This document shows positions 1 through 64,000 of a stretch of 64,000 bases of DNA, one piece after another. The number at the start of each line of letters is the position of its first letter. Within the stretch, counting starts at the first letter, position 1. The DNA is taken from the NCBI GenBank assembly GCA_038087875.1, contig CM075979.1, positions 86,242,001 to 86,306,000 on the forward strand. The letters run 5' to 3'. The notes beneath the pieces were generated by a model. The model was not told the DNA's origin. It saw only the letters and a list, made by a program, of their open reading frames with translations, and made no database searches. This DNA comes from Malacoraja senta (Eukaryota). The position numbers were made by a program, and so were the translations under genes.

Positions 1-540
1 GAGAGCATATTGATTGGTTGCATCACGGCATGGTTCGACAACTCGAAAGCCCAGGAGCGAAGAAGACTGCAAAAAAATTGTGAACACTGCCCAGTCCATC
101 ACCGGGCTCAGACCTCCCCACCATCGAAGGAACCGGAATCGCTGCCTCAAAAAGGCAGCCAGCATAATCAGAGACCCACACCACCCTGGCCACACACTCA
201 TTTCACCCCTGCCATCGGGAAGAAGGTACAGGAGCCTGAAAACTGTAGCACCCAGATTCAGGAACAGCTTACTCCTTGCTGGCATTCGACCAATAAACAC
301 TACAACCTCAAATAAGCTCTGAACTACTATTATTGTTATTATTGCACTATTACTACAGTATGTATCTATGATCTATATATTTGTGAGTATGTGTATATAT
401 ACACACACTGAACTTTTTTTTCTCTCTCATTTATTATATTGTTTAGTGTACAATGTTTACATATTCTGTTGTGCTGCTGCAAGTAAGAATTTCATTGTTC
501 TATCTCGGACATATGACAATAAAACACACTCGACTCTTGA
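1..540 (+). mobile_element. Rex1/Babar-type LINE, 3' end (frameshifted ORF C-terminus plus 3' UTR)
   Basis: Translations ESILIGCITAWF...AASIIRDPHHPGHTLISPLPSGRRYRSL match the Rex1 RT C-terminal region. Ends atgacaataaa plus short-repeat tail. Confidence 0.85.
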
Positions 541-547
541 AACACAT

Positions 548-760
548 CAATAGACAATAGACAATAGGTGCAGGAGTAAGCCATTCCACCCCTCGAGCCA
601 GCACCGCCATTCAATGTGATCATGGCTGATCATCCCCAATCAGCACCCCGTTCCAGCCTTCTCCCCATATCCCCTGACTCCGCTATTTTTAAGAGCCCTA
701 TCTAGCTCTCTCTTGAAAGCATCGAGAACCTGCCTCCACCGCCCTCTGAGGCAGAATTCT
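548..760 (-). mobile_element. CR1 (HER1-like) LINE 3' tail fragment
   Basis: aatagacaatagacaataggtgcaggag... is the reverse complement of the CR1 3' UTR/tail seen at 33940-34037. Confidence 0.85.
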
Positions 761-1904
761 TCAAAGGATTATTCTCTCTACCAATGATATATCAGCAAAA
801 TGCACTAAGGTCATTCATCCTTTTCTGACAGAACCTGCCTAAAATTTGATTTCTATCATCAGGAAGGAGAAGGTCAACAGTTGCATGAGATCACCACCAC
901 CCTCAAGTTTTCCTCCAATTTGCCCACCTAATTAGGTGATCCTAATTCCAAGAACTCCCAGCAAACAGCCCTCTGAGAGTACCTTCATCATAAGAACGGC
1001 AGAGATCCAAGAACATGAGTCACTGCTACCTTTACAGACCCAATTAGCGATTGCTGATTTATGCTGGCCTGCCAGAAATGTCCAGATTCCAAAAGAAATG
1101 AATACAGAGAAAGCTCTCTGCAGCAAACTTTCATAATGTTTGAATCAGTGCTTGAATCAATGCCAATTGGTCTTTGTTTTGTTCTTACTTTATCATGGCG
1201 ATTTGATAAAACTTCACACATTTCAGAGGCCACTTAACAATCAAACACACTTTTGTGTAAATGCACTGACACATAAGGCAGAACAATTACGGTCCCCTTT
1301 TTTCTTTCCTTGAAGAACACTGGTGAAGCAGGTATTTTTTTTAATAATCATCTAGATATAATATAATCATCATTACTACCATTACACTGGTAGTAATGGA
1401 TTGACATTCATGGTTAAAATCAAATTTCTCCATGATAAGCAAAAATATAATGCTGGAGATATTCAGCAGGCCAGGCAGCATCCATAGATAAAGAGCCAAA
1501 GCTCATGTGCAAGTCAATATCATTTTTGTCCTAAATTTTCTGTTTTTTATTTCAGCACCATCTATGAATTCACTTTTAAATGCCACCAAATTGTGAACAT
1601 ATCAATTAATCCACAGATCGTTAATACATACCTGTAGATTACTAATCTAATAACATAATCACTGGGTGACCGTTCCAAACAGGATTTGTAAAGATTTAAA
1701 AATAAAGATTTAATGGATTTAAACATCTAAAGTAAATTGGCAAAAGCTTTCCATTTGTTTCTGGACTTTGCACATAAATTGCGTCTATGTGTATGTGTAT
1801 TCAATTTATATTTGTGCATTATCGCACTAAGTGACATACAGATCTTTTGCTTCACTAATTGAAAGCAGTGCCAAATACTTACTTTCCTCCAGTTTCTTTC
1901 CTCA

Positions 1905-2470
1905 TGCCTGGAAAGCTGTGGCAGAGAAAGCACATCAATGCCTCTACTTCCTTGGAAGAGTAAGAAAGTTTGACACATCTCCAACAACTCTTCCCAACTT
2001 CGACCAATGCACCGTACAAAGCATCCTATCAGGTTTGGCAACAGCTCTGCCCAAGACCGTAAGAAATTGCAGAAAGTTGTGAATGTAGCCCAGTCCAGCC
2101 TCCCTCCCACTGACTCCATCTATACTTTACGCTGCCTCAGGAAAGAAGCCAACATAATCAAGGACCCTGGTCATTCAGTCTTCTCCTCTTTCCTATTGGG
2201 CAGAAGAGATATAAGCTTGAAAGCACGTACCACCAAATTCAAGCTGTTATCAGGCAACTGAATGGTCCTTGCGGCCCTTGTATTTTCTCTGTTACTGTAA
2301 CACAATAACACATTATCCTGGTATTTTTTCTGTGCACTACCAAATGTATTATTGCAATGACTTGATTGTACTTATGTAATTTAGTATAATTTAATTGGAT
2401 AGCACATAAAGTTTTTCACTCTATCTTGGTACATGAGTCAATAATAAACCATTACCGGTACCAATACCAA
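1905..2470 (+). mobile_element. Decayed Rex1-type LINE fragment
   Basis: KAHQCLYFLGRVRKF and FGNSSAQDRKKLQKVVNVAQ motifs, frameshifted. Confidence 0.75.
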
Positions 2471-4276
2471 GGAAAGAGCTGCAGCCAGCTGGAATGTCAT
2501 TTCAGAGAAGGCCTTTGCAACATTGGTAATGTGCTCAACAGACTATCCAAACTGTGGAGCATTACAATGCAACTTACTCATGCCTTCATCCAATACAGTT
2601 TTCACCAAACTGTTAAGAATAGCAGGGAATTTGGCTGAATTGCAAACCACTGCAGTTGATTAGTTAGCACATCACACAAGGTTGAATTGGGCACTTTCAT
2701 GCCTACATGACTATGATTCATGAATTAATGGAGTGCAGTATCTTTAACCATTATGCCACCACCAGGAGAGTATAAAACACAAAGATGCTGTCATGTCTCT
2801 TTGTACACAGTTTCGGATGAAGTTAAATACCAATGACTTGTTTTGGAACTTTACTTGTTATTTATAGCTATCAGTGATGTGTAAGAACAAGGTCTACATT
2901 TAGCATCAATTTGTTGGGGATTTATTTGAATGTGAAACAAAATGTTAAATGTTTCAGCCATATTACTCTGACCTAAATATATCCCACAATTGCTATTCAG
3001 AGATAAAAATGCAAGACATGCAAAATTCTTATAACCTTTCATTAAACTGGAAATTGTTGAAGATTGAAAGTTGGAATTAAATATAAAAGCAGGGAAAGGA
3101 GGATGGGCAGGGAGAAAGGAATAAAAGGGAAAATCCAGGATTGGATGTAAAATAGATTAAAAATCTAAATCTATGCTTGTATGAGATAAAAGGGATATAA
3201 TGAGACAAATAAACAAAAAGGTAAAGAGTTCCATTTATCTGTGGGATTTCATGCCATAGTGCCTACCAGACATAATTTTTTTTTGAAATTTAGTCATTAT
3301 TTAATGCTGAAAAATTGGCAGTTGCAACAAACAGCTGAGCAATAATGATCAGGTTATTTTTCCTGCAATGAATAAATATTAATCAGTGCACCAAAAGATA
3401 AGTTTCAAGGAGGTGTAACAGAATAATTATTGTTTGAAATTGTTATACCCAGTGTTTGTCTGGTCCCACTATTATTTTCAACTACAAAACAAACATATAC
3501 TGGTTAAAATTCGATAGTATTTCCATTCCATCCTTGCTGGGAAACAATGAATTAAATTGCACTGAGAACTCCAGGTAGGGCCTCTTAGAGGCACTACATA
3601 TTTACAGCAGTTGCTTATCCATGCATTTCATCCCATTGCGATAGTAGTTATTTGCATGCCTGGATGCTTACTATAGTTGCAGTTAACTTCTTTTTCATCA
3701 GCTATTTAAAGTGTAAAGTAAATTCTGCTTCACCTGGAAGGACAGCTTAGGTCACTGAATGGTGGGAAGGGTACAGGTAATAAAGTAAGTATCTCTTCTC
3801 CCATGATTGCCTAAATGCAGTCAAGAGGTGCAATGAATAACCCGTAGTAGTTTTAAAACAAATAGATGCTATTTTCACTGAAATTATTAAAGATCACATA
3901 TTCGAGGGAATCCATTGGATTGGAAAAATGAAAGAGAGTAGAATCAATGGAGTCTGTATTAAAGAGCAGTTTGAAAGAGAATCCAAAAATATTTTGAAAT
4001 AAATAGATAACGGTACATAATACATAAAATTTTCAGAAGTATTTGTATGAACTATTAACAACAAATCCACTATTGGATGCACATCTGAAAAAGAAACCTG
4101 GTTAAAAGAGAGGAAATTACAATATCCATAGTGGTGTCATCTCAAAACTGGGAGTAAGTGATATTAAGCACCACAGCCATCAGGACAAGGACTCCTGCTA
4201 TTTCTTATCCACATACATGATTTTGCAAACAAATAACTGTAATCTCATAAAATTAAGTCACCATTAAAATAGAGAG

Positions 4277-4758
4277 TGTAGTGGCCATTTGGCATGTTTT
4301 GGGTGTCATTGATGATGGCATGTGTCTTTAAATTTTAGACTGCCCTTTATATGGTGGGTGGGATTTATAACGTATTTTGGGGCGTGTTTGGAGCTAAGTT
4401 TCTTGCGCAGAAGCCTAGTTTTTAGTTTAGTTTCGGACTAGCGTGGAGAAGGTTTAGCCTTTGACCATGCGGAGTGTAACAGAGACACGAGGAGTTTTCT
4501 AACCTTTAAAGCGATATGTTGGAGTTTGATGAAGATTATGGTGTACGAGTCGGAAGAAGTTTGGATGTACCTTATTGTTTTTCATCAACAATAAAGAATA
4601 TATTAATCAAAAGACTGTGTTATGAAGATTTATCTATGAAGAAACTCTGATGTTCTGACGGAGAGCTCGCATGCGTATAACGACATTCCCCTTAACCATG
4701 CAGTCCACAGTGGCTAGAGGGAGTAATCTCTTGAACGATATAAAAATCTGCCGCTACA
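4277..4758 (+). mobile_element. Solo LTR (482 bp) of an LTR retrotransposon
   Basis: Termini TGTAGTGG...CCGCTACA (TG..CA inverted repeat). 5-bp TSD GAGAG at 4272-4276 and 4759-4763. AATAAA at ~4590. Confidence 0.8.
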
Positions 4759-6647
4759 GAGAGAACTGGAGGATCAGAAGATAAAATTGTGCAAATGGAT
4801 GTGGATGGTTTTAATAGTAACAGTGTATACAAAGGACAAATTCAATTTTATACCTACAAGCAAATACATTTGCATATTAAAAGGAATAAATCAGTAATAA
4901 ATCAGGAATTAATTCCACAAGTAACAACAGGAACACATTCTGTGTTGTTGCACTGTAGATATATACTTGTAAAAGAAACAACAAAAGCGTTAATATATTT
5001 TGCCTTTAATGTAGAGACATATATCAAATATAACATTCAACATGCATCACAGGAGCCATATGAAAAAACGTTAGGTAATGCAGATGAATGAAAGCTTGCA
5101 TTACGATGTTGGTATTTAGGAATGTTTTAGAGGATCAAAAAAGACATGGAGGCAGAGAGATTTGGAAAGAGAATTCCAGAATTAAGGATTGTCAAAAAAA
5201 GAAAAAATCATCAACACAGGAGCACAAAGTCAGATGATGAAAAGGCCAGAATAAGATAACAGATGCCTCAGGGGTCTTTAGAGAAGGAAGGAATTTCAAG
5301 ATAGGGGCGGGGCAAGTCCATGCAAGAATATGAAAATCAACATGAAATGTTTAATTAGACATTTTGCTTGACAGCAGACCAGCCAGTATGGTGCTGATAG
5401 TGAATGGGGCATTGCAAGCTAGGACTCGGCAGCAAGACTTTAGACCTCAAGTTAATGAAGAATAGAATGAGATGATCCTGCCATCATGCCTTGGAAGTCT
5501 CTGGGAGTTACGCAGCCATAGTACTGAGGCAAGGGTAGAATTCTAAATACCACAGAGGTGGAATTGTCTCATGTGATTGAGCATTTATAGGATGTCAAAC
5601 ATAACATTGCAGTTGTAAATATGTGATTCAATTTCAGACAAGGAGAAGGATGACATTGTTGACTAAGGAATGGAGTATGATACAGAAACTAAAATTTATG
5701 ACTTTTGCATTTCTAATAAGTAATTGTAGTGCATTTAACAGACAGTATACATGGCAGCCATCGCGTGTTGACAGGGTGGTTTTTGGAGTTCTGAACATGT
5801 GGGTAATTTTACTCTGAATGGCATCTAGCCTCATGAGAATTTATGGTGCTGCACTCTTCCATACACGTGCAGAGTTCTATCATGCTCTTGACTTCTGCTT
5901 TGCAGATAGTAAAAAGGTCTTGGGATATCAGGTGGTGTGTCACTTTCCACAGGATACCCAGTCTCTCACCAACACCAGTAGCCACAGTACTTATGTTGTT
6001 GGTCCAAATGAGTTTCCGATTTACATTCACCTCCAGTATATAAATGGTGGAGAACTTGGCAAAGATAACATCAAGAGTTTCTAGTTAGACTCCCTCTTAT
6101 TGAAGATTTTCATTCTCTGGTGTATAGTAACACAAATATCAGCCTATGCCTAAATGTTGAAGAGATATTGTTGCATGCAGGCATAAGCTCCTTCGGTTGT
6201 TGAGGAGTTAAGAATGGAATTAACTTCACTTTTACCAGGTGTCTTTATTGCCTTATTCAGTCAAATGCTGCCTTGGTAACAAAAGCATCACTGTCACTCC
6301 ACATCTCGCATTCAGCTCTTTGGTCCATGTTTGGACTGTGGCGATTGGAGTGAACTCTGTTGAAACACAAACTTGGCATTGGTAAGTCGGTTAATGGTGA
6401 GTAAGTGCAACTTGATAGCACTGTCAAAGAGAGGTTCCTTTACTTTTCTGCTGGATGGAGAGTAGATTAATTTGTTGGATTGGATTTTTTTGCTTTTTGT
6501 GAACAGGATATACCTGGGCAATTTTACACATGGTTGGATGGATACCAGTGTTATAGTTGTACAGGAACAACTTGACTTGTGTCATAGTGTTTTCCGGTAC
6601 CTAGGTCTTCAGTGCTACAGCTGGGATGTATTTGAAAACATTTAATG

Positions 6648-7233
6648 CAGGGGTCGGCAACCTTGTTCTGCGTAGGGGCCAGGACGCATGCCTGTGAGCA
6701 GATGGCGGGCCACTTCCATCACATGTACACATGGATCCCGCCCCCATCCCGAAAGGCAGGCACCAAAGCACGTGTTCACAGAGATCCCGCCCCTTCAAGG
6801 ACACCACCTGGAGCACTGGCTCCTAGTTATGGGCACTCACGAACACGGCGCACCTATGGACCATTGCCTTGGCTCTGTCCTGAAGGCGGTGGCTCAAATA
6901 CTCATACTCACTCGTCCCCGGCCTATTGACAACCCCGATCCGGACAGTGAAGCCCAGACACAGAAGGTGCGCGGCCGTGCTGGCGGCTTTGCGCAAGATG
7001 CGGTACAGCCAGAGCTCGGCCGTGCTCGGCGGCTCCGCCATTGCGGCCGCCAGTGCAGGCCTCCTTGCATTCTTGCGTCACTGTGCCTGGGCGCTGTGAC
7101 CTCTGGAGGTACCAGAGATGACGGAAGTCTGCAGGCCGGATGATTACGGAGAAAAAATATATATGCCTGCGGGCCAGATGATTTCGGGTTATGGGCCGCA
7201 TTTGGCCCGGGGGCCGTAGGTTGTCGACCCCTG
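6648..7233. mobile_element. Non-autonomous hAT (Charlie-like) element carrying host gene cargo
   Basis: 16-bp TIRs CAGGGGTCGGCAACCT / AGGTTGTCGACCCCTG (1 mismatch). Perfect 8-bp TSD ATTTAATG at 6640-6647 and 7234-7241. GGGCC subterminal repeats. Confidence 0.92.
6912..7041 (-). pseudogene. CYB561D2: Captured first coding exon of a cytochrome b561 domain-containing gene (CYB561D2-like), followed by its splice donor
   Basis: MAEPPSTAELWLYRILRKAASTAAHLLCLGFTVRIGVVNRPGT resembles the remembered CYB561D2 N-terminus ([32 protein letters not shown]). Kozak gcaATGg. Phase-1 donor A|GTGAGT at 6911-6906. Confidence 0.8.
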
Positions 7234-8916
7234 ATTTAATGGATCTATTAAAACACATGGCACACACTTCCTACGACAAATCGACCTCAGCAGCTGAAAT
7301 CCATCTATTTATCTATCTATATATCTAGTACTAAAACTCTCATCTTGTTTGTCTGTATGCGTGTTTGTGTATGTGATCCTGAAACTACGCCAAAACGATA
7401 CACGATAGCCCTACAATTTTAGCCCACCTTATTCACCACTGTCCTGTGGTGTGCTGTGGCATGTTTCATTCAGATTGATGGTATATTTTACAAGTTATTC
7501 ACATTTTAAACGTTACAAAAACCACTTTGACAACAATCACTTCTCTACTTGCCCTGCCTGTCAGCAGCGTTCATCACAATGACGTCACAATGGGATCCCA
7601 TATCTAATTTACATTAATAAAACGTGATTAAAAAAAAAAAACAGTTTTATTCAAATTCTTGGGGGGAGGTTTCATTTACAAAAAAAAAGCGCGATTTTCA
7701 CTGGGGGGGGGGGGTGGGGAGATAGGGGAGAGGTTTCATTTACAAAAAAAATTGTGATTTTCATTGTGGGGGGGTGGGATAGGGGGTAGGTGAGTGCTGA
7801 TGTCGCCCCCCCACGTGGGCCGATTGATTGGCTCTGAGATTGGCTCTAACAACCCACTCGACGCCCGATTGGTCCAATTTCCAAGTGGGGGAAGCGCCGA
7901 CACCGCTGCCAAACGTGGGGTCGTTTTGATTAGCCCCACCACCTCCCTCCCACTTGGGATCGTTTGATTGGCTCCGACCTCCAGCTCGACACCCGATTGG
8001 TCCGGGTCCCACATGGGGGAAGCGCAGCTTGACGCCCGATTGGTCGCAGTTCCGGATAAAAGCACGCTGGTTGTGCCCCGTGTCTTCTTCCTGTCGAGCT
8101 GCTACTGCTGCTGATTGATTGAGGGAATAAACTGCCAAATCGTTAAAGATAAGATTGATTTCATTTAAAAAAATGCAACTTTCATTGTGATGGATTTTAT
8201 TATTTAAAAAAAAATCTATTTAAATCAAATTTTTCCATGTTCATTAACTACTAACATTGTGTTTAGCTTCTTTTAACGAAAAAACGCTATTTTCATTTAG
8301 AGTTGCATTTTAAAAAAAAACATTGTGATTTTCATTGAGATTGATTTTATTCAAATATAAAAACTATATTTTGATCCAATTCTTTCGTGTTCATTGAGAA
8401 CTAACATCGTGTTTAGGTTATTTTGAAGTTTGATTTTATTATTTAAAAAAAAAAAAAATTCTCGACGCCCGATTGATCCAGGTACCACGTGGGGGGAGCG
8501 CTGACGCCACCCCCCAACGTGGGGTCGATTGATTGGTTCTGACCTCACGCTCGACGCCCTATTGGTCCGGGTCCCACGTGGGGGAAGTGCAGCTCGACGC
8601 CCGATTGGTTGCTGTTCCGGATAAAAGCACGCTGTTTGTCCCCCGGTCCTTCTTCCCGTCGAGCTGCTACTGCAGCTGATTGATTGAGGGGATAAACTGC
8701 TAAATCGTTAAAGGTAAGATTTATTTCATTTTAAAAATGCAATTTCCATTGCGATTGATTTTATTATTAAAAAAAAAAAATTTGAATCAAAATTTTCTGT
8801 GTTCATTAACTACTAACATTTTCAGTTAGAGTTGCATTTTTTTTTTAAATTGCGATTTTCATTGAGATTGATTTTATTCAAATGTAAAAACTATGTTTTG
8901 ATCCAATTCAAAATGT

Positions 8917-9165
8917 AGGGGAAAGGAGAGGGAGGGAGTGGAGGAGGAGAGGGGAAAGAAGAGGGAGGGTGAAGAGGAGGGGGAGGGAGTGCGGGGGGTG
9001 AGGGACAATGGAGGAGGATAGGGGTAGGAAGAGGAATGGCGAGGTATGGAGGAGGGGAGGGGGAAGAGAGGGGAGGGGGTGAGGGGAGGAAGCAGAGGAG
9101 GGTTGATGGATGGTGGGGAGTGGGAGGATAATGGAGGAGGGGAATAAGGGACTGAAGAGGGAGAG
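8917..9165. repeat. Purine-rich (GGA/GGG) low-complexity tract inside Helitron A
   Basis: Direct inspection; similar tracts at 11530-11920 (C-rich on +) and 12670-13100. Confidence 0.85.
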
Positions 9166-9195
9166 TGAAATGCGTTCACATTGATCTTATATTTT

Positions 9196-9996
9196 CAATT
9201 CAATTCAATTGCCCTTTATTGTAATTCAAACATGCAAGTTTTGAACTAAATTTCGTTCCTGCAGTCATAAGAGCAAAAAAAAAAAAACCAAAACACACAA
9301 TTAACACAATTCCACATAAACACCCATCACAGTGAATCTCCAAACACCTCCCACTGTGATTGAAGGCAAAAGTCTTATCTCTTCCCTGTCCTTTGTTCTT
9401 CTCCCGCGGTCAAGCAGGCAAACTGCAACGTCGAGGCGACCGGGGCTCCCGATGTTACAGCCCATGGCAGGCGATGGTAAGTCCCGCGACCGTTTAAGCC
9501 GCGCCGGGCGATGTAAGGCCCTGCTCTGGGCCGATTCAAACCCCTCGATTCGGGCGGGCGAAGTTGCCGTTGTGGGAGCTCCGAAAATCGGTCTCCCACC
9601 AGGGACCCGCGAGCTCCCGATTTTACCATTCACAGGGCCTGCGGCCGAAGCTCCGAAGTTGGGACACAGCCGCAGCGCCACCATAGCTCCGAAGTCAGCC
9701 AGCTCCACGATGGTAAGTCTGCAGGCTCTACGACTGGAGCCCTCAGGTCGATTCCGGTTGGAGGCCGCCAGATCCACGGTGTTAGGCCCAACGACAACGG
9801 GGACACGACAAGGAAAAGGTTGCGTCCCCATTCAGGGAAGAGATTAAAAAGTTTCCCCCACCCGCCCCCCGCCCCCCCCCACATATACACAGCTAAAAAT
9901 AAACCAAAAACATACTCCCAACAAAGACAAAAAGAAAGAAAAAAAGACAGACAGACTGCAGGGAGCCGCTGCCACAAGGCGCCGCCCCTCCACTCA
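9196..9996 (-). mobile_element. Non-autonomous GC-rich retroposon with LINE-like tail, nested in Helitron A
   Basis: Splits the Helitron motif attgatcttatattt|tttacaagttatt. (CAATT)n tail plus TTTATT. 5' and 3' ends homologous to 10268-11218. Confidence 0.65.
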
Positions 9997-10267
9997 TTTT
10001 ACAAGTTATTGCCATTTTAAACTTTAAAAACGACAGCCGCGCCTGCACAGTTGGGGGCTGTGGGTGAGTGGTGGAATAATGCGTTGCGGGAACGGGGCCC
10101 AATGGGTCCCACTTGGTCTAGTATATATCTATCTATATTTAAAACTGTGTGTGTGTGTTTCTGCCTGTCTTGTGGATGCCAGCCTTCCTTTGATTCGTTG
10201 CTACGCCAACACCACACGCAGAAACGCCGAGATTTTTTCCATTTCGGTTGAGATTTCACTTTCATTC

Positions 10268-11218
10268 GGCGCTGTCGTACAGCAGCGGCTCGCCTGCAGT
10301 CCGTCTGTTTTTACTTTTTTTGTTGTTTTATTTTGTCCTGTTTTAGTTAAATTTTAGTTTATTGGGTTGTGTATGTGTGGGGTGGGGGTGTGAAACATGA
10401 CTTTTGTCTCTTCCTTCGGGGGAATGCGACTTTTTCTTGTCGTATCCCCCTTCTCTGCCTCCGTCTGCGCTGAGGCCAAAATGGCGGAGCTGCCGGCCTC
10501 CAACTCCAACTGCGAGCGACCGACCGACCTCGAGGCTCTGGAGGCAGAGCCAGGACTTACCAGCGCGGGGCTGGCCAACTTCGGGGCTGCGGTGGCGTTC
10601 CGGCGGTGGCGACCGAGGACACTGGTGGTGACCTGAATCCGGAGGCTCGGCCGCAGCTGGCCCAGTGGACGACATCTTCGGGAGCGCGAGGCTGGCCAAC
10701 TTCGGGGCTGCGGTGGCGTTCCGGCGGTGGCGACCGAGGACACTGGTGGCGACCCGAGTCCGGAAGCTCATCCGTGGGCCCAGTGGACGACATCGTCGGG
10801 AGCGCGCAGGTCACAGGTTGGTGACCTGTTTTCTGGGGCTCCCGCAACTACAGCTGCGTCCGCTGGACTGGAGGGCGGCAGCTTCGGCAGCTTCGACCAC
10901 CCCGGGCCGCGGAGTTTGAGCCGGCCCGTCGCGGAGCACGGATTCGGCCGCGGGACTGGCTTACCGTCGCCCGGCAGGGTCACAGCATCAGAAGCCTGGA
11001 TCGCCTCAGCGCAGAGGGAGAACAAAGCGGGAAGAGACAGAGACTTTAAGACTTTTGCCTCCATCACAGTGAGGAGGTGCCTGGTGAACTCACTGTGGTG
11101 GATGTTAATTTGTGTTTATTGTGTGTTTTGTCATTTATTATTATATGTATGACTGCAGGCAACGAAATTTCGTTCAGACCGAAAGGTCTGAATGACAAAT
11201 AAAGGAATCTCTAATCTC
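10268..11218 (+). mobile_element. Non-autonomous GC-rich retroposon (same family as 9196-9996), nested in Helitron B
   Basis: Shared head (gcagcggctc..cctgcagtc), stem-loop CATCACAGTGA..TCACTGTGGTG, tail AACGAAATTTCGTT..TGACAAATAAA. Confidence 0.65.
10562..10806 (+). repeat. Tandem duplication, ~120-bp GC-rich unit (2 copies plus start of a third)
   Basis: AGCGCG unit starts at 10562, 10683 and 10801. Confidence 0.9.
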
Positions 11219-12170
11219 TAAACTCAAGTATCCACTCCTGATTAAATTTCGTCATGTTTATGTACACATTTTAAATAAAATCCTTCCCCCCCCCCCCCAA
11301 AATGTTTTTAAAAAACAGCTCTCACCCATAGAACATTCCATCGTGTGATGTCACAATGCCCAATGCTCACAGATGTCCAATCGGAATGGATCCATTTACA
11401 TATGCCTTTGCAGCAGCCCCAGCCCCTCCCTCCCACCCCCGCAGGCTGTGTCGAAGCGCGTCATCACGTGTGTGGGAATACAGAGAGGATTGGGGGTGAT
11501 AGGGAATGGAGAACAGATGGACTGTCCCTACCCCTCCCACTCTCCCTCCCCACTATTTCCCATCTCTTCCCCCCACTCCTCTCCCTCCACACTCTCCCCT
11601 CTCCCTCCCCTACCCCATCTCCCTCCTCCCTTCCCTCCCCCCCACCTCTCCCCCTCCCCATCCCTCTCTCCTCCCCCTCTCCATCTCCCTCTCCTCCTCC
11701 TCCCACCCCCATCGATCTCTCCCCCACCCCCCTTCCCTCCCCCACCCCCTCCCCTCTCTCCCCCACCCCCTTCCCCCTCCCCACTCCATCCAGTCTTCCC
11801 CCTCTACCCCCTACCCCTATCTCTGCTCTCTCTCTCTTTGATCTTTATCTTTTTCTCTGCCCTCTCTCTCTCTCTCTCTCTCTTCCACTGTCTGTGCACA
11901 CTCTCTCTGCCCCCCCCCTCTAGACGCACCTGAGAGGTGAGGGCTATTCATCAGTGCATAGGGTGGAGATGGGATAAAAGAAACCAATTAATAAAATTAA
12001 GATAATATCAAGGGGTGTGATGAGTGTGTGTGTTTGAGGGTGCCAGATTCCCACCCCGCAACCGTGCTTTGGAGGAACAGACCCAACGGGGGGTGGTTAG
12101 TGTGATGCCGCAGCCCCCCCTCGCAAATGCGCGTTGGGAAACAGACCCAACGGGTCTGCATTTGGTCTAG

Positions 12171-13246
12171 TATATTACTAAAACTCTCATCTTGTTTGTT
12201 TGTAGTATGCGTGCGTGTGCGCGATATTCCAAATCCCCGCCAAGACGGCACACAATAGCCCTATAATTCTTGGCCCACCTTACTCACCATTGTCCTGGGA
12301 AGTAAAATAAATAAGTTTCATTTGGATTGATGGTATGTTTTACAAGTTATTGATATTATAAACTTTACAAACATCACTTTTCAAACCACTTTTCCTCACG
12401 AATCTTATTTACATTAACAAAATTGCGATTTAAAAAAAAAAGCTTTAATCAAATTCTTCCGTTTTCATTCACAATGATGTCACAGTGGGATCCCAAATCT
12501 CATTTATATAAAAAATCCCGATTTTCAAAAAAAATGTTTTAATCAAATTCTTCCGTTTTCATTAACATTGTGTTTAGGTTATTTTAAAGAAAAAACATGA
12601 TTTTCATTGTTTGGGGGGGGGGATAGGAGGGAAGTTACATTTAAAAAAAACATCGTGATTTTCATTGTGGAGGTTGGGATAGGAGGGAGGTGAGGAGTGG
12701 TGGAGCAGGCGGATAGAGGGAGAGGAGGGGGTAGGGAGGGGAGAGGGAGGGGAAAGTGAGGGAGGTGAGGAAGGAGGGGGGATGGAGGGAGTGGAGGGGT
12801 GGAGTGGGGAATGTAGGGTGTGGTGGATAGAGGGAGAGGAGGGCAGTGGGGGAGGTGAGAAGGAGGAGTGGGTTGGGGGGAGTGGGGGAGCAGGGAGATA
12901 GAGGGAGAGATCGGGTGTAGGGAGGGGAGAGGGGTTATGGAGGGAGGGAGGGAGTGACTGTGGGTGGGGGAAAGGAGAGGGAGGGAGAGTTGAGGGAGTG
13001 GGGAAGGGAGGAGGAGAGGGGAAAGAAGAGGGAGGGTGAAGAGGAGGGGAGGGAGTGCTGGGGATGAGGGAATGGAGGACAGGGGTAGGGAAGAGGGATG
13101 GTGAGGCGCTGTTGGTGGAGGGCTGCCGTGACTCGCGTCACAACGGGGATCTCTGGCGTCACAACGGGAATCCGTCAGCCGCGCCTGCGCAGTTGGGGGC
13201 TATGGGTGAATGGTGGAATATTGCGTTAGGGGAACGGGTCTATTAG
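12171..13246 (+). mobile_element. Non-autonomous Helitron C (3' hairpin deleted)
   Basis: 5' TATATTACTAAAACTCTCATCTTGTTTG matches A and D. 3' subterminal CAGCCGCGCCTGCGCAGTTGGGGGCT..GGAAC matches A (10034-10093). Confidence 0.75.
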
Positions 13247-13983
13247 CTATAATGTTTTGCTGCAAGCAGGTGGCCGATCTTTTAGTGCACACTGTATAGG
13301 AAATATGTGGTTTAAGCATGCTGTCTTAGTCAGTTCAGCTTTTCCTTTCCTTCCTTTAGAACAATGGCTTTTGCATCTTTGTTATTGTATAATGCTCGTG
13401 AGATCTATGTCTTGCTGCATTTCCTTTGTGGCTCTTTGAGCCAAGGTTACATGAGATATAATGGTTGGTGTGAATACATTTTGCACATTCCGCTCTGTTT
13501 CAGAAACACCCCAGCAGAGGTATAAATATCGCAGGTATTATTCCAATTTTGTTTTGTTAATCAATTTGCTATTAATCCAACAGATTAAAATCATAATATT
13601 TGCAGAACATTTTGAGATATTGATTTATTCAACTGTGTACAATGGAGAGAAAAAAGTAGCATTCTCCTTTTTTTTTAAATCAAGGCTACCCATGTGAACC
13701 TCATGAGAGATTTTGGGCTTGAATGATTTTAACTGCTTAAAATTGATTGAGATTTTCTGAGACTCTGAACAATCAATGATCAATTTCCCTCCTGAGATAA
13801 ATAAAGTTCCATTGTATCGTATCGAACTTTGTGCAAATTTTTCACAAATCACTATTTAAATTTTTATTGAAAATAAAATTCCCTGCTCCATGTCACTAAA
13901 AAAATCCATAACCAATGGCACCAGCAATAGCCTACCTGATTATGGCCAGCTCCTTTATCACTTCATCCTGTTATAAAAATAAA

Positions 13984-14192
13984 TTGCAGATACTGATTTA
14001 TACCAAACATAGACACAAAATGCTAGTGTAATTCAGCGGGTCATGCAGCATCTCTGGAGAAAATGAATATGTGATTATTTCTGGTTGGGATCATTCTTCA
14101 GTTTGAAGAAGGGTCCTGATCCAAAATGTCACATTCATTTTCTCCAGAGATGCTGCCTGACCTGCTGAATTACCCAGCATTTTGTATCTATC
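13984..14192. mobile_element. Fold-back element built from inverted Penelope terminal sequence
   Basis: gacacaaaatgct..gcagcatctctggagaaaatgaat pairs with attcattttctccagagatgctgc..agcattttgtatct. Homologous to the Penelope end at 59810-59940. Confidence 0.7.
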
Positions 14193-15703
14193 ACTCTTAA
14201 TCCTGATCATTTCTCTGCACTTTTTGGAATCCAGCCTTCTCAATTTTTATTTTTTTTTCCCAACTCTGTGGGTCAGTCACGTTAGTTTCCTCTCAAACCT
14301 GACTCAGTGTTGCTGATACATATGTGTGGATGGGTTCCTCTATCACCCAAAGTCATCATCTCAAGAATCCAACAATGACTCAAAGACCTAAATTTGGACC
14401 CTCCTCATTCCCTTCTGGAGAGCAAGCTTGTTCATAACCATGGAGCAGCTTGCAATATATGCTAACACCCAGTTGTACCTTCACTGTTTTTTTTCCTCCA
14501 TTCTGTTGCTTGATTACTTGTCTGATATCCAGCCTTGATCAACCATCTCACTTTCAGGACGTCATGATGGGATTTCTTCAGAGAATGTTTGAGGACGAAT
14601 TGTATTAAAACATTTCATCAATTACCTTTTCTCAATGTGATCTTAAATGGGGATTTTCATACCTTATGTTAAATTCTATTCACAACTCTGATAATGGAAT
14701 GGATCATATCTATAAGTAGTGAGAATCACATAACTTTCAGATATGTGCTGATCAGTGGCTTCTGTGATGACGGGGGACTTCAGAGAAGAGCCTCAGACAG
14801 ATCACTCACTCCCACTGTAGGTTGATTACCAATGCTTTAGCCTTGTCTGTATTATGTCATCTATAGGTCATTATACATATGGTACTTAATTGAATGTAGC
14901 AGTAATTCTGCTTAACTGTGAGAGATATAAGGTACATGAGATAACAGACTGTAGTGCAAAACCATTCTGGTTAGCCTATTACTGAATCAATGATGCCCAT
15001 TTATGGTCTGCTGTTGTGATCTGAAAGTAATCCATTCCGATCATGGTAATGCCGTACTATGGAATAGAATGTTCCTTCAGCATGAAATTAGACTATTTTT
15101 CTACAAATACTGTTGAGTGGTCCTTCCTACCAGTATCAACACTAACAGGTTGTAACTCTCACAAAACATTGCAGTTGTTGGAGTTTAAATAATATAGCCC
15201 CAGGTTATGAATGCAGGAGATCCTCAGGTCATTCTCTTAAGCCCACCTATTGTCAGAGGTATCTTCAATGGCCTTCCATGTCTGAACTGGGATGTTTATT
15301 GATGATTGTTCAATCTCATTTACCACCCCTCAGCAAATGAAGCAGTTCATGCGTGTATGTAACAAGGCCAAGACAATACTGAGACATATGCTGATATGTG
15401 GCCAGGAACACTGCTATAAAAATGACAATAACCATCTGCCTTAAGAATGGGTCTACCCACCTAACATTGATCTTCAATGTCATTACCATGATCAAGTACC
15501 CTACAATATTCATGCAAGATGTCACCATAGATCAAAAACTCAATGGACCTGCTAGATAAATACTTTGGCTATAAAGACTAGTCAGAGGTTGGTACCCCAC
15601 AGTATCCTACATCTTATCCTATCCTACACACCTCCTAACACTCAAACCTTTTCCATTATCTACAAGCTGCATTTCAGGAATTAAATGGAACACTCTCCGC
15701 TAG

Positions 15704-15903
15704 NNNNNNNNNNNNNNNNNNNNNNNNNNNNNNNNNNNNNNNNNNNNNNNNNNNNNNNNNNNNNNNNNNNNNNNNNNNNNNNNNNNNNNNNNNNNNNNNN
15801 NNNNNNNNNNNNNNNNNNNNNNNNNNNNNNNNNNNNNNNNNNNNNNNNNNNNNNNNNNNNNNNNNNNNNNNNNNNNNNNNNNNNNNNNNNNNNNNNNNNN
15901 NNN
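15704..15903. other. Assembly gap (200 N)
   Basis: Run of N. Confidence 1.
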
Positions 15904-17010
15904 GCAAGCTGATCACAAAAATGCTAGACCTTGGCCTCAGCAGTCAACTGTGTCGGTGGATATTGGACTTTCTCAGTGAACGCCCACAGACGGTGAGACT
16001 TGGACCCTACACCTCGACATCCCTGACCCTCAGCACAGGAGCACCGCAGGGCTGTGTGCTCAGTCCGCTCCTCTACGCCCTATACACACATGACTGCTTG
16101 CCCCATCACCCCGCAAATAGGATTTAAAAAATTGCGGACGATACAACCGTGGTTGGGCTCATCTCAAATGGGAACGAGGACGCCTATAGAGAGGAGGTGC
16201 ACAGACTTTCTGAGTGGTGTGCTCACAACAATCTCTCTCTGAACACTAAAAAGACAAAGGAGATCATCACTGATTTCAGGTGACATAGAGCGGAGCTCAG
16301 GCCACTGGAGATAGGGGGCGAGGAGGTGGAGAGGGTGCCTAGTTTTAAATTTCTGGGGATCAACATCAGTGAGGATCTTAAATGGTCTGTGAACTCTGCT
16401 GTAGTTGTAAAAAAGGCACAACAGAGACTTTACTTCCTCAGAACACTGAGGAAGGCCCATCTGTCTGCTAAACTGCTGGAGTCTTTCTACTGCTGTTCGG
16501 TAGAAAGCATACTGACTTACTGCATAACTGCCTGGTTTGGGAACTGTTCAGCAGCTGACAGAGCAGCTCTCCAGAGGGTGATAAAAACTGCCCAGGGTAT
16601 CATTGGACTCCCCCTGCCCCCTCTGGAGGACATTTACCACTCCAGATGCCGCAGCAGGACCTGTAATATCGTGAAAGACATTACACATCCTTGTCACCAC
16701 CTTTTCACACTGCTGCCCTCAGGAAAAAGGTACAGGTCGCTAAAGTCACGTACTGCCAGACTCAAGAACAGCTTTTACCCATCAGCAATCTTGGAACTGA
16801 ACTCTGTCTCGGGAGCGGATTATGGGGAAGGAGGGGGGGTGGGAGACAGTGTTAATTTATGTAAATGTGAATCCATGGGTGGGTTTGGGGAGTGAGGGAG
16901 TGTAAAAAGTATATGTGAATGTTTGAAGTTCTTTTAAATGGAGAGACACAGTAATCTCGTTGTATGTGACACATGCAATGACAATAAAGCATTCTGATTC
17001 TGATTCTGAT
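15904..17010 (+). mobile_element. Rex1/Babar LINE, RT C-terminal half with stops, truncated by the gap
   Basis: [43 protein letters not shown] plus (ATTCTG)n tail. Confidence 0.9.
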
Positions 17011-17014
17011 TCAA

Positions 17015-17173
17015 TTCCACCTCTTCCTTCCTTCCTTTCTTCCGCCCCCCCCCCCACCCCCCACCCCCACCCTCATCAGTCTGAGGAAGGGTTTCGACCC
17101 GAAACGTTGCCTATTTCCTTCGCTCCATTGATGCTGCCTCCCCCGCTGAGTTTTTCCAGCATTTTTGTCTACC
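17015..17173 (+). mobile_element. Penelope terminal fragment containing a minimal hammerhead motif (17081-17108)
   Basis: Near-identical to 59750-59905. CTGAGGA-a-GGGT-TTCG-ACCC-GAAA-CGTT. Confidence 0.75.
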
Positions 17174-19559
17174 ATTAATTCCCAGCATTTGTGCAAAGTG
17201 GCCACATTGTTACCATCTACAAGATGTGTTGCAATTACTCTGGATCTAAATCCTGGAACTCCATACCCAACCACAGGATTTCCTTGGATTACCTTGACCA
17301 GAAGTATTGTGTTAATTCAGGAAAATGGCTCATCATTGGCTTCACAAAATGCCTTTAGGTTCAAGCAATAAATCTTTGCTTGCCAGAGACACTCACTAAA
17401 TTTTAAGAATTCCACAAATCCAATAGGTCAGCATGTGATGCCATTACTTTCTTGTGTTTAATTTTTGAATTGTTTGGCTGTTAAAGGTATTTAGCAAATT
17501 ATAGGGCATCCGCGGTCTGTTTATCGGAGTGACTAGTGATGCTGATGGAAATCCCCAAAATATTACTATTGGTTATATGTACCATAATAGCAAACATGAT
17601 GTTCTCTGCTTTAAAATGATATCAAAGTAACAAACATAGATGTTAATACTCTCTAGTTCATTAAAAAAAAAAAAAATTGGGCTTTTCAAGATAATAAGTG
17701 ACTTGCTAGATAGAACTCATTTTAATATTTTCTACACCTAAGTTTTACCCAGGTAGTTGTGGCTAGGTTCAGAGAAATGTTCCCTCTTCACCGTGCCTCA
17801 ACACCAACTTTACTGCATTACAGCACTTTACTGCATTAATGTGAATCACCCATCCTTCATTTTTAACCATCAACATGGGTTTTGAGTTAACATGAGCAAC
17901 AAGCCATTTATGATTCAATTTTAAGATGATTTTGCATTTATTTTTGTAATGTACCTCAGAAAGCCAAATGAAATTTCTAGATCACAGTTGGTCTTCCAAG
18001 GCTCTTCCAGTTAGGAATGAATAGCAAATATTTTTCTGGGGAATGACCCAGGTGTTCACAAAATACTCCTTGCCTACGTCCCATGTTGGACAATATTCAA
18101 GTTTTAGATCTGCCTTACCCGTTTCCATTCTTGAAATGAGGCCACATGGTTGAGACTATTGATTTGGGTTTGGATGAGAAACATACAAATATTCTATCTT
18201 CTCATAGTATTATTCTTTATATCTTGGATACTTCTCAGGGTCCTTTCAACAAACTCGTCTTTGCTGTGAATTTCTTTTGCTCAGTAACTTTTTTGGTACT
18301 TCAGACAAGGTTCAAACAATAATATGGGGATAACTACAAACTAAATATTTAAGCCTTTCTCTTGCTTCTTCGTTTTCTGATAATAGTAGGAACAAATCTA
18401 AACTTTTTATTGATGACCCTTTCAAAACTCCTATTTTTTCTGACATTAACCTACTAATTAGGATACAAAACATTTCCATCTGTTCAACCACACCCCCTTC
18501 CAGCTGTAAATAATGCTTCCCAGTGGAAATAACCATAATAATTTTGTTACAAATCATACTTAGAAAATGAGTTGGCACCATGAGCTGTAAATATTGGAAG
18601 TCTCTGACCTCAACTGGGCCATCTAAGATATGCCAAGTGAAGATTTACTATGCATTGGTGTGTTCTCATGTAAAAATGCAGGAAGCTTTAAATATATTCG
18701 TTTGATTGGGAAATTAATTAGCTTAACTGAAGTAATACTTCCACTTTTAAAATCAAACTGCTGGAGGCACGCAGTGGGTCAGGCAGCATCCAGAGAGAGG
18801 TTCTCGACTCAAATGTTGACAATCCATTTCCCACCATAAAATGCCACCTGGCTGGCTCAGTTCATCCAAAAGTGTTTTTTTTTCCCCCGCTTCAGAATCT
18901 AGCATCTACAGTCTCTTGTGAATATTATATCCAATTTACATTGGAAACCACGTGCCCACTTCCATAATTAAAAGTTGTCCCATAACCTTATTAAACCGCT
19001 GGTGGAAGAACCCAAGGACATCAACAAATAAATAAATCCCGTGCCATATCCATGTCACCTCGCATTTCCTGTAATCCTCTAATTTCCTTGGTATATAGAA
19101 TAATTATTCAAACATCTCAAGATGTGGAGGAAAAGCAAACGAAAACGACACGTTTCACCAGGATTTAAAGTTCGACTTCAATTCCTTCTACGATGGTGCA
19201 ATACCCAGGAGGACCTTAGTACCGGAAATTGAATTAAAATTTATTCTGACCGATATATATTGTAAATGTTATAGCAACCTGCCTTATCTTTCCAAGGTGA
19301 AGTGACCAGCATTCTCCGTTCTTATTTCGGACAGGGTTCACTTGAGGTGGTTTTATTTAATTCCGATCAGTCGACTGTCCAAGACAGAATTTCAACACCA
19401 CGCCATCTCTGCACCGATGTCTTTCCGTGTGATTTGTTTTGCGCACTTAAAATATGGACGAGGGGACAGGTCGCTGCATATTATTTTTTTCATAAAGTTG
19501 CTGTTGTTGTTGTTTTCTCTTGGAGAATGTAGGCCGATAAATGAATAATTAAATCTTGA

Positions 19560-20000
19560 GGACACAACCTCGCCCCCTCCCTTGACGCACTCCGCACATC
19601 CTCTTATTCACCCTATTGTCCGAGTCACGTGCCGGCCCCAACGTGCTGGCGGCTCGTTCCGCGCAAAGTAGGAGGGATGAATAAACGCCAACCAACCGAA
19701 AAGCCCACGCTGCATGACGGGAATTGTAGTTCGCTTGGCTGTCTTGCGCCTGTCAAATTGCATTGCATCCCCCTTTCGTCCGTTGGAGGGTGTAAACTAC
19801 GTTCTCCATCTCCCTTCGCAGCCGGTGTCGCGCACGTGAGTTGACGCCTTGAGCTCGAGCGCTGAGCTTCTTGGTAGGTCTCAGTCAGTGAGTGGAAGAG
19901 AGCGCGTCCGCCATTTACAGTTGGGAAGAAAAGAGCGTGTGTGTTTCGGATCTGACAGACGGAATAAGCGCCCATCTTCTTGCCCTCCCCCCCCATCCCC
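19560..20000 (+). promoter_or_regulatory. WNK1: CpG-rich WNK1 promoter / TSS region
   Basis: Non-repetitive CpG-rich stretch ~1 kb upstream of the ATG. E-boxes GTCACGTG (19624-19631) and CACGTG (19833-19838), GC box ~19571, YY1-like CCGCCATTT (19908-19916). Confidence 0.75.
19712..19730 (-). promoter_or_regulatory. ZNF143 (SBS) binding motif
   Basis: Reverse complement ACTACAATTCCCGTCATGC is a close match to ACTACAnnTCCCAnnATGC. Confidence 0.8.
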
Positions 20001-20876
20001 CCTTCTCATGCGGGGGGCCCGGGCTCGAACTTATAACGAGGTGGAATATTGGCGATTTTCTTTTGTTGGAAAAATCAGTTCCATTGGAAGAGAAGAAGCC
20101 GGGATGTTTCGTATGTGGAAGGGACTGCAGTGAGAGCCTCTCCCCGGGCAGCTTGAGCTTGCCCTGTGGTTTCTATTGTTGCTCCCAGGCCTGTCTTGAT
20201 TGGCAGTGCGGGCTGTCCTTTCTCATCACCATCATTTGTTGACTTTTTAAGAAAAGCTTAATATTTTCATCGCATCCATCTTGAAAGCTGTGGAACCAGA
20301 GCCTTTACGGACATTGACGGAACAGTTGTGGCGCTGTACATCATCGATGTTTAAAAAAAAAGTGACTCCACATATTCACTGTTCTGCTATTGAGAGAACT
20401 ATCGCCACATCGTTGTAAAACGGATTGTTACTTTGAATGTGCTGTTTGGGTAACGAATATTCATTTTTGGAGTTTAAATCGAGGGAAAAGGGAGCTGTTT
20501 AGGCTGCTGACATTGACTTTTCCATTTTTAATTCCTTTGCCCTCCCGAGAAATTAAGACTGAATGAAAGCAGTTTGGGATTTTTAAATCAAGGATGGATG
20601 GATCACATCAGATGGTCCATGTTTATCACGCTGCATTGCAACTGACTGAGGTGGACAGTATTTTTTGTTTCTTTTTTAAAGGAACGTCTGTGTTCCAGGG
20701 ATCCGACCCTTTGCACATAAATAGCATGGAGTTATTTTGTATTTAAAAACTATCGGTTTGCAATTGTCTCCTCGTGGTTAACTAAAAAAATTGCATATCC
20801 TTTGAAATCTTGTTTTAGAGAGGAACCACTACATTTTGTTTTTTGAAGCCGATTGCCAATCGGTTTTCTTGTGGCA

Positions 20877-21692
20877 ATGTCAGAAAGCGCAGACAAAATT
20901 GGCTCATTATTGCGTCCTCCTAAAAATGGTACCAATTCCAGTTCGGATACTACAATAGGAGAACGTTTTGGAGTAAGTATGAGAAAAAAGGAAGAGTTCA
21001 CCGCCCTCAGGAGGCGGAGGCATACAATGGACAAGGATAGCAAAGCAGATCACCAACGTTTTATTAGGAGGAGTGTGATCTGCGATTCCAACGTAACCGC
21101 ATTGGACCATTTACCCAGTAAAACCAGCATTATCGTCTCTCCGCCTGAATCGGATAATGCAACCATATTAATAAGTAATGTTACCAATAATAATGAAGCA
21201 CAGCCTCCAATACAAGCAACTCCCGTTGACCCAGTCTCTACTGCAGTTCCTGTGATTAGAGAAGAAAAATGCGAAAATTGCACCGATGGCAGTGCGAAAG
21301 ATGGAAGCAGGGTCGCGGGTATTGGCGATGAACCATCTCGGCCCTCTATCCGTTCGCCCGATGTCTATGTTTGCAATTATGCCGTAAGTACAACTGGCGG
21401 CATCCTTGTCAGCAAAGACCGAAAAAAACAAAAAGCTGTTCCAATTAAAGAGGAGGTCGAGTCGAAAGTCAATGAAGAGGACAGTGCGGAGAATCGTGAG
21501 GCAGAGGAGGCAAGAAATCTAGAGAGAAAAGCGCAGGAGGATAATGAAGAAATAGAGACAAAGGCTGTGGCAACTTCCCCTGATGGGAGGTTTTTGAAGT
21601 TCGACATAGAAATTGGGAGAGGATCGTTCAAAACTGTCTATAAGGGTCTCGACACGGAAACAACTGTGGAAGTAGCTTGGTGTGAATTGCAG
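20877..21692 (+). CDS. WNK1: WNK1 coding exon 1 (N-terminus and kinase subdomains I-II)
   Basis: gcaATGtca start. [19 protein letters not shown] (Akt site) and [12 protein letters not shown] are WNK1 N-terminal motifs. GRGSFKTVY (catalytic Lys in subdomain I) and VAWCELQ (Cys replacing the usual Lys). Donor CAG|GTAAGC, phase 0. Confidence 0.96.
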
Positions 21693-22676
21693 GTAAGCTT
21701 CGATGCTTAAATCGGAGGTCCAATTTGGAATAATGAAGATCCTTCTTTTCCGAGTTACATCAGCACTGACAAGAAAACCTTTCAGTACCAAAGACATTGT
21801 CAATTTTTATTACAGACCTTGGTCTGATTGACAACGCTGCTTGTCACTGAAGCAGTTTGAAAAATAGAAAGTTTGACAATTTTCTACATGTACATTTATT
21901 TAAAAGACTAATTGCTTTACTTTTTCCTTGCTTTCATTTCTGCCTTATCTTGCCCAGATTTGCATTTAAGTAAAGGCCTTCTTTATTTCTTAGTTTGTGA
22001 ACATTGGTAGTTTTGTCCATGGCTGACATATTAATATTAGATGAGTTAAAAAGAGAATTCTAATGAGAATTGCCAAGCTCTCGGCTGAATTGTGAGTCTC
22101 TTGCACCACATTGATTTGTAGTGTTGAGGTTTTTGGACTTGCTACCACCCCCATTACCAAAATTAGTTAGTGTGGGACAAAATAGATACTGAATTGGGGA
22201 CCTTCATAAGTTGATTCTTTGCATTATTATTTTTTGTGGTGTCTAAGATGTTTGGTCTTCAGTAATCATTTCTGATCACTGATTAATTGTTGTACACCGC
22301 TATTATTATCCTAGAGCTTGGGGTGAATGTGTGGATTGTCTGCTTCTTTGTGCCCTGTAAGGTCACACAATTAACAGAGAGAGAATGGGCAGATGAAGTG
22401 TTTTATTTATTTTAGTTGAGGGATAGATACCTAGAACAACTCCAGAGATATGGGCCTTAATCTAAGAATCATGTCTTGGGATCTCTTCAGACAGGCATGA
22501 ATGTAACAACATTTTATTAGGCTTATCTCATGTAATGATCGGTTGAAAAATGCCTTCAATTATATGTGGGGATCACTGAACTTGTTTTCTGTTTAACTTA
22601 TTCACGGGTGCAGGATAGAGAAAATATATACAGCAACAATTGGGGTTAAGAGGAGGGTATTGATCAGCAGCATGGA

Positions 22677-23014
22677 GATTTATTCCTGGTGTACTTAGTA
22701 ACTTGTTATAGGTAAATAGAATCTACTGGAGTTGTTAACCCTATCTTCCTCCTCCACAGATGCTGCCTGACCTACTAAACATTTCATGCATTTTCTATTT
22801 TGAGTGATTTGTTTATAATACAAAATGTAATAAAGCTATTTACTTGAAATGTTAATACCTTGCGTATTATAAACAAATCACTCAAAATAGAAAATGCATG
22901 AAATATTTAGTAGGTCGAGCTGCATCTGTGGAGGAGGATATGGTTAACAACTCAAGTAGATTCTATTTACCTAGAACAAGTTACTAAGTTACTAAACTAC
23001 GCCAGGAATAAATC
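22677..23014. repeat. Long inverted repeat (~145-bp arms, ~42-nt spacer) in WNK1 intron 1
   Basis: 22677-22821 is the near reverse complement of 22864-23014. Confidence 0.92.
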
Positions 23015-24689
23015 CAAGTCACGCAAACACATCATGACAATTTCCAAAACTAGCACAATGAGGTTAAAAGATGTCATAAATTGACCTTATTTTCTCAAAT
23101 ATTATTTTTCACTGCATAAAAGTGATGTTTATGGAGAATGATGGGTGACAATTTAGAGGTGTTAAGATAATTTACATAAAAATGAGTACCACGTTTGAAT
23201 GTTAAGCCATCGGATAAAACCTGCAATATTTTATAGGTGCTATAAATGTATTGAAGCAAAGGATATACTTTGTAATTCTTTAAGTGTAATTATAAGAATC
23301 TATGTAAATATGTGTTAAAATAGGATTCAATACAGTTTAGATAATGCTTCATTAATGACCCCCCCCCCCCCCTCCATTGTAAATTCAGAAGTGGAGATGT
23401 TCATTGTGTAATGTTAAATTCAATTTGCAACTAGTCAGAATTACGTTATTCAAGTCAATGGACTTTAAAAAAACTGCAGATATGTGGTGATAAGTGGCCA
23501 GGGTAGATAATTGGAATGCAGGTGGGTCTGACTGTCATCACCTAAATTGAAAAGTGATTTGTTAAATGTATCGCTGTTCCTTATTATCATTTGGATCCAA
23601 ATCCAAGAGCTTTCTGCTTTGAAAACTGTGATGGTACTCTTAAGTAATGAAAGAATATGGTGCATCAACAGGATCACCACAAAAGTACTTTAAGGCATTT
23701 AATGATGGACTTAGCAATTACGCCCACTTGCATAAAGATTTAAAAAAAACAAGATTCCTTTTTGAATACTCCTTTGAATACTCCTTTTTGAATACTCCTT
23801 CCAGGCTTCTCATAACGTTCATACTTTGATCAAATCCGTCTTTGGTCCACTGATGAAAAAGTCCAGCTAGCAAAAGTCCAGCCTAGCAAAATTTGCAAGC
23901 TTGGTAACATCCTTGTAAATCTCCTCTGCACCCTCTAGTGGTATTGCATTCATCCTGTAATGTGGTGATCAGAATTGTTTATATTTCTCCAGCCATGTCC
24001 TGGTATCTATTCAGCCAATAAAGCCATTATCCTGTGTGCCATAAGCTGTTGATGAAGTTATCTGATTGGTAAGTTAATTAGGACAGTTTAAGAAAGGTAA
24101 CGAGAGAACCCAAGCAAAGGGAGCAAGTGCTCAACAGACGCAAGGGTCTGCAAATATGTAGGTTTGCAAAAATAAAAGTGCAGTGTTGGATAATTCAATG
24201 GGTCAGCAGATTAGGCCATGCAAGTGGAAGGAGAAAATCTAAGTCAAATGGTTCTGTCAGAACTGGTCAGTTCTGATACAACAGAGAAAACGAGTTAGCT
24301 GAAGGTTTTGAATTTGGTGTTGACTCTGGAACACTAAAACACGCTAACAGAAGATGTGGCGTTATCCCTTAACCATTTGTTGGGGTCTGTTCAAAACAAT
24401 GAATAGGCAGAAGTCCGAGAAGGAGTTGGGTGGGGAATTGAAGTGGCAGGCAACAGGAAGCTCAGGATCTTACCTTTGGACTGAACACAAGTGCTCTGCA
24501 AAGTTCTCACCAAGTCTGTGTTTGGTTTCTCCAACATGGAGGAGATCACAAGCCTTTTGCTGATTTGGAAGTGCAAATTAATCTGCTTCATCTGGAAAGA
24601 CTGTTTAAGGTTCCTGGATAGTGAGGTGTAAAAGGACACGTTTAGAGATACAGCATGGAAACATGCACTTCGGCTCACCAAGTCCATGC

Positions 24690-24925
24690 CAACCATCGAT
24701 TACCCGTTCACACTAGTTCTGTGTGTCTAACTTTTACATCCACTCCTTATACACTAGTGGTAACTTTAGAGGCCCACGTGCCTTTGGGATGTGGGAGGAA
24801 ACCAGAACACCTGGAGGAAACCCATGTGATCTCAGTGGGAACAACGGAACATGCAAATTCCACACAGACGACAGGTGAGATCAGGATCGAAAGCTGGTCT
24901 CTGTCGCAGTGAGGCAGCATCTCTG
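24690..24925 (-). mobile_element. tRNA-derived V-SINE (HE1-like), degenerate
   Basis: Reverse complement of the SINE at 45058-45300. Confidence 0.7.
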
Positions 24926-25384
24926 CCAGCTAAAGATGTGTTACGTGCTCTATGGATACATAGAAAAGTGCAATGAGAAGTGGAGTTGGAAGAATAGAAC
25001 AAGAAATTCCAGAGGAAATTGTTCCTTTCGAAAGACGTCTGGTGGTGGAATCTCATTGGTGATGGGCATTGTGAGGCATAACCATTGAATGCAGAGTAGT
25101 GGGATGGAAAGTGGAGATCTGAGAAACTATCCTTGTATTGGTAATTCGAACAATCTTGGCATTGACATATAAAAGAGCTAAGTCACCACACTAACGCAAT
25201 CTGTGATCTATCCTGGAAGAGGAGTGGGTGCATACTGAGATGTGGTCAAGGGCTATTCAGTTATGGCAGTTTGAAGCCCCAGTTCAGGAAGAAGGAAAAC
25301 ATCTGAGGCATATATGGGTTGTCTCCAATGAGTCTCCAAAGGAGTAGATTGTTTCCTTGTAGGAGGCAAGTTTAGAAGATGTAT

Positions 25385-25830
25385 TGTGTAGGAAGGAACT
25401 GCAGATGCTGGTTTAAACCAAAGATAAACACAAAAAGCTGGAGTAACTCTGCGGGACAGGCAGCATGCCTGGAGAGAAGGAATGGGTGACATTTTGGGTG
25501 GAGACCCCTCTTCTGACTGGTTTGGGATAAGGGGAAACAAGAGTTATGGACGATGGTGTAGAGAGATAATGAACAATGAATGAAAGATATGCAAAAAAGA
25601 AACGATGATAAAGGAAACAGGCCATTGTTAGTTAGCCTTTTTGTTGGATGAAAACAAGAAGCTAGTGCGACTTGGGTGGGGGAGGGATGGAGAGAGAGGG
25701 AATGCCGGGGTTAGTTGAAGTGAGAGAAATCAATATTCGTACCACTGGGCTGTAAGCTGCCCAAATGAAATATGAGATGCTGTTCCTCCAATTTGCGTTT
25801 AGCCTTACTCTGATAATGGAGGAGACCTAT
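25385..25830 (-). mobile_element. Penelope-like element 3' fragment
   Basis: Encodes RKLEEQHLIFHLGSLQPSG on the minus strand. Terminal sequence homologous to 59630-59940. Confidence 0.8.
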
Positions 25831-26467
25831 TGTTGAGATGACTGAGAATCCTTGGGCTAGCAATGGAGATTTGTTGCTAATTTATCCCCTTGGGGGGGCG
25901 GGGGGGGGTCCAGAAAATGAGTGAAGGAATAGATTGTGTGAAGGTGAGGGCAGGTTGGAAAATGACAGAAAAAGTAAAGAAAAGTACCTCTTCATTTGGG
26001 TAAATGTTTTAAAATTTAATAGACTCTTTTTGTTGCTAATATTTTTCATGCACTCTTTTTCCTTCCTATTCTGCTTTCTCAGTTTAATCAGGGTTTTCTT
26101 TTTACCTATTCCATCTTGTATGCTCCTGACCATCCATTGGTGTGTTGGAGAGATTGAGATTTGTGTTGAGAAATCTGCCATATTTCTCACTGGGGACATA
26201 TATACTCTGACTCCAACTCCTCTTTGAATATCTTTGACCAATGTGATGGTGTTTACTTTGGCTCTTTCTGTCCACTTTTGCTAAGTGATATCTTTATACT
26301 TGATCTGCAATTTAAATTTTATTTCTGGTCTATCCTTTTCGTAATGCTAAACCTAACCAAATTGAAAACACTATTGCTACTGCTGCTCTGACCTGCCCGC
26401 GTTGAAAATACATTACAGTATGATTTTGATAAGTTGAAGGATTGATTAAAAAAAGACAGGTTCATGC

Positions 26468-26600
26468 AGTCAAGTCAAGTCAAGAGAGTTTATTGTCATG
26501 TGTCCCAGATAGGACAATGAAATTCTTGCTTGCTGCAGCACAACAGAGTATTGTAAGCATAAATACAGAACAGTTCAGCGTGTCTATATAGCATAGACCA
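26468..26600 (-). mobile_element. Rex1 3' tail fragment followed by (TA)n
   Basis: Reverse complement of the tail at 460-540. Confidence 0.7.
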
Positions 26601-26613
26601 TATATATACATGG

Positions 26614-26649
<36 letters not shown>

Positions 26650-27145
26650 CTATTATGTTATGCCCCTTTCATCTATTTGGTTGTTAATTTAATATTGGTT
26701 GAGATCAGGAAAACGTAATCGGCTACTTTGCTAAATTTTGGGCTATTAAATAAAGACTGTTGGCTGAGTAACACAAGATTGTGGATAGAAACGCATTCAT
26801 GGTTGCATGTGCTAAATGTCTGATGAAGTTGAGTGTGGCTGGTGAGTGGGGCTAATTAAGCAAACTGCTTTGTCATGGATGGTATTAAGTTGCTTTCAGT
26901 GTGGTTGAAACTGCATTTATCCAGGTACGTGGGGGAATTCCATCGCTTTCCCGATTTGTTCCTTCAATGTGATGATGGAAAGGAGTTGGGTTGTTGCTAC
27001 TGGACACATAGCATCTGGCTTGCTTGAATAATCCATAGTTAAGTAGCTGGTCCTGTTGAATTTCTGGTCAACGGCTAGTGCCATAATATAGACAGTTGGG
27101 ATTTATGTGATGGTAATGCTATTTAATGTGAAGGGTAGTTGGTAC

Positions 27146-27787
27146 AATAGATAATTGACAATAGGTGCAGGAGTAGGCCATTTGGCACTTCGAGCCAGCA
27201 CCGCCATTCAATGTGATCATGGCTAATCATCCCCAATCAGTATCCCGTTCCTGCCTTCTCCCCATATTCCCTGACTCCGCTATCTTTAAGAGCCCTATCT
27301 AGCTCTCTCTTGAAAGTATCCAGAGAACCGGCCTCCACCGCCGTCTGAGGCAGAGAATTCCACAGACTCGCAACTCTGTGAGAAAAAGTGTTTCCTCGTC
27401 TCCTTTCTAAATGGCTTACCCCTTATTCTTAAACTGTGGTCCCTGGTTCTGGACTCCCCCAACATCGGGAACATGTTTCCTGCCTCTAGGGTGTCCAAAC
27501 CCTGAACAATCTTATATGTTTCAATAAGATCCCCTCTCATCCTTCTAAACTTCAGAGTGCACAAGCCCAGCGGCTCCATTCTCTCAGCATATGACAGTCC
27601 CGCCATCCCGGGAATTAACCTTGTAAACCTACGCTGCACTCCCTCAATAGCAAGAATGTCCTTCCTCAAATTAGGGGACCAAAACTGCACACAATACTCC
27701 AGGTGTGGTTTCACTAGGGCCCTGTACAACTGCAGAAGGACCTCTTTGCTCCTATACTCGACGACTCTTGTTATAACGGCCAACATG
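27146..27787 (-). mobile_element. 5'-truncated CR1 LINE
   Basis: EYRSKEVLLQLYRALVKPHLEYCVQFWSP..RRMRGDLIETYKI, followed by the CR1 3' tail. Confidence 0.92.
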
Positions 27788-28434
27788 CGACTCTTCTGTT
27801 GAAGGTGATCATTGCCTAGCACTTATCTGCTTAACTCTGAGAAGTTATAAATAGAATGACAGTTTTGGCGTCATCATTGAGTGTCCCCGTGTTTGACCTG
27901 CCAATGGAAGGTTGATGCTAAAGCACTACCCTGAAGAACTACCGTGCTGACTTCAGACTAGGATGTGTGGCCTCTAACTGCCATAATCTGTTGTCTTTTG
28001 TGAAATGAATGACTCCAGGTGTAAGTGTTCTCTTGAGGGCAACTGAGTTCAGTTTTACCAGACTCATGGTACTACAATCAGTCAACTATTGCTCTTCTCC
28101 CCCACCAATTGTAAAGTGTTGACCTTCAAGCTCTGATCCTGCCACCCAAATCCATAGATTTCTAATGATTATCTTTGTTGCTTTCCTGTGGCATTAGTTA
28201 TTTGTACATCTATTTCTCTATGACCTCTAAGAATCCATGTTTTAATTTAAGAGCTGCCATTCACCATAAATCACAACCTGTTTTTGAAGTTTCAGAATCT
28301 TATACAGTACCTATGTATAATATTTAATTTCTGAATTATATTGAAATTGTTTTGCTGTGGTGTTCCAAAGTAATTAATTTATATTCTGCTCATTTAAGCA
28401 TCAGTGTACAGGACTGTCCTGATCTTGAAAGGAG

Positions 28435-29410
28435 GTATCGCATAGCTGGTAGAGCTGCTACCTCCGTGCCAGAGACCCGGGTTTGATCCTGACCTTGGGT
28501 GCTGTCTCTGTGGAATTTACATGTTCTTCCTGTGACCCTGTGAATTTCCTCCGGGTGCTCCGGTGTCCTCCTAGATCCCAAAGACATGCAGATTTATAAG
28601 TTAACTAGACCAAGCGCAGACCCGTTGGGTCTCGTTCCCCCAATGCAATATTCCACCAAACTGCGCATGCGCGGCTGACGGACCCGCACTGCGCAGGCAC
28701 GACTGCCGCGTTCAAAGTTGTGCCGTTGACGGCAGAAATTAAGTTAGAGTTAATAAAGTGAATAGAGGACCCGTGGAGGCGTTTGTAAAATAGAACAAAA
28801 CGTACCCAAGATGAGGCCAGCCAAGTACACGTGGAAAAAAAAAATGGCGATCTGAAAATCGGCAAAGGCCCCAACTGCGCACGAGCGGATACCGGGCCCA
28901 CTGCACACGCGCGGGGAGACGCCGTCATTTTGCGTCACTGCCCTGTCACTGGCGCCATTTTCAATTGTGATGCGGCTGACTGGCCTCCCTCAACAGCGCA
29001 GGCGCGGCCGGCAAGTGGGGGCGCTGTATAAAGTTAATTTAAGTTTTAAGTCTCAATAACTTGTAAAATATAACATCAATCTGAATGAAACTTGGCTAAT
29101 GCACATCGCAGGACAATGGTGAGTAAGGTTGGCCTAAAATTGTAGTGCTATCGTGTACTGTTTTTGCGGAGTTTCGGGAACAAATATATATACAAACAAA
29201 CAAGATGAGTTTTGGTAATAAAATAATAATTATTATAATTATATATATAATAGATAGATTGGCTTCTGTAAATTAGGAACTGCAGGATAGGAACGATTTA
29301 GAGGAATATGGGCTAAATGCGGGTAGTTGGAACAAATGTAGGTGGGGCATCTTGGTCGGCATGGATAAGTTCGGCCGAAGGGCCGGTTTCTGTGCTGCAT
29401 GGCTCTAACT
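28435..29410 (+). mobile_element. V-SINE (HE1-like) split by Helitron D
   Basis: A/B-box head at 28440-28490. SINE sequence ..aagttaa|ttggct.. is interrupted at 28604/29259. Confidence 0.75.
28605..29258 (-). mobile_element. Non-autonomous Helitron D (654 bp, intact termini)
   Basis: Minus strand reads A|TCTATCTA...AGACCC-AAC-GGGTCT hairpin...CTAG|T. Inserted between A and T with no TSD. Confidence 0.92.
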
Positions 29411-30759
29411 CATTGCTGTCCTCATCTTCTTAAAGAGAGTAATGTAATGTGATCAGGCTGTTTCATTTTTTGAGGGAGTTAGATGTGATGGTGTCTTTTT
29501 TTACCAAGTGTCATCAAGAATGGCTTTCATGCAAAAAGATTGGTTTGTGTTTTGTGTTGTATCATTCTAAAGGTATCGGTAGATGGCGCTCTGATCACAG
29601 GTTTTATTTTTCACTTTGCATTAGCAGGGCACCTAATGGTGTGCTTGATTTAGATTTTCCAATGTGCTTTTACAACTGAAAGAGTGAGCTTGTCTATCAT
29701 CATTGTAGGTTCAAGATTTGCAAAAAACGGATTGAGAATAATAATTGTGCTCAGCAGTTATGATATTCATTTTTGAAAGGTCATTGTAAATAACTGTCAC
29801 ATTGCTAAGAGAATTACGTGATTTTCTTGTGAATTTGGTTGGTGTATTTGATTTTCTTTTTTTAAAACAGCTCAATATAGAGCCTGTCAATATATGATTG
29901 AAATATTAAGTTAGTAGATGAGGCTGTGTACCTTAATTTCAGCTCATCCAAAGAGAAGAAAATCTTTTGCAGGCATGAAGTTTCTACTCTAAATATATAA
30001 ATTGCACTTTGAAATAAACTAGATCTGCTGAAACACTTGGAAAAATCCACAAAGCTCTACTATAAGTTCTACTATAATGTGATGGTTGTGTTCTTAAGAA
30101 ACCTCGCATTGATGAAAATTACATCATAAAACCAATCGTGTCAATGGGGGAAAGGGGGTTAGGGGCGAGAGAGTTTCAGACTGTCAATAGAAGTTTGCTT
30201 ATTACAGGATGTTCAAAAATAAATATCTTTTGATTGCTATAAATTTTATTTTTGTTGGAAGTTAAAACTATAAAAAGCGAAGTAGCATTGTTGACTAGAG
30301 CATTATTGAACGTGTCAAAAGAAGCAATTGGTTGTCAAATCCAGTGGCCACGTGGTGATACTGACAGACTGTTCTTAAGCAATAGTGTCTGATTAATGTG
30401 GGGAGATTACATGTAAGCAGCTTTTTTTCCTATCCAGGCAGATGTCATTGAAATTAGAAAAGTTAAACCACAACTAAGCTGATCTGAGGTTGAAGCCTCA
30501 CTTTTTGAACCTCACTCTTTTAGTTTCACTGTGGGCACTGTGCACAAAGCTCTCAGAAAAAAGTAACGCAGAAAAAGTAGTTTTAGTGATGTTGATTGCA
30601 GTATAGGTGTTTTGGAGGAAATAAACAATACTTGTTCTTTGAAATAGCTCCATGGGATTTATTCTCCCCTTGAGAACAGGAGTCTCTTTGCATTCTTAAT
30701 GTCCAGGTGTTTGTGCAACAAACATTAGAGCTGCAGTAGAAAGGGCAGTTGGATAGCAT

Positions 30760-32422
30760 CAGTGCCCTCCATAATGTTTGGGACAAAGTCCCATCATTTA
30801 TTTATTTGCCTCTGTACTCCATAATTTGACATTTGTAATAGGAAAAAAAATCACATGTGGTTAAAGTTCACATTGTCAGATTTTATTAAAGGGTATTTTT
30901 ATACATTTTGGTTTCGCCATGTAGAAATTACAACTATGTTTATACATAGTCCCCCCATTTCAGGGCACCATAATGTTTGGGACACATGGCTTCACGGTGT
31001 TTGTAATTGTTCAGGTGTGGTTAAATGCATAATTTTGGTTAATAATATAAGAGAGCTCTCAGCAACCCATCTTTCCTCCAGTCTTTCCATCACCTTTGGA
31101 AACTTTTATTGCTGTTTATCAACATGAGAACCAAAGTTGTGTCAATGAAAGTCAAAGAAGCTATTATGAGACTGAGAAACAAGAATAAAACGGTTAGAGA
31201 CATCAGCCAAACCTTAGGCTTACCAAAATCAACTGTTTGGAACATCATTAAGAAGAAAGAGAGCACTGGTGAGCTTACTAATCGCAAAGTCTATTGTCTA
31301 TTGAAAGGGACTGGCAGGCCAAGGAAGACCTGCACAGCTGATGACAGAAGAATTCTCTCTATTATAAAGAAAAAATCCCAAACACCGGTCTGACAGATCA
31401 GAAGCACACTTCAGGAGTCAGGTGTGGATTTGTCAATGACCACAGAAGGATTCATGAACAGAAATACAGAGGCTACACTGCAAGATGCAAACCACTGGTT
31501 AGCCGGAAAAAATAGGATGGCCAGGTTACAGTTTGCCAAGATGTACTTAAAAGAGCAACCACAGTTCTGGAAAAAGATCTTGTGGACAGATGAGATGAAG
31601 ATTAACATATCAGAGTGATGGCAAGAACAAAGTATGGAGGAGAGACGGAACTGCCCAAGATCCAAAGCATACCACCTTATCTGTGAAACATGGTGGTGGG
31701 GCTGTTATGGCCTGGGCATGTATGGCTGCTGAAGGTACTGGCTCACTTATCTTCATTGATGAAACAACTGCTGGTGGTAGTGGCATAATGAATTCTGAAG
31801 TGTATAGACACATCCTATCTGCTCAAGTTCAAATAAATGCCTCAAAACACATTGGCTCGTGGTTCTTTCTACAGCTAGACAATGATCCCAAACATACTGC
31901 TAAAGCAACAAGGTAATTTTTCAAAACTAAAAAATAATAAATTTTTGAGTGGCCAAGTCAATCACCCGATCTGAACCCAATTGGGCATGCCTTTTATATG
32001 CTGAAGAGAAATCTGAAGGGGACTGGCCCCCAAAACAAGCATAAGCCAAAGATGGTTATAATACAGGCCTGGCAGAGCATCACCAGAGAAGACACCCAGC
32101 AACTGGTGATGTCCATGAATCGCAGACTTCAAGCAGTCATTGCATGCAAATGATATGCAACAAAATACTAAACATGACTACTTTCGTTTACATGACATTG
32201 TTGTGTCCCAAACATTATGGTGCCCTGAAATGGGGGGGACTGTATATAAACACTGCTGTAATTTCTACATGGTGAAACGAAAATGTATAAAAACGGCTTT
32301 TATTAAAATCTGACAATGTGCACTTTAACCACATGTGATTTTTTTTCTATTACAAATCTCAAATTGTGGAGTGCAGAGGCAAATAAATAAATGATGGGTC
32401 TGTCCCAAACATTATGGCACTG
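30760..32422 (+). mobile_element. Tc1 (Passport-like, IR/DR-type) transposon, full length, transposase disrupted
   Basis: ~220-bp TIRs starting CAGTGCCCTCCATAATGTTTGGGACA with internal direct repeat. ILWTDE, KHGGG, DNDPKH, WPSQSPDLNPI motifs. TA after the right end. Confidence 0.92.
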
Positions 32423-33669
32423 TATGTCATGCATTTGATTTTGTGTAAATAGTTTTCAAAGTGCCTTTTCTTATTCATTTTCAGAAACTTTTTTATAAAC
32501 AACTTGAGAGTTTCAATCAAGGGTTAACTAGAATTTTGAAGTTGTAACAAAGGAATGCTGACAGCACTTGTCAAGTAAGGTGGCAGCATTTGGGTGAGAA
32601 ACTATTGACATTTCAAGTAAATGGAGAAAGTGAGTAGTGTTAAAGAATTTGTTGTTCAATGTAAAAATTAAGATCAGCCAGGTGATGAAGAATAATGATG
32701 GAAGGAAACTAGAAAGGTTTTCCTTGTTGAAGGCTTCTACAGGAAAATTGAAGCCCCTCAGATCATTCTGATGAGAATCAGAGGTGTAGGGAAATGTAAA
32801 TCTCATCTTTGCAGAAAGCTGCTGTATTATACCTATGTCTGTTGCGCTGTGAGATAAGGGGAGATGGAGGAGAAATATTTTAAACATGTCACTCGATCTC
32901 AAAACAAATAAAACCGGATTCTCTGAAATCTTGTACAGTTTACTAATAAACATAACTATTTCTGTTAATTCATTTGTCACGTTCTATGCAGTTCTCTATG
33001 ATACATTTGGCACAAATGGCTAACTAGCTTTAAGACACTCATGGTCACTTTTCTGATGTGTTTAGCCAGACTTTTGGACCAGAACTCTCCATTACTGCCT
33101 TTAAATTTTGAGCATGTATCCCAGCTCTGACCTTGTACTCCACCAGTAACTACTGTTGCAAGTTTGAGATTCCTCTGTACTCATTAGCCTTTTGCTTGCA
33201 TCCCCAAGGTCAAATCCTACTACTGTTGCCATATCTGATATTCGCAATGCAATTTAGGTCCTGCAGCCCACTCAATTGACTTTGCCACCCAATGTTCTTC
33301 TATCCATCTTCTTGCGTATGGCGTGCACAGCCTAAAGTTGTAGGACAACTTGTTCTATTTGATCTTATTTGATTGTGCACACCGGGTTGATTGCATTCGT
33401 TGAAACAGGGCGGACCATGTGAAGGTTGCAATCTTCCACCCCCTTCTGTCCATAAAGATTGCAAACTATCTTGCATCTTTCCTTCAATGCTATCATTCTG
33501 CTTATTATGTGCTGCATACTTATTTGAGAAAATACATTATGTTTGATAGAATATGTGTTTAAATGGCTTCATTTCTATGAATCATCACTTTTGGTAGTGT
33601 GGTTCCACTTTATCAGAATCACTGATTTATTGAGATAGTTTATCCCTTTCAATATGAACAAAACCAAAA

Positions 33670-34037
33670 GATTGTTAAGGGTTTGGACACGCTAGAGGCA
33701 GGAAACATGTTCCCGATGTTGGGGGAGTCCAGAACCAGGGGTCACAGTTTAAGAATAAGGAGTAAGCCATTTAGAACGGAGACGAGGAAACACTTTTTCT
33801 CACAGAGAGTGGTGAGTCTGTGGAATTCTCTGCCTCAGAGGGCGGTGGAGGCGGGTTCTCTGGATGCTTTCAAGAGTGAGTTAGATAGGGCTCTTAAAAA
33901 TAGCGGAGTCAGGGGATATGGGGAGAAGGCAGGAACGGGGTACTGATTGGGGATGATCAGCCATGATCACATTGAATGGCAGTGCTGGTTCAAAGGGCCA
34001 AAATGGCCTACTCCTGCACCTATTGTCTATTGTCTAT
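33670..34037 (+). mobile_element. CR1 3' fragment
   Basis: SRTRGHSLRI..FFSQRVVSLWNSLP..GYGEKAGTGY plus tail tctattgtcta. Confidence 0.9.
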
Positions 34038-34959
34038 ATGGTATTAAATCCTACAATTCATGCATAATTTTGGTAAATATAACCTTTTCCTTTTTTTGCC
34101 TGTATGGTTGTCCAGCTCGACAGATCTTGTCTGAAGTGATGATGAACATAAAATCAAAAATAAGAAAGCGTGTTAGAAATCACGTCGATCATTTATTTTG
34201 CAGAATTACAAAAGACAATGAGAAGAACTTGCTAATAAAATAAGCGCTAAATGAATAGCTTAAAATAAGTCCTCATACAGCAAAACTTTGTCCGAAGCAG
34301 GTAACCGCTTATTTTTCTAACAGTTATACCTAATCCTAGATTCTTCCGCCAGAGAAAATTATTCTTTCCTTATCCATCCTATTAGGACTGCTCAGGATCT
34401 TCTTTTCGATCAACTACCCATTCTCTCTTCTAAATTCCAGGTGGTGCTAGCCTAGCCTATCCAATCCTTCTTAGCAACTCAACATGTCCATTGCAGGTGT
34501 TAAAGTAAAAAAATACTGGAAACACTTTGCACATTAGGCAGTGCCTATGGAAAATGATGGTGTGTTTAGGTTCTGACTAGGAGTCTATGACCTTAAATGT
34601 CAACTCTTTATTTTTGTTAACACTAATACTTTTTATTAGAACCTGAAACAGTATCTCCCTTTCCATAGAAACTGCCTGAGCTGCTAAGTGTTATCAGCAT
34701 TTCTGTCTTTATTTCAGATCTCCAGCATCTGCAGTTTTCTATTACTTTCATTCCAGGTATTGGTTCAGTAAACCTTTAAGCTGAATCCAACACATTTTCA
34801 TCCTTGGATAAAGGAAACCGGTACTGTACATAATACTCCTGTGGTGTGAAAAATATCTTCTCTAATCAACCAAGACCTGAAGCCTGTATAGTAAGCATGC
34901 AATGGCTATCCCACATTAAAAGAAACTAAGCACAGGCAACTTCCACTCCACAATAACTC

Positions 34960-35398
34960 CATTCAATATGATCATGGCTGATCATCCAAAATCAGTACCC
35001 AGTTCCTGTTTTTTCCCCATGTCCCTTGATTCCATTAGCCCCAAGAGCTAAATCTAACTCTCTTGAAAACATCCAGTGCCTTCCGTGGCAGCAAATTCCA
35101 CAGATTCACAACTCTGGGTGAAAAAGTTTTTCCTCATCTCAGTCGTAAATGGCCTACCCCACATTCTTAAACTGTGAACCCTGGTTTTGGACCCCCCCCC
35201 CCAACATCCGGAAAGATTTTCCTGCATCAAGCCTGTCCAATCCTTAAGAATTGTATATGTTTCTATAAGATCCCCTCTCATCCGTCTACATTCCAGTGAA
35301 TACAAGCCCAGTCGACCAATTCTTTCATCATATGTCAGTCCCGCCATCCCAAGAATTAACCTGGTGAACCTACGCTGCACTCCCTCAATAGCAAGAAT
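34960..35398 (-). mobile_element. CR1 3' fragment
   Basis: QRRFTRLILGMAGLTYDER..RGDLIETY. Confidence 0.85.
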
Positions 35399-35789
35399 AT
35401 TATCATCGTCATTAAAAAAGATCCATCATGAATTAATTCAAGACATCAACTTCATTCTTCAAATATTCAAAATTGCTTAATCAAGCTTGCAGTACTTGGC
35501 AAAACTAAAAGGAAAGACTTATGAGTTATAATAGTCAAATGTCTTCAGCAAAGGATCCAGCCAACAAAGTCAATTTACACAAAAAAAGTATTTAAACATG
35601 AGCTTCCTCTGTTTAGAACCAGTGTTTGGAGATAATTGCATACAAATTATGTGCATAAAATGAAACTTGATTAACACAGGAATTCCCAAATTATTCATGT
35701 TCTGGCTTGCTGAAGTAAGAATTTCATTGTTCAGTTTCCATGCATATGACAATGAAACACTCTTGATTCTTGACTAAAGTGTGGTCACC

Positions 35790-36325
35790 ATGTGAGCTTA
35801 TTTAATGGTATGGCAACTGTTCTGCCCAAGACTGCAAGCAATTGCAGAGAGTTTTCAATGCAGCACAGTCCACCTCGCAAACAAGCCTTCAAACTTCCCC
35901 TCCCCCATCCTCATCAACTCTATCTATGCTTCATGCTGCCTCGGACAACTTGCAGCCTGGTCATTCTCTTTTCCTCCTCTTTCCTGTCAGGTAAAATATA
36001 CAAAAAGTTGAAAGCATGTGTCATAAGACTCAAGAACACCTTATTTTACCATCACTATCGGACTTGAACGAATCTCTCCTATAATCGGGATGAATTTGTA
36101 ATCTACTATCCATACATTTGTAGTTACGCTTACTTTGTATCAGCAACACTATATTCTGCACTTTGTTTATTTTTTCTTTTGCACTACCTGATATCCTTGT
36201 GTATGATATGATTTAGAAAAATAGGTGCAGGAGTAGGCCATTCGGCTCTTCGAGCCAGCACCGTCTGACTAGCATGCAAAACAAAGTATGGTGTATCTGG
36301 GTACAAGTGGCAACCAATACCAAAT
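35790..36325 (+). mobile_element. Decayed Rex1 3' fragment with a short CR1 tail inserted (36213-36263)
   Basis: Homologous to 2030-2470. Confidence 0.6.
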
Positions 36326-37678
36326 CCTCCTCCTTCTTAACCAATATCAAATTGATAATTTTCAAGAGGCAGTTGTGAATGGTGAGATAAGTGACAGATA
36401 GTCCAATAATGCTTGTGTCAGGGGTGCAGCAGCAGCTAGCAAGTGATGGACAGATCCAGGTGAGGAGTGGGTGGGCAGAAGTTTGTATAAATACTATGAT
36501 CAGTGTCCAGAACCTTTGTTTCAAGTTGTGGCCTGGTATGAACTTTTCTGATAGAAAAATACATTTTTGCTCCTTGTGATTCCAGTGTGAATAACGCTGC
36601 TTGTGATATTCAATGCAAGTAGTTTGCAGGGGCCACGGAGCTTTTTTACAAGTGGGGGGAGGGTGTGGGAGGGGGTGATCCCCTCCCATGGTAGGGACTT
36701 TATTAAATTTGATGTATTAAAATCATGTTTTAGTGCATTGTAGAAGTATGATTTCAATGTTTTTTGTTTGAAGTAATTTTAAGATAATGTAGGGCCTGCA
36801 TGGGAGATATGAGTAGGTGATTATTATTTTTGTTATTGCTTGACCTCCAAAAACTGGGGGATAATAATACAGGCCATCCCCCACCTCAAAAGTGGGGGGA
36901 TATATCCCCCTCCCCCCCACTCCGTCCGGATCGACGCCAGTGCCTTCCACGGTACAGAAACATTGACAAAACAATTTTTTTATGTGTTATAAAGTGTTTT
37001 TTTGTTTTTTAGTTGGAAAAAGGGACAAGAAATAATCATAACATTTCCTGATTTTGCAGTCATACAAATTATGTTTTGCTCGGGGGAAAAATCGGAGTAT
37101 TTTGAAAGTATGCGTTCTCCTTTTGACGTACATTTCATTTGATATGAATTTAGAATCATCAAACCATGACAATAAAGGGGGTATATGTTTGTGGAAACAT
37201 TACTTTTTTATTTTGTTAAATAAACGTTAATTTTCGAGAAATCTAAAATGCATTAGAAATATACATTTCAATGCACTGAGTCTCTTGCCCAGAGTAGGTG
37301 AATTGAGGACCAGAGGAAAGATTTAAGATGAAGGGGAAAAGATTTCATAGGAATCTGAAGGGTAACTTTTTCCACACAAAGCGTGGTGGGTGTATGGAAC
37401 AAGCTGCCAGATGAGGTAGTTGAGGCAGGGACTATCCCAATGCTTGACTGTTAGACTGATGCATGGATAGGACAGGTTTGGATGGATATGGACCAAAAGC
37501 AGGTAGTGTAGCTGGGACATGTTGGCGGGTGTGGGCAAGTTGGGCCGAAGGGCCCGTTTTCACACTGTATCACTCTGTGACTACATTATACCTCCACCAT
37601 GCATGAATGCATGAATGCTTCAAAATCAAGTGGTCAAGTTTTATTGGGCAAGAGTGACCATAATATGGTTGAGTTCTT

Positions 37679-37856
37679 ATATTTAAGAGGGAGTTAGATG
37701 TGGCCCTTGTGGCTAAAGGGATCAGGGGGTATGGAGAGAAGGCAGGTACGGGATACTGAGTTGGATGATCAGCCATGATCATATTGAATGGCGGTGCAGG
37801 CTCGAAGGGCCGAATGGCCTACTCCTGCACCTATTTTCTATGTTTCTATGTTTCTA
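37679..37856 (+). mobile_element. Short CR1 3' end fused head-to-tail to the long CR1
   Basis: Near-identical to 40502-40679. Confidence 0.9.
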
Positions 37857-40680
37857 TTAGGATGGAGAGTGACATTGTTAATTCAGAAACAATGGTTCTG
37901 AACTTAAGGAAAGGTAACTTTGAGGGTATGAGACGTGAATTGGCCAAGATTGACTGGCAATTAATTCTAAAAGGGTTGACGGTGGATATGCAATGGAAGA
38001 CATTTAAAGACTGCATGGATGAACTACAAAAATTGTTCATCCCAGTTTGGCAAAAGAATAAATCAGGGAAGGTAGTGCATCCGTGGATAACAAGGGAAAT
38101 CAGGGATAGTGTCAAAGAGAAGGATGATGCGTACAAATTAGCCAGAAAAAGCAGCATACCGGAGGACTGGGAGAAATTCAGAGACCAGCAGAGGAGGACA
38201 AAGGGCTTAATTAGGAAAGGAAAAATAGATTATGAAAGAAAACTGGCAGGGAACATAAAAACTGACTGCAAAAGTTTTTATAGATATGTGAAAAGAAAGA
38301 GCTTAGTTAAAACAAATGTAGGTCCCTTGCAGTCAGAAACAGGTGAGTTGATCATGGGGAACAAGGATATGGCGGACCAATTGAATAACTACTTTGGTTC
38401 CGTCTTCACTAAGGAAGACATAAATAATCTGCCGGAAATAGCAGGGGACCGCGGGTTAAAGGAGTTGGAGGAATTGAGTGAAATCCAGGTTAGTCGGGAA
38501 GTGGTGTTGGGTAAATTGAATGGATTATTATTATTATTTTTTTAATTTGTATTTTATTAGAAGTGCATTACATTACAACCACATACATTAGTACTTGTCA
38601 TTTATATCTTCTTACAATTAATGTACTCCATTTATTTTTTACACTAGAAAAGGAAAAGATTGAAAGAAAGAAGAAAGTGAAGGAAAAAGTGGAAGTGTAG
38701 GAAATGTGACAACAAAAAAGGACAAAGACCCTATAAGAGCAAAATTAAAAACAAAAGAAAAAGAGTTAAGAAATAGACCCTAGGAAAAAAAGAAAGAGAG
38801 AAAGAGGAAAAAGAGAGAAACAAATATTTTTATGAGCATTATGCAAAATGGACATTCCAACTCTTCAACTATCATCCCCCCCTTACCTGACCTCAATTTT
38901 TATTTTTTTAATTTTTTATTTTTAAAGTACTTTTGCACCTTATGTTTGTAATAATTCTATAAATGCAGACCACGTCAAGTGGAAGTGATCTGGTTTACCT
39001 GCTAGGAGGAGTCTTATCTCTTCTAGGTATAATGTTTCAAACATATTTGAAATCCACATATTTATAGTTGGAAATTGAATGGATTAAAGGCCGATAAATC
39101 CCCAGGGCCAGATAGGCTGCATCCCAGAGTACTTAAGGAAGTAGCTCCAGAAATAGTGGATGCATTAGTAATAATCTTTCAAAACTCTTTAGATTCTGGA
39201 GTAGTTCCTGAGGATTGGCAGGTAGCAAACGTAACCCCACTTTTTAAGGAGGGAGAGAGAAAACGGGGAATTACAGACCAGTTAGTCTAACATTGGTACT
39301 GGGGAAACTGCTAGAGTCAGTTATTAAAGATGGGATAGCAGCACATTTGGAAAGCGGTGAAATCATTGGACAAAGTCAGCATGGATTTACAAAAGGTAAA
39401 TCATGTCTGACGAATCTTATAGAATTTTTCGAGGATGTAACTAGCAGCGTGGATAGGGGAGAACCAGTGGATGTGGTGTATCTGGACTTCCAGAAGGCTT
39501 TCGACAAGGTCCCACATAAGAGATTAGTATACAAACTTAAAGCACATGGCATTGGGGGTTCAGTATTGATGTGGATAGAGAACTGGCTGGCAAACAGGAA
39601 GCAAAGAGTAGGAGTAAACGGGTCCTTTTCACAATGGCAGGCAGTGACTAGTGGGGTACTGCAAGGCTCAGTGCTGGGACCCCAGCTATTTACAATATAT
39701 ATTAATGACCTGGATGAGGGAATTGAAGGCAATATCTCCAAGTTTGCGGATGACACTAAGCTGGGGGGCAGTGTTAGCTGTGAGGAGGATGCTAGGAGAC
39801 TGCAAGGTGACTTGGATAGGCTGGGTGAGTGGGAAAATGTTTGGCAGATGCAGTATAATGTGGATAAATGGGAGGTTATCCATTTTGGTGGCCAAAACAG
39901 GAAAGCAGACTATTATCTAAATGGTGGCCGACTAGGAAAAGGGGAGATGCAGCGAGACCTGGGTGTCATGGTACACCAGTCATTGAAAGTAGGCATGCAG
40001 GTGCAGCAGGCAGTGAAGAAAGCGAATGGTATGTTAGCTTTCATAGCAAAAGGATTTGAGTATAGGAGCAGGGAGGTTTTACTGCAGTTGTACGGGGTCT
40101 TGGTGAGACCACACCTGGAGTATTGCGTACAGTTTTGGTCTCCAAATCTGAGGAAGGACATTATTGCCATAGAGGGAGTGCAGAGAAGGTTCACCAGACT
40201 GATTCCTGGGATGTCAGGACTGTCTTATGAAGAAAGACTGGATAGACTTGGTTTATACTCTCTAGAATTTAGGAGATTGAGAGGTGATCTTATAGAAACT
40301 TACAAAATTCTTAAGGGGTTGGACAGGCTAGATGCAGGAAGATTGCTCCCGATGTTGGGGAAGTCCAGGACAAGGGGTCACAGCTTAAGGATAAGGGGGA
40401 AATCCTTTAAAACCGAGATGAGAAGAACTTTTTTCACACAGAGAGTGGTGAATCTCTGGAACTCTCTGCCACAGAGGGTAGTTGAGGCCAGTTCATTGGC
40501 TATATTTAAGAGGGAGTTAGATGTGGCCCTTGTGGCTAAGGGGATCAGAGGGTATGGAGAGAAGGCAGGTACGGGATACTGAGTTGGATGATCAGCCATG
40601 ATCATATTGAATGGCGGTGCAGGCTCGAAGGGCCGAGTGGCCTACTCCTGCACCTAATTTCTATGTTTCTATGTTTCTAT
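37857..40680 (+). mobile_element. Young 5'-truncated CR1 LINE (ORF2 tether plus RT), interrupted by an L1 fragment and one frameshift
   Basis: ORFs 37775-38545, 39075-39290 and 39293-40582 (429 aa: YLDFQKAFDKV, QGSVLGP, FADD). (CTATGTTT)n tail. Confidence 0.96.
38528..39071 (-). mobile_element. L1-clade LINE 3' fragment nested in CR1
   Basis: 15-bp TSD AAATTGAATGGATTA at 38513-38527 and 39072-39086. Minus strand PTIKMWISNMFETLYLEEIR..TWSAFIELL resembles fish L1 ORF2 C-terminus. A/TAA tail. Confidence 0.8.
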
Positions 40681-40695
40681 TGCCATATACTCAAG

Positions 40696-41027
40696 CATAG
40701 AAAATAGGTGCAGGAATTTCCCATTCGGCCCTTCGAGCCAGCACTGCCATTCAATATGATCATGGCTGTTTGTCTAAAATCAGTACCCCTTTCCTGTTTT
40801 TTCCCCATATTCCTTGATTTTGATAGCCCCAAGAGCTAAATGTAACTCTCTCTTGAAAACATCCAGTGAATTGGCCACTGCCTTCTGTGGCAGAGAATTC
40901 CACAGATTCACAATTCTCTGGGTGAAGAAATGTTGTCCTCATCTCTGTCCTAAATGGTCTACCCCTTATTCTTAAACTGTGACCCCTGGTTCTGGACTCC
41001 TCCAACATCGGGAACATTTTTCCTGCA
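40696..41027 (-). mobile_element. CR1 3' fragment, tail-to-tail with the long CR1
   Basis: AGKMFPMLEESRTRGHSLRIRGRPFRTEMR. Confidence 0.88.
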
Positions 41028-41132
41028 GTTACAGTAAGTGAAAATCTAGCAGGCAAGCAGGATGCTTTCTCCAACCACCCCCATTTGAAGGCCACTATCT
41101 TCCACCGCTTCTACCCAGTGCTTGCTACCTAC

Positions 41133-41363
41133 TTCCAGCAGCCACTGGTTGTCCTCCAGGATGCACCGAGCCGCAGCCTGGTCCATGCCGATCACCGGAG
41201 CGAATTCTGCGCGGAGACTCTGACGGCAGCGACGCAACGCTTCCGACGTCCCGGGACTCTTGCACTGAGGCTGCTCTATGGCCGGAACTGCAGCGAGCGA
41301 CTCGCTAGCCCGGCAAACACTCGCCAGCCCCGGCTCCCCGTCCGCCGTTGCTTCTGCTTCTAT
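41133..41363 (-). pseudogene. TDP2: Captured TDP2 (TTRAP) exon 1, UBA-like N-terminal segment, with splice donor; start codon apparently ATG>ATA
   Basis: RQSLRAEFAPVIGMDQAAARCILEDNQWLLE resembles remembered human TDP2 RRLLCVEFASVASCDAAVAQCFLAENDWEME. Phase-0 donor GAA|GTAGGT at 41132-41127. Frame open from ATA at 41363 (IEAEATADGEPG..). CpG-rich. Confidence 0.78.
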
Positions 41364-41959
41364 CCCTCCCTCCGCCCCGGCTCTCCAACACCCATGACCA
41401 GGTTACTCGGAGCACAGCGGCGCTTCGTCCAAAGCCGGAAACGTTGAAACGTGTCTAGCCAAAAAAGTGGGGGGGGCTGCAGCCCTCCCCCAGTTCCGCG
41501 GCCCACGGTTTGTTAGCTAATATAATTTCCTTTTGAGGTATTTCAATGTGTTTGTCTTTTAGGATATTATCGGGCATATTTATGTTTATCGGAGAGGGTG
41601 GGTTGTGTATTTGGTACAAAGGAGAGGGCCTTGATGTTATCTGCAGGTTTTTTTTATTTGACAAATCTGTGCCCTTGCTCTTCGGGCACAATGAGGACTT
41701 GGTGTATGTGAAACAGCTGTAAAGGGCAATATGCTTTCTGGCGATTACAAAGCATGCTTTTCAAATTTATTTAAGAAATAATATGCAAAAATTTGATATT
41801 TGCCAAGAATCAACATTAAACAAATAAATACTGTCTGAAGAAGTTTGTTTAGTTTATTGTCACGTGTACCAAGGTATAGTGAAAAACTTTTGTTGCATGC
41901 TAACCAGTTAGCAGATAGACAATACATGATTACAATCGATCCATTTACAGTGTATAGGT

Positions 41960-42315
41960 TCAAGTTCGTTCACAATAAATTGCCACATGCTCCAATTAAG
42001 GTACAGTGGAATTTGACTTACTGTGCAGCCATACAATCCAAAAGAGCACAATACATAATAGAATACAACAAGATCATCCACCACAGTGGAATCAACATTC
42101 TTCACTGTGGTGGAAGGCAATAACGTTCAGTCAGTCCTCCTCCTTTGTTAATCTGTGGCCGGGGCCATGAATCCTCCGCAGTCGCCGCTACAGATGGCCC
42201 GATGTACAAGCCCTCTCGTCGGGATGATCGAAACTCCGACATCGGGACGGACGGACACTCCGCGGCTTGGAGGTCCCAAATCGGCCGCTTCCTACCGGAG
42301 ACCGTGGCTTCACGA
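41960..42315 (-). mobile_element. Fragment of a retroposon related to 9196-9996 / 10268-11218
   Basis: Stem-loop CCACCACAGTG..CACTGTGGTGGAAGGCAA. Confidence 0.55.
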
Positions 42316-43029
42316 TATTACGCAGTACTTTTCAGTGTTTTATAAAAAATTATCATAACTTTCCGGCTCTCATTTCATTGCCTGGCCATTGAACGTGAAT
42401 ATCCTGCATCTCTTCACCCACCTTATCCATCTATGCAGCCACGTTTAGGGGATATTTGGATTTGCACGCCATTATTTTTCTGTGTCTCAATACTTTCTGG
42501 TATTCCACCCTGCACTCTATATGTCCAACCCATGTTAGCCCTCACAAAGTGCATGATTTTGCACTTAAGTTAAATTCCATCCACATTTGCTCTATCCAGC
42601 TTATCAACTGATCGATATTGTCATGTAGCCCAAGACTACCCTCGGGGTCAGCAGCACCAATTTTCATGTCATTGACAATCCTGCTAATCATATCTCCTAT
42701 ATTTAAATTTCACATCCCCGCTATTCTATAGGCTGCACCATTGACAATCACTTTAGTTGCCTAATAAAGTGTAACCAAACTAAATAATTATTTCTCCATG
42801 CTTTAGTTTCATTCACTGTGTTTGTTTCCCCAGCAAGTATTTTGACTGTCCATTGAGCTTTATTAATAAACAATCCACTCATTGTGTAAAGTTATAGATA
42901 ATAAACCTGCCTTCCAAGAACACCACACATTATCTTTATGTTGGAAACAGAAATGTTTACATATCTGCTTGCAAATTTACTGATTTGCTGTTGATACAAT
43001 CTTTATTAATGCTTTCTTTCTATTAACAG

Positions 43030-43202
43030 GACCGAAAATTGTCAAAATCAGAAAGGCAGAGGTTTAAAGAAGAAGCTGAAATGTTGAAGGGCTTGCAACA
43101 TCCGAATATAGTCAGATTTTATGATTCTTGGGAATCAACATTAAAAGGAAAGAAATGTATAGTGCTGGTGACTGAACTAATGACGTCCGGTACTCTGAAA
43201 AC
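43030..43202 (+). CDS. WNK1: WNK1 coding exon 2 (173 nt)
   Basis: aacag|GAC CGA: [58 protein letters not shown]. Donor AC|GTAAGT. Confidence 0.97.
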
Positions 43203-45057
43203 GTAAGTGCAGTTTTAAACTGAATTGGCATTTATTACTTCTGATTCATGCATGTTTGACTATTTGCTTGTTATGCACAGCTTGTGTTTAAAAAAGACAT
43301 TTAAATACTGGAAATTCACAGCATATGTAATATTTTTGGTTATGATGAGGAATAATTGTCAGGAACATGTGCTTCTGATAGTGACTGATCTAATGTGTAT
43401 TTTTTCCTGTTTATCTTTAATTACATGTTTTTCTTAGGACAGTTACGCATGTTTTTAAAGATAAATTAAAATTGTTGTAGTTGAACATTGAAACTTTGTA
43501 CATGAATAATAGGATGGATCGCTACTGGTGTAGGTGCCTTGGACGCATTTGAAATGCAAACCACATATTTAAAATACTTGTTAGTCTATCTTGACTGTCT
43601 TGTCTCATTTGCCACTCTTACCCACCGAAGCAATCTATTGATATATTCTTACAGCCTAGAACTTTATTCTGCACTGTTGAGTATACTGCCAAGTTTAGTG
43701 GCATTAGCAAACATTACATCATTGTCCCTATGTTTAAATCCAGGTCATTATGATATATAACCAAAATCATGAGACTCGTTATAGAGTTCCACTGAACTTG
43801 GCAAACACTAAAACTTGCATTAATGTTTTCCTTTGTTTACTCCAACTGAGACAGTTTATTTAAAAAAAAAAAAAAAAAATTAAATGTTCTCGTATGTTTA
43901 TTTTCCCCTAATCAGTCTGCCATGCAGGACCTTGCAATAGACTTTGCAAAAAATACACTGGCATCACAGGCCCTCCATTATTATTTCCTTAAAAATATTA
44001 GAAGCGCACCTGCTTTAAACAAGTAATCTGTCTTACTGCCTCCCTAAATTATAATTTCAATCTGCCAAATCAATCTGTGGTTATTTAACCTGTTCGTTAT
44101 TACTGCACAGAATGAGGCCATCTGGCACATCACGTCCATGCTTGCTCCCAGAAGACTAAATTAATTTGTCCAATTCTCCCTCGTTTTCCTGTACCCCTAC
44201 AATTTTTTTAAATCTCTTAGATGCTCAACAGCCCTTTGATATTTTTCTTATGACAATGTTCTGCATTAGGGATTAATTTTCTTAGGGATGTGGCTGAAAA
44301 CCCACACAATCATGGGGAGAATGTACAAGTCCACACAAAGCTGCAAGGCAAAAGCTTGTACAGTTGCACCAACAGTTGTTTTGAACTCTCTCAATTAAAA
44401 AAAAATGAACATGATAACAGCACATTTTGCCATTTTACAGACCTTTAACAACTTACTTGGAGCCAAACAGGAATTAAAAATGACAGTCGGAATTGACGCT
44501 TATTCCTCTCCTGCTTTTACTTGTGCTTAGACTACATTTTATCTATGCCTATTAATTTATCCAATAGTGGGCCCTTCCTGTGCTGATCCTACCCCATCTG
44601 CTTGCCTGTCTCTTCTCCACCTGCCCCACCCTAATGTTTGAGGGTTTCTTTTCTATCCCTTGAACACGTGCCCAACTTGCCCCTTTCCTTTGCTACTCTA
44701 TCTGGCTGAACACTTGCTTACATTGAACGACTTCATTCCCTTTCTCCAAATTGAAGGCATAGCAATGGGAACTTGCATTGGCTTGTACTATGACTGTATT
44801 TTTCTTGGAATAGAGTCATGTAGCATAGAAACAGGCCCTTCAGCCCAACCCGTCCATGCCGACCAAGATGCCCCATGCCATTTGCCTGCATTTGGCCCAT
44901 TTTCCTCTAAATCATTCCTATACATGTACCTGTCCAAGTGTTTTTTAAATGCTGTTATAGTACCTGCGTCAACTACCTGCTGTGGCAGCTATTCCATGTA
45001 CCATCACCCTCTAAGTGAAAATGTTAGCCCTCCGATTCATATTAAATTGGAAGGTTT

Positions 45058-45300
45058 GGGTGCTGTGGCGCAGTGGTAGAGTTGCTGCCTCACAGCGCCA
45101 GAGACCCAGGTTTGATCCTGACTACTGGTGCTGTCTGTATGGATTTTGTACGTTCCCCCCGTAACCACGTGGGTTTACGGTTACCTCCCACATTCCAAAG
45201 ACGTACAGGTTTGTAGGTTAATTTACTTTGGTAAAGATTGTAAATTGTCCCTAGTTTGTAGGATAGTGCTAGTGTAACAGGGATCGCTGGTTGGCTGGTT
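45058..45300 (+). mobile_element. tRNA-derived V-SINE (HE1-like)
   Basis: A box TGGCGCAGTGG, B box GGTTTGATCC, central ctcccacattccaaagacgt domain. Confidence 0.8.
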
Positions 45301-46269
45301 ACCTTTTTAACAACCATGTCTAACTGAAAATTCAATTCAATTTGCCACTTTTATGCTCGCCAAGCCAGTCCATTAATTGTTCACTCATTTAAGATCAATC
45401 TAGCTGTTGAATAGTTTACTCAATGTCAATTAAGGTTGGGGCTCCACAAACATTTTGAAGGCCTCCATGGTGCCCTCTTGTGGATTATTCAATAGTACAT
45501 GCCCGGCATATAATTTGGACAATTCAGTGATTATTAAACATAAGCATCTTTTTCTAATCAGTGACAAATATCTTCGTGCCACAATACCGTTTGGTTGAAT
45601 TGCCTATAATTTGACAATATGATGCAATTTTCCCATGATTTTTTTTCCATTACTGTAAAATGTTGAGTTCGTAATATTTCTTGCCAATATTTCATTTACC
45701 TCTGATTTTGGTTCTAGTCCTGCAGGTTTATGCCACCTCAGCTGCAAAAGCAGTACTCATAATACCATTGGGCATCTTTAAGGGGTATGTGAACCCACAA
45801 CACCAAATCAGCCAGTTTGTATTAATGATATAAACAAAGAATTGCACCATTTCTTAACAAAATCTTTTTTAAAACACTTTAAAAAAAAATCTTTTCCTCT
45901 TTGATCTGTTGGTGATCTGCCCTCATGACATTTTGACAATTTTTTAATGGTTCTCAAATGAAACAATTTGGAATTGTGTAAATGCACATTGTAGGGATGG
46001 ATTTAAAACCCCTGATTTAGTTTGCCAGTGTTTGTCATTGGTATGCTGAGGCATACATTTAAGAAAGCAAATGGCAAGTGTTGAGAAATTAGTCCAGACC
46101 CATATCTGGCTTTTGCATTATTTCTCTACCACTTGTTTAAGAACTACGTGCATTCAAGTCCATTCTCTCAAGATGTTATTATTCATTATGAATATGCAAT
46201 AAAAATATTGCTTAGTGCATAGGTACATCTGGTCTGGAATTGGTGAGGGGAGGCTGCATCGGGGAGGGA

Positions 46270-47072
46270 AGCTGAATACAGAGGTGCAGTCAACGACTTT
46301 GTTGAGTGGTGTGGTCTGAATCACCTGCAGCTCAACACCGACAAGACTAAGGAGTTGGTGGTGGACTTTAGGAGGAGAGGAACACCCCTGTCTTCATCAA
46401 TGGTGTGGATGTGCAGTTTACCAGGTTGCACAATTACTTGGGAGTGTACCTGGACAGTGAACTGGACTGATCCAAGAACGATGAGGCCCTGTACAAGAAG
46501 GGACAAAGCCGCCTTTCCTTTTTGAGAAAACTCCACACGTTCAACGTCTGCAGTGAGATGCCGAAAATGTTCTACCAATCGGTGGTAGCCAGTGCCATCT
46601 ATGCTGACGTGTGCTGGGGCAGCAGGGCAAAGGCTGCGGACGCCGATAGGATCAACACTCATCAAGAAGGCTGCTCCGTCCTGGGGGCGGAGTTGCTTTC
46701 TTGGAAGGTGGTCTTGGAGGGGAGGATGCTCCTTAAACTGCGGAGCATCCTGGACAATACAGCTCACCCCCTGCATGACACACTGGTCAACCTAAGGAGT
46801 ACCTTCAACAACAGACTGGTTCAACCAAGATGCAGGACAGAATGCCACAGGAGATCCTTCTTCCCTGTGGCTATCAAACTTTACAACTCCTCCCCTTCTG
46901 TCGAGGGGTAGACTGAGACTGACCCACCCCCACCACCTCCTCAATCTTTGCCCATCCCCAAAGCCTTACCACTCATCACTTTATTTTCATGTTTCATGTA
47001 TTTTGTATGTTTTATGGCTGTTGGCAAATTAATTTCCCTCCTGAGATAAATAGTTCCATCGTATCATATCGA
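46270..47072 (+). mobile_element. Rex1-type LINE 3' fragment
   Basis: HLQLNTDKTKELVVDFRR, KKGQSRL, ILDNTAHPLH, RRSFFPVAIKLYN. Confidence 0.85.
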
Positions 47073-47168
47073 ATACTAACATATGAGAACTAAATTATAG
47101 GTGCTTGAGCATGTAAGATCAGCTTATTTAGTGTAGCAGTTTCCTTAGATACACTATTTTCATTGCAG

Positions 47169-47389
47169 ATACTTGAAAAGGTTTAAGGTGATGAAAATCA
47201 AGGTGCTTCGAAGTTGGTGCCGTCAGATTTTGAAAGGGCTCCATTTTCTACATACCCGCACCCCACCCATCATCCACAGGGATTTGAAGTGTGACAACAT
47301 CTTCATTACAGGCCCTACCGGATCAGTTAAAGTTGGCGATCTTGGCCTTGCTACGTTAAAAAGGGCATCATTTGCAAAAAGTGTAATAG
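47169..47389 (+). CDS. WNK1: WNK1 coding exon 3 (221 nt; catalytic loop and DLG)
   Basis: ttgcag|A TAC: [73 protein letters not shown]. Donor G|GTAAGT. Phases agree with exons 2 and 4. Confidence 0.97.
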
Positions 47390-48444
47390 GTAAGTTGCTT
47401 GTTATCAAGTGAAGGTTATTTTTTATTAGTGGTGGTTTTGGAATATAATAGCAGAAGCAAAATGGTTTTACTGAAGTGACTGATAGAGGTGACTGCATTG
47501 ATGAAAATTCAGGAAATAAAACTGTTTTGTTACTGTTTGATTAAAAAAAACAAAAACCTGAAGGTAGCTGCAAATTGGAACTAGCACACGGTATTGTATT
47601 CTGTGGCATTTTATTTTGTCTGGTTGCTCTGATGAGCCATCTTTACTCAATTTTCTGTATTCCAAGTATTTTCAACTGTAGGACGTCTAATTTCCCCAGC
47701 TGCAGTAGACGTAAAAGTACTGCAGTTGAACGGTAAGTGCTATAGAAAAAGATGTGGTGAGTTGCCTTTCTAACGATTTGGAGATCAAGATTATTGAATG
47801 CCTACATTTTGTGTTCATGCAATAGTTTTCATTTGCAAGGCAATTTTGTATCTGGTTGGAGTGTACTAAACATAGTTGGTCAGATTTGCTATAGATTATC
47901 TTGATTAACTGTGTTTTCCTTGAAATATACTGATGGATTTCATTTCAATTGATGGAAACTGAATAATCTACAAAGGAAACTTAAACTCTGCCCAAAGAAA
48001 AAGTTTAACTCATTGTTTTTGTTACACTGCAATTTAAGTTGGGTATCAACAACATTTAAAACAATTTTATTACATGAAATAACGTGCACTTGCACTTCAG
48101 GTTGGCTGTTTCTCCATTTTAAGATGAGGCAGATAAAAGAGGTAATTATTCTGCACATGATATCATTCAAGTTGCAAGGAAATTTAAACTTTGAGACATT
48201 TACTTTCTGGTTTAGCGACTGCAGAATATTAATTCATCCCAACTTGGTTCAGTCCTCCATGCTGGCTACCTTGCAGTTAAAACCTTTGTGATGGTGTGTT
48301 GCTGAGTAACTGAGAAGGGCTCTCCTTCGCCTCCACTTTGTCTTTCCCCACAGGTTATCGTCAACATCATCGTCTTCCATCGGTGAGTACCGACAGCCTC
48401 TACTCACTGAGTCTGTTAGAGTCTGAAACATTCTTTTAATTTAA

Positions 48445-48612
<168 letters not shown>

Positions 48613-51600
48613 TAATTGGTTTGTGCTGCTTTAGCTGGTTTGCATTAATGTTGTATTTTGAGTTTGAATTACTTCTACACAGTATAATAAATAGTAGGTG
48701 TCAATTAAGAGTAATGACGCACCTTTGATGAATGCTGCTTGCTTGTTTGCAATTTTAAACACTAGTGTGGGGAAAAATTTGTCTGAGCCTTGATTTTAGA
48801 ACATAGAACATTACAGCACAAGAACAGGCCTTCCGACCCATAGTGTCTGTGCTGTACATGATGCCAAGACCATTATTTGCCTGCCTGCACATAACCCATA
48901 TTCCTCCATGTGCCTATCCAAAAGTCTTTTAAATGCCACTAATGTATCTGCTTCAACCACAACCCCGGCAGCATATTCCTGGCATTCACCACTCTTTGTT
49001 TTGAAATGAAAACTTGTCTCGCACATCTCTTTTAAACTTTGCTCCTTTACCCTTAAAGCTATGCTCTGTAGTATTTTGGTGTACCACTCTGGCTTTGTTC
49101 TTTTGTGAAGCACAACATTTGAATTAGTTGCATTCTGAAATAACTGAACTACTTTACATGGTGAGTTTTGTTCTCTAATATTACATTGAGTTGTTGAATT
49201 GAATTTTCATAGTTTGCACGAAAATAAAAAAATATACTAAGCTCCTTGTATATTTCATATAATGATCAAGCATTGCTTACATATTTTCTGAATTGGAGAG
49301 TTTCTTTGGAGGGAGATGGACAATGGGAGAAATTCAAAAACATGATCTTAGAAGAATGTTTCCCCCCTCTATATTAATGAGTGCATTCCAGAGGGAGAGA
49401 CAAATATCTGAGTAAAAAAATATTTTAACTTTGTGTAGAAGTCAGCTTTACATTAGTACGGTATAATAGAGAATATTATGTGTCTTTGCTGGTATCTTGA
49501 TTTTAGTGTTCGTCTAGAAAACCTCTAGCAGTCCTTTGGACTTGTGCTAAACTTTGCATCATGCCATACTTATCACTCGTGACCACCATGTTCACGCATT
49601 CCAAAATTTTTGAAACTAGATCCTATATTGTGTTTTCTGCCAGGCGAATTAGATTTAAAAGTTACTCTCCACTAGTGTTCTTAACTAAATGATTTCATCT
49701 TGTCGTAAATTCTATAATCTGAGTTTTTATTTGTTTAGTACTGTGAATCACTTGCAAGGCCAGCATTTATTTCCTTGTTCTAATTGTCATTGAGAAGATG
49801 GTGGCGAGCTCCCAGCTTGACCTGCTGTAGTCCTTCTGATGAAAGTATATTCACAGGGCTAATAGGAAGGGAGTTCCATGATTTATGCACAGTGACACTG
49901 AAGAACCAATGATGAATTTTTGCAATGTGATTTGCAAGGGAAACTGAGTGATGGTATTCCCATACATCCTCTGCCTTCATCCTTGTTTGGGGTGGCTGCA
50001 GGTTTGGGAGGTGCCTTGCGATTAAATGCATGACAATTTATAGATGGTACACATAGGCACAAACTTGGTGTTAGAAAGAAATAATGTTTTTAGGGTAGCT
50101 GCTGAGATGCCAATCTTGAGAGCTGTATTATTCTGGATAGTAGTGAGTTTCTTGAGACTTGGTGGCTCTGCACATATTCAGATAAATGGTGAAACCACTG
50201 TACTAGGCGGTGTATCACTCATTACAGGATAGCCACGTTATTCATGTAGTGGTCCATTTAAGTCTCTGGTTCATGATCAGCTCTAGAATTTTAATTGTAA
50301 GGAACTACACGATGCTAAAGCCATTGATTGTCAAGTGTAGGTGGTTAGATTCTCTCGCTTATAGGAGATGGTAGTTGCTTGGCACTACAAGCCTGCAACC
50401 ACATGATTAATACCCATTGATATTATTATCTTGTACTTCCATCATTTCAATGGCACCTGTATTTTAATCCATTTAGGCTCTTATCATTTCCTCACAAGCT
50501 CGCTTCATCCTTTGAAGACCGTCAAATAGTACCTATTGAATAAAGTTTTCAGCTTGTGATCCTAATATCTGCGATTTTGATTCTGTTTCTGTTTGATCAC
50601 ACTTCTTCAAAGAGACTGGAATGTTTTTCTATTCCAAATGTAAGTTGTTAACTGAAATCTAAATACATATTATTGTTAACTGAATTTGCTTTGTGTAAAC
50701 TTCCAACTATTTAATATTAAATTCTCGGAGAGCTGCATCTGTTAACCAACTCAGCCTGGTGCCAATTGTAGTTTCATTTCCATTGTCCCCAAATTGGTGG
50801 CTCTCGATGTGCAGTATTCCAATGAGGCCAGTTTCCAATGTGGTTTGAGTACTACCCTCTCCAGAGATGCTGCCTGTCCCACTGAGGTACTCCAGCTTTT
50901 TGTGTCTACCTTGGTCTTTGTGCAGCAGGCTGCCGACAAAAAGAACAGTTTTCACAGCTGGTGAGACCTCGTTCTTGCTTGCTCCCTTCCCCTTCAATTT
51001 CCCAGCTAACCATCTATCAAAGCTGTTGCTATCATTGGCCTATTGAATGTTTGCAAATGCCTTTTGATAACAGTAAATGTTCAAAAACACTTGAATAATA
51101 TAAAATGTGAGAAATACTGTTAAGATTTTAAAAAGTTTAATACACTAAAATCACATTCACAAGACTAAAAATAAAAAAGTAAAATTAAAAAAAATGTTTT
51201 TCATCTCCCATAACGATGATGTCTCATCTAGCTGGTTTGGATTCCAATATATGTTCCCTTGGTATTTATCATAGATTCTTCATGGACTTTGGGAAGGGGA
51301 TAGAAATAGGTTTGAAATGAAAGAGGAGAGAAAAGGGATAAATGTTAGGATTGGAGGGTGATAGACTGGGAACTGTTTGTGTGAGTGAGAGAGAGAGATT
51401 CTAATGTTGACGGGAGGTTTGAGGCTTGTTCAGGAGGGACTCGAACATGGGTTCACTCTCCATTCTTGCTAATGGCCCTGAACCTAATTTGACTTCTTTG
51501 ATCTCTTGGGTTTTGTACTACTTGCTCCACTCCTCAGAAAATGTAATTGTTTTCAACTTTTCTAGATGTTACACAGTTAATGTTTTAAAAATACAAAGCC

Positions 51601-54083
51601 ATTCTCTTTTGCAAAACTTGGACAGTAAACACTATTTTCCTGGATTAATATCCTCCAATGGTCCTCCTCTGGATCGGCTCCGTTGATAATTCTAAATTTT
51701 ATCTCCTTTTTCTCCTGACTGATAAACTGGTTGTTATTTACTTCAGCTGCCAAGTATACTCTTTTTCTCTCCTTGTTCCTCAATTATGCACTGATTTCAT
51801 TATTATTTGTTCCTAGTGATCCTTTTTAAATAGGCTCTCTTTTATATGTTTGGATACCTCAGCATTTATATGATCAACATTTTTTCCTGCTATCTATGCT
51901 AGTTCCCTACTGTCTCAATCCTAGCATCAAACGTAGGACATCAAAAAACTCCGATGTGATCTTGCTGTCCATAAACTGAACTACCTTGACATTGTTTCAA
52001 TTTCTTCACTAATATGTGACCTAAAGCTGTGCGAAAACATATTTTATTTAACAGGCCGTTTCAAATTTCATATCTCGTTTGATTTTTTTTTTAACCCACC
52101 TCCCCATCTTGCCTGCATCATTATTTTACAATTATTTTACTACACATGATCTATTGACTGCATCAATTAATTCAACTTCTCCAAGATATTGCTTGAATCC
52201 CCTGTCCTTTAAGCTTTGCTTATCCTATTTTTCCTGACTTCACAACATAAAAGGTGCTCCTCCATGTTTCTGCAGTCTTGCTTAGATTTGATTGACATTT
52301 CCATCTGGCCTAAGGTTTATTAACTGTTGACCACTTGTGGATCATAAATTACCCTCATGAATTCAATTAAAATTGGCTTTTCAACGGTTTACTGGCTGCC
52401 TGATCTGCAGCAATTTGTACTTCATTGGAATTTGTTTTTTTGGAATAGATGTATTTAATGATTAGGAATGTTAAACTAAAGCTGAAAAAAAATTTGCCAC
52501 CGAGTAAATAAATGTAGAAATGTTGATTGAACAGCTAAATGTTAAACATAGTAGTTGAGGAATCTGAATGGGATGACATGTGTACAGTGCAAACACCAGG
52601 CACAGAAACATTGGGTGAAATGTGTGATATTTGTGGGGTGTGTTTGAAGTTTTTAATTCTTGTTTTAGCCGTACTATCAGCTACTGGAGCAATAATTTTG
52701 GAAATAATATCAAGGTATTCACATCTTTTAAACTTCACCCAGATTCATTTAATATTTAAATAGGTTTGGATGAAGTTTTTGGTACTTCCTAATTTCTCAT
52801 TCGCAATGAATGAAAAATCAGATTTTAAACTTGTCCTCCCTTGCAGTCAACAAATTAACAAATTAAAGTTTTTAAAATGCTAAACTCGTTTTTGGATTTC
52901 CTTTCTTCTGCTTAGCAGTGATTCATCCAGTGAGCAGAGGGGCTGCTTCCAACACTATTTGTAATTAGTATTAGTGATGTATCAATCTATAACTTTTCCT
53001 TGATTTCACTTAATCCACTGTCCCATTCACATCCAAACTTTCTGCATTTAACATGATCTTTCTCTCCATGTGTACTTCATACAAGATAAAGTTAATCGGG
53101 ACTACCCTTCATTCACTCCATTCTGGTACGGAGGATTCCACATGAATTCAGTACCACAAACTACACCATAGTTTTGTGCGTTATACAACAATTATCTTGA
53201 ATGCAATTCTTGTACTGCATTATAACACTGGTATAATATTAAAACTTACGTTTTTTTGTTGATTACTTGATGGTCTCATTTTCTCTGTTATTAATTCCGT
53301 GGTTCCCTGGATCCACAACAGATAGAATTTTTATATCGAGTTCCATAGACTTTCAGTGAGTTTTTTGTGTGTTGAATTTTTGAAACTCTGTGATCTGCTA
53401 AGTAGAAAGCAGTTTGTATTCTGTTGTCTCCCATTAATATGTCAACTGTGGTTCAAAGCACGGCTGCATTAACATTAATCCATATGCAGGTTCATTTATT
53501 CTAAGCCTGGAGGTGGTTGTGGGAAAGGTGTAAATGAGGGAATGCTAAGAAGTCATTAAAGATGCAGACATTTTAATCTTGTACTAGCATTAAATGTGCA
53601 CGGCATAAAGTGGCACGTTCTGATATTGTGCAGTTGGCTTGTTCTCTGCATTATGATTTTATTGTGGTCTAAGTGAAATTTGAGTTTTACAGTCATAAAA
53701 TAATACTTTTACAATAATATAGAATTGTGCATGTGGTTCAACCTCTCCAGTTGTGCCATTTAATTCGGTACTGAATGTTCTGTAGCTCTGCTTCGTGTCA
53801 TAACGGATAGGATAGAATTAGGCCATTTGGCCCATCAAGTCTACTCCACCATTCAATCATGGTTGATCAATCTCTCCCTCCAAACCCCATTTTCCAGCCT
53901 TTTCTCCATAACCTCTGACACCTGTTTTCTCTGTAGTGTACACAACTTGGAGGAAATGAAATAATCTTCATCTTAAATTTTAATTGGATAAGTACCCACA
54001 ATCTTTGGAGGAAGATAGTTCCAGAATCCTCATAATTACAAAAACTTGCTTCTAAAATAGAGCTGATAGAGCTGCTGAAATGA

Positions 54084-54216
54084 GTAGGAAGGTACTGAAG
54101 ATGCTGGTTTAAACCGAAGATAGACATAACAAGCTGGAGTAACTCCAGCTGCGTTACTCCAGCATTTTGTGTCTATCTTTGGTTTAAACCACCATCTGCA
54201 GTTTCTTCATACACAC
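54084..54216. mobile_element. Fold-back element from inverted Penelope terminal sequence
   Basis: gatgctggtttaaaccgaagatagaca..gctggagtaac pairs with gttactccagc..tgtctatctttggtttaaacca..catc. Confidence 0.75.
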
Positions 54217-54599
54217 AAAGTCTGCAGTAGTTTGGTGTTGAGGTAGGGTTATGCTTAGAATTGTGCAGGGTGGATCAAAAACCTGATGATTGATGGAAGA
54301 AGCTATTCTTGAACCTGGAGGTAACTGTTCTAAGGCTCCTGAACCACCTACCTGATGGCAGCAGTGAGAAGAGAGTGTGGCCAGTGTGGTGTTACTGTAG
54401 ACCCCTTTGATGGTAGGAAAGTCAATACCTGTGTTGGACTGGGTATGGTCCACCACTTTTTGTGGCCTCCTTCATTCTTGAGTTTTTGAACTGCCAAACC
54501 AGAATTGCAAACCACTCATTATGTTCATGTCAATACATTTGTAGATGCTTAATATAGTATTTGGTGCCATAGGGAATTTCTTCAAACTTCTTAAGAAGT

Positions 54600-54817
54600 A
54601 GAGGTGTTGGTGAGCTTGTTTATATTGAATCAATGTGCTGGACAGATGATCAGAGATATGTATACCCAGGAACTTAAAATAGTTGATTCTACAATGCCAT
54701 GCCATTCCAGAGGTGTTGGTGAGCTTGTTTATATTGAATCAATGTGCTGGACAGATGATCAGAGATATGTATACCCAGGAACTTAAAATAGTTGATTCTA
54801 CAATGCCATGCCATTCC
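54600..54817 (+). repeat. Perfect 109-bp tandem duplication within a decayed minus-strand Rex1 fragment (~54230-54830)
   Basis: 54600-54708 equals 54709-54817. Confidence 0.92.
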
Positions 54818-57800
54818 TCTTCTTTCAAAGTACTTCATCACAATGGATATGGAAGGATGACTGCCCAGCGGTTCAAAGATGAAGTTACCACAAAATGGCA
54901 TTTAAAAGATAGGAAATTTAAGTTGGGGTTAATATAAAAATATATGCAAGTTAGACTTATAATCTATTTATTAAATAGTATGAGAACATGTATGGCGTGA
55001 AGAGGCAGTTGCAGGAAGCAAGTCATGTAAATGACTTGTAATGAGTGGAATTAGATGACTGCATAATGGAGGATTCAAATCGAAGATTGAGGTATTTGGA
55101 AAACAGGAGTTGAATTTCTACCTACCATAATATTTGGTTGTGCCTCCATTTTGGCCAATTCCCATATCCACCTGAAGTCAGATGAAAAGACAGATATTGA
55201 AGGTAATCTGGACAGTAAGATAAGCAAAAGGCAGGGAGGAAAGTATACGTAGAAGAGGATAATGAAGGATAATAAGGTAGCAAAGAAAATGTAAATCTGC
55301 ATTATGTGTCGGAGCTCGTGAGTGACCTCTGCAGTGACCTCCATTGGAGGTTCATTATCACATGTATAAATAATTTAGTTGAGTGAGTCTGCATGTCACA
55401 CTTGGCTACAAATGAAAAATGGCGTTAAAGGTTCAATGCTTTTGAGTTGGTCCTTGAAACTGAGCAATATATTTCAATTTGAAGAGTTTCCTTGACAAGC
55501 AGCAATTAAATCTATGCCGCCATAAAAAGATTACGGTTAGCTCCTGGTTTTGGATGCCTTGAGATTATAGAACAATGCATTGTACAATATAATACAAGGT
55601 CCTGCTCATTATAAAATAGTGTGCCATCTAATCTAGTATGAACAGTTTCATGGGAGGTCTGTGCATGTTCTTGCAATTATAGCTCAAGCTTTTGATAAGT
55701 TAAAATGTATGGTGCAGTTCAGTTATCATATTTGTGCATATTGATTTTGAAAAGGCTTGGGACATTTAACCTATTTATTTTTTGGGGAGGCATCTGGGCA
55801 TTAGTGGTGAAGCCAGCATTTATTTCTCTTCCCTAATTTCTGTTGTAGTGAGCCACTTTTTTTGAACCAGGTATTTCTAATAATGATGTTGCAACTGCTG
55901 TTAAGTAGGGAATTCCAGGATTTTAACCCAGTGATGAATGAATGGAGATATAATTCTAATTTGGGATCGTGTGCAACTTGCAGGGGATTGCTAACCTATG
56001 TCTGTTCTTTTCTCATTTTTTAATGGTAAATGTTTAAGTTTTGAGAGGTGCTGCTGAAGTAGCCTTGGCAAGTATTCCACAGTATTTTGTAATTAATACA
56101 CTCTGTCCCTGGATGCCAGTGCGAAAGGGAATGAATGTTAGGATGGTGGATATGTTGCAAAGCTAGTGTGTTGCTTCATTTGTGAGTTTTGAACCACTTG
56201 AATGCTGTTAGATTTTCACCCATTGAGTCGAGTATCAGGTATTCCATCACTCTCATGATTTGTGCATTATGCATGGTGGAATGTCTTTGGGGTGGAAGGA
56301 GGTTAGCTACAGTGCCCTCCATAATGTTTGAGACAAAGACCCATCATTTATTTATTTGCCTCTGTACTCCACAATTTGAGATTTGTAATAGAAAAAAAAT
56401 CACATGTGGTTAAAGTGCACATTGTCAGATTTTAATAACGGCCATTGTTATACATTTTGGTTTCGCCATGTCGAAATTACAGCAGTGTTTATACATAGTC
56501 CCCCCATTTCAGGGCACCATAATGTTTGGGAAACAGCAATGTCATGTAAATGAGTGTAGTCATGTTTAGTATTTTGTTGCATATCCTTTGCATGCAATGA
56601 CTGCTTGAAGTCTGCGATTCATGGACATCATCAGTTGCTGGGTGTCATCTCTGGTGATGCTCTGCCAGGCCTGTATTGCAGCCATCTTTAGCTGATGCTT
56701 GTTTTGGGGGCTAGTCCCCTTCAGTTTTCTCTTCAGTAAATAAAAGGCATGCTCAATTCGGTTCAGATTGGGTGATTGACATTTTTTTAGCTTTGGAAAA
56801 ACTCCTTTGTTGTTTTAGCAGTATGTTTGGGATCATTGGCTTGCTGTAGAATGAACGACCGGCCAATGAATTTTGAGGCATTTGCAACTTGAGCAGATAG
56901 GATGTGTCTATATACTTCAGAATTCATTCTGCTACTACCATCAGCGGTTGTATCATCAATTAAGATAAGTGAGCCAGTACCTTCAGCAGTCATACATGCC
57001 CAGCCCATAACATCCCCACCACCGTGTTTCACAGATCAGGTGGTATGCTTTGGATCTTTGGCAGTTCCTTCCCTCCTCCATACTTTGCTCTTGCCATCAC
57101 TCTGATATAATTTAATCATCGTCTCATCTGTCCACAAGACCTTTTTCCAGAACTGTGTTTGCACTTTTAAGTACCTATTAGCAAACTGTAACCTGGCCAT
57201 CCTATTTTTGCGGCTAACCAGTGGTTGCATCTTGCATGTAGCCCCTGTATTCTGTTCATGAAGTCTTCTGCTGAACAGTGGTCAATTGACAAATTCACAC
57301 CGGACAGGTGTTTGGGGATTTTTCTTTATTATGGAGAGAATTCTTCTGTCATCAGCTGTGGAGGTCTTCCTTGGCCTGCTAGTCCCTTTGCGATTAGTAA
57401 GCTCACCCGTGCTCTCTTTCTTACTGATGTTCCAAACAGTTGATTTTGGAAAGCCTAAGGTTTGGCTGATGTCTCTAACAGTTTTATTCTTGTTTCTCAC
57501 TCTCACAATGGCTTATTTGACTTTCACTGGCACAACTTTGGTCCTCATGCTAATAAGCAGCAATAAAAGTTTCCAAATGTGATGGAAAGCTGGAGGAAAG
57601 ACGGTGCTGAGAGCTCTCTTATACCTGCATTAAGGAGACATTTAAACACACCTGAGCAATTACAAACACCTGTGAAGCCATGTGTCCCAAACATTATGGT
57701 GCCCTGAAATGGGGGGACTATGTATAAACCCAGCTGTAGTTTCTACATGATGAAACCAAAATGTATAAAAATACCCTTTAATAAAATTTGACTATGTGCA

Positions 57801-57868
57801 CTTTAACCACATGTGATTTTTTTCTATTACAAATTTCAAATTGTGGAGTACAGAGGCAAATAAATAAA

Positions 57869-59940
57869 ACAACCGTACAGCCCTCACTCACTCTGTAACA
57901 ACCCAGACTGGGTGATCAAACCCGCCGACAAGGGAGGTGCCGTGGTAATCTGGCGCGCTGATCTCTACAAGGCTGAGGCCACGCGCCAACTCTCGGACAC
58001 CTCCTCCTACTTATCCTTGGACCATGACCCCACAGACGAGCACCAGGCCACTATCTCTAACACCATCACTGACTTCATCAACTCCAGCTCCCTGCCCTCC
58101 CAAGCCTCCAACCTCATCGTTCCCCAGCCCCGCACAGCCCGATTTTACTTTCTCCCTAAAATCCACAAACCTGACTGTCCTGGCAGACCCATTGTTTCTG
58201 CCTGTTCTTGTCCTACCGAACTTATTTCCACATAACTCCATCCTATCTCCCCCCCCCCCCCGTGTTAAATCCCTCCCTACCTATGTTCAAGACACCTCGC
58301 ACGCTCTTTGTCGACTCCAGGAGTTCCATTTTCTAAGCCCCCATTCCCTCATCTTCACCATGGATGTCCAGTCACTCTACACCTCCACCCCCCACCAGGA
58401 GGGTCTCAAAGCCCTCCGTTTCTTCCTCGACCGGAGAAGCAACCAATCGCCGTCTACTGATATTCTCCTCCGCCTAGCGGAGCTGGCCCTTACCCTTAAT
58501 AACTTTTTGTTTGACTCCTCCCATTTCCTCCAAATACAAAGCGTAGCTATGGGCACGCGAATGGGCCCTAGCTATGCCTGCCTCTTTGTAGGGTACGTCG
58601 AACAATCCTTTTTCGAGACGTACAGTGGCCCTATCCCCGAACTCTACCTCCGCTACATCGACGACTGCATTGGTGCTACCTCCTGCACCCAAACAACTCA
58701 ATGACTTCATCCATTTCACCACTAACTTCCATCCGGCACTCAAATACACCTGGACCATTTCCGACATTTCCTTACCATTTCTTGACCTCACTATTTCCAT
58801 CGCAGGGGATAGACTCCTGACTGCATCCACTATAATCCCATTGACTCCCATGGCTATATGGACTACACTTCTTCCCACCTTGCTTCCTGTAAGGACTCCA
58901 TCCCCTACTCCCAATTTCCCCCGTCTACGCCGCATCTGCACCCAGGATGAGGTGTTCCACACCAGGGCATCGGAGATGTCCTCATTCTTCAGGGAACAGG
59001 GGTTCCCCTCCTCTACCATAGATGAGGCTCTCATCAGGGTCTCTTCTATACCCCGTGACTCTACTCTCATTCCCCATCCCCCCCCCCCCACTCGTAACAA
59101 GGGCAGAGTCCACCTTGTCCTCACCCTCCACCCTACCAGGCATCCCGTACAACAAATAATCCTCCGTCATTTTCGCCACCTCCAACGTGACCCCATCACT
59201 TGCCACATCTTTCCATCTCCTGCACTGTCTGCTTTCCGCAGAGACCGCTCCCTCCGTAACTCCCTGGTCAATTCGTCCCTTCCCACCCCCTCTCCGGGCA
59301 CTTTCCCTTGCAACCGCAAGAAATGCTACACTTGTCGCTTTACCTCCCCTCTTGGCTCCATTCAAGGACCAAAGCAGTCTTTCCAGGTGCGGCAGAGGTT
59401 CACCTGCACCTCCTCCAAACTCATCTATTGCATCCGCTGCTTTAGATGTCAGTTGCTCTACATCGGGGAGACCAGCGTAGGCTTGGAGATCGCTTCGCTG
59501 AATACCTCCGCTCGCTTCGCAATAACCAACCTGATCTCCCGGTGCCTCAGCACTTCAACTCCCCCTCCCATTCCGAATCCAACCTTTTTGTCCTCGGCCT
59601 CCTCCATGGCCAGTGAGGACCACCGTAAATTGGAGGAGCAGCACCTCATATTTCACTTGGGCGTTTGCACCCCAGCGGTATGAACATTGACCTCTAATTT
59701 CAGGTAGTCCTTATTTTCTCCTCCCCTTCTCAGCTCTCCCTCAGCCCACTGGCTCCACCTCTTCCTTTCTTCTTCCCTTCCCCCCCCCCCCCCCCCCCAC
59801 ACCATCACATCAGTCTGAAGAAGGGTTTCGGCCCGAAACGTTGCCTATTTCCTTCGCTCCATAGATGCTGCCTCACCCGCTGTGTTTCTCCAGCACTTTT
59901 GTCTACCCTCGATTTTCCCGCATCTGCAGTTCCTTCTTAA
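57869..59940 (+). mobile_element. Penelope-like retroelement (RT plus GIY-YIG endonuclease), 5'-truncated, frameshifted
   Basis: IKPADKGGAVV, LPKIHK, DVQSLYT, AMGT, RYIDD, LIYCIRCFRCQLLYIGET. 13-bp TSD GCAAATAAATAAA at 57856-57868 and 59941-59953. Confidence 0.95.
59815..59842 (+). ncRNA. Minimal hammerhead ribozyme motif in the Penelope terminus
   Basis: CTGAAGA-a-GGGT-TTCG-GCCC-GAAA-CGTT. Confidence 0.6.
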
Positions 59941-60529
59941 GCAAATAAATAAATGATGGGTCTTTGTCCCAAACATTATGGAGGGCACTGTATTTGCCAT
60001 AGGATACCCAATGTCTGATCTCTTGTAGGTATTTATGTGAGTTCCTCAGTTGAGTTTAAGGTCAGTAGTGACACTCGGATTTTTTGTGTGTGGATCATGG
60101 GTAATTTTAAAGATGTTAATATTGTTATCCGGAATGGTTTATGAAAAAAGACTTTGCTTATCACGTGGTAATAATTTGTGAAGTCTCTTTCATGCGAATA
60201 TGAAACTCTATTTTGCAAGACAAACACAAGTGCCCAAAATAGGACTCGCCAACATGCACACCTGCGTCATTAATGACAGGCATTTAGCTTTTTCATTTCA
60301 AGGTCGCACAAATGCTCAGTGTTTAATGCATTTACTCCCCCTCAATTAACAGGAACATTAATTCCTTGATGAAGGAAGTTGAAATAGCATATGTTCTGAT
60401 TTGATTTACTACCAAAGTAATGTTCCCAAAAATAAAATAAAACAACAACCAATGCTGGAAATCTGAAACAAAAGACAGAAAATGCTGGAAACAATAATCT
60501 CAGGCAGCATCATGTGAAAGGAAAAAATA

Positions 60530-62983
60530 CATTGCCCTCCATAATGTTTGGGACAAAGACTCATTTATTTATTTGCCACTGTACTCCACAATTTGAGATT
60601 TGTAATAGAAAAAAATCACATGTGGTTAAAGTGCACTTTGTCAGATTTTAATAAAGGCCATTTTTATACATTTTGGTTTCACCATGTAGAAATTACAGCA
60701 GTGTTTACACATAGTCCCCCCATTTCAGGGCACCATAATTTTTGGGACACAGCAATGTCATGTAAATGGAAGTAGTCATGTTTAGTATTTTGTTGCATAT
60801 CCTTTGCATGCAATGACTGCTTGAAGTCTGCGATTCATGGACATCACCAGTTACTGGGTGTCTTTGGTGATGCTCTGCCAGGCCTGTATTGCAGCTATCT
60901 TTAGCTTAGGCAAGGCAAGGCAAGTTTATTTGTATAGCACCTTTCAACCACAAGGTAATTCAAAGCGTTTGTAAAACATTTAAAGCATTTGAAAGAAACA
61001 CATATAAAATGACATTTAGATATAAAATGATTATTAGATTATTCAGATAATAATTACAAAATTAAAAGCAATCAAATAAAATATTTAAAATAGAATAAAA
61101 CCAGGAATAGAAGTTACAGTGCAGTATAGGTAATTAATAAATTGTATTGTTTACTGAAAGGCAGCGGCAAACAGAAAAGTCTTCAGTCTAGATTTAAAAG
61201 AGCTGAGAGTTGCAGCAGACCTGCAGTTTTCTGGGAGTTTGTTCCAGATATGTGGTGCATAAAAACTAAATGCTGCCTCTCCATGTTTAGTTCTGACTCT
61301 GGGGACACAGAGCAGACCTGTCCCAGACGATCTGAGAGGTCTGGGTGGTTCGTAGCTAAGCAGAAGATCAGAAATGTATTTTGGCCCTAAACCATTCAGT
61401 GCTTTGTAAACCAACAGTAGTATTTTGAAATCAATTCTTTGACAGACAGGAAGCCAGTGTAAAGACCTCAGAACAGGAGTAACGTGATCTACTTTTTTGG
61501 TCTTAGTGAGAACTCGAGCAGCAGCGTTCTGAATTAACTGCAGCTGTCTGATCGACTTTTTAGGGAGACCTGTAAAGACACTGTTACAGTAGTCGAGCCT
61601 GCTGAAGATAAATGCATGGACAAGTTTTTCCAAATCCTGCTGAGACATAAGTCCCTTAATCCTTGATATATTCCTCAGGTGATAGTAGGCTGACTTTGTG
61701 ACTGTTTTTATGTGGCTGTTGAAGTTCAGGTCTGAGTCCATGACTACTCCTAAGTTTCTGGCTTGGTTTGTTGTTTTTAGCATTACCATTTGAAGCTGGG
61801 TGCTAACTTTTAATCGTTCTTCCTTGGCTCCAAAAACAATTGTTTCAGTTTTTTCTTTGTTTAATTGGATCATTGTTTGGGATCATTGTCATGCTGTAGA
61901 ATGAACCGCCGTCCAATGAGCTTTGAGGCATTCGTTTGAACTTGAGCAGATATGATGTCTCTATACACTTCAGAATTCATTATGCAACTACAATCAGCAG
62001 TTGTATCATCAATGAAGATAAGTGAGCCAGTACCTTCAGCTGCCATACATGCCCAGGCCATAACACACCCACCACTGTGCTTCACAGATGATGTGGTGTG
62101 CTTTGGATCTTGGGCAGTTCATCCTCTCCTGCCATCACTCTGATCTAAATTAATTTTAGCCTCATCTGCCCACAAGACCTTTTTTTCAGAACTGTGGTTG
62201 CTCTTTTAAGTACATCTTGGCAAACTGTGACCTGGCTATCCTATCTTTGAGGCTCACCAGTGGTTTGCATCTTGCAGTGTAGCCTCTGTATTTATGTTCA
62301 TGAAGTCTTCTGTAGACAGTGGTCATTGACAAGTCCACTCGTGACTCCTGAAGAGTGTTTCTGATCTGTCGGACAGGTGGTTGGAGAGTTTTCTTTATTA
62401 TAGAGAGAATTCTTCTGTCATCAGCTGTGGAGGTCTTCCTTGGCCTGCCAGTCCCTTTGCGATTAGTAAGCTCACCAGTGCTCTGTTTCTTCTCAATGAT
62501 GTTGCAAACATTTGATTTTGGAAAGCCTAAGGTTTGGCTGATGTCTCTAACAGTTTTATTCTTGTTTCTCAGTCTCATAATGGCTTATTTGACATTTTTT
62601 GGCACAACTTTGGTCCTCATTTTGATAAATAGCAATAAAAGTTTCCAAAGATGATGGAAAGACTGGAGGAAAGACCAGTTGCTGAGAGTTCTCTTACACC
62701 TGCATTAAGGAGGCAATTAAACACACCTGAGCAATTACAAACACCCATAAAGCCATGTGTCCCAAATATTATGGTGCCTTGAAATTGGGGGACTATCTAT
62801 AAACACAGCTTTAATTTCTACATAGTGAAACCAAAATGTATAAAAATGGCCTTTATTAAAATCTGGCAATGTGCACTAACCACATGTGTTTTTTTTCCCA
62901 TTACAAATCTCAAATTGTGGATTGCAGAGGCAAATAGATAAATAAATGATGGGTCTTTGTCCCAAACGTTATGGAGGGCACTG
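60530..62983 (-). mobile_element. Tc1 (Passport-like) transposon with a nested L2 fragment
   Basis: TA|CATTGCCCTCC...GGAGGGCACTG|TA. Transposase ORFs 62186-62578 and 61870-62085. Confidence 0.93.
60908..61870 (-). mobile_element. L2 LINE 3' fragment with uninterrupted 240-aa ORF2 C-terminus
   Basis: QLNKEKTE, SRLDYCNS, LQLIQNAAAR, LHWLPV, SFKSRLKTFLF. AATAAA plus (CTTGC)n tail. Confidence 0.92.
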
Positions 62984-63419
62984 TAGTTAATGTGTCCGGT
63001 CAAAGCATTAATCAGAAATGGAAAAGTGGGGAAACAAGTTATTTTAGATTGGAGAGGATGGATGAGGGATGGGTAGGACAATGGGAATATCTCAAGGGTT
63101 GTGGCCAGGGTAACCAAAATGAACCCAATATTTATGGAGCTGTCTGGTTAATAGATTAATGAGAGCAGTTAAACTAATGTGATATGGTAAAGCTGTGCAG
63201 CACAGATTAGAGCTGTTGCCTGAAACCCAAAAGAAAATGTTGGAAAATGCCCATTAGATCAATCACTGCCTGGAGAAACACTGAGATAATATGACAGAAT
63301 AATCTTGCATCAGAACTACCAGTTCTGCTACAAACAGTAAAAACATGTTACTTGAAATTATTTATTCCTGAAGGCTATGTTCCTCCAGATATAAGATGAG
63401 ATGCAATTCCTCATCTTGT

Positions 63420-64000
63420 ATTTAGACGAGGGAATTAAATGTAACATCTCCAAGTTTGCGGATGACACAAGGCTGGGTGGCAGTGTGAGCTGCGAGGATG
63501 CTATGAAGCTGCAGGGTGACTTGGATAGGGTGGGTGAGCAGATACAGTATGTGGATAAATTTCAGGTTATCCACTTTGGTGGCAAGAACAGGACAGCAGA
63601 TTATTATCTGAATGGTGGCAGATTAGGAAAAGAAGAGGTGCAACGAGACCTGGGTGTCCTTGTATATCAGACACTGAAAGTAATGCAGGTACAGCAGGCA
63701 GTGAAGAAAGCAAATGGTATGTTGGCATAGCGAGAGGATTTGATACAGGAGCGAGGAGGTTCTACTGCAATTGTACAGGGCCCTGGAGTATTGTGTGCAG
63801 TTTTGGTCTCCTAATTTGAGGAAGGATATTCTTGCTATTGAGGGAGTGCAGTATAGGTTCACCAGGTTCATTCCCGGGATGGCAGAACTGACATATGATG
63901 AAAGAATGGGTCGACTGGGCTTGTATTCATTGGAATTTAGACGGATGAGAGGAGATCTTATAGAAACATATAAAATTGGTAAGGGATTGAACAGGCTAGA
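63420..64000 (+). mobile_element. CR1 RT fragment running off the window end
   Basis: LDEGIKCNISKFADDTRLGGSV..QQAVKKANGMLA. Confidence 0.92.

Follow-up and report, generated by a model that had tools for sequence, protein, structure and literature searches.

Capture of host gene fragments by cut-and-paste transposons is well documented in plants, and in animals it has seemed rare and nearly always single-copy (PMC8277862). In rice and other plants, Pack-MULEs (Jiang et al. 2004, cited in PMC4224331 and PMC8277862) are inverted-repeat elements that carry gene fragments with their introns kept. In animals, Tan et al. 2021 (PMC8277862) described 370 Pack-TIRs from 100 genomes, of which 208 are on hAT elements, the most frequent carriers, and 4 are multicopy; the worked multicopy example has three copies, and multicopy cases are explained there by transposition after capture. 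One element from that survey, Pack-hAT-N8_XT of Xenopus tropicalis, carries the 5' UTR of CAPSL, and the word "shark" does not occur in the text of the paper. The HelibatN3 Helitron of vesper bats (Pritham and Feschotte 2007, described in PMC4224331) is present in about a thousand copies, whose cargo extends from the NUBPL promoter and 5' UTR through the first exon into intron 1, and the same study reports that 5'-end cargo amplifies better than other cargo. A search for literature on CYB561D2 together with transposons, or on hAT or Pack elements of skates and cartilaginous fish, found nothing relevant.

We analyzed a stretch of 64,000 nucleotides from the skate Malacoraja senta (hereafter the window) and focused on a 586-bp element at positions 6648-7233. 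We conclude that this element is very probably an old, decaying copy of a skate family of non-autonomous hAT-type transposons, which captured the 5' end of CYB561D2 and then transposed with its load. The terminal inverted repeats of hAT elements are short and begin with (C/T)AGNG, and their preferred targets are of the nTnnnnAn or nnnTAnnn type. The element is bordered on both sides by the 8-bp target duplication ATTTAATG, and it ends in 16-bp inverted repeats that start with CAGGGG (Table 1). Both had been recognized in the first-pass annotation as perfect; the duplication is, and the inverted repeats agree at 15 of 16 positions in this copy. The mismatch at 7224 is private to the window copy, because the majority of the family forms a perfect 16/16 repeat. 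At up to three mismatches the 16-mer has only these two matches in the 64-kb window, with a chance expectation of 0.29. In assembled contigs of four species, sequences with unrelated flanks stop exactly at 6648 and 7233, with 53-92 break-off contigs listed per DNA run at the left end and 56-76 at the right end in three DNA runs. The consensus of the flanks over many copies is approximately CTCTAGA(C/G) and is identical on the left and the right, as expected for the target duplications of a hAT-like element. Judged from duplication length, repeat start and target preference, the element would belong to the hAT superfamily.

Table 1. Features of the element and its borders, in window positions.
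Feature	Position	Strand	Observation
Left target-site duplication, ATTTAATG	6640-6647		same 8-mer at 7234-7241
Left 16-bp terminal inverted repeat, CAGGGG start	6648-6663	+	contigs break off at 6648
Left transposon arm, the element's own DNA	6648-6702		without similarity to CYB561D2 loci L002-L004
CYB561D2 intron 1 fragment with donor (6911-6906)	6703-6911	-	130/153 (85%) to Rhinoraja over 6759-6911
CYB561D2 first coding exon copy	6912-7041	-	91% to Rhinoraja, 95% to Leucoraja-type mRNA
65 bp directly upstream of the CYB561D2 ATG, 5' leader	7042-7106	-	53/65 to Rhinoraja
Right transposon arm	7107-7233		without similarity to the gene loci
16-bp terminal inverted repeat at the right end, with the private mismatch at 7224	7218-7233	-	contigs stop at 7233
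Right target-site duplication, ATTTAATG	7234-7241		repeats the left 8-mer

The only gene-like frame within the element is the captured exon of 43 codons, and there is no transposase. An autonomous relative with matching ends was found neither in the 64-kb window nor in 68 kb of related skate loci, and no Rfam family matched within 6000-8000. Its length, the absence of a transposase and a depth of 600-8,800 times single copy (a rough measure) describe a MITE. The element resembles vertebrate hAT MITEs in being shorter than 600 bp, in its 8-bp duplication, its CAGGG start, its high copy number and its lack of transposase. It differs from ordinary hAT MITEs in that about two-thirds of it is recognizable host gene DNA, whereas theirs is transposon-derived or unassignable sequence. 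The right arm holds sub-terminal direct repeats (7129-7149 and 7167-7187) and the ETS-like motif CGGAAGT at 7122-7128. This motif had been noted earlier as a feature upstream of the captured exon; it is present, but it lies within the transposon arm and is not gene-derived. A contig from another copy shares the right arm only from 7107 outward (X1 record 6).

The gene-derived part is read on the minus strand. Its start codon, at 7041, has a strong Kozak context and begins a 130-nt frame of 43 codons and one further base, which ends in phase 1 and is followed directly by a GTGAGT donor, all as originally described. The peptide had been attributed to the N-terminus of CYB561D2, and three comparisons agree on this. 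In a phmmer search of 1.8 billion proteins the best match was a shark CYB561D2 (P0003, E = 9.5e-6), and the significant matches were short CYB561D-type N-termini. When shark CYB561D2 proteins were searched against the window by tblastn, a single spot was hit by residues 1-46, with E-values down to 5e-13. Among 120 vertebrate orthologues a stingray was closest, at 77% identity, followed by sharks at 56-63% and mammals at about 51%. Within the cluster of skates and rays the identity was 74-86%: 37 of 43 residues (86%) to the little-skate protein P0138, 84% to Narcine, 81% to Rhinoraja and 74-77% to stingrays. P0138 agrees with the Leucoraja erinacea protein at 100% across its 171 residues, and the contig that encodes P0138 matches the L. 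erinacea genome at 99-100% identity. The peptide thus identifies the host as a skate; a vesper bat, considered at first, was rejected because identity to mammals is only about 51%. Used as a protein query for other copies, a 72-aa open frame of the element returned no candidates.

To place the captured piece relative to the gene, we compared it with the CYB561D2 loci of Rhinoraja longicauda (L002), L. erinacea (L003) and Amblyraja radiata (L004) and with a little-skate mRNA contig (L001). A contiguous 348 bp, from 7106 down to 6759, is 85% identical to the R. longicauda locus and 84% identical to those of L. erinacea and A. radiata. In the exon, 112 of 123 positions are identical to Rhinoraja, and the element has an additional 6-bp in-frame insertion. 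The mRNA tracks the element to the last base of the exon and then passes to exon 2 (SLFSWHP). This switch at the donor confirms the exon boundary, its phase 1 and the retained donor, and with it the proposal that similarity to the protein stops where the first coding exon ends. The alignment to the gene loci continues across the exon-intron boundary into about 155 bp of intron 1. Because similarity runs through the donor into the intron, we conclude that the gene fragment was captured as DNA; leader, exon, donor and intron 1 align to the gene as one stretch, which bears out the DNA-level capture suggested at first. We considered a processed retrocopy and rejected it, since the element retains the donor together with about 155 bp of intron 1.

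The cargo thus begins 65 bp 5' of the ATG, spans the whole 130-nt first coding exon with its donor, and reaches about 155 bp into intron 1. Similarity to the leader ends at 7106. At the other end, the terminal part of the intron fragment is matched once more, by 6703-6744 (score 56; highest score after shuffling, 26), which explains an internal 49-bp duplication (6720-6744 and 6769-6793) that is absent from other copies, where it appears as a joint 6733>6783. Taking the 348-bp alignment and this second match together, we place the gene-derived part at about 6703-7106, approximately 400 bp, between arms of about 6648-6702 and 7107-7233. Capture limits of 6715-7135 had been guessed from the letters, and the gene alignment moves them to these positions. 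The description of the cargo as promoter-proximal holds in part: gene DNA upstream of the ATG is included, but it amounts to only 65 bp.

No transposon arms or inverted repeats were found in the CYB561D2 loci L002, L003 and L004, so that a parental locus free of inverted repeats, as had been predicted, exists in each of these three related skates. An internal DNA copy with non-coding parts and a parental gene without arms are features of a Pack-TIR. The same comparison bears on the opposite direction of transfer, in which the first exon of the gene derived from the transposon family. The shared sequence by itself is compatible with this direction. The N-terminal peptide motif, on the contrary, is conserved in CYB561D2 from sharks to mammals, the gene loci have no arms, and similarity extends on both sides of the exon into the leader and the intron of the gene. 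We give a derivation of the exon from the transposon an almost negligible probability.

The RefSeq CYB561D2 models of L. erinacea (171 aa) and A. radiata (163 aa) begin downstream of exon 1 and do not include it. The exon is present in both genomes (L003:8450-8584; L004:7424-7558) and is spliced in L001, and the annotated range of NPRL2 overlaps it in these skates. Masking of a repeat-like exon, or the overlap with NPRL2 on the other strand, may account for the missing exon. Two further database proteins, P0005 (59 aa) and P0006 (67 aa), consist of a CYB561D-type first exon reading into intron-like sequence (RPGTSKF... and RPATSEF...). They may represent gene models left unspliced, or copies captured in some other organism.

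We then asked how far the loaded element is spread, using assembled contigs of four related species aligned to 6000-7900. Copies were estimated as the summed assembler word depth divided by the single-copy depth, which yields orders of magnitude and not copy numbers. In the contig set X1, the left flank is covered by a contig without differences from the window at a single-copy depth of 28.7, which indicates that X1 is the same species as the window. The summed depth over the element in X1 ranged from 17,000 to 251,000, and the three other species were similar. By part, it was 251,000 for the left arm, 25,000-37,000 for the intron part, 107,000-166,000 for the exon core (6832-7023), 17,000-21,000 for the ATG and leader, and 132,000 for the right arm. 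Relative to single copy, and as rough values from summed depth, the ATG and intron parts stand at about 600-1,300 times, the exon core at about 5,000 times and the left arm, where depth peaks, at about 8,800 times. Depth was lowest at 7032-7103, and most members have lost the ATG region. The family is common to at least four related species, and its words occur under eight organism labels.

Both arm-to-gene junctions are spanned by contigs (X5 records 26 and 32) that differ from the window copy by 12-15%. At this divergence, the bridging contigs come from other copies. Contig depth, bridging contigs and mixed flanks together point to loaded copies elsewhere in the genome, at least several hundred of them near full length and thousands shorter. 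The first-pass annotation had suggested that the loaded element moved as a unit and had presented it as a rarely described carrier of a captured exon. Movement as a unit is supported by the bridged junctions and by a depth hundreds- to thousands-fold above single copy. The element is indeed a carrier, but it belongs to a high-copy family and is not a rare single element. Neither the 64-kb window nor 68 kb of skate CYB561D2 loci contained a second copy.

These data also bear on whether the locus could be the product of a single site: the genuine 5' end of CYB561D2, a segmental duplicate of it, or gap-filling in a resident transposon that never moved. Most animal Pack-TIRs are in fact single-copy gap-filling products without transposition (Tan et al. 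2021, PMC8277862), which speaks for such an origin. Several observations count against it. The depth of the gene part is hundreds- to thousands-fold above single copy in four species, and the junctions are bridged by diverged contigs of other copies. By tblastn no further CYB561D2 exons (SLFSWHP onward) were found in the window, including the 6.6 kb downstream in the direction of the gene, and in Rhinoraja the entire gene occupies no more than 5.8 kb. Exon 1 of the little-skate gene, moreover, is 5% diverged from that of the window copy and is set apart from it by a 6-bp indel. We therefore regard a single-site product as extremely unlikely, and the earlier caveat that downstream exons might reveal the genuine gene is answered by their absence from the window and by the multi-copy nature of the segment.

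The history of the family can be read from the positions at which the window copy departs from it. At all 16 of 16 sites in the gene part that differ between the window copy and the family majority, the majority has the base of the Rhinoraja gene. By these shared bases, the whole family descends from one captured founder. The window copy has accordingly decayed by about 5% from a founder about 91% identical to the Rhinoraja gene, the identity obtained once private changes are corrected. One of the private changes lies at 6942, where the majority base restores a glycine that is found in every skate and ray protein. The arginine of the FTVRIG motif had been read as a hint of decay, and this reading is correct, as both the gene and the family majority encode glycine. 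We also considered an "AAST" signature, shared with the little-skate protein, as a lineage marker. It was rejected: the majority of the family carries the ancestral "AAGT" base at 6981, and since the substitution is a CpG transition, AAST probably arose by parallel decay. The insertion is shared, at the identical site, by a species with a 3.4% diverged flank (X5 record 25), which dates the window insertion before that split.

The most abundant members of the family are internal-deletion derivatives, with recurrent joints in DNA and RNA runs at 6744>6900, 6818>6902, 7020>7131/7134/7165 and others. What these forms retain is the arm, the donor with about 120 bp of the exon, and the far end of the intron fragment; most of the intron fragment, the ATG and the leader are missing. 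Because the short forms keep two separated pieces of the gene in gene order, we conclude that they derive from the long form and not the reverse.

The source of the fragment can be placed among the skate genes. The fragment shares about 11 character states with Leucoraja and Amblyraja against Rhinoraja, and about 12 states, several indels included, with Rhinoraja against Leucoraja and Amblyraja. An insertion just upstream of the CYB561D2 ATG in the rajid genes, 57 bp long in Leucoraja and 25 bp in Amblyraja, is absent from the Rhinoraja gene and from the transposon copy. The rajid insertion is flanked by the 9-bp direct repeat GGCCGCAAT (L003:8395-8449; L001:833-887). The mixed shared states suggest that the source gene sits between those skate lineages, and such a position fits capture within the host's own lineage.

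Capture might instead have occurred in another species, with the loaded element entering skates by horizontal transfer. Families of hAT transposons are known for horizontal transfer, and the fragment reaches no more than 84-85% identity with the three skate genes. On the other hand, skate genes are the nearest to the fragment and its shared states place it between them, its peptide identity drops with distance from skates through stingrays and sharks to mammals, and its identity to Rhinoraja rises to the corrected value given above. We consider horizontal transfer of a loaded element very unlikely, and we favor capture within the skate lineage.

The founder of the family took up about 350 bp of DNA from the 5' end of CYB561D2, consisting of leader, first coding exon, donor and part of intron 1, and the loaded element then transposed as a unit. 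The uptake could have been a template switch during repair or replication. From the known biology of hAT elements, a transposase made elsewhere would bind the inverted and sub-terminal repeats and move the element by cut and paste. Donor-site repair, or transposition during replication, would increase the number of copies, and the deletion derivatives would arise from aborted gap repair.

The origin of the cargo raises the question of whether the family has a role in transcription. NPRL2 and CYB561D2 are arranged head to head, only 180 bp separating the two start codons (L001:628-1013; L003:8189-8575), and the RNA contig L001 spans the 5' ends of both genes. This contig suggests that the capture took in part of what is probably a bidirectional promoter region. 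The CpG observed/expected ratio of the captured piece is 0.74, compared with 0.95-1.0 at the parental loci and 0.22 in the flanks. We examined one polyA RNA-seq read set and three contig runs listed as RNA, one of which was flagged as probably DNA. Spliced reads leaving 6912 had been predicted. In these RNA sets, which come from related species and few tissues, none were seen: there was neither a joint nor a pile of loose ends at 6911/6912. The sole recurrent joint in the raw RNA reads, 6818>6902, is the DNA subfamily variant and occurs in DNA runs too. Family sequence occurred in the RNA data in either orientation, with the coverage profile seen in DNA, and the flanks of the window copy had almost no RNA coverage. 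The splicing test is a weak one, because the RNA is from related species and the samples are few. The window copy itself is probably inert, given that it is about 5% removed from the majority, carries the disabling arginine and gave no sign of transcription or splicing in the data examined.

An alternative view of the family is that of a dispersed cassette of promoter, first exon and donor, which starts transcripts or donates 5' exons to genes in its vicinity, the exon shuffling proposed in the first-pass annotation. The CpG-island-like composition that is kept, the head-to-head NPRL2/CYB561D2 region from which the cargo comes, and the intact ATG, Kozak context and GTGAGT donor of the window copy speak for such a role, as does the bat Helitron whose equivalent NUBPL part feeds transcripts (PMC4224331). 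Against it stand the missing joint at 6911/6912, the DNA-like RNA profile on both strands and the nearly uncovered flanks, all subject to the weakness of the test, as well as the capture of only 65 bp upstream of the ATG and the loss of the ATG region in most members. We judge an active cassette to be unlikely.

Measured against the systems described so far, the skate element resembles animal Pack-TIRs in being non-autonomous, in having inverted repeats and an 8-bp duplication, and in carrying a host gene fragment copied as DNA. Unlike the Pack-TIRs of PMC8277862, its depth implies hundreds to thousands of copies along with deletion subfamilies, and its host is a cartilaginous fish. By the rough measure of summed depth, the copy number exceeds that of those Pack-TIRs by two to three orders of magnitude. 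HelibatN3 is the nearest analogue in cargo and scale (PMC4224331): its cargo is likewise the 5' end of a gene through the donor into intron 1, and it reached the same scale of amplification. A Helitron, in contrast, is a rolling-circle element without inverted repeats or target duplication, whereas the skate element is of the cut-and-paste hAT type. The use of HelibatN3 in transcripts was shown; for the skate element none was seen in the weak RNA test described above.

The skate family shares with Pack-MULEs transduplication at the DNA level with introns kept. Pack-MULEs differ in belonging to the Mutator superfamily, in being found in plants and in having mostly low copy numbers per element. 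Mutator elements make target duplications of 9-10 bp and have long inverted repeats.

A broader possibility is that skates host a general, as yet undescribed burst of cut-and-paste transposons with a preference for capturing CpG-island gene starts, comprising leader, first exon and donor, which are then amplified to MITE-like numbers. We regard this as doubtful at present. If true, it would be orders of magnitude beyond any animal Pack-TIR reported. In such a burst, the CYB561D2/NPRL2 fragment would have aided the success of the family, for example through open chromatin or escape from methylation, and some copies would now be alternative first exons or bidirectional promoters. Surveys of Pack-TIRs may miss the most successful cases, as amplified loaded elements are plausibly catalogued as ordinary repeats. 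Hundreds of dispersed copies of a start codon with a donor could serve as raw material for new first exons and promoters, as bat Helitrons have done.

Several other features of the window were recorded. A TDP2 exon 1 element with terminal inverted repeats had been claimed at 36627-41507; a quick scan found no inverted repeat at its ends, and the region does not contain the 16-bp repeat of the 6648-7233 element. Positions 15704-15903 are a run of 200 N, either an assembly gap or a mask. To the right of the element, 7280-7790 is also of very high copy, with a summed depth of up to 239,000 at 7472-7535, and this neighboring repeat has recurrent break points of its own at 7463, 7469 and 7520. The left flank at 6256-6575 is moderately repeated, at about 4-24 times the single-copy depth, and the element may perhaps lie inside or beside an older low-copy repeat there.

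What the first reader, a model, noticed from the sequence alone, without database searches (positions are those of the whole stretch)
6648..41507. Recurrent theme: DNA transposons mobilising CpG-island promoter + first exon + splice-donor modules
Seen: within 35 kb there are two TIR elements with recognisable first exons (CYB561D2-like, TDP2-like) and two Helitrons with promoter/donor-like cargo. Inference: such density suggests a genome-wide system in this lineage in which non-autonomous DNA elements preferentially pick up open-chromatin 5' gene ends. This would yield portable promoter-exon cassettes that can splice into neighbouring genes or make antisense RNA. I know of no description of this in chondrichthyans but cannot verify novelty.
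Basis: inference. Interest (0 to 1): 0.85.

Follow-up and report, generated by a model that had tools for sequence, protein, structure and literature searches.

The report
Transposons carrying borrowed first exons
Around the WNK1 gene of a cartilaginous fish, two mobile-DNA families each carry a copied first exon of another gene (CYB561D2-like, TDP2-like), a known kind of gene-fragment capture. Their clustering here comes from spread of a few old captures and does not by itself show a special genome-wide capture system.

Summary
Partly confirmed.

(1) 6648-7233 is a real hAT-like MITE. It has a 16-bp TIR (15/16 matches) and a perfect 8-bp TSD. On its minus strand it carries a CYB561D2-like first exon with an intact GTGAGT donor. 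The same MITE with the same cargo sits at another site, with a different TSD, in a public transcript contig.

(2) The TDP2-like exon is real: its best solved relative is the TDP2 UBA domain. The proposed 4.9-kb TIR element (36627-41507) is not supported. The exon belongs to a ~700-bp module: 5'UTR, exon 1, donor, ~100 bp of intron and a LINE 3' tail. This module recurs at 86-91% identity at three other loci in public contigs. Unchecked scan notes report it at many other places in this genome. What moves it is unresolved: a TIR element or LINE-tail retroposition.

(3) Four Helitron-like non-autonomous copies are real. Their "promoter/donor cargo" rests only on CpG richness and short motifs, and no gene origin was found.

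The assembly gap lies outside all of these elements.

The local density reflects spread of a few capture events. A bias towards first exons is suggested: other scan notes in this genome report ING1, BCL7A and HTRA2 first exons against one internal fragment. That bias is untested. The principle is already known from bat Helitrons, plant Pack-MULEs and animal Pack-TIRs. This scan had already found such captures elsewhere in the same genome.

The parts
6640..6647 (.). Left copy of the 8-bp target-site duplication ATTTAATG of E1
   Evidence: Direct reading
6648..7233 (.). E1: 586-bp non-autonomous hAT-like MITE (Pack-type). 16-bp TIRs match at 15/16. GC 0.61, CpG o/e 0.74.
   Evidence: A second insertion with its own TSD is at L003:332-904.
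6912..7041 (-). CYB561D2-like first coding exon (Met to ...RPGT/S), followed by a GTGAGT donor at 6911-6906
7234..7241 (.). Right copy of the TSD ATTTAATG
7304..10121 (+). Helitron-like copy A: 5' TCTAT after A, and a 3' hairpin plus CTAG followed by T. It holds an internal duplicated CCAAT-rich block (7942-8382 / 8507-8909).
10128..12170 (+). Helitron-like copy B. Its 5' end is divergent; its 3' end has the hairpin plus CTAG.
12171..13246 (+). Helitron-like copy C. The 5' tip is missing, the 3' hairpin is deleted, and the end is degenerate (TTAG).
28605..29258 (-). Helitron-like copy D: a complete 654-bp element in WNK1 intron 1, inserted at AA|TT. Its cargo at 28700-29030 has CpG o/e 1.14.
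20853..21705 (+). WNK1 exon 1 coding part. This is the host gene, with its own CpG island at 19501-20300. Exon 2 is at about 43030-43203.
37676..40680 (+). 5'-truncated LINE (RVT_1) preceded by a 181-bp copy of its own tail (98% identical). It is a separate retro-insertion and gives no support to a 4.9-kb TIR element.
40696..41029 (-). LINE 3' tail that forms the 3' part of the TDP2 module. It ends at the canonical LINE terminus at 40696.
41030..41394 (-). TDP2-like 5' part of the module: a short leader, the former ATG (now ATA, 41363-41361), the UBA-like exon, a GTAGGT donor at 41132-41127, and about 100 bp of intron-like sequence
41395..41507 (-). Upstream piece shared with L004 (to at least 41474) but not with L001, L002 or L005. 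Its nature is unresolved: transposon end or TDP2 leader.
36627..36942 (.). Its relation to 41507 is weak.

Best explanation
The window holds copies of a few old repeat families that carry gene fragments and had already spread. They sit upstream of WNK1 and inside its first intron.

E1 is a Pack-type hAT-like MITE. A non-autonomous hAT element acquired about 450 bp of the 5' end of a CYB561D2-type gene at the DNA level: leader, first coding exon, donor and the start of intron 1. A hAT transposase supplied in trans then moved it to several sites.

The TDP2-like exon is part of a ~700-bp composite module: leader, exon 1, donor, ~100 bp of intron and a LINE 3' tail. This module was copied as one block many times. 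Some copies are bounded on the left by a DNA-transposon-like terminus. The window copy ends exactly at the LINE terminus.

The Helitron-like elements are ordinary non-autonomous copies of one family, with CpG-rich internal sequence of unknown origin.

The captured exons are passengers that decay neutrally. In this window they are antisense to WNK1 and have no demonstrated function.

Shown: element ends, TSDs, homology of the exons, multiple loci, decay.
Inferred: the capture mechanism, the mover of the TDP2 module, and any promoter activity.
For: - E1 ends: TIR and TSD.
- Cargo homology to CYB561D2.
- The true gene of a shark lies beside NPRL2, not WNK1.
- A second full E1 copy has intact TIRs and a different TSD (ATCTAGAC/ATCTAGAA). 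It lies in the 3'UTR of a SMARCA2/4-like mRNA contig. A partial third copy is in L001.
- TDP2: the UBA domain is the sole PDB hit, with UBA_4 hits.
- The exon, intron piece and LINE tail are collinear at 86-91% in L001, L002/L005 and L004.
- The left boundary CAGRGCTGCCAAC is followed upstream by unrelated flanks in L001 and L005.
- The module ends at the LINE terminus at 40696.
- Decay: ATG changed to ATA twice in the window copy, a stop in L004, and an 11-nt deletion in the L003 copy.
- Helitron features.
- 17 scan notes on TDP2-like exons in this genome (unchecked).
Against: - No copy of the TDP2 module could be followed through both ends, so its carrier is not established.
- The parent CYB561D2 and TDP2 genes of this species were not available. 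Capture boundaries relative to the parents, and the presence of real promoter DNA, are therefore untested.
- High CpG o/e (0.57-1.16 against a background of 0.42) in copies 10-20% diverged is not what methylated junk usually shows. It leaves room for CpG-island-like behaviour.
- Other notes of this scan list several more first-exon captures, which could mean a real bias rather than chance.
Confidence: 0.7

Rival explanations
1. This lineage has a systematic mechanism by which non-autonomous DNA transposons (TIR elements and Helitrons) preferentially acquire open-chromatin 5' gene ends. The result is portable promoter-exon-donor cassettes that act on neighbouring genes.
For: - Both identifiable coding captures in the window are first exons with intact donors.
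- All the elements are CpG-island-like in composition.
- Other notes in the same genome report ING1, BCL7A and HTRA2 first exons against one internal fragment.
- Published precedent for 5' and GC bias exists (PMC4224331, PMC8277862, PMC5861414).
Against: - Density in the window is explained by family amplification.
- The Helitron cargo has no traceable gene origin.
- The module shared by TDP2 copies holds almost no upstream DNA.
- The copies decay.
- In the mRNA contigs the donors are read through, not spliced.
- Ascertainment favours first exons, because an ATG in a CpG-rich patch is easy to recognise.
Confidence: 0.2
2. The TDP2 module is primarily a LINE-dependent retroposon. A transcript starting at the TDP2 start site ran through exon 1 into intron 1 and ended in a sense-oriented LINE 3' tail. 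The LINE reverse transcriptase recognised that tail and copied the RNA to new sites. DNA transposons that hold the module got it second-hand. This route would by itself select for first exons plus the start of intron 1.
For: - The tail has the same orientation as the exon and is complete to the canonical LINE 3' terminus, where the window copy ends.
- All copies share one 5' limit, at window position 41394.
- The LINE family is recently active nearby, with a 98% identical tail duplication.
- Scan note s1-198013 describes a 658-letter TDP2 exon fused to a CR1 tail, and s1-200014 describes a BCL7A exon carried by a retroelement-type unit (unchecked).
- Tail-dependent mobilisation of foreign RNAs by stringent LINEs is established knowledge (my recollection of the eel UnaL2 experiments; not looked up here).
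Against: - No TSD was found around the window copy.
- The two upstream contexts are each shared by two loci.
- The L-type context starts at a CAG terminus with subterminal repeats typical of DNA transposons, at two independent sites. This points to DNA transposition for at least that subfamily.
- One rearrangement could also explain the common 5' limit.
Confidence: 0.35
3. E2 as drawn by the first reader: one 4.9-kb TIR transposon (36627-41507) that captured TDP2 exon 1 and was later invaded by LINEs.
For: - The two tips share the pattern C-GGGCC-CGGA-C followed by a G-run.
- The 41420-41520 end resembles the inner end of the small unit at 36850-36975 (0 of 300 shuffles reach the score).
- The LINE at 37676-40680 is clearly a later insertion.
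Against: - The tip-to-tip alignment is not significant (23 of 300 shuffles).
- The first three bases differ (CAG against CGT).
- There is no 8-bp TSD; only GTTTG is shared.
- 36627-36942 looks like a self-contained small unit.
- No other copy shows 36627-37675-like sequence.
Confidence: 0.15

Closest known systems
Multicopy Pack-TIRs of animals, e.g. Pack-hAT-N8_XT carrying the CAPSL 5'UTR in Xenopus tropicalis (Tan et al. 2021, PMC8277862)
   Same: - Non-autonomous hAT-type element with TIRs and 8-bp TSDs.
- A few hundred bp of GC-rich host 5'-end sequence inside.
- Copies at several sites with distinct TSDs.
   Different: - The host here is a cartilaginous fish, and neither 'shark', 'cartilaginous' nor 'Callorhinchus' occurs in that paper's main text.
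- The cargo includes a coding first exon plus its donor.
- That survey found only four multicopy cases among 370 Pack-TIRs, so E1 would be a further rare example.
[quoted passage not shown] 2014, PMC4224331)
   Same: - A first exon plus the start of intron 1, amplified as a passenger to many copies.
- A reported excess of 5' gene ends among captures.
   Different: - In this window the Helitron-like copies carry no identifiable gene fragment.
- The exon carriers are a hAT-like MITE and an unresolved module, not Helitrons.
Pack-MULEs of rice (PMC5861414, and Jiang et al. 2011 as cited there)
   Same: Preferential duplication of GC-rich gene pieces by non-autonomous TIR elements, with a local rise in GC at insertion sites.
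   Different: A different superfamily and kingdom. The thousands of independent captures seen in rice are not shown here.
SINE-like non-autonomous retroposons that borrow a LINE 3' tail
   Same: The TDP2 module ends in a complete LINE 3' tail in sense orientation, and it recurs as a block of about 700 bp.
   Different: - The head is a Pol II gene 5' end with a coding exon and donor, not a Pol III-type RNA gene.
- Retroposition is not demonstrated: there are no TSDs, and part of the family has DNA-transposon-like termini.

Membership tests
hAT-type non-autonomous element / Pack-TIR (E1) | Short terminal inverted repeats | tested here: met
   16 bp with 15/16 complementary at 6648 and 7233. The same TIRs occur in L003.
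hAT-type non-autonomous element / Pack-TIR (E1) | 8-bp target-site duplication | tested here: met
   ATTTAATG/ATTTAATG in the window. ATCTAGAC/ATCTAGAA in L003.
hAT-type non-autonomous element / Pack-TIR (E1) | Internal sequence copied from a host gene that resides elsewhere | tested here: met
   CYB561D2 N-terminus at E 1.5e-6. tblastn finds exon 1 only. The true shark gene neighbours NPRL2. The parent gene of this species was not available.
hAT-type non-autonomous element / Pack-TIR (E1) | Transposition after capture (same cargo at sites with different TSDs) | tested here: met
   L003/L006 copy at 78-88% identity in a SMARCA2/4-like 3'UTR. Partial copy at L001:515-660.
hAT-type non-autonomous element / Pack-TIR (E1) | Matching autonomous hAT transposase partner | not testable with these tools
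   The window holds no hAT transposase, and the genome cannot be searched.
Pack-TIR (E2 as proposed, 36627-41507) | Terminal inverted repeats | tested here: not met
   23 of 300 shuffles reach the alignment score, and the tips differ in their first bases.
Pack-TIR (E2 as proposed, 36627-41507) | Target-site duplication | tested here: not met
   GTAGTTTG against GTTTGTTA; only 5 bases are shared.
Pack-TIR (TDP2 module, any carrier) | Defined transposon terminus shared by copies with unrelated flanks | tested here: inconclusive
   The left terminus CAGRGCTGCCAAC with subterminal repeats is shared by L001 and L005, and their flanks differ. No right end was seen, because the contigs stop in the LINE tail.
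Helitron (non-autonomous) | 5' TC and 3' CTRR termini, no TIRs | tested here: met
   TCTAT... at 7304, 10128 and 29258(-). CTAG at 10121, 12170 and 28605(-). Copy C is degenerate.
Helitron (non-autonomous) | Hairpin about 10-12 nt upstream of the 3' end | tested here: met
   6-7-bp stems with a 3-nt loop at the same place in A, B and D. The z-scores are modest (-0.0 to -2.6), so the case rests on conserved position.
Helitron (non-autonomous) | Insertion between A and T without a TSD | tested here: met
   D is flanked by ...CAA| and |TTAAC. A has A before its 5' end. T follows each CTAG.
Helitron (non-autonomous) | Rep/helicase-encoding partner | not testable with these tools
   None is in the window.
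Gene-capturing Helitron | Cargo traceable to a host gene | tested here: not met
   No Pfam match for the cargo ORFs and no Rfam or tRNA match. Non-coding origin could not be searched.
LINE-tail-dependent retroposon | 3' end identical to the partner LINE's 3' terminus | tested here: met
   The tail runs to the canonical terminus at 40696, next to unrelated spacer.
LINE-tail-dependent retroposon | Copies with unrelated flanks on both sides, often 5'-truncated | tested here: inconclusive
   The upstream contexts fall into two shared types. Downstream flanks are unseen except in the window.

The most novel reading that the evidence does not exclude
In this skate-like genome, first-exon cassettes arise mainly by LINE-tail-driven retroposition of transcripts that run from a gene's start site into a sense-oriented LINE tail in intron 1. 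This route inherently selects 5'UTR plus exon 1 plus donor. DNA transposons then pick up these modules second-hand. Together the two steps give a family of perhaps hundreds of portable TDP2 UBA-exon and donor units, plus similar units from other genes.
Probability: 0.3. Interest if true: 0.65.

Novelty: new member of a known kind. Interest (0 to 1): 0.42.

Why it matters
Multicopy gene-fragment-carrying TIR transposons are rare in animals: four were found among 370 Pack-TIRs in a 100-genome survey. A verified hAT-type case with a coding first exon and donor, and a much more abundant TDP2 exon-1 module, would extend exon-shuffling raw material to cartilaginous fishes.

If the LINE-tail route is right, it offers a simple mechanistic reason why first exons dominate such captures.

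Practically, these modules are a hazard for gene annotation. They can produce spurious TDP2 or CYB561D2 first exons, and they appear inside the 3'UTRs of real mRNAs.

Tried and rejected
- **Real genes at this locus?** Rejected. Only exon 1 of CYB561D2 is present, and it is enclosed by a TIR and TSD. The TDP2 copy has lost its ATG and recurs elsewhere.
- **Uninformative searches.** Pfam and the Atlas on the 72-aa CYB ORF gave nothing useful. The antisense TDP2 ORF search gave nothing. The scan of JGI metagenome contigs with the TDP2 profile found no true relative.
- **Chiloscyllium CYB561D2 locus.** Fetching the DNA failed because the gene range was too long. The exon boundary was therefore judged from genomic ORFs of other species.
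- **P0004.** The top hit of the representative search is a low-complexity serine-rich bee protein and was discarded.
- **Helitron cargo.** Pfam, Rfam and tRNA searches were all blank. TRF did not resolve the CCAAT-rich sub-repeats.
- **CpG-rich patch at 57.9-59.7 kb as another capture.** Rejected. It reads as a Penelope-like element with RT and GIY-YIG-like motifs, sitting between Tc1-like repeats.
- **Right end of the TDP2 carrier.** It could not be defined, because every public contig stops in the LINE tail.


Full report
**Context.** The window is vertebrate DNA: GC 0.41, CpG o/e 0.42. It holds the 5' part of WNK1.
- Exon 1 coding sequence lies at 20853-21705. Its end matches WNK1 kinase structures at E 3.7e-26.
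- The gene has its own CpG island at 19501-20300.
- Exons 2-4 lie at about 43.0, 47.2 and 48.4 kb.
- The finding's places therefore lie upstream of WNK1 (E1 and the Helitron stack) and inside intron 1 (Helitron D and the TDP2-like unit).

**Assembly gap.** The gap at 15704-15903 lies between the Helitron stack and the WNK1 promoter, inside none of the elements. Its right flank begins in the middle of a decayed LINE reverse transcriptase. Continuity cannot be shown, and I did not try to fill it. Only the statement "within 35 kb" depends on the gap.

**E1 (6648-7233).**
- *Ends.* The tips are 16-bp inverted repeats matching at 15/16, flanked by a perfect 8-bp duplication ATTTAATG. This is the hAT pattern.
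- *Cargo.* The minus-strand ORF from 7041 starts with Met and matches the N-termini of CYB561D1/D2 proteins in an exhaustive search of 1.84 billion representatives.
- *Best hit.* The best true hit is annotated CYB561D2 isoform X4 of the shark Chiloscyllium punctatum, at E 1.5e-6 and 54% identity.
- *Donor.* Similarity stops at ...RPGT(S), where a GTGAGT donor sits (6911-6906). Three genomic CYB561D1-type ORFs from other fishes lose similarity at the same point.
- *Not the real gene.* Only exon 1 is present in the window. The real shark gene lies beside NPRL2.
- *Second copy.* A second full copy has intact TIRs and a different TSD (ATCTAGAC/ATCTAGAA). It is 78-88% identical, carries the same cargo and has an 11-nt frameshifting deletion. 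It lies in two near-identical Logan contigs (L003, L006).
- *Context of that copy.* Those contigs carry an uninterrupted SMARCA2/4-like ORF of more than 1,300 residues, so they are spliced mRNA with the MITE in the 3'UTR.
- *Third copy.* A third, internally deleted copy is in L001.
- *Verdict.* E1 is a genuine Pack-type hAT MITE that moved after capture.

**E2: the exon.**
- The TDP2-like exon is real. The minus-strand ORF 41402-41049 hits only the human TDP2 UBA domain among PDB sequences, at E 0.0064. A four-sequence profile gives 8.9e-5.
- Pfam and the Atlas both point to UBA_4.
- The window copy has ATA where the other copies have ATG, at two positions. It is a dead copy.

**E2: the proposed 4.9-kb TIR element.** It is not supported.
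- The tip alignment is reached by 23 of 300 shuffles, and there is no 8-bp TSD.
- The interval is a mosaic: a small G-run-rich unit (36627-36942); another retroelement tail (about 37290-37650); a LINE preceded by a 98% identical copy of its own 181-bp tail (37676-40680); a 15-nt spacer; then the TDP2 unit.

**What the TDP2 unit is.**
- *Other loci.* Public contigs L001, L002/L005 and L004 are 86-91% identical to the window across one collinear block. The block is a short leader, exon 1, a GTAGGT/GTAAGT donor, about 100 bp of intron-like sequence, and a LINE 3' tail in the same orientation.
- *Block duplication.* Across the block as a whole, the window and L001 are more alike (88%) than this LINE tail is to the other LINE tails in the window (about 77-81%). 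The block was therefore copied as one piece.
- *5' limit.* All copies share one 5' limit, at window position 41394.
- *W-type context.* Upstream of that limit, the window and L004 share at least 80 bp.
- *L-type context.* L001 and L002/L005 share a different 145 bp that starts at CAGRGCTGCCAAC and is full of short subterminal repeats. Beyond it, the flanks of L001 and L005 are unrelated. That is a true mobile-element terminus of DNA-transposon type.
- *3' limit.* The window copy ends exactly at the canonical LINE terminus (40696).
- *Expression context.* L005 is a TMEM181 mRNA contig with the module in its 3'UTR, read through the donor.
- *Scan notes (unchecked).* 17 notes in this genome mention TDP2-like exons at many places. 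One describes a 658-letter "exon fused to a CR1 3' tail".
- *Verdict.* This is a spread module. I rate its mover as unresolved between a TIR element and LINE-tail retroposition, possibly with second-hand pickup by transposons.

**Helitrons.**
- Copies A, C and D share about 220 bp at the 5' end.
- A, B and D share a 3' end with a 6-7-bp hairpin 11-12 nt before CTAG, followed by T. The 5' TCTAT tips follow an A.
- D is a clean 654-bp insertion at AA|TT.
- The "promoter plus non-coding first exon" cassette in A is a duplicated block with six ATTGG boxes, an E-box and a GTAAG. D's cargo has GCGCATGCGC-type palindromes, but similar ones belong to the family's own conserved 3' region.
- No Pfam, Rfam or tRNA match was found. 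The cargo claim therefore remains at motif level.

**The general claim.**
- CpG-island-like composition of all these elements is real: o/e 0.57-1.16 against 0.42.
- The density in this window follows from the spread of a few families, not from frequent capture.
- Two of two coding captures here are first exons. Other notes of this scan in the same genome add ING1, BCL7A and HTRA2 first exons and one internal amine-oxidase fragment (partly followed up by others, not by me).
- This hints at a 5' bias. However, counts are per note rather than per event, and first exons are the easiest to recognise.

**Comparison with what is known.**
- Bat Helitrons show an excess of promoters, 5'UTRs and first exons, and amplified the NUBPL exon 1 to about a thousand copies (PMC4224331).
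- Animal Pack-TIRs are mostly hAT, and 13% of them capture exons. Only four of 370 are multicopy, and those favour GC-rich DNA (PMC8277862).
- Pack-MULEs duplicate GC-rich gene pieces (PMC5861414).
- I found no paper describing this in cartilaginous fishes.

**Verdict.** This is a new member of a known kind. The LINE-tail route for the TDP2 module is the most interesting open possibility.

Noticed in passing
window 9213-9399 and 11019-11205: A 199-bp inverted repeat (75% identity) brackets a 2-kb CpG-rich stretch. That stretch contains the junction between Helitron-like copies A and B (10121/10128). Either a foldback-type element was split by Helitron ends or the 'two Helitrons' parse is incomplete.
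   Followed up: partly
window 37678-37858 and 40501-40681: The LINE at 37859-40680 is preceded by a 98% identical 181-bp copy of its own 3' tail. This fits a template switch to a second LINE RNA during one insertion event.
   Followed up: partly
L003:332-904 and L006 (Logan SRR2097078, SRR2097062): The E1-family MITE with the CYB561D2-like exon lies in sense orientation in the 3'UTR of a spliced SMARCA2/4-like mRNA contig. The donor is read through.
   Followed up: partly
L005:3740-4274 and L002 (Logan SRR8090270, SRR24105903): The TDP2 module with its CAG-type left terminus lies in the 3'UTR of a TMEM181 mRNA contig (ORF with GOLD and WLS-like TM domains). Both contigs break at the start of the LINE tail.
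   Followed up: partly
window 56303-62990: Tc1-like inverted repeats (52 nt, 98% complementary, at 56308/59992) and Tc1 HTH ORFs surround a CpG-rich Penelope-like element at about 57.9-59.7 kb, which has RT and GIY-YIG-like motifs. This is nested transposons, not a gene capture.
   Followed up: partly
window 30787-32401: A decayed Tc1/mariner copy with inverted ends (63-115 nt, 89-92%) and an ORF matching the Sleeping Beauty-type HTH domain.
   Followed up: no
window 8915-9180, 11530-11890, 12680-13100: Long purine-rich (GGGAGG-type) low-complexity arrays, with their complement, sit inside the Helitron-like copies. They are related to each other at about 70-85% identity.
   Followed up: no
window 15904-16895: The right flank of the assembly gap starts inside a decayed LINE reverse transcriptase, whose C-terminal part matches Pfam ALKBH8_N. 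The 5' part of that LINE is presumably in the gap.
   Followed up: partly
window 6648-7233, 28605-29258, 40696-41394 and copies in L001-L005: CpG o/e stays at 0.57-1.16 in repeat copies that are 10-20% diverged, against a window background of 0.42. This is unusual for methylated vertebrate repeats.
   Followed up: partly

Follow-up and report, generated by a model that had tools for sequence, protein, structure and literature searches.

Within intron 1 of WNK1 in the skate Malacoraja senta there is a decayed member of a jumping-DNA family that bears the first coding exon of TDP2 together with its splice donor. The 64-kb stretch of DNA analysed, here called the window, has WNK1 exons on the plus strand at either side of it (end of exon 1 at ~21692, start of exon 2 at ~43040), so that the TDP2-like block, on the minus strand, is antisense within that intron. 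An earlier note, made from the letters of this DNA, had placed it so, and each feature that it listed is present where it put it. Carriage by a transposon-like element, which it proposed, is supported, the element being non-autonomous.

The reading favoured here, with a probability of about 0.58, is that a TDP2 cassette is carried in Pack-type DNA transposons, the window having an A-type copy, 36627-41507, with a later LINE nest and now dead. On this reading a mobile cassette taken from the TDP2 gene of the skate itself would survive in degraded form at 40697-41393 (minus strand): a leader of ~114 bases, exon 1 (the first coding exon) with its GT donor, then 105 bases from intron 1, and lastly a short LINE 3′ end, which would already have been resident in that intron. 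Non-autonomous transposons of the terminal-repeat type, with at least two backbones, would carry the cassette, which would have reached thousands of copies in M. senta and relatives. The window's A-type copy would end at 41507 on the right and most probably at 36627 on the left, GTTTG being its 5-base duplication, and a 3.4-kb nest of LINE pieces would have been inserted into it later. Insertion antisense in WNK1 intron 1 would have preceded the split of at least two skate species, and what is left would be a dead passenger, its start codon gone, downstream TDP2 exons absent and without transcription of its own. Within this reading the source in TDP2, the precise end of the exon, the presence of many copies, a common cassette with the LINE tail included, two sorts of arm and the terminus at 41507 are shown; that a transposase acted on the arms, that 36627 is the partner end and that the LINE nest came later are inferences. 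The features are as follows.

36622-36626, no strand: GTTTG, proposed left target-site duplication (read directly; same as 41508-41512)
36627-36957, plus: left arm, with terminus CAGGGGCCACGGAGC at 36627, G-run hairpin motif at 36648, right-end-like block 36888-36952 and very high-copy core ~36690-36790 (sequence, depth)
36958-37284, no strand: low-copy internal sequence, possibly element interior or host DNA (depth)
37285-40680, plus: nest of LINE/SINE pieces, probably later than the element (Pfam, self-BLAST, depth)
40681-40696, no strand: 16-base spacer between two tail-to-tail LINE tails
40697-41027, minus: 330-base 5′-truncated LINE 3′ end, part of the cassette (junction with the intron piece also in copies L001 and L003)
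41028-41132, minus: probable start of TDP2 intron 1, donor GTAGGT at 41132-41127 (family comparison)
41133-41279, minus: TDP2 first coding exon, 49 codons, UBA helices 1-2, start changed to ATA (translation, domain matches, RNA contig)
41280-41393, minus: leader common to all copies (copy comparison)
41394-41460, minus: segment specific to the A (window-type) subfamily, including CCGGAAAC (in L003 and an X15 contig; not in L001 or L002)
41461-41507, plus: A-type right terminus, with a G-run hairpin and then ...GTTCCGCGGCCCACG (depth drop, cross-species copy)
41508-41512, no strand: GTTTG, proposed right target-site duplication (read directly; same as 36622-36626)

The TDP2 exon and its boundary

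The minus-strand frame from 41279 to 41133 translates as IEQPQCKSPGTSEALRRCRQSLRAEFAPVIGMDQAAARCILEDNQWLLE, and GTAGGT follows at once. By itself the window peptide has the UBA domain of human TDP2 as its top solved-structure match (E=0.0074), the match that had been expected of it, and it also matches Pfam UBA_4 (E=0.019). In an RNA run from a related skate (X18), a contig adjoins 41133 and extends for 255 letters, its first codons being RALNTYFEAA, the next stretch of the TDP2 UBA domain after exon 1. The exon variant of that run, continued into these codons, matches the UBA domain of human TDP2 (E=4.7e-9), and TDP2 of C. elegans (E=0.008) ahead of p47 (E=0.047); the contig includes 30 exon letters, its tie to the exon-body variant being that this is the sole variant in the run. 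The exon end at 41133 is the position spliced in TDP2 mRNA of the relative. TDP2 exon 1 as the source, and the precise place where exon gives way to donor, both named by the earlier note, are supported.

In the window copy the donor is GTAGGT, versus GTAAGT in the family majority, and the start of the intron (41028-41132) is the most conserved portion of the family (word depth 700,000-850,000). The suspected loss of an ATG start is upheld by the family consensus, which has ATG where the window has ATA at 41279-41277 (T>C on the plus strand at 41277, in 415,313 of 417,515 of the word depth). TDP2 exon 2, sought across the whole 64 kb, was not found, which speaks against the case, raised earlier as a refutation, of further TDP2 exons making this a real nested gene. 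With ATA for ATG, and exon 2 absent from the window, the TDP2 sequence here is a fragment and not a gene. Also pertinent is the noted CpG-rich block, 41030-41455, whose 426 bases have a GC content of 0.61 and a CpG observed/expected ratio of 0.90, versus 0.42 across the whole window; by composition alone it is a CpG island (cut-offs >200 bases, GC >0.5, observed/expected >0.6).

That ratio, the intact GT donor and the open frame are what a working nested gene, or an alternative promoter and first exon for TDP2 within WNK1, would lead one to expect. However, such a gene would have lost its start codon, would lack exon 2 within 64 kb and would be one of thousands of such sequences. Between the window copy and the TDP2 exon variant that is expressed, 15 of 121 positions differ, and RNA reads are without strand bias and almost never match the window copy (2 of 94 near-identical). 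This explanation is close to refuted and its likelihood is minimal; the window copy looks dead. Regulation of TDP2 by antisense sequence in WNK1 pre-mRNA would be pure conjecture, the window copy not being special among thousands.

A multicopy cassette with a LINE tail and two kinds of arm

Over 41028-41340 the summed DNA word depth is 38,000-850,000, versus 21-24 in unique flank of the same run, i.e. ~1,600 to 37,000 times the single-copy level, which suggests thousands of copies, summed word depth being a quantity that is not itself a copy count. Alignments over 631 bases involve 3,097 contigs. Three other copies were obtained (L001, L002 and L003), their flanks differing from one another and from those of the window copy; multiple copies at unrelated sites are thus evident, and depth agrees. 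The earlier idea of a one-off capture has to give way: the window copy is an old one among thousands in its family.

What moves as a unit, the cassette, comprises leader, exon 1, donor, 105 bases of intron and the 330-base LINE 3′ tail. That tail had been taken for a later insertion, which is contradicted by its junction with the intron piece being common to other copies; it is 86-88% identical to the tails of L001 and L003, versus 76-81% for the remaining LINE tails of the window. In other copies the leader has an upstream in-frame ATG, where the window copy has ATA (41363-41361), and the window copy is shorter than they are by 12 bases near 41340 and by 9 near 41250.

The cassette is carried in at least two backbones, one hAT-like (CAGGGCTGCCAAC...) and the other the window type ending at 41507; the window copy is of this A type, the rarer of the types. 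The B-type arm starts exactly where the flanks of L001 and L002 cease to be alike, and opens CAG(A/G)GCTGCCAAC, with CTCACGC/GCGTGAG as subterminal repeats. The clearly hAT-like arm, which fits CAG.G-type hAT ends well, belongs to this B-type subfamily, of which one end was recovered, and not to the window type. Between the leader and the right terminus of the A type, 41394-41460 could be further TDP2 upstream sequence or carrier DNA, and word depth is ~3,000-32,000 over 41340-41471. The ETS-like site reported there is present at 41435-41442, but its GGAA core is private to the window copy, since position 41440 is G in other A-type copies (11,670/11,789 word depth). With that site private, and the part common to both subfamilies beginning just 114 bases upstream of the ATG, capture of a promoter, as proposed earlier, is not sustained.

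The 5′ boundary of the cassette (41393-41396) is the same in both subfamilies, for which a transcript start, and thus an RNA step, would be simpler than two DNA captures, a point against the favoured reading. The cassette could then be a retroposon, a 5′ piece of TDP2 pre-mRNA with a LINE 3′ tail copied SINE-like by LINE reverse transcriptase, the arms being transposons in which some retrocopies landed. Both arm types would meet the cassette at a fixed transcription start, the LINE tail is in every copy that reaches so far (40697-41027 in L001 and L003), the copy number is on the SINE scale, and in the window the cassette stops exactly at the 3′ end of the tail, with unrelated DNA thereafter. 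Yet the 5′ side has two recurrent arms and not random DNA, contigs crossing 41393 agreeing on the B-type arm in 98% (naked copies could evade this test), and in two copies the B arm opens, exactly where homology stops, with an end of the classic hAT type. Word depth is without a 5′-truncation gradient across the cassette, searches of the element for a tRNA, 7SL or 5S head (tRNA and Rfam) gave none, so a Pol III head is absent, and neither 41393 nor 40697 has a flanking duplication. Retroposition of this sort is distinctly improbable, and Pack-type carriage, with a transposase presumably acting on the arms, is preferred.

Termini, their pairing and the interior

At the right end depth falls across 41507 from ~2,255 through 88 to 0-24, i.e. 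to single copy, and a copy from another species shares ...GTTCCGCGGCCCA, with no difference over the last 13 bases, so that the family terminus recognized here by the earlier note is secure. A contig from organism C covers the junction (41379-41871). At the left, a point against the favoured reading is that the organism C contig loses its match at 36568, not 36626. Word depth of the left arm is ~1,000-1,300 at 36670-36677 and ~100,000 at 36700-36780, and contigs over it stop at 36957-36960.

The ends at 36627 and 41507 match as an inverted repeat at 11 of 15 positions, each next to GTTTG, whose reported presence on both sides (36622-36626 and 41508-41512) is verified. Of 3000 Markov shuffles of 20 kb, none gave this combination, and 0.8% gave the inverted repeat with any duplication of at least 3 bases; the duplication itself is that of one copy, the window's. 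Beyond these termini the arms have in common only the G-run hairpin motifs, which within the 64 kb are at 36648, 36888 and 41463 and nowhere else. The left end reads CAGGGGCC and the right end, inward, CGTGGGCC, for comparison with CAG.G-type hAT ends; the hAT label that the earlier note gave these ends is at most tentative. The duplication (GTAGTTTG left versus GTTTGTTA right) is of 5 bases and not the 8 of hAT, 5 not being the hAT norm; this, and an inverted repeat of just 11/15, also count against the favoured reading. Among the copies and contigs examined none has both a 36627-type and a 41507-type end without the LINE nest, and no single contig joins a left end to a right end. The proposed pairing accordingly keeps its repeat and duplication, lacks a second copy with both ends, and is plausible, at slightly better than even odds.

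If it were wrong, 36627 to ~37200 would be a separate small non-autonomous element, and the TDP2 unit would be only ~40697-41507, and might have a single end, have been cut short by the LINE nest or have lost its left end, the same cassette still being in a DNA-transposon backbone. In keeping with this, 36627-36957 has a right-end-like block of its own (36888-36952) close to where contigs stop, similarity between the arms is weak (local-alignment p 0.002-0.05) and driven by G runs, and an ORF search for further left-arm copies gave none. Depth is ~1,500-3,200 at 37057-37170 and ~32 at 37228-37231, the latter single-copy-like, as it would be with a separate left element beside host DNA, and so a further point against the favoured reading. 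However, the flank after 36952/36957 (TACAG...) is without GTTTG, whereas that after 41507 has it; the inverted repeat with its 5-base duplication is absent from the 3000 shuffles; and both end regions are of similar depth, equivalent to ~50-300 copies. Two separate insertions are possible but rather unlikely, and a single A-type element remains the preferred reading.

Within the nest, which would have arrived after the element, are a 5′-truncated LINE with a reverse-transcriptase frame at 39293-40582 (Pfam RVT_1, E=2.3e-24), a 180-base nested tail at 37679-37856 and an AT-rich insert at 38521-39077; joints skipping 37678-37856 are seen, and word depth is in the millions. A host gene fragment lies between 41507 and, probably, 36627, and the Pfam search of the interior gave LINE reverse transcriptase only. 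Neither a transposase nor an autonomous element was identified, which also weighs against the favoured reading.

Parallels and possible consequences

That DNA transposons capture pieces of genes is well established for plants; for animals such capture is reported to be rare and nearly always single copy (PMC8277862). Of 370 Pack-TIRs in 100 animal genomes, with hAT the commonest carrier, only 4 were multicopy, and a Xenopus example, hAT-N8_XT/CAPSL, is on three chromosomes (Tan et al. 2021, PMC8277862). Like Pack-TIRs and Pack-MITEs (Pack-MULEs in plants, Pack-TIRs in animals), the skate element is non-autonomous, with putative terminal repeats bounding a host gene fragment, here a 5′ piece with an exon; unlike the Pack-TIRs reported, its cassette is in thousands of copies and two backbones, and includes a LINE tail.

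A closer parallel in scale is with the HelibatN3 Helitrons of vesper bats, which carry the NUBPL promoter, six codons and a splice donor in thousands of copies (Grabundzija et al. 2016, PMC4778049). In both, a captured gene start with a donor has been amplified to thousands in a vertebrate, as a potential mobile first exon or exon trap. The skate carrier does not resemble a Helitron, being without TC...CTRR ends and having inverted-repeat-like termini and a 5-base duplication, and its sister subfamily has a hAT-type end. Bat copies do create new transcripts (PMC4778049); for the skate cassette, promoter activity and chimeric transcripts would be predictions from sequence alone.

The same window has, at 6648-7233, a hAT miniature element carrying CYB561D2 (hAT ends CAGGGGTCGGCAACC, 8-base duplication ATTTAATG), of which L001 has a truncated copy (L001:515-654). 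It is likewise a small multicopy transposon with a leader, first coding exon, donor and intron start, in the same genome, though its ends are textbook hAT and its duplication 8 bases, unlike the other ends and 5-base duplication of the TDP2 element. SINEs with LINE-derived 3′ tails, e.g. HE1 of elasmobranchs, have the tail at one end and a very high copy number. The TDP2 cassette shares both, but is without a tRNA, 5S or 7SL head, having instead a Pol II gene start and attached terminal-repeat arms.

Thousands-fold copying of a captured gene start by a cut-and-paste-type element is rare in vertebrates, and to our knowledge the bat Helitrons are the only vertebrate elements in which a captured gene start has multiplied into the thousands. 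It is conceivable, as a long shot, that the skate family spread thousands of CpG-island-like gene starts (leader, ATG, 49-85 codons and a consensus GTAAGT donor) through the genome, copies of which could act as mobile first exons or exon traps, yielding chimeras of TDP2 UBA with host sequence or new 5′ ends. Intronic copies, lying either way round, could be a plentiful source of RNA antisense to the TDP2 message. As an unmethylated island, the cassette may itself help to explain the family's success. A second independent case, in a cartilaginous fish, with terminal-repeat carriers and beside a CYB561D2 sister family, would suggest that gene-carrying transposons for a time spread through skates with unusual efficiency. 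It would also offer a natural system for distinguishing cassette acquisition by a DNA step from that by an RNA step, and for the effect on host transcripts of thousands of portable first exons with donors. From the perspective of annotation there is a further concern, as family copies are already entered in public protein sets as UBA_4-like proteins (P0001, P0003).

The TDP2-like exon and its setting in WNK1

WNK1 exons 1-4 are placed on the plus strand around 36627-41507, which is the basis for assigning that stretch to WNK1 intron 1, and their positions bear out the earlier note's orientation of the TDP2-like frame as antisense to WNK1 within this intron.

WNK1-type kinase exons in the window
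Near 21692, plus strand: end of WNK1 exon 1 (...EVAWCELQ)
Near 43040-43200, plus strand: WNK1 exon 2
Near 47180-47391, plus strand: WNK1 exon 3
48445, plus strand: start of WNK1 exon 4

On the minus strand an open frame of 49 codons runs from 41279 to 41133 and is followed by GTAGGT, in a block (41030-41455) with a GC content of 0.61 and a CpG observed/expected ratio of 0.90, as against 0.42 for the window. The top match of the exon peptide among all solved structures is the human TDP2 UBA domain (E=0.0074), and its Pfam match, to UBA_4, is below the Pfam cut-off; taken alone, the structure match of a 49-residue peptide would be modest evidence for TDP2. The key test was the alignment of public sequencing runs to 41010-41640. 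A contig from X18, an RNA run of a related organism, contains the last 30 exon letters, parts from the window precisely at 41133 and extends for 255 letters, opening on the minus strand with AGA GCC CTC AAC ACC TAT TTT GAA GCA GCT (RALNTYFEAA). The sole exon-body variant in X18, with 15 listed differences from the window over 121 positions (16 by the tool's count), reads ...KFGLVTGMDQAAARCILEDNQWLLE. With the ten exon-2 residues added, it matches the human TDP2 UBA domain at E=4.7e-9 in an alignment that passes through ...WEME/RALNSYFE, and C. elegans TDP2 at E=0.008, above p47, DCN1 and others. Because the X18 contig continues from 41133 and the matches are to TDP2 UBA domains, the segment is TDP2 exon 1 with 41133 as its true end, in keeping with the proposed identity and the proposed exact end at the donor. 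A phmmer query with the 49-residue exon, made over 1.8 billion representatives to find full-length TDP2, returned only P0001, a public predicted protein that is another repeat copy.

The start codon of the window copy is lost; the proposed ATG to ATA change is upheld by the family majority of C on the plus strand at 41277 (depth 415,313/417,515). The ETS-like motif proposed upstream is present as CCGGAAAC, but its use as evidence of promoter capture fails, since the base at 41440 is G in other copies (11,670/11,789) and the GGAA core is thus a private mutation. Upstream of 41253, RNA contigs from X18 and from X15, another of the aligned runs, give an expressed TDP2-type variant reading ...GCC ATG GAG CAG CCT CGG GGT. 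If the 30-letter overhang and the aligned part are joined just as they stand, the ATG falls one base outside the UBA frame, the offset being either a clipping artefact or a sign that the real start codon is elsewhere.

A search for TDP2 exon 2 across the whole window found none, and a real nested gene was rejected on this ground. PolyA RNA reads are without strand bias (55 vs 39), and only 2/94 are near-identical to the window copy. There is no support at this copy, which is ordinary within its family, for a nested gene or for a promoter belonging to it. The suggestion that WNK1 pre-mRNA contains RNA antisense to TDP2 mRNA holds only trivially: the pre-mRNA does include the TDP2-like segment, but the window copy is one of thousands.

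A repeated cassette and its two carriers

One contig of DNA run X1 reproduces the unique flank 41456-41869 with 100% identity (word depth 23), and by this X1 comes from the same species as the window. Its summed word depth is 700,000-850,000 over 41032-41163, 450,000-780,000 over 41252-41339, 22,000-32,000 over 41340-41405, 11,000-13,000 over 41428-41471, 2,255 over 41472-41493, 88 over 41494-41515 and 0-24 farther out. Summed depth is not copy number, being inflated a few-fold by overlap of short unitigs, yet the cassette still comes out on a scale of thousands to some ten thousand copies. The profile is the same in X3, a run from a second species, and about one third of the words are also in the runs of at least eight other coded organisms. 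What had been described as a single capture event is, by summed depth in X1 and X3, a repeat family.

Searching proteins for further copies yielded only three with the sense ORF, and none with the left-arm or antisense ORFs; an exact-pattern search of JGI metagenome contigs gave no match. In public protein sets, P0001, P0003 and P0004 are ORFs of 70-112 residues deposited as predicted proteins, one tagged UBA_4, that run from an upstream ATG into the TDP2 exon and past the splice donor into intron sequence; what they represent is transposon copies and no genes.

P0001, as a database ORF reading through the donor, led to three other copies, L001 (4.6 kb), L002 (1.2 kb) and L003 (0.7 kb), all of which align to the window downstream of 41393 over leader, exon, donor and 105 intron bases. 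L001 and L003 align further, across the 41028/41027 junction into a LINE 3' tail, at 86-88% identity, the identity of this tail to the other LINE tails of the window being only 76-81%. On both grounds the tail (40697-41027) belongs to the mobile cassette rather than being the later insertion it had been thought to be, its junction with the intron being common to L001 and L003. An upstream in-frame ATG (MEAEA...) in other copies is ATA in the window copy at 41363-41361, and the window copy is without 12 and 9 bases that others keep. Neutral decay is indicated both by the stop codon in the L003 exon and by the CpG-poor intron piece being the best-conserved part of the cassette.

Two carrier backbones are distinguished. 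In the B type (L001, L002), a common arm of 145-155 bases lies upstream of 41393-41396, starting CAG(A/G)GCTGCCAAC precisely where the likeness of the L001 and L002 flanks ends, and holding hairpins and repeated CTCACGC/GCGTGAG motifs. X1 contigs over 41393 agree at 98% on B-type sequence, and a B-type end sought in the window was not found there. The B-type end resembles the hAT end, CAGGGGTCGGCAACC, of the window's CYB561D2 element, a sister family. The ends of that CYB561D2-carrying hAT element (6648-7233), CAGGGGTCGGCAACC ... GGTTGTCGACCCCTG, are clean, and its duplication, ATTTAATG, is 8 bases long. At 515-654 of L001, an unrelated public contig, a truncated copy of it adjoins a LINE tail; this copy contains the right arm at 80% identity and, from the captured part of the gene, 25 bases at 96% identity to 6997-7021.

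The A type (the window, L003 and one X15 contig) has 41394-41507 in place of the B arm, ending ...GTTCCGCGGCCCACG; its last 13 bases do not differ between species, and immediately beyond them the depth is down to single copy. Contigs of another coded organism, C, span 41379-41871 and 37138-37303, which dates the insertion, together with the left edge at least of the LINE nest (LINE and SINE pieces at 37285-40680), to before those species split.

Termini and mode of spread

A Pack-type non-autonomous DNA transposon family, which would carry the TDP2 cassette, is the best-supported reading, because of the defined termini, two recurrent arms, differing flanks and the target duplication in the window copy, together with the lack of a Pol III head and a depth profile without a 5'-truncation gradient. 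A SINE with a Pol III head was set aside, no such head being detected, as was a Helitron, the sequence read having no TC...CTRR ends after hairpins. Amplification of the cassette purely by LINE machinery may have occurred, naked copies being such as would escape the contig test. A real alternative to DNA-level capture is that a 5' piece of TDP2 pre-mRNA was retrotransposed and then landed in transposons, because the point of junction with the cassette is identical in both backbones and a LINE tail terminates the cassette. In X15, a unitig of intron piece and LINE junction (41010-41155, depth 12.9) shares an end with an expressed-type exon unitig (10.4); this graph adjacency, no proof by itself, hints that the parental TDP2 intron already holds the LINE tail.

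For the window copy, the earlier note's pairing of the 36627 end with 41507 is given odds slightly better than even. The two ends match at 11/15 positions, three of the four mismatches being transitions, two at CpG sites, and GTTTG flanks both. When the 20 kb on the left was Markov-shuffled 3000 times, an 11/15 match arose in 31%, such a match with any duplication of at least 3 bases in 0.8%, and with a 5-base duplication in none. AAAAGTGGGGGG, the start of the G-run/C-run hairpin, occurs within the 64 kb only at 36648, 36888 and 41463. Also in favor are the absence of a GTTTG repeat from the flank beyond an inner right-end-like block (36952/36957) and a left-region depth of about 1,000-3,200, like that of the right terminus. 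Against the pairing, arm similarity outside the 15-base ends is weak, 37228-37231 appears single copy, the match of an organism C contig ends at 36568, and a 5-base duplication is not the norm for hAT elements. Also against it, neither the left-arm and antisense ORF protein searches nor the exact-pattern scans of JGI metagenome contigs yielded a copy having both ends. Without the LINE nest the element would be about 1.5 kb. The AT-rich core of the left arm (36690-36790) has a word depth of about 100,000, which is 4,000-5,000 times single copy and about 100 times that of the surrounding arm ends, and belongs to some much larger repeat family.

Of the 370 Pack-TIRs in 100 animal genomes, only four are multicopy (Tan et al. 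2021, PMC8277862), and the Xenopus hAT-N8_XT/CAPSL Pack-TIR is on three chromosomes (PMC8277862). In HelibatN3, a bat Helitron, the captured sequence is the NUBPL promoter with six codons and a splice donor, and Helitron-captured promoters, in 4,690 copies, drive chimeric transcripts (PMC4778049). HelibatN3 is the nearest functional analogue of the skate family, alike in outcome but differing in carrier, which in the skate is of terminal-repeat type. It is the TDP2 cassette family as a whole that is of real interest, the window copy not being special in it.

The LINE nest and other window features

The LINE 3' tails at 37678-37858 and 40501-40681 have one orientation and an identity of 97.8%, as against 75-82% for other window tails, which suggests that a single active master gave young insertions or that gene conversion took place. 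The first is nested in a LINE body, and many contigs jump from 37678 to 37856. At 40657-40720 two LINE 3' ends stand tail to tail across a 16-base spacer, of which no second copy was found as a target duplication of the nest. They make an 85-base inverted repeat (40584-40668/40693-40777), whose hairpin has a weak Rfam match to mir-4773 (E=0.043, far under the gathering score). Farther upstream in the window, 200 N at 15704-15903 are an assembly gap or a masked stretch. Within the nest, an AT-rich low-complexity insert at 38521-39077, which breaks up the LINE reverse-transcriptase region, is flanked by a duplicated TTGAATGGATTA.
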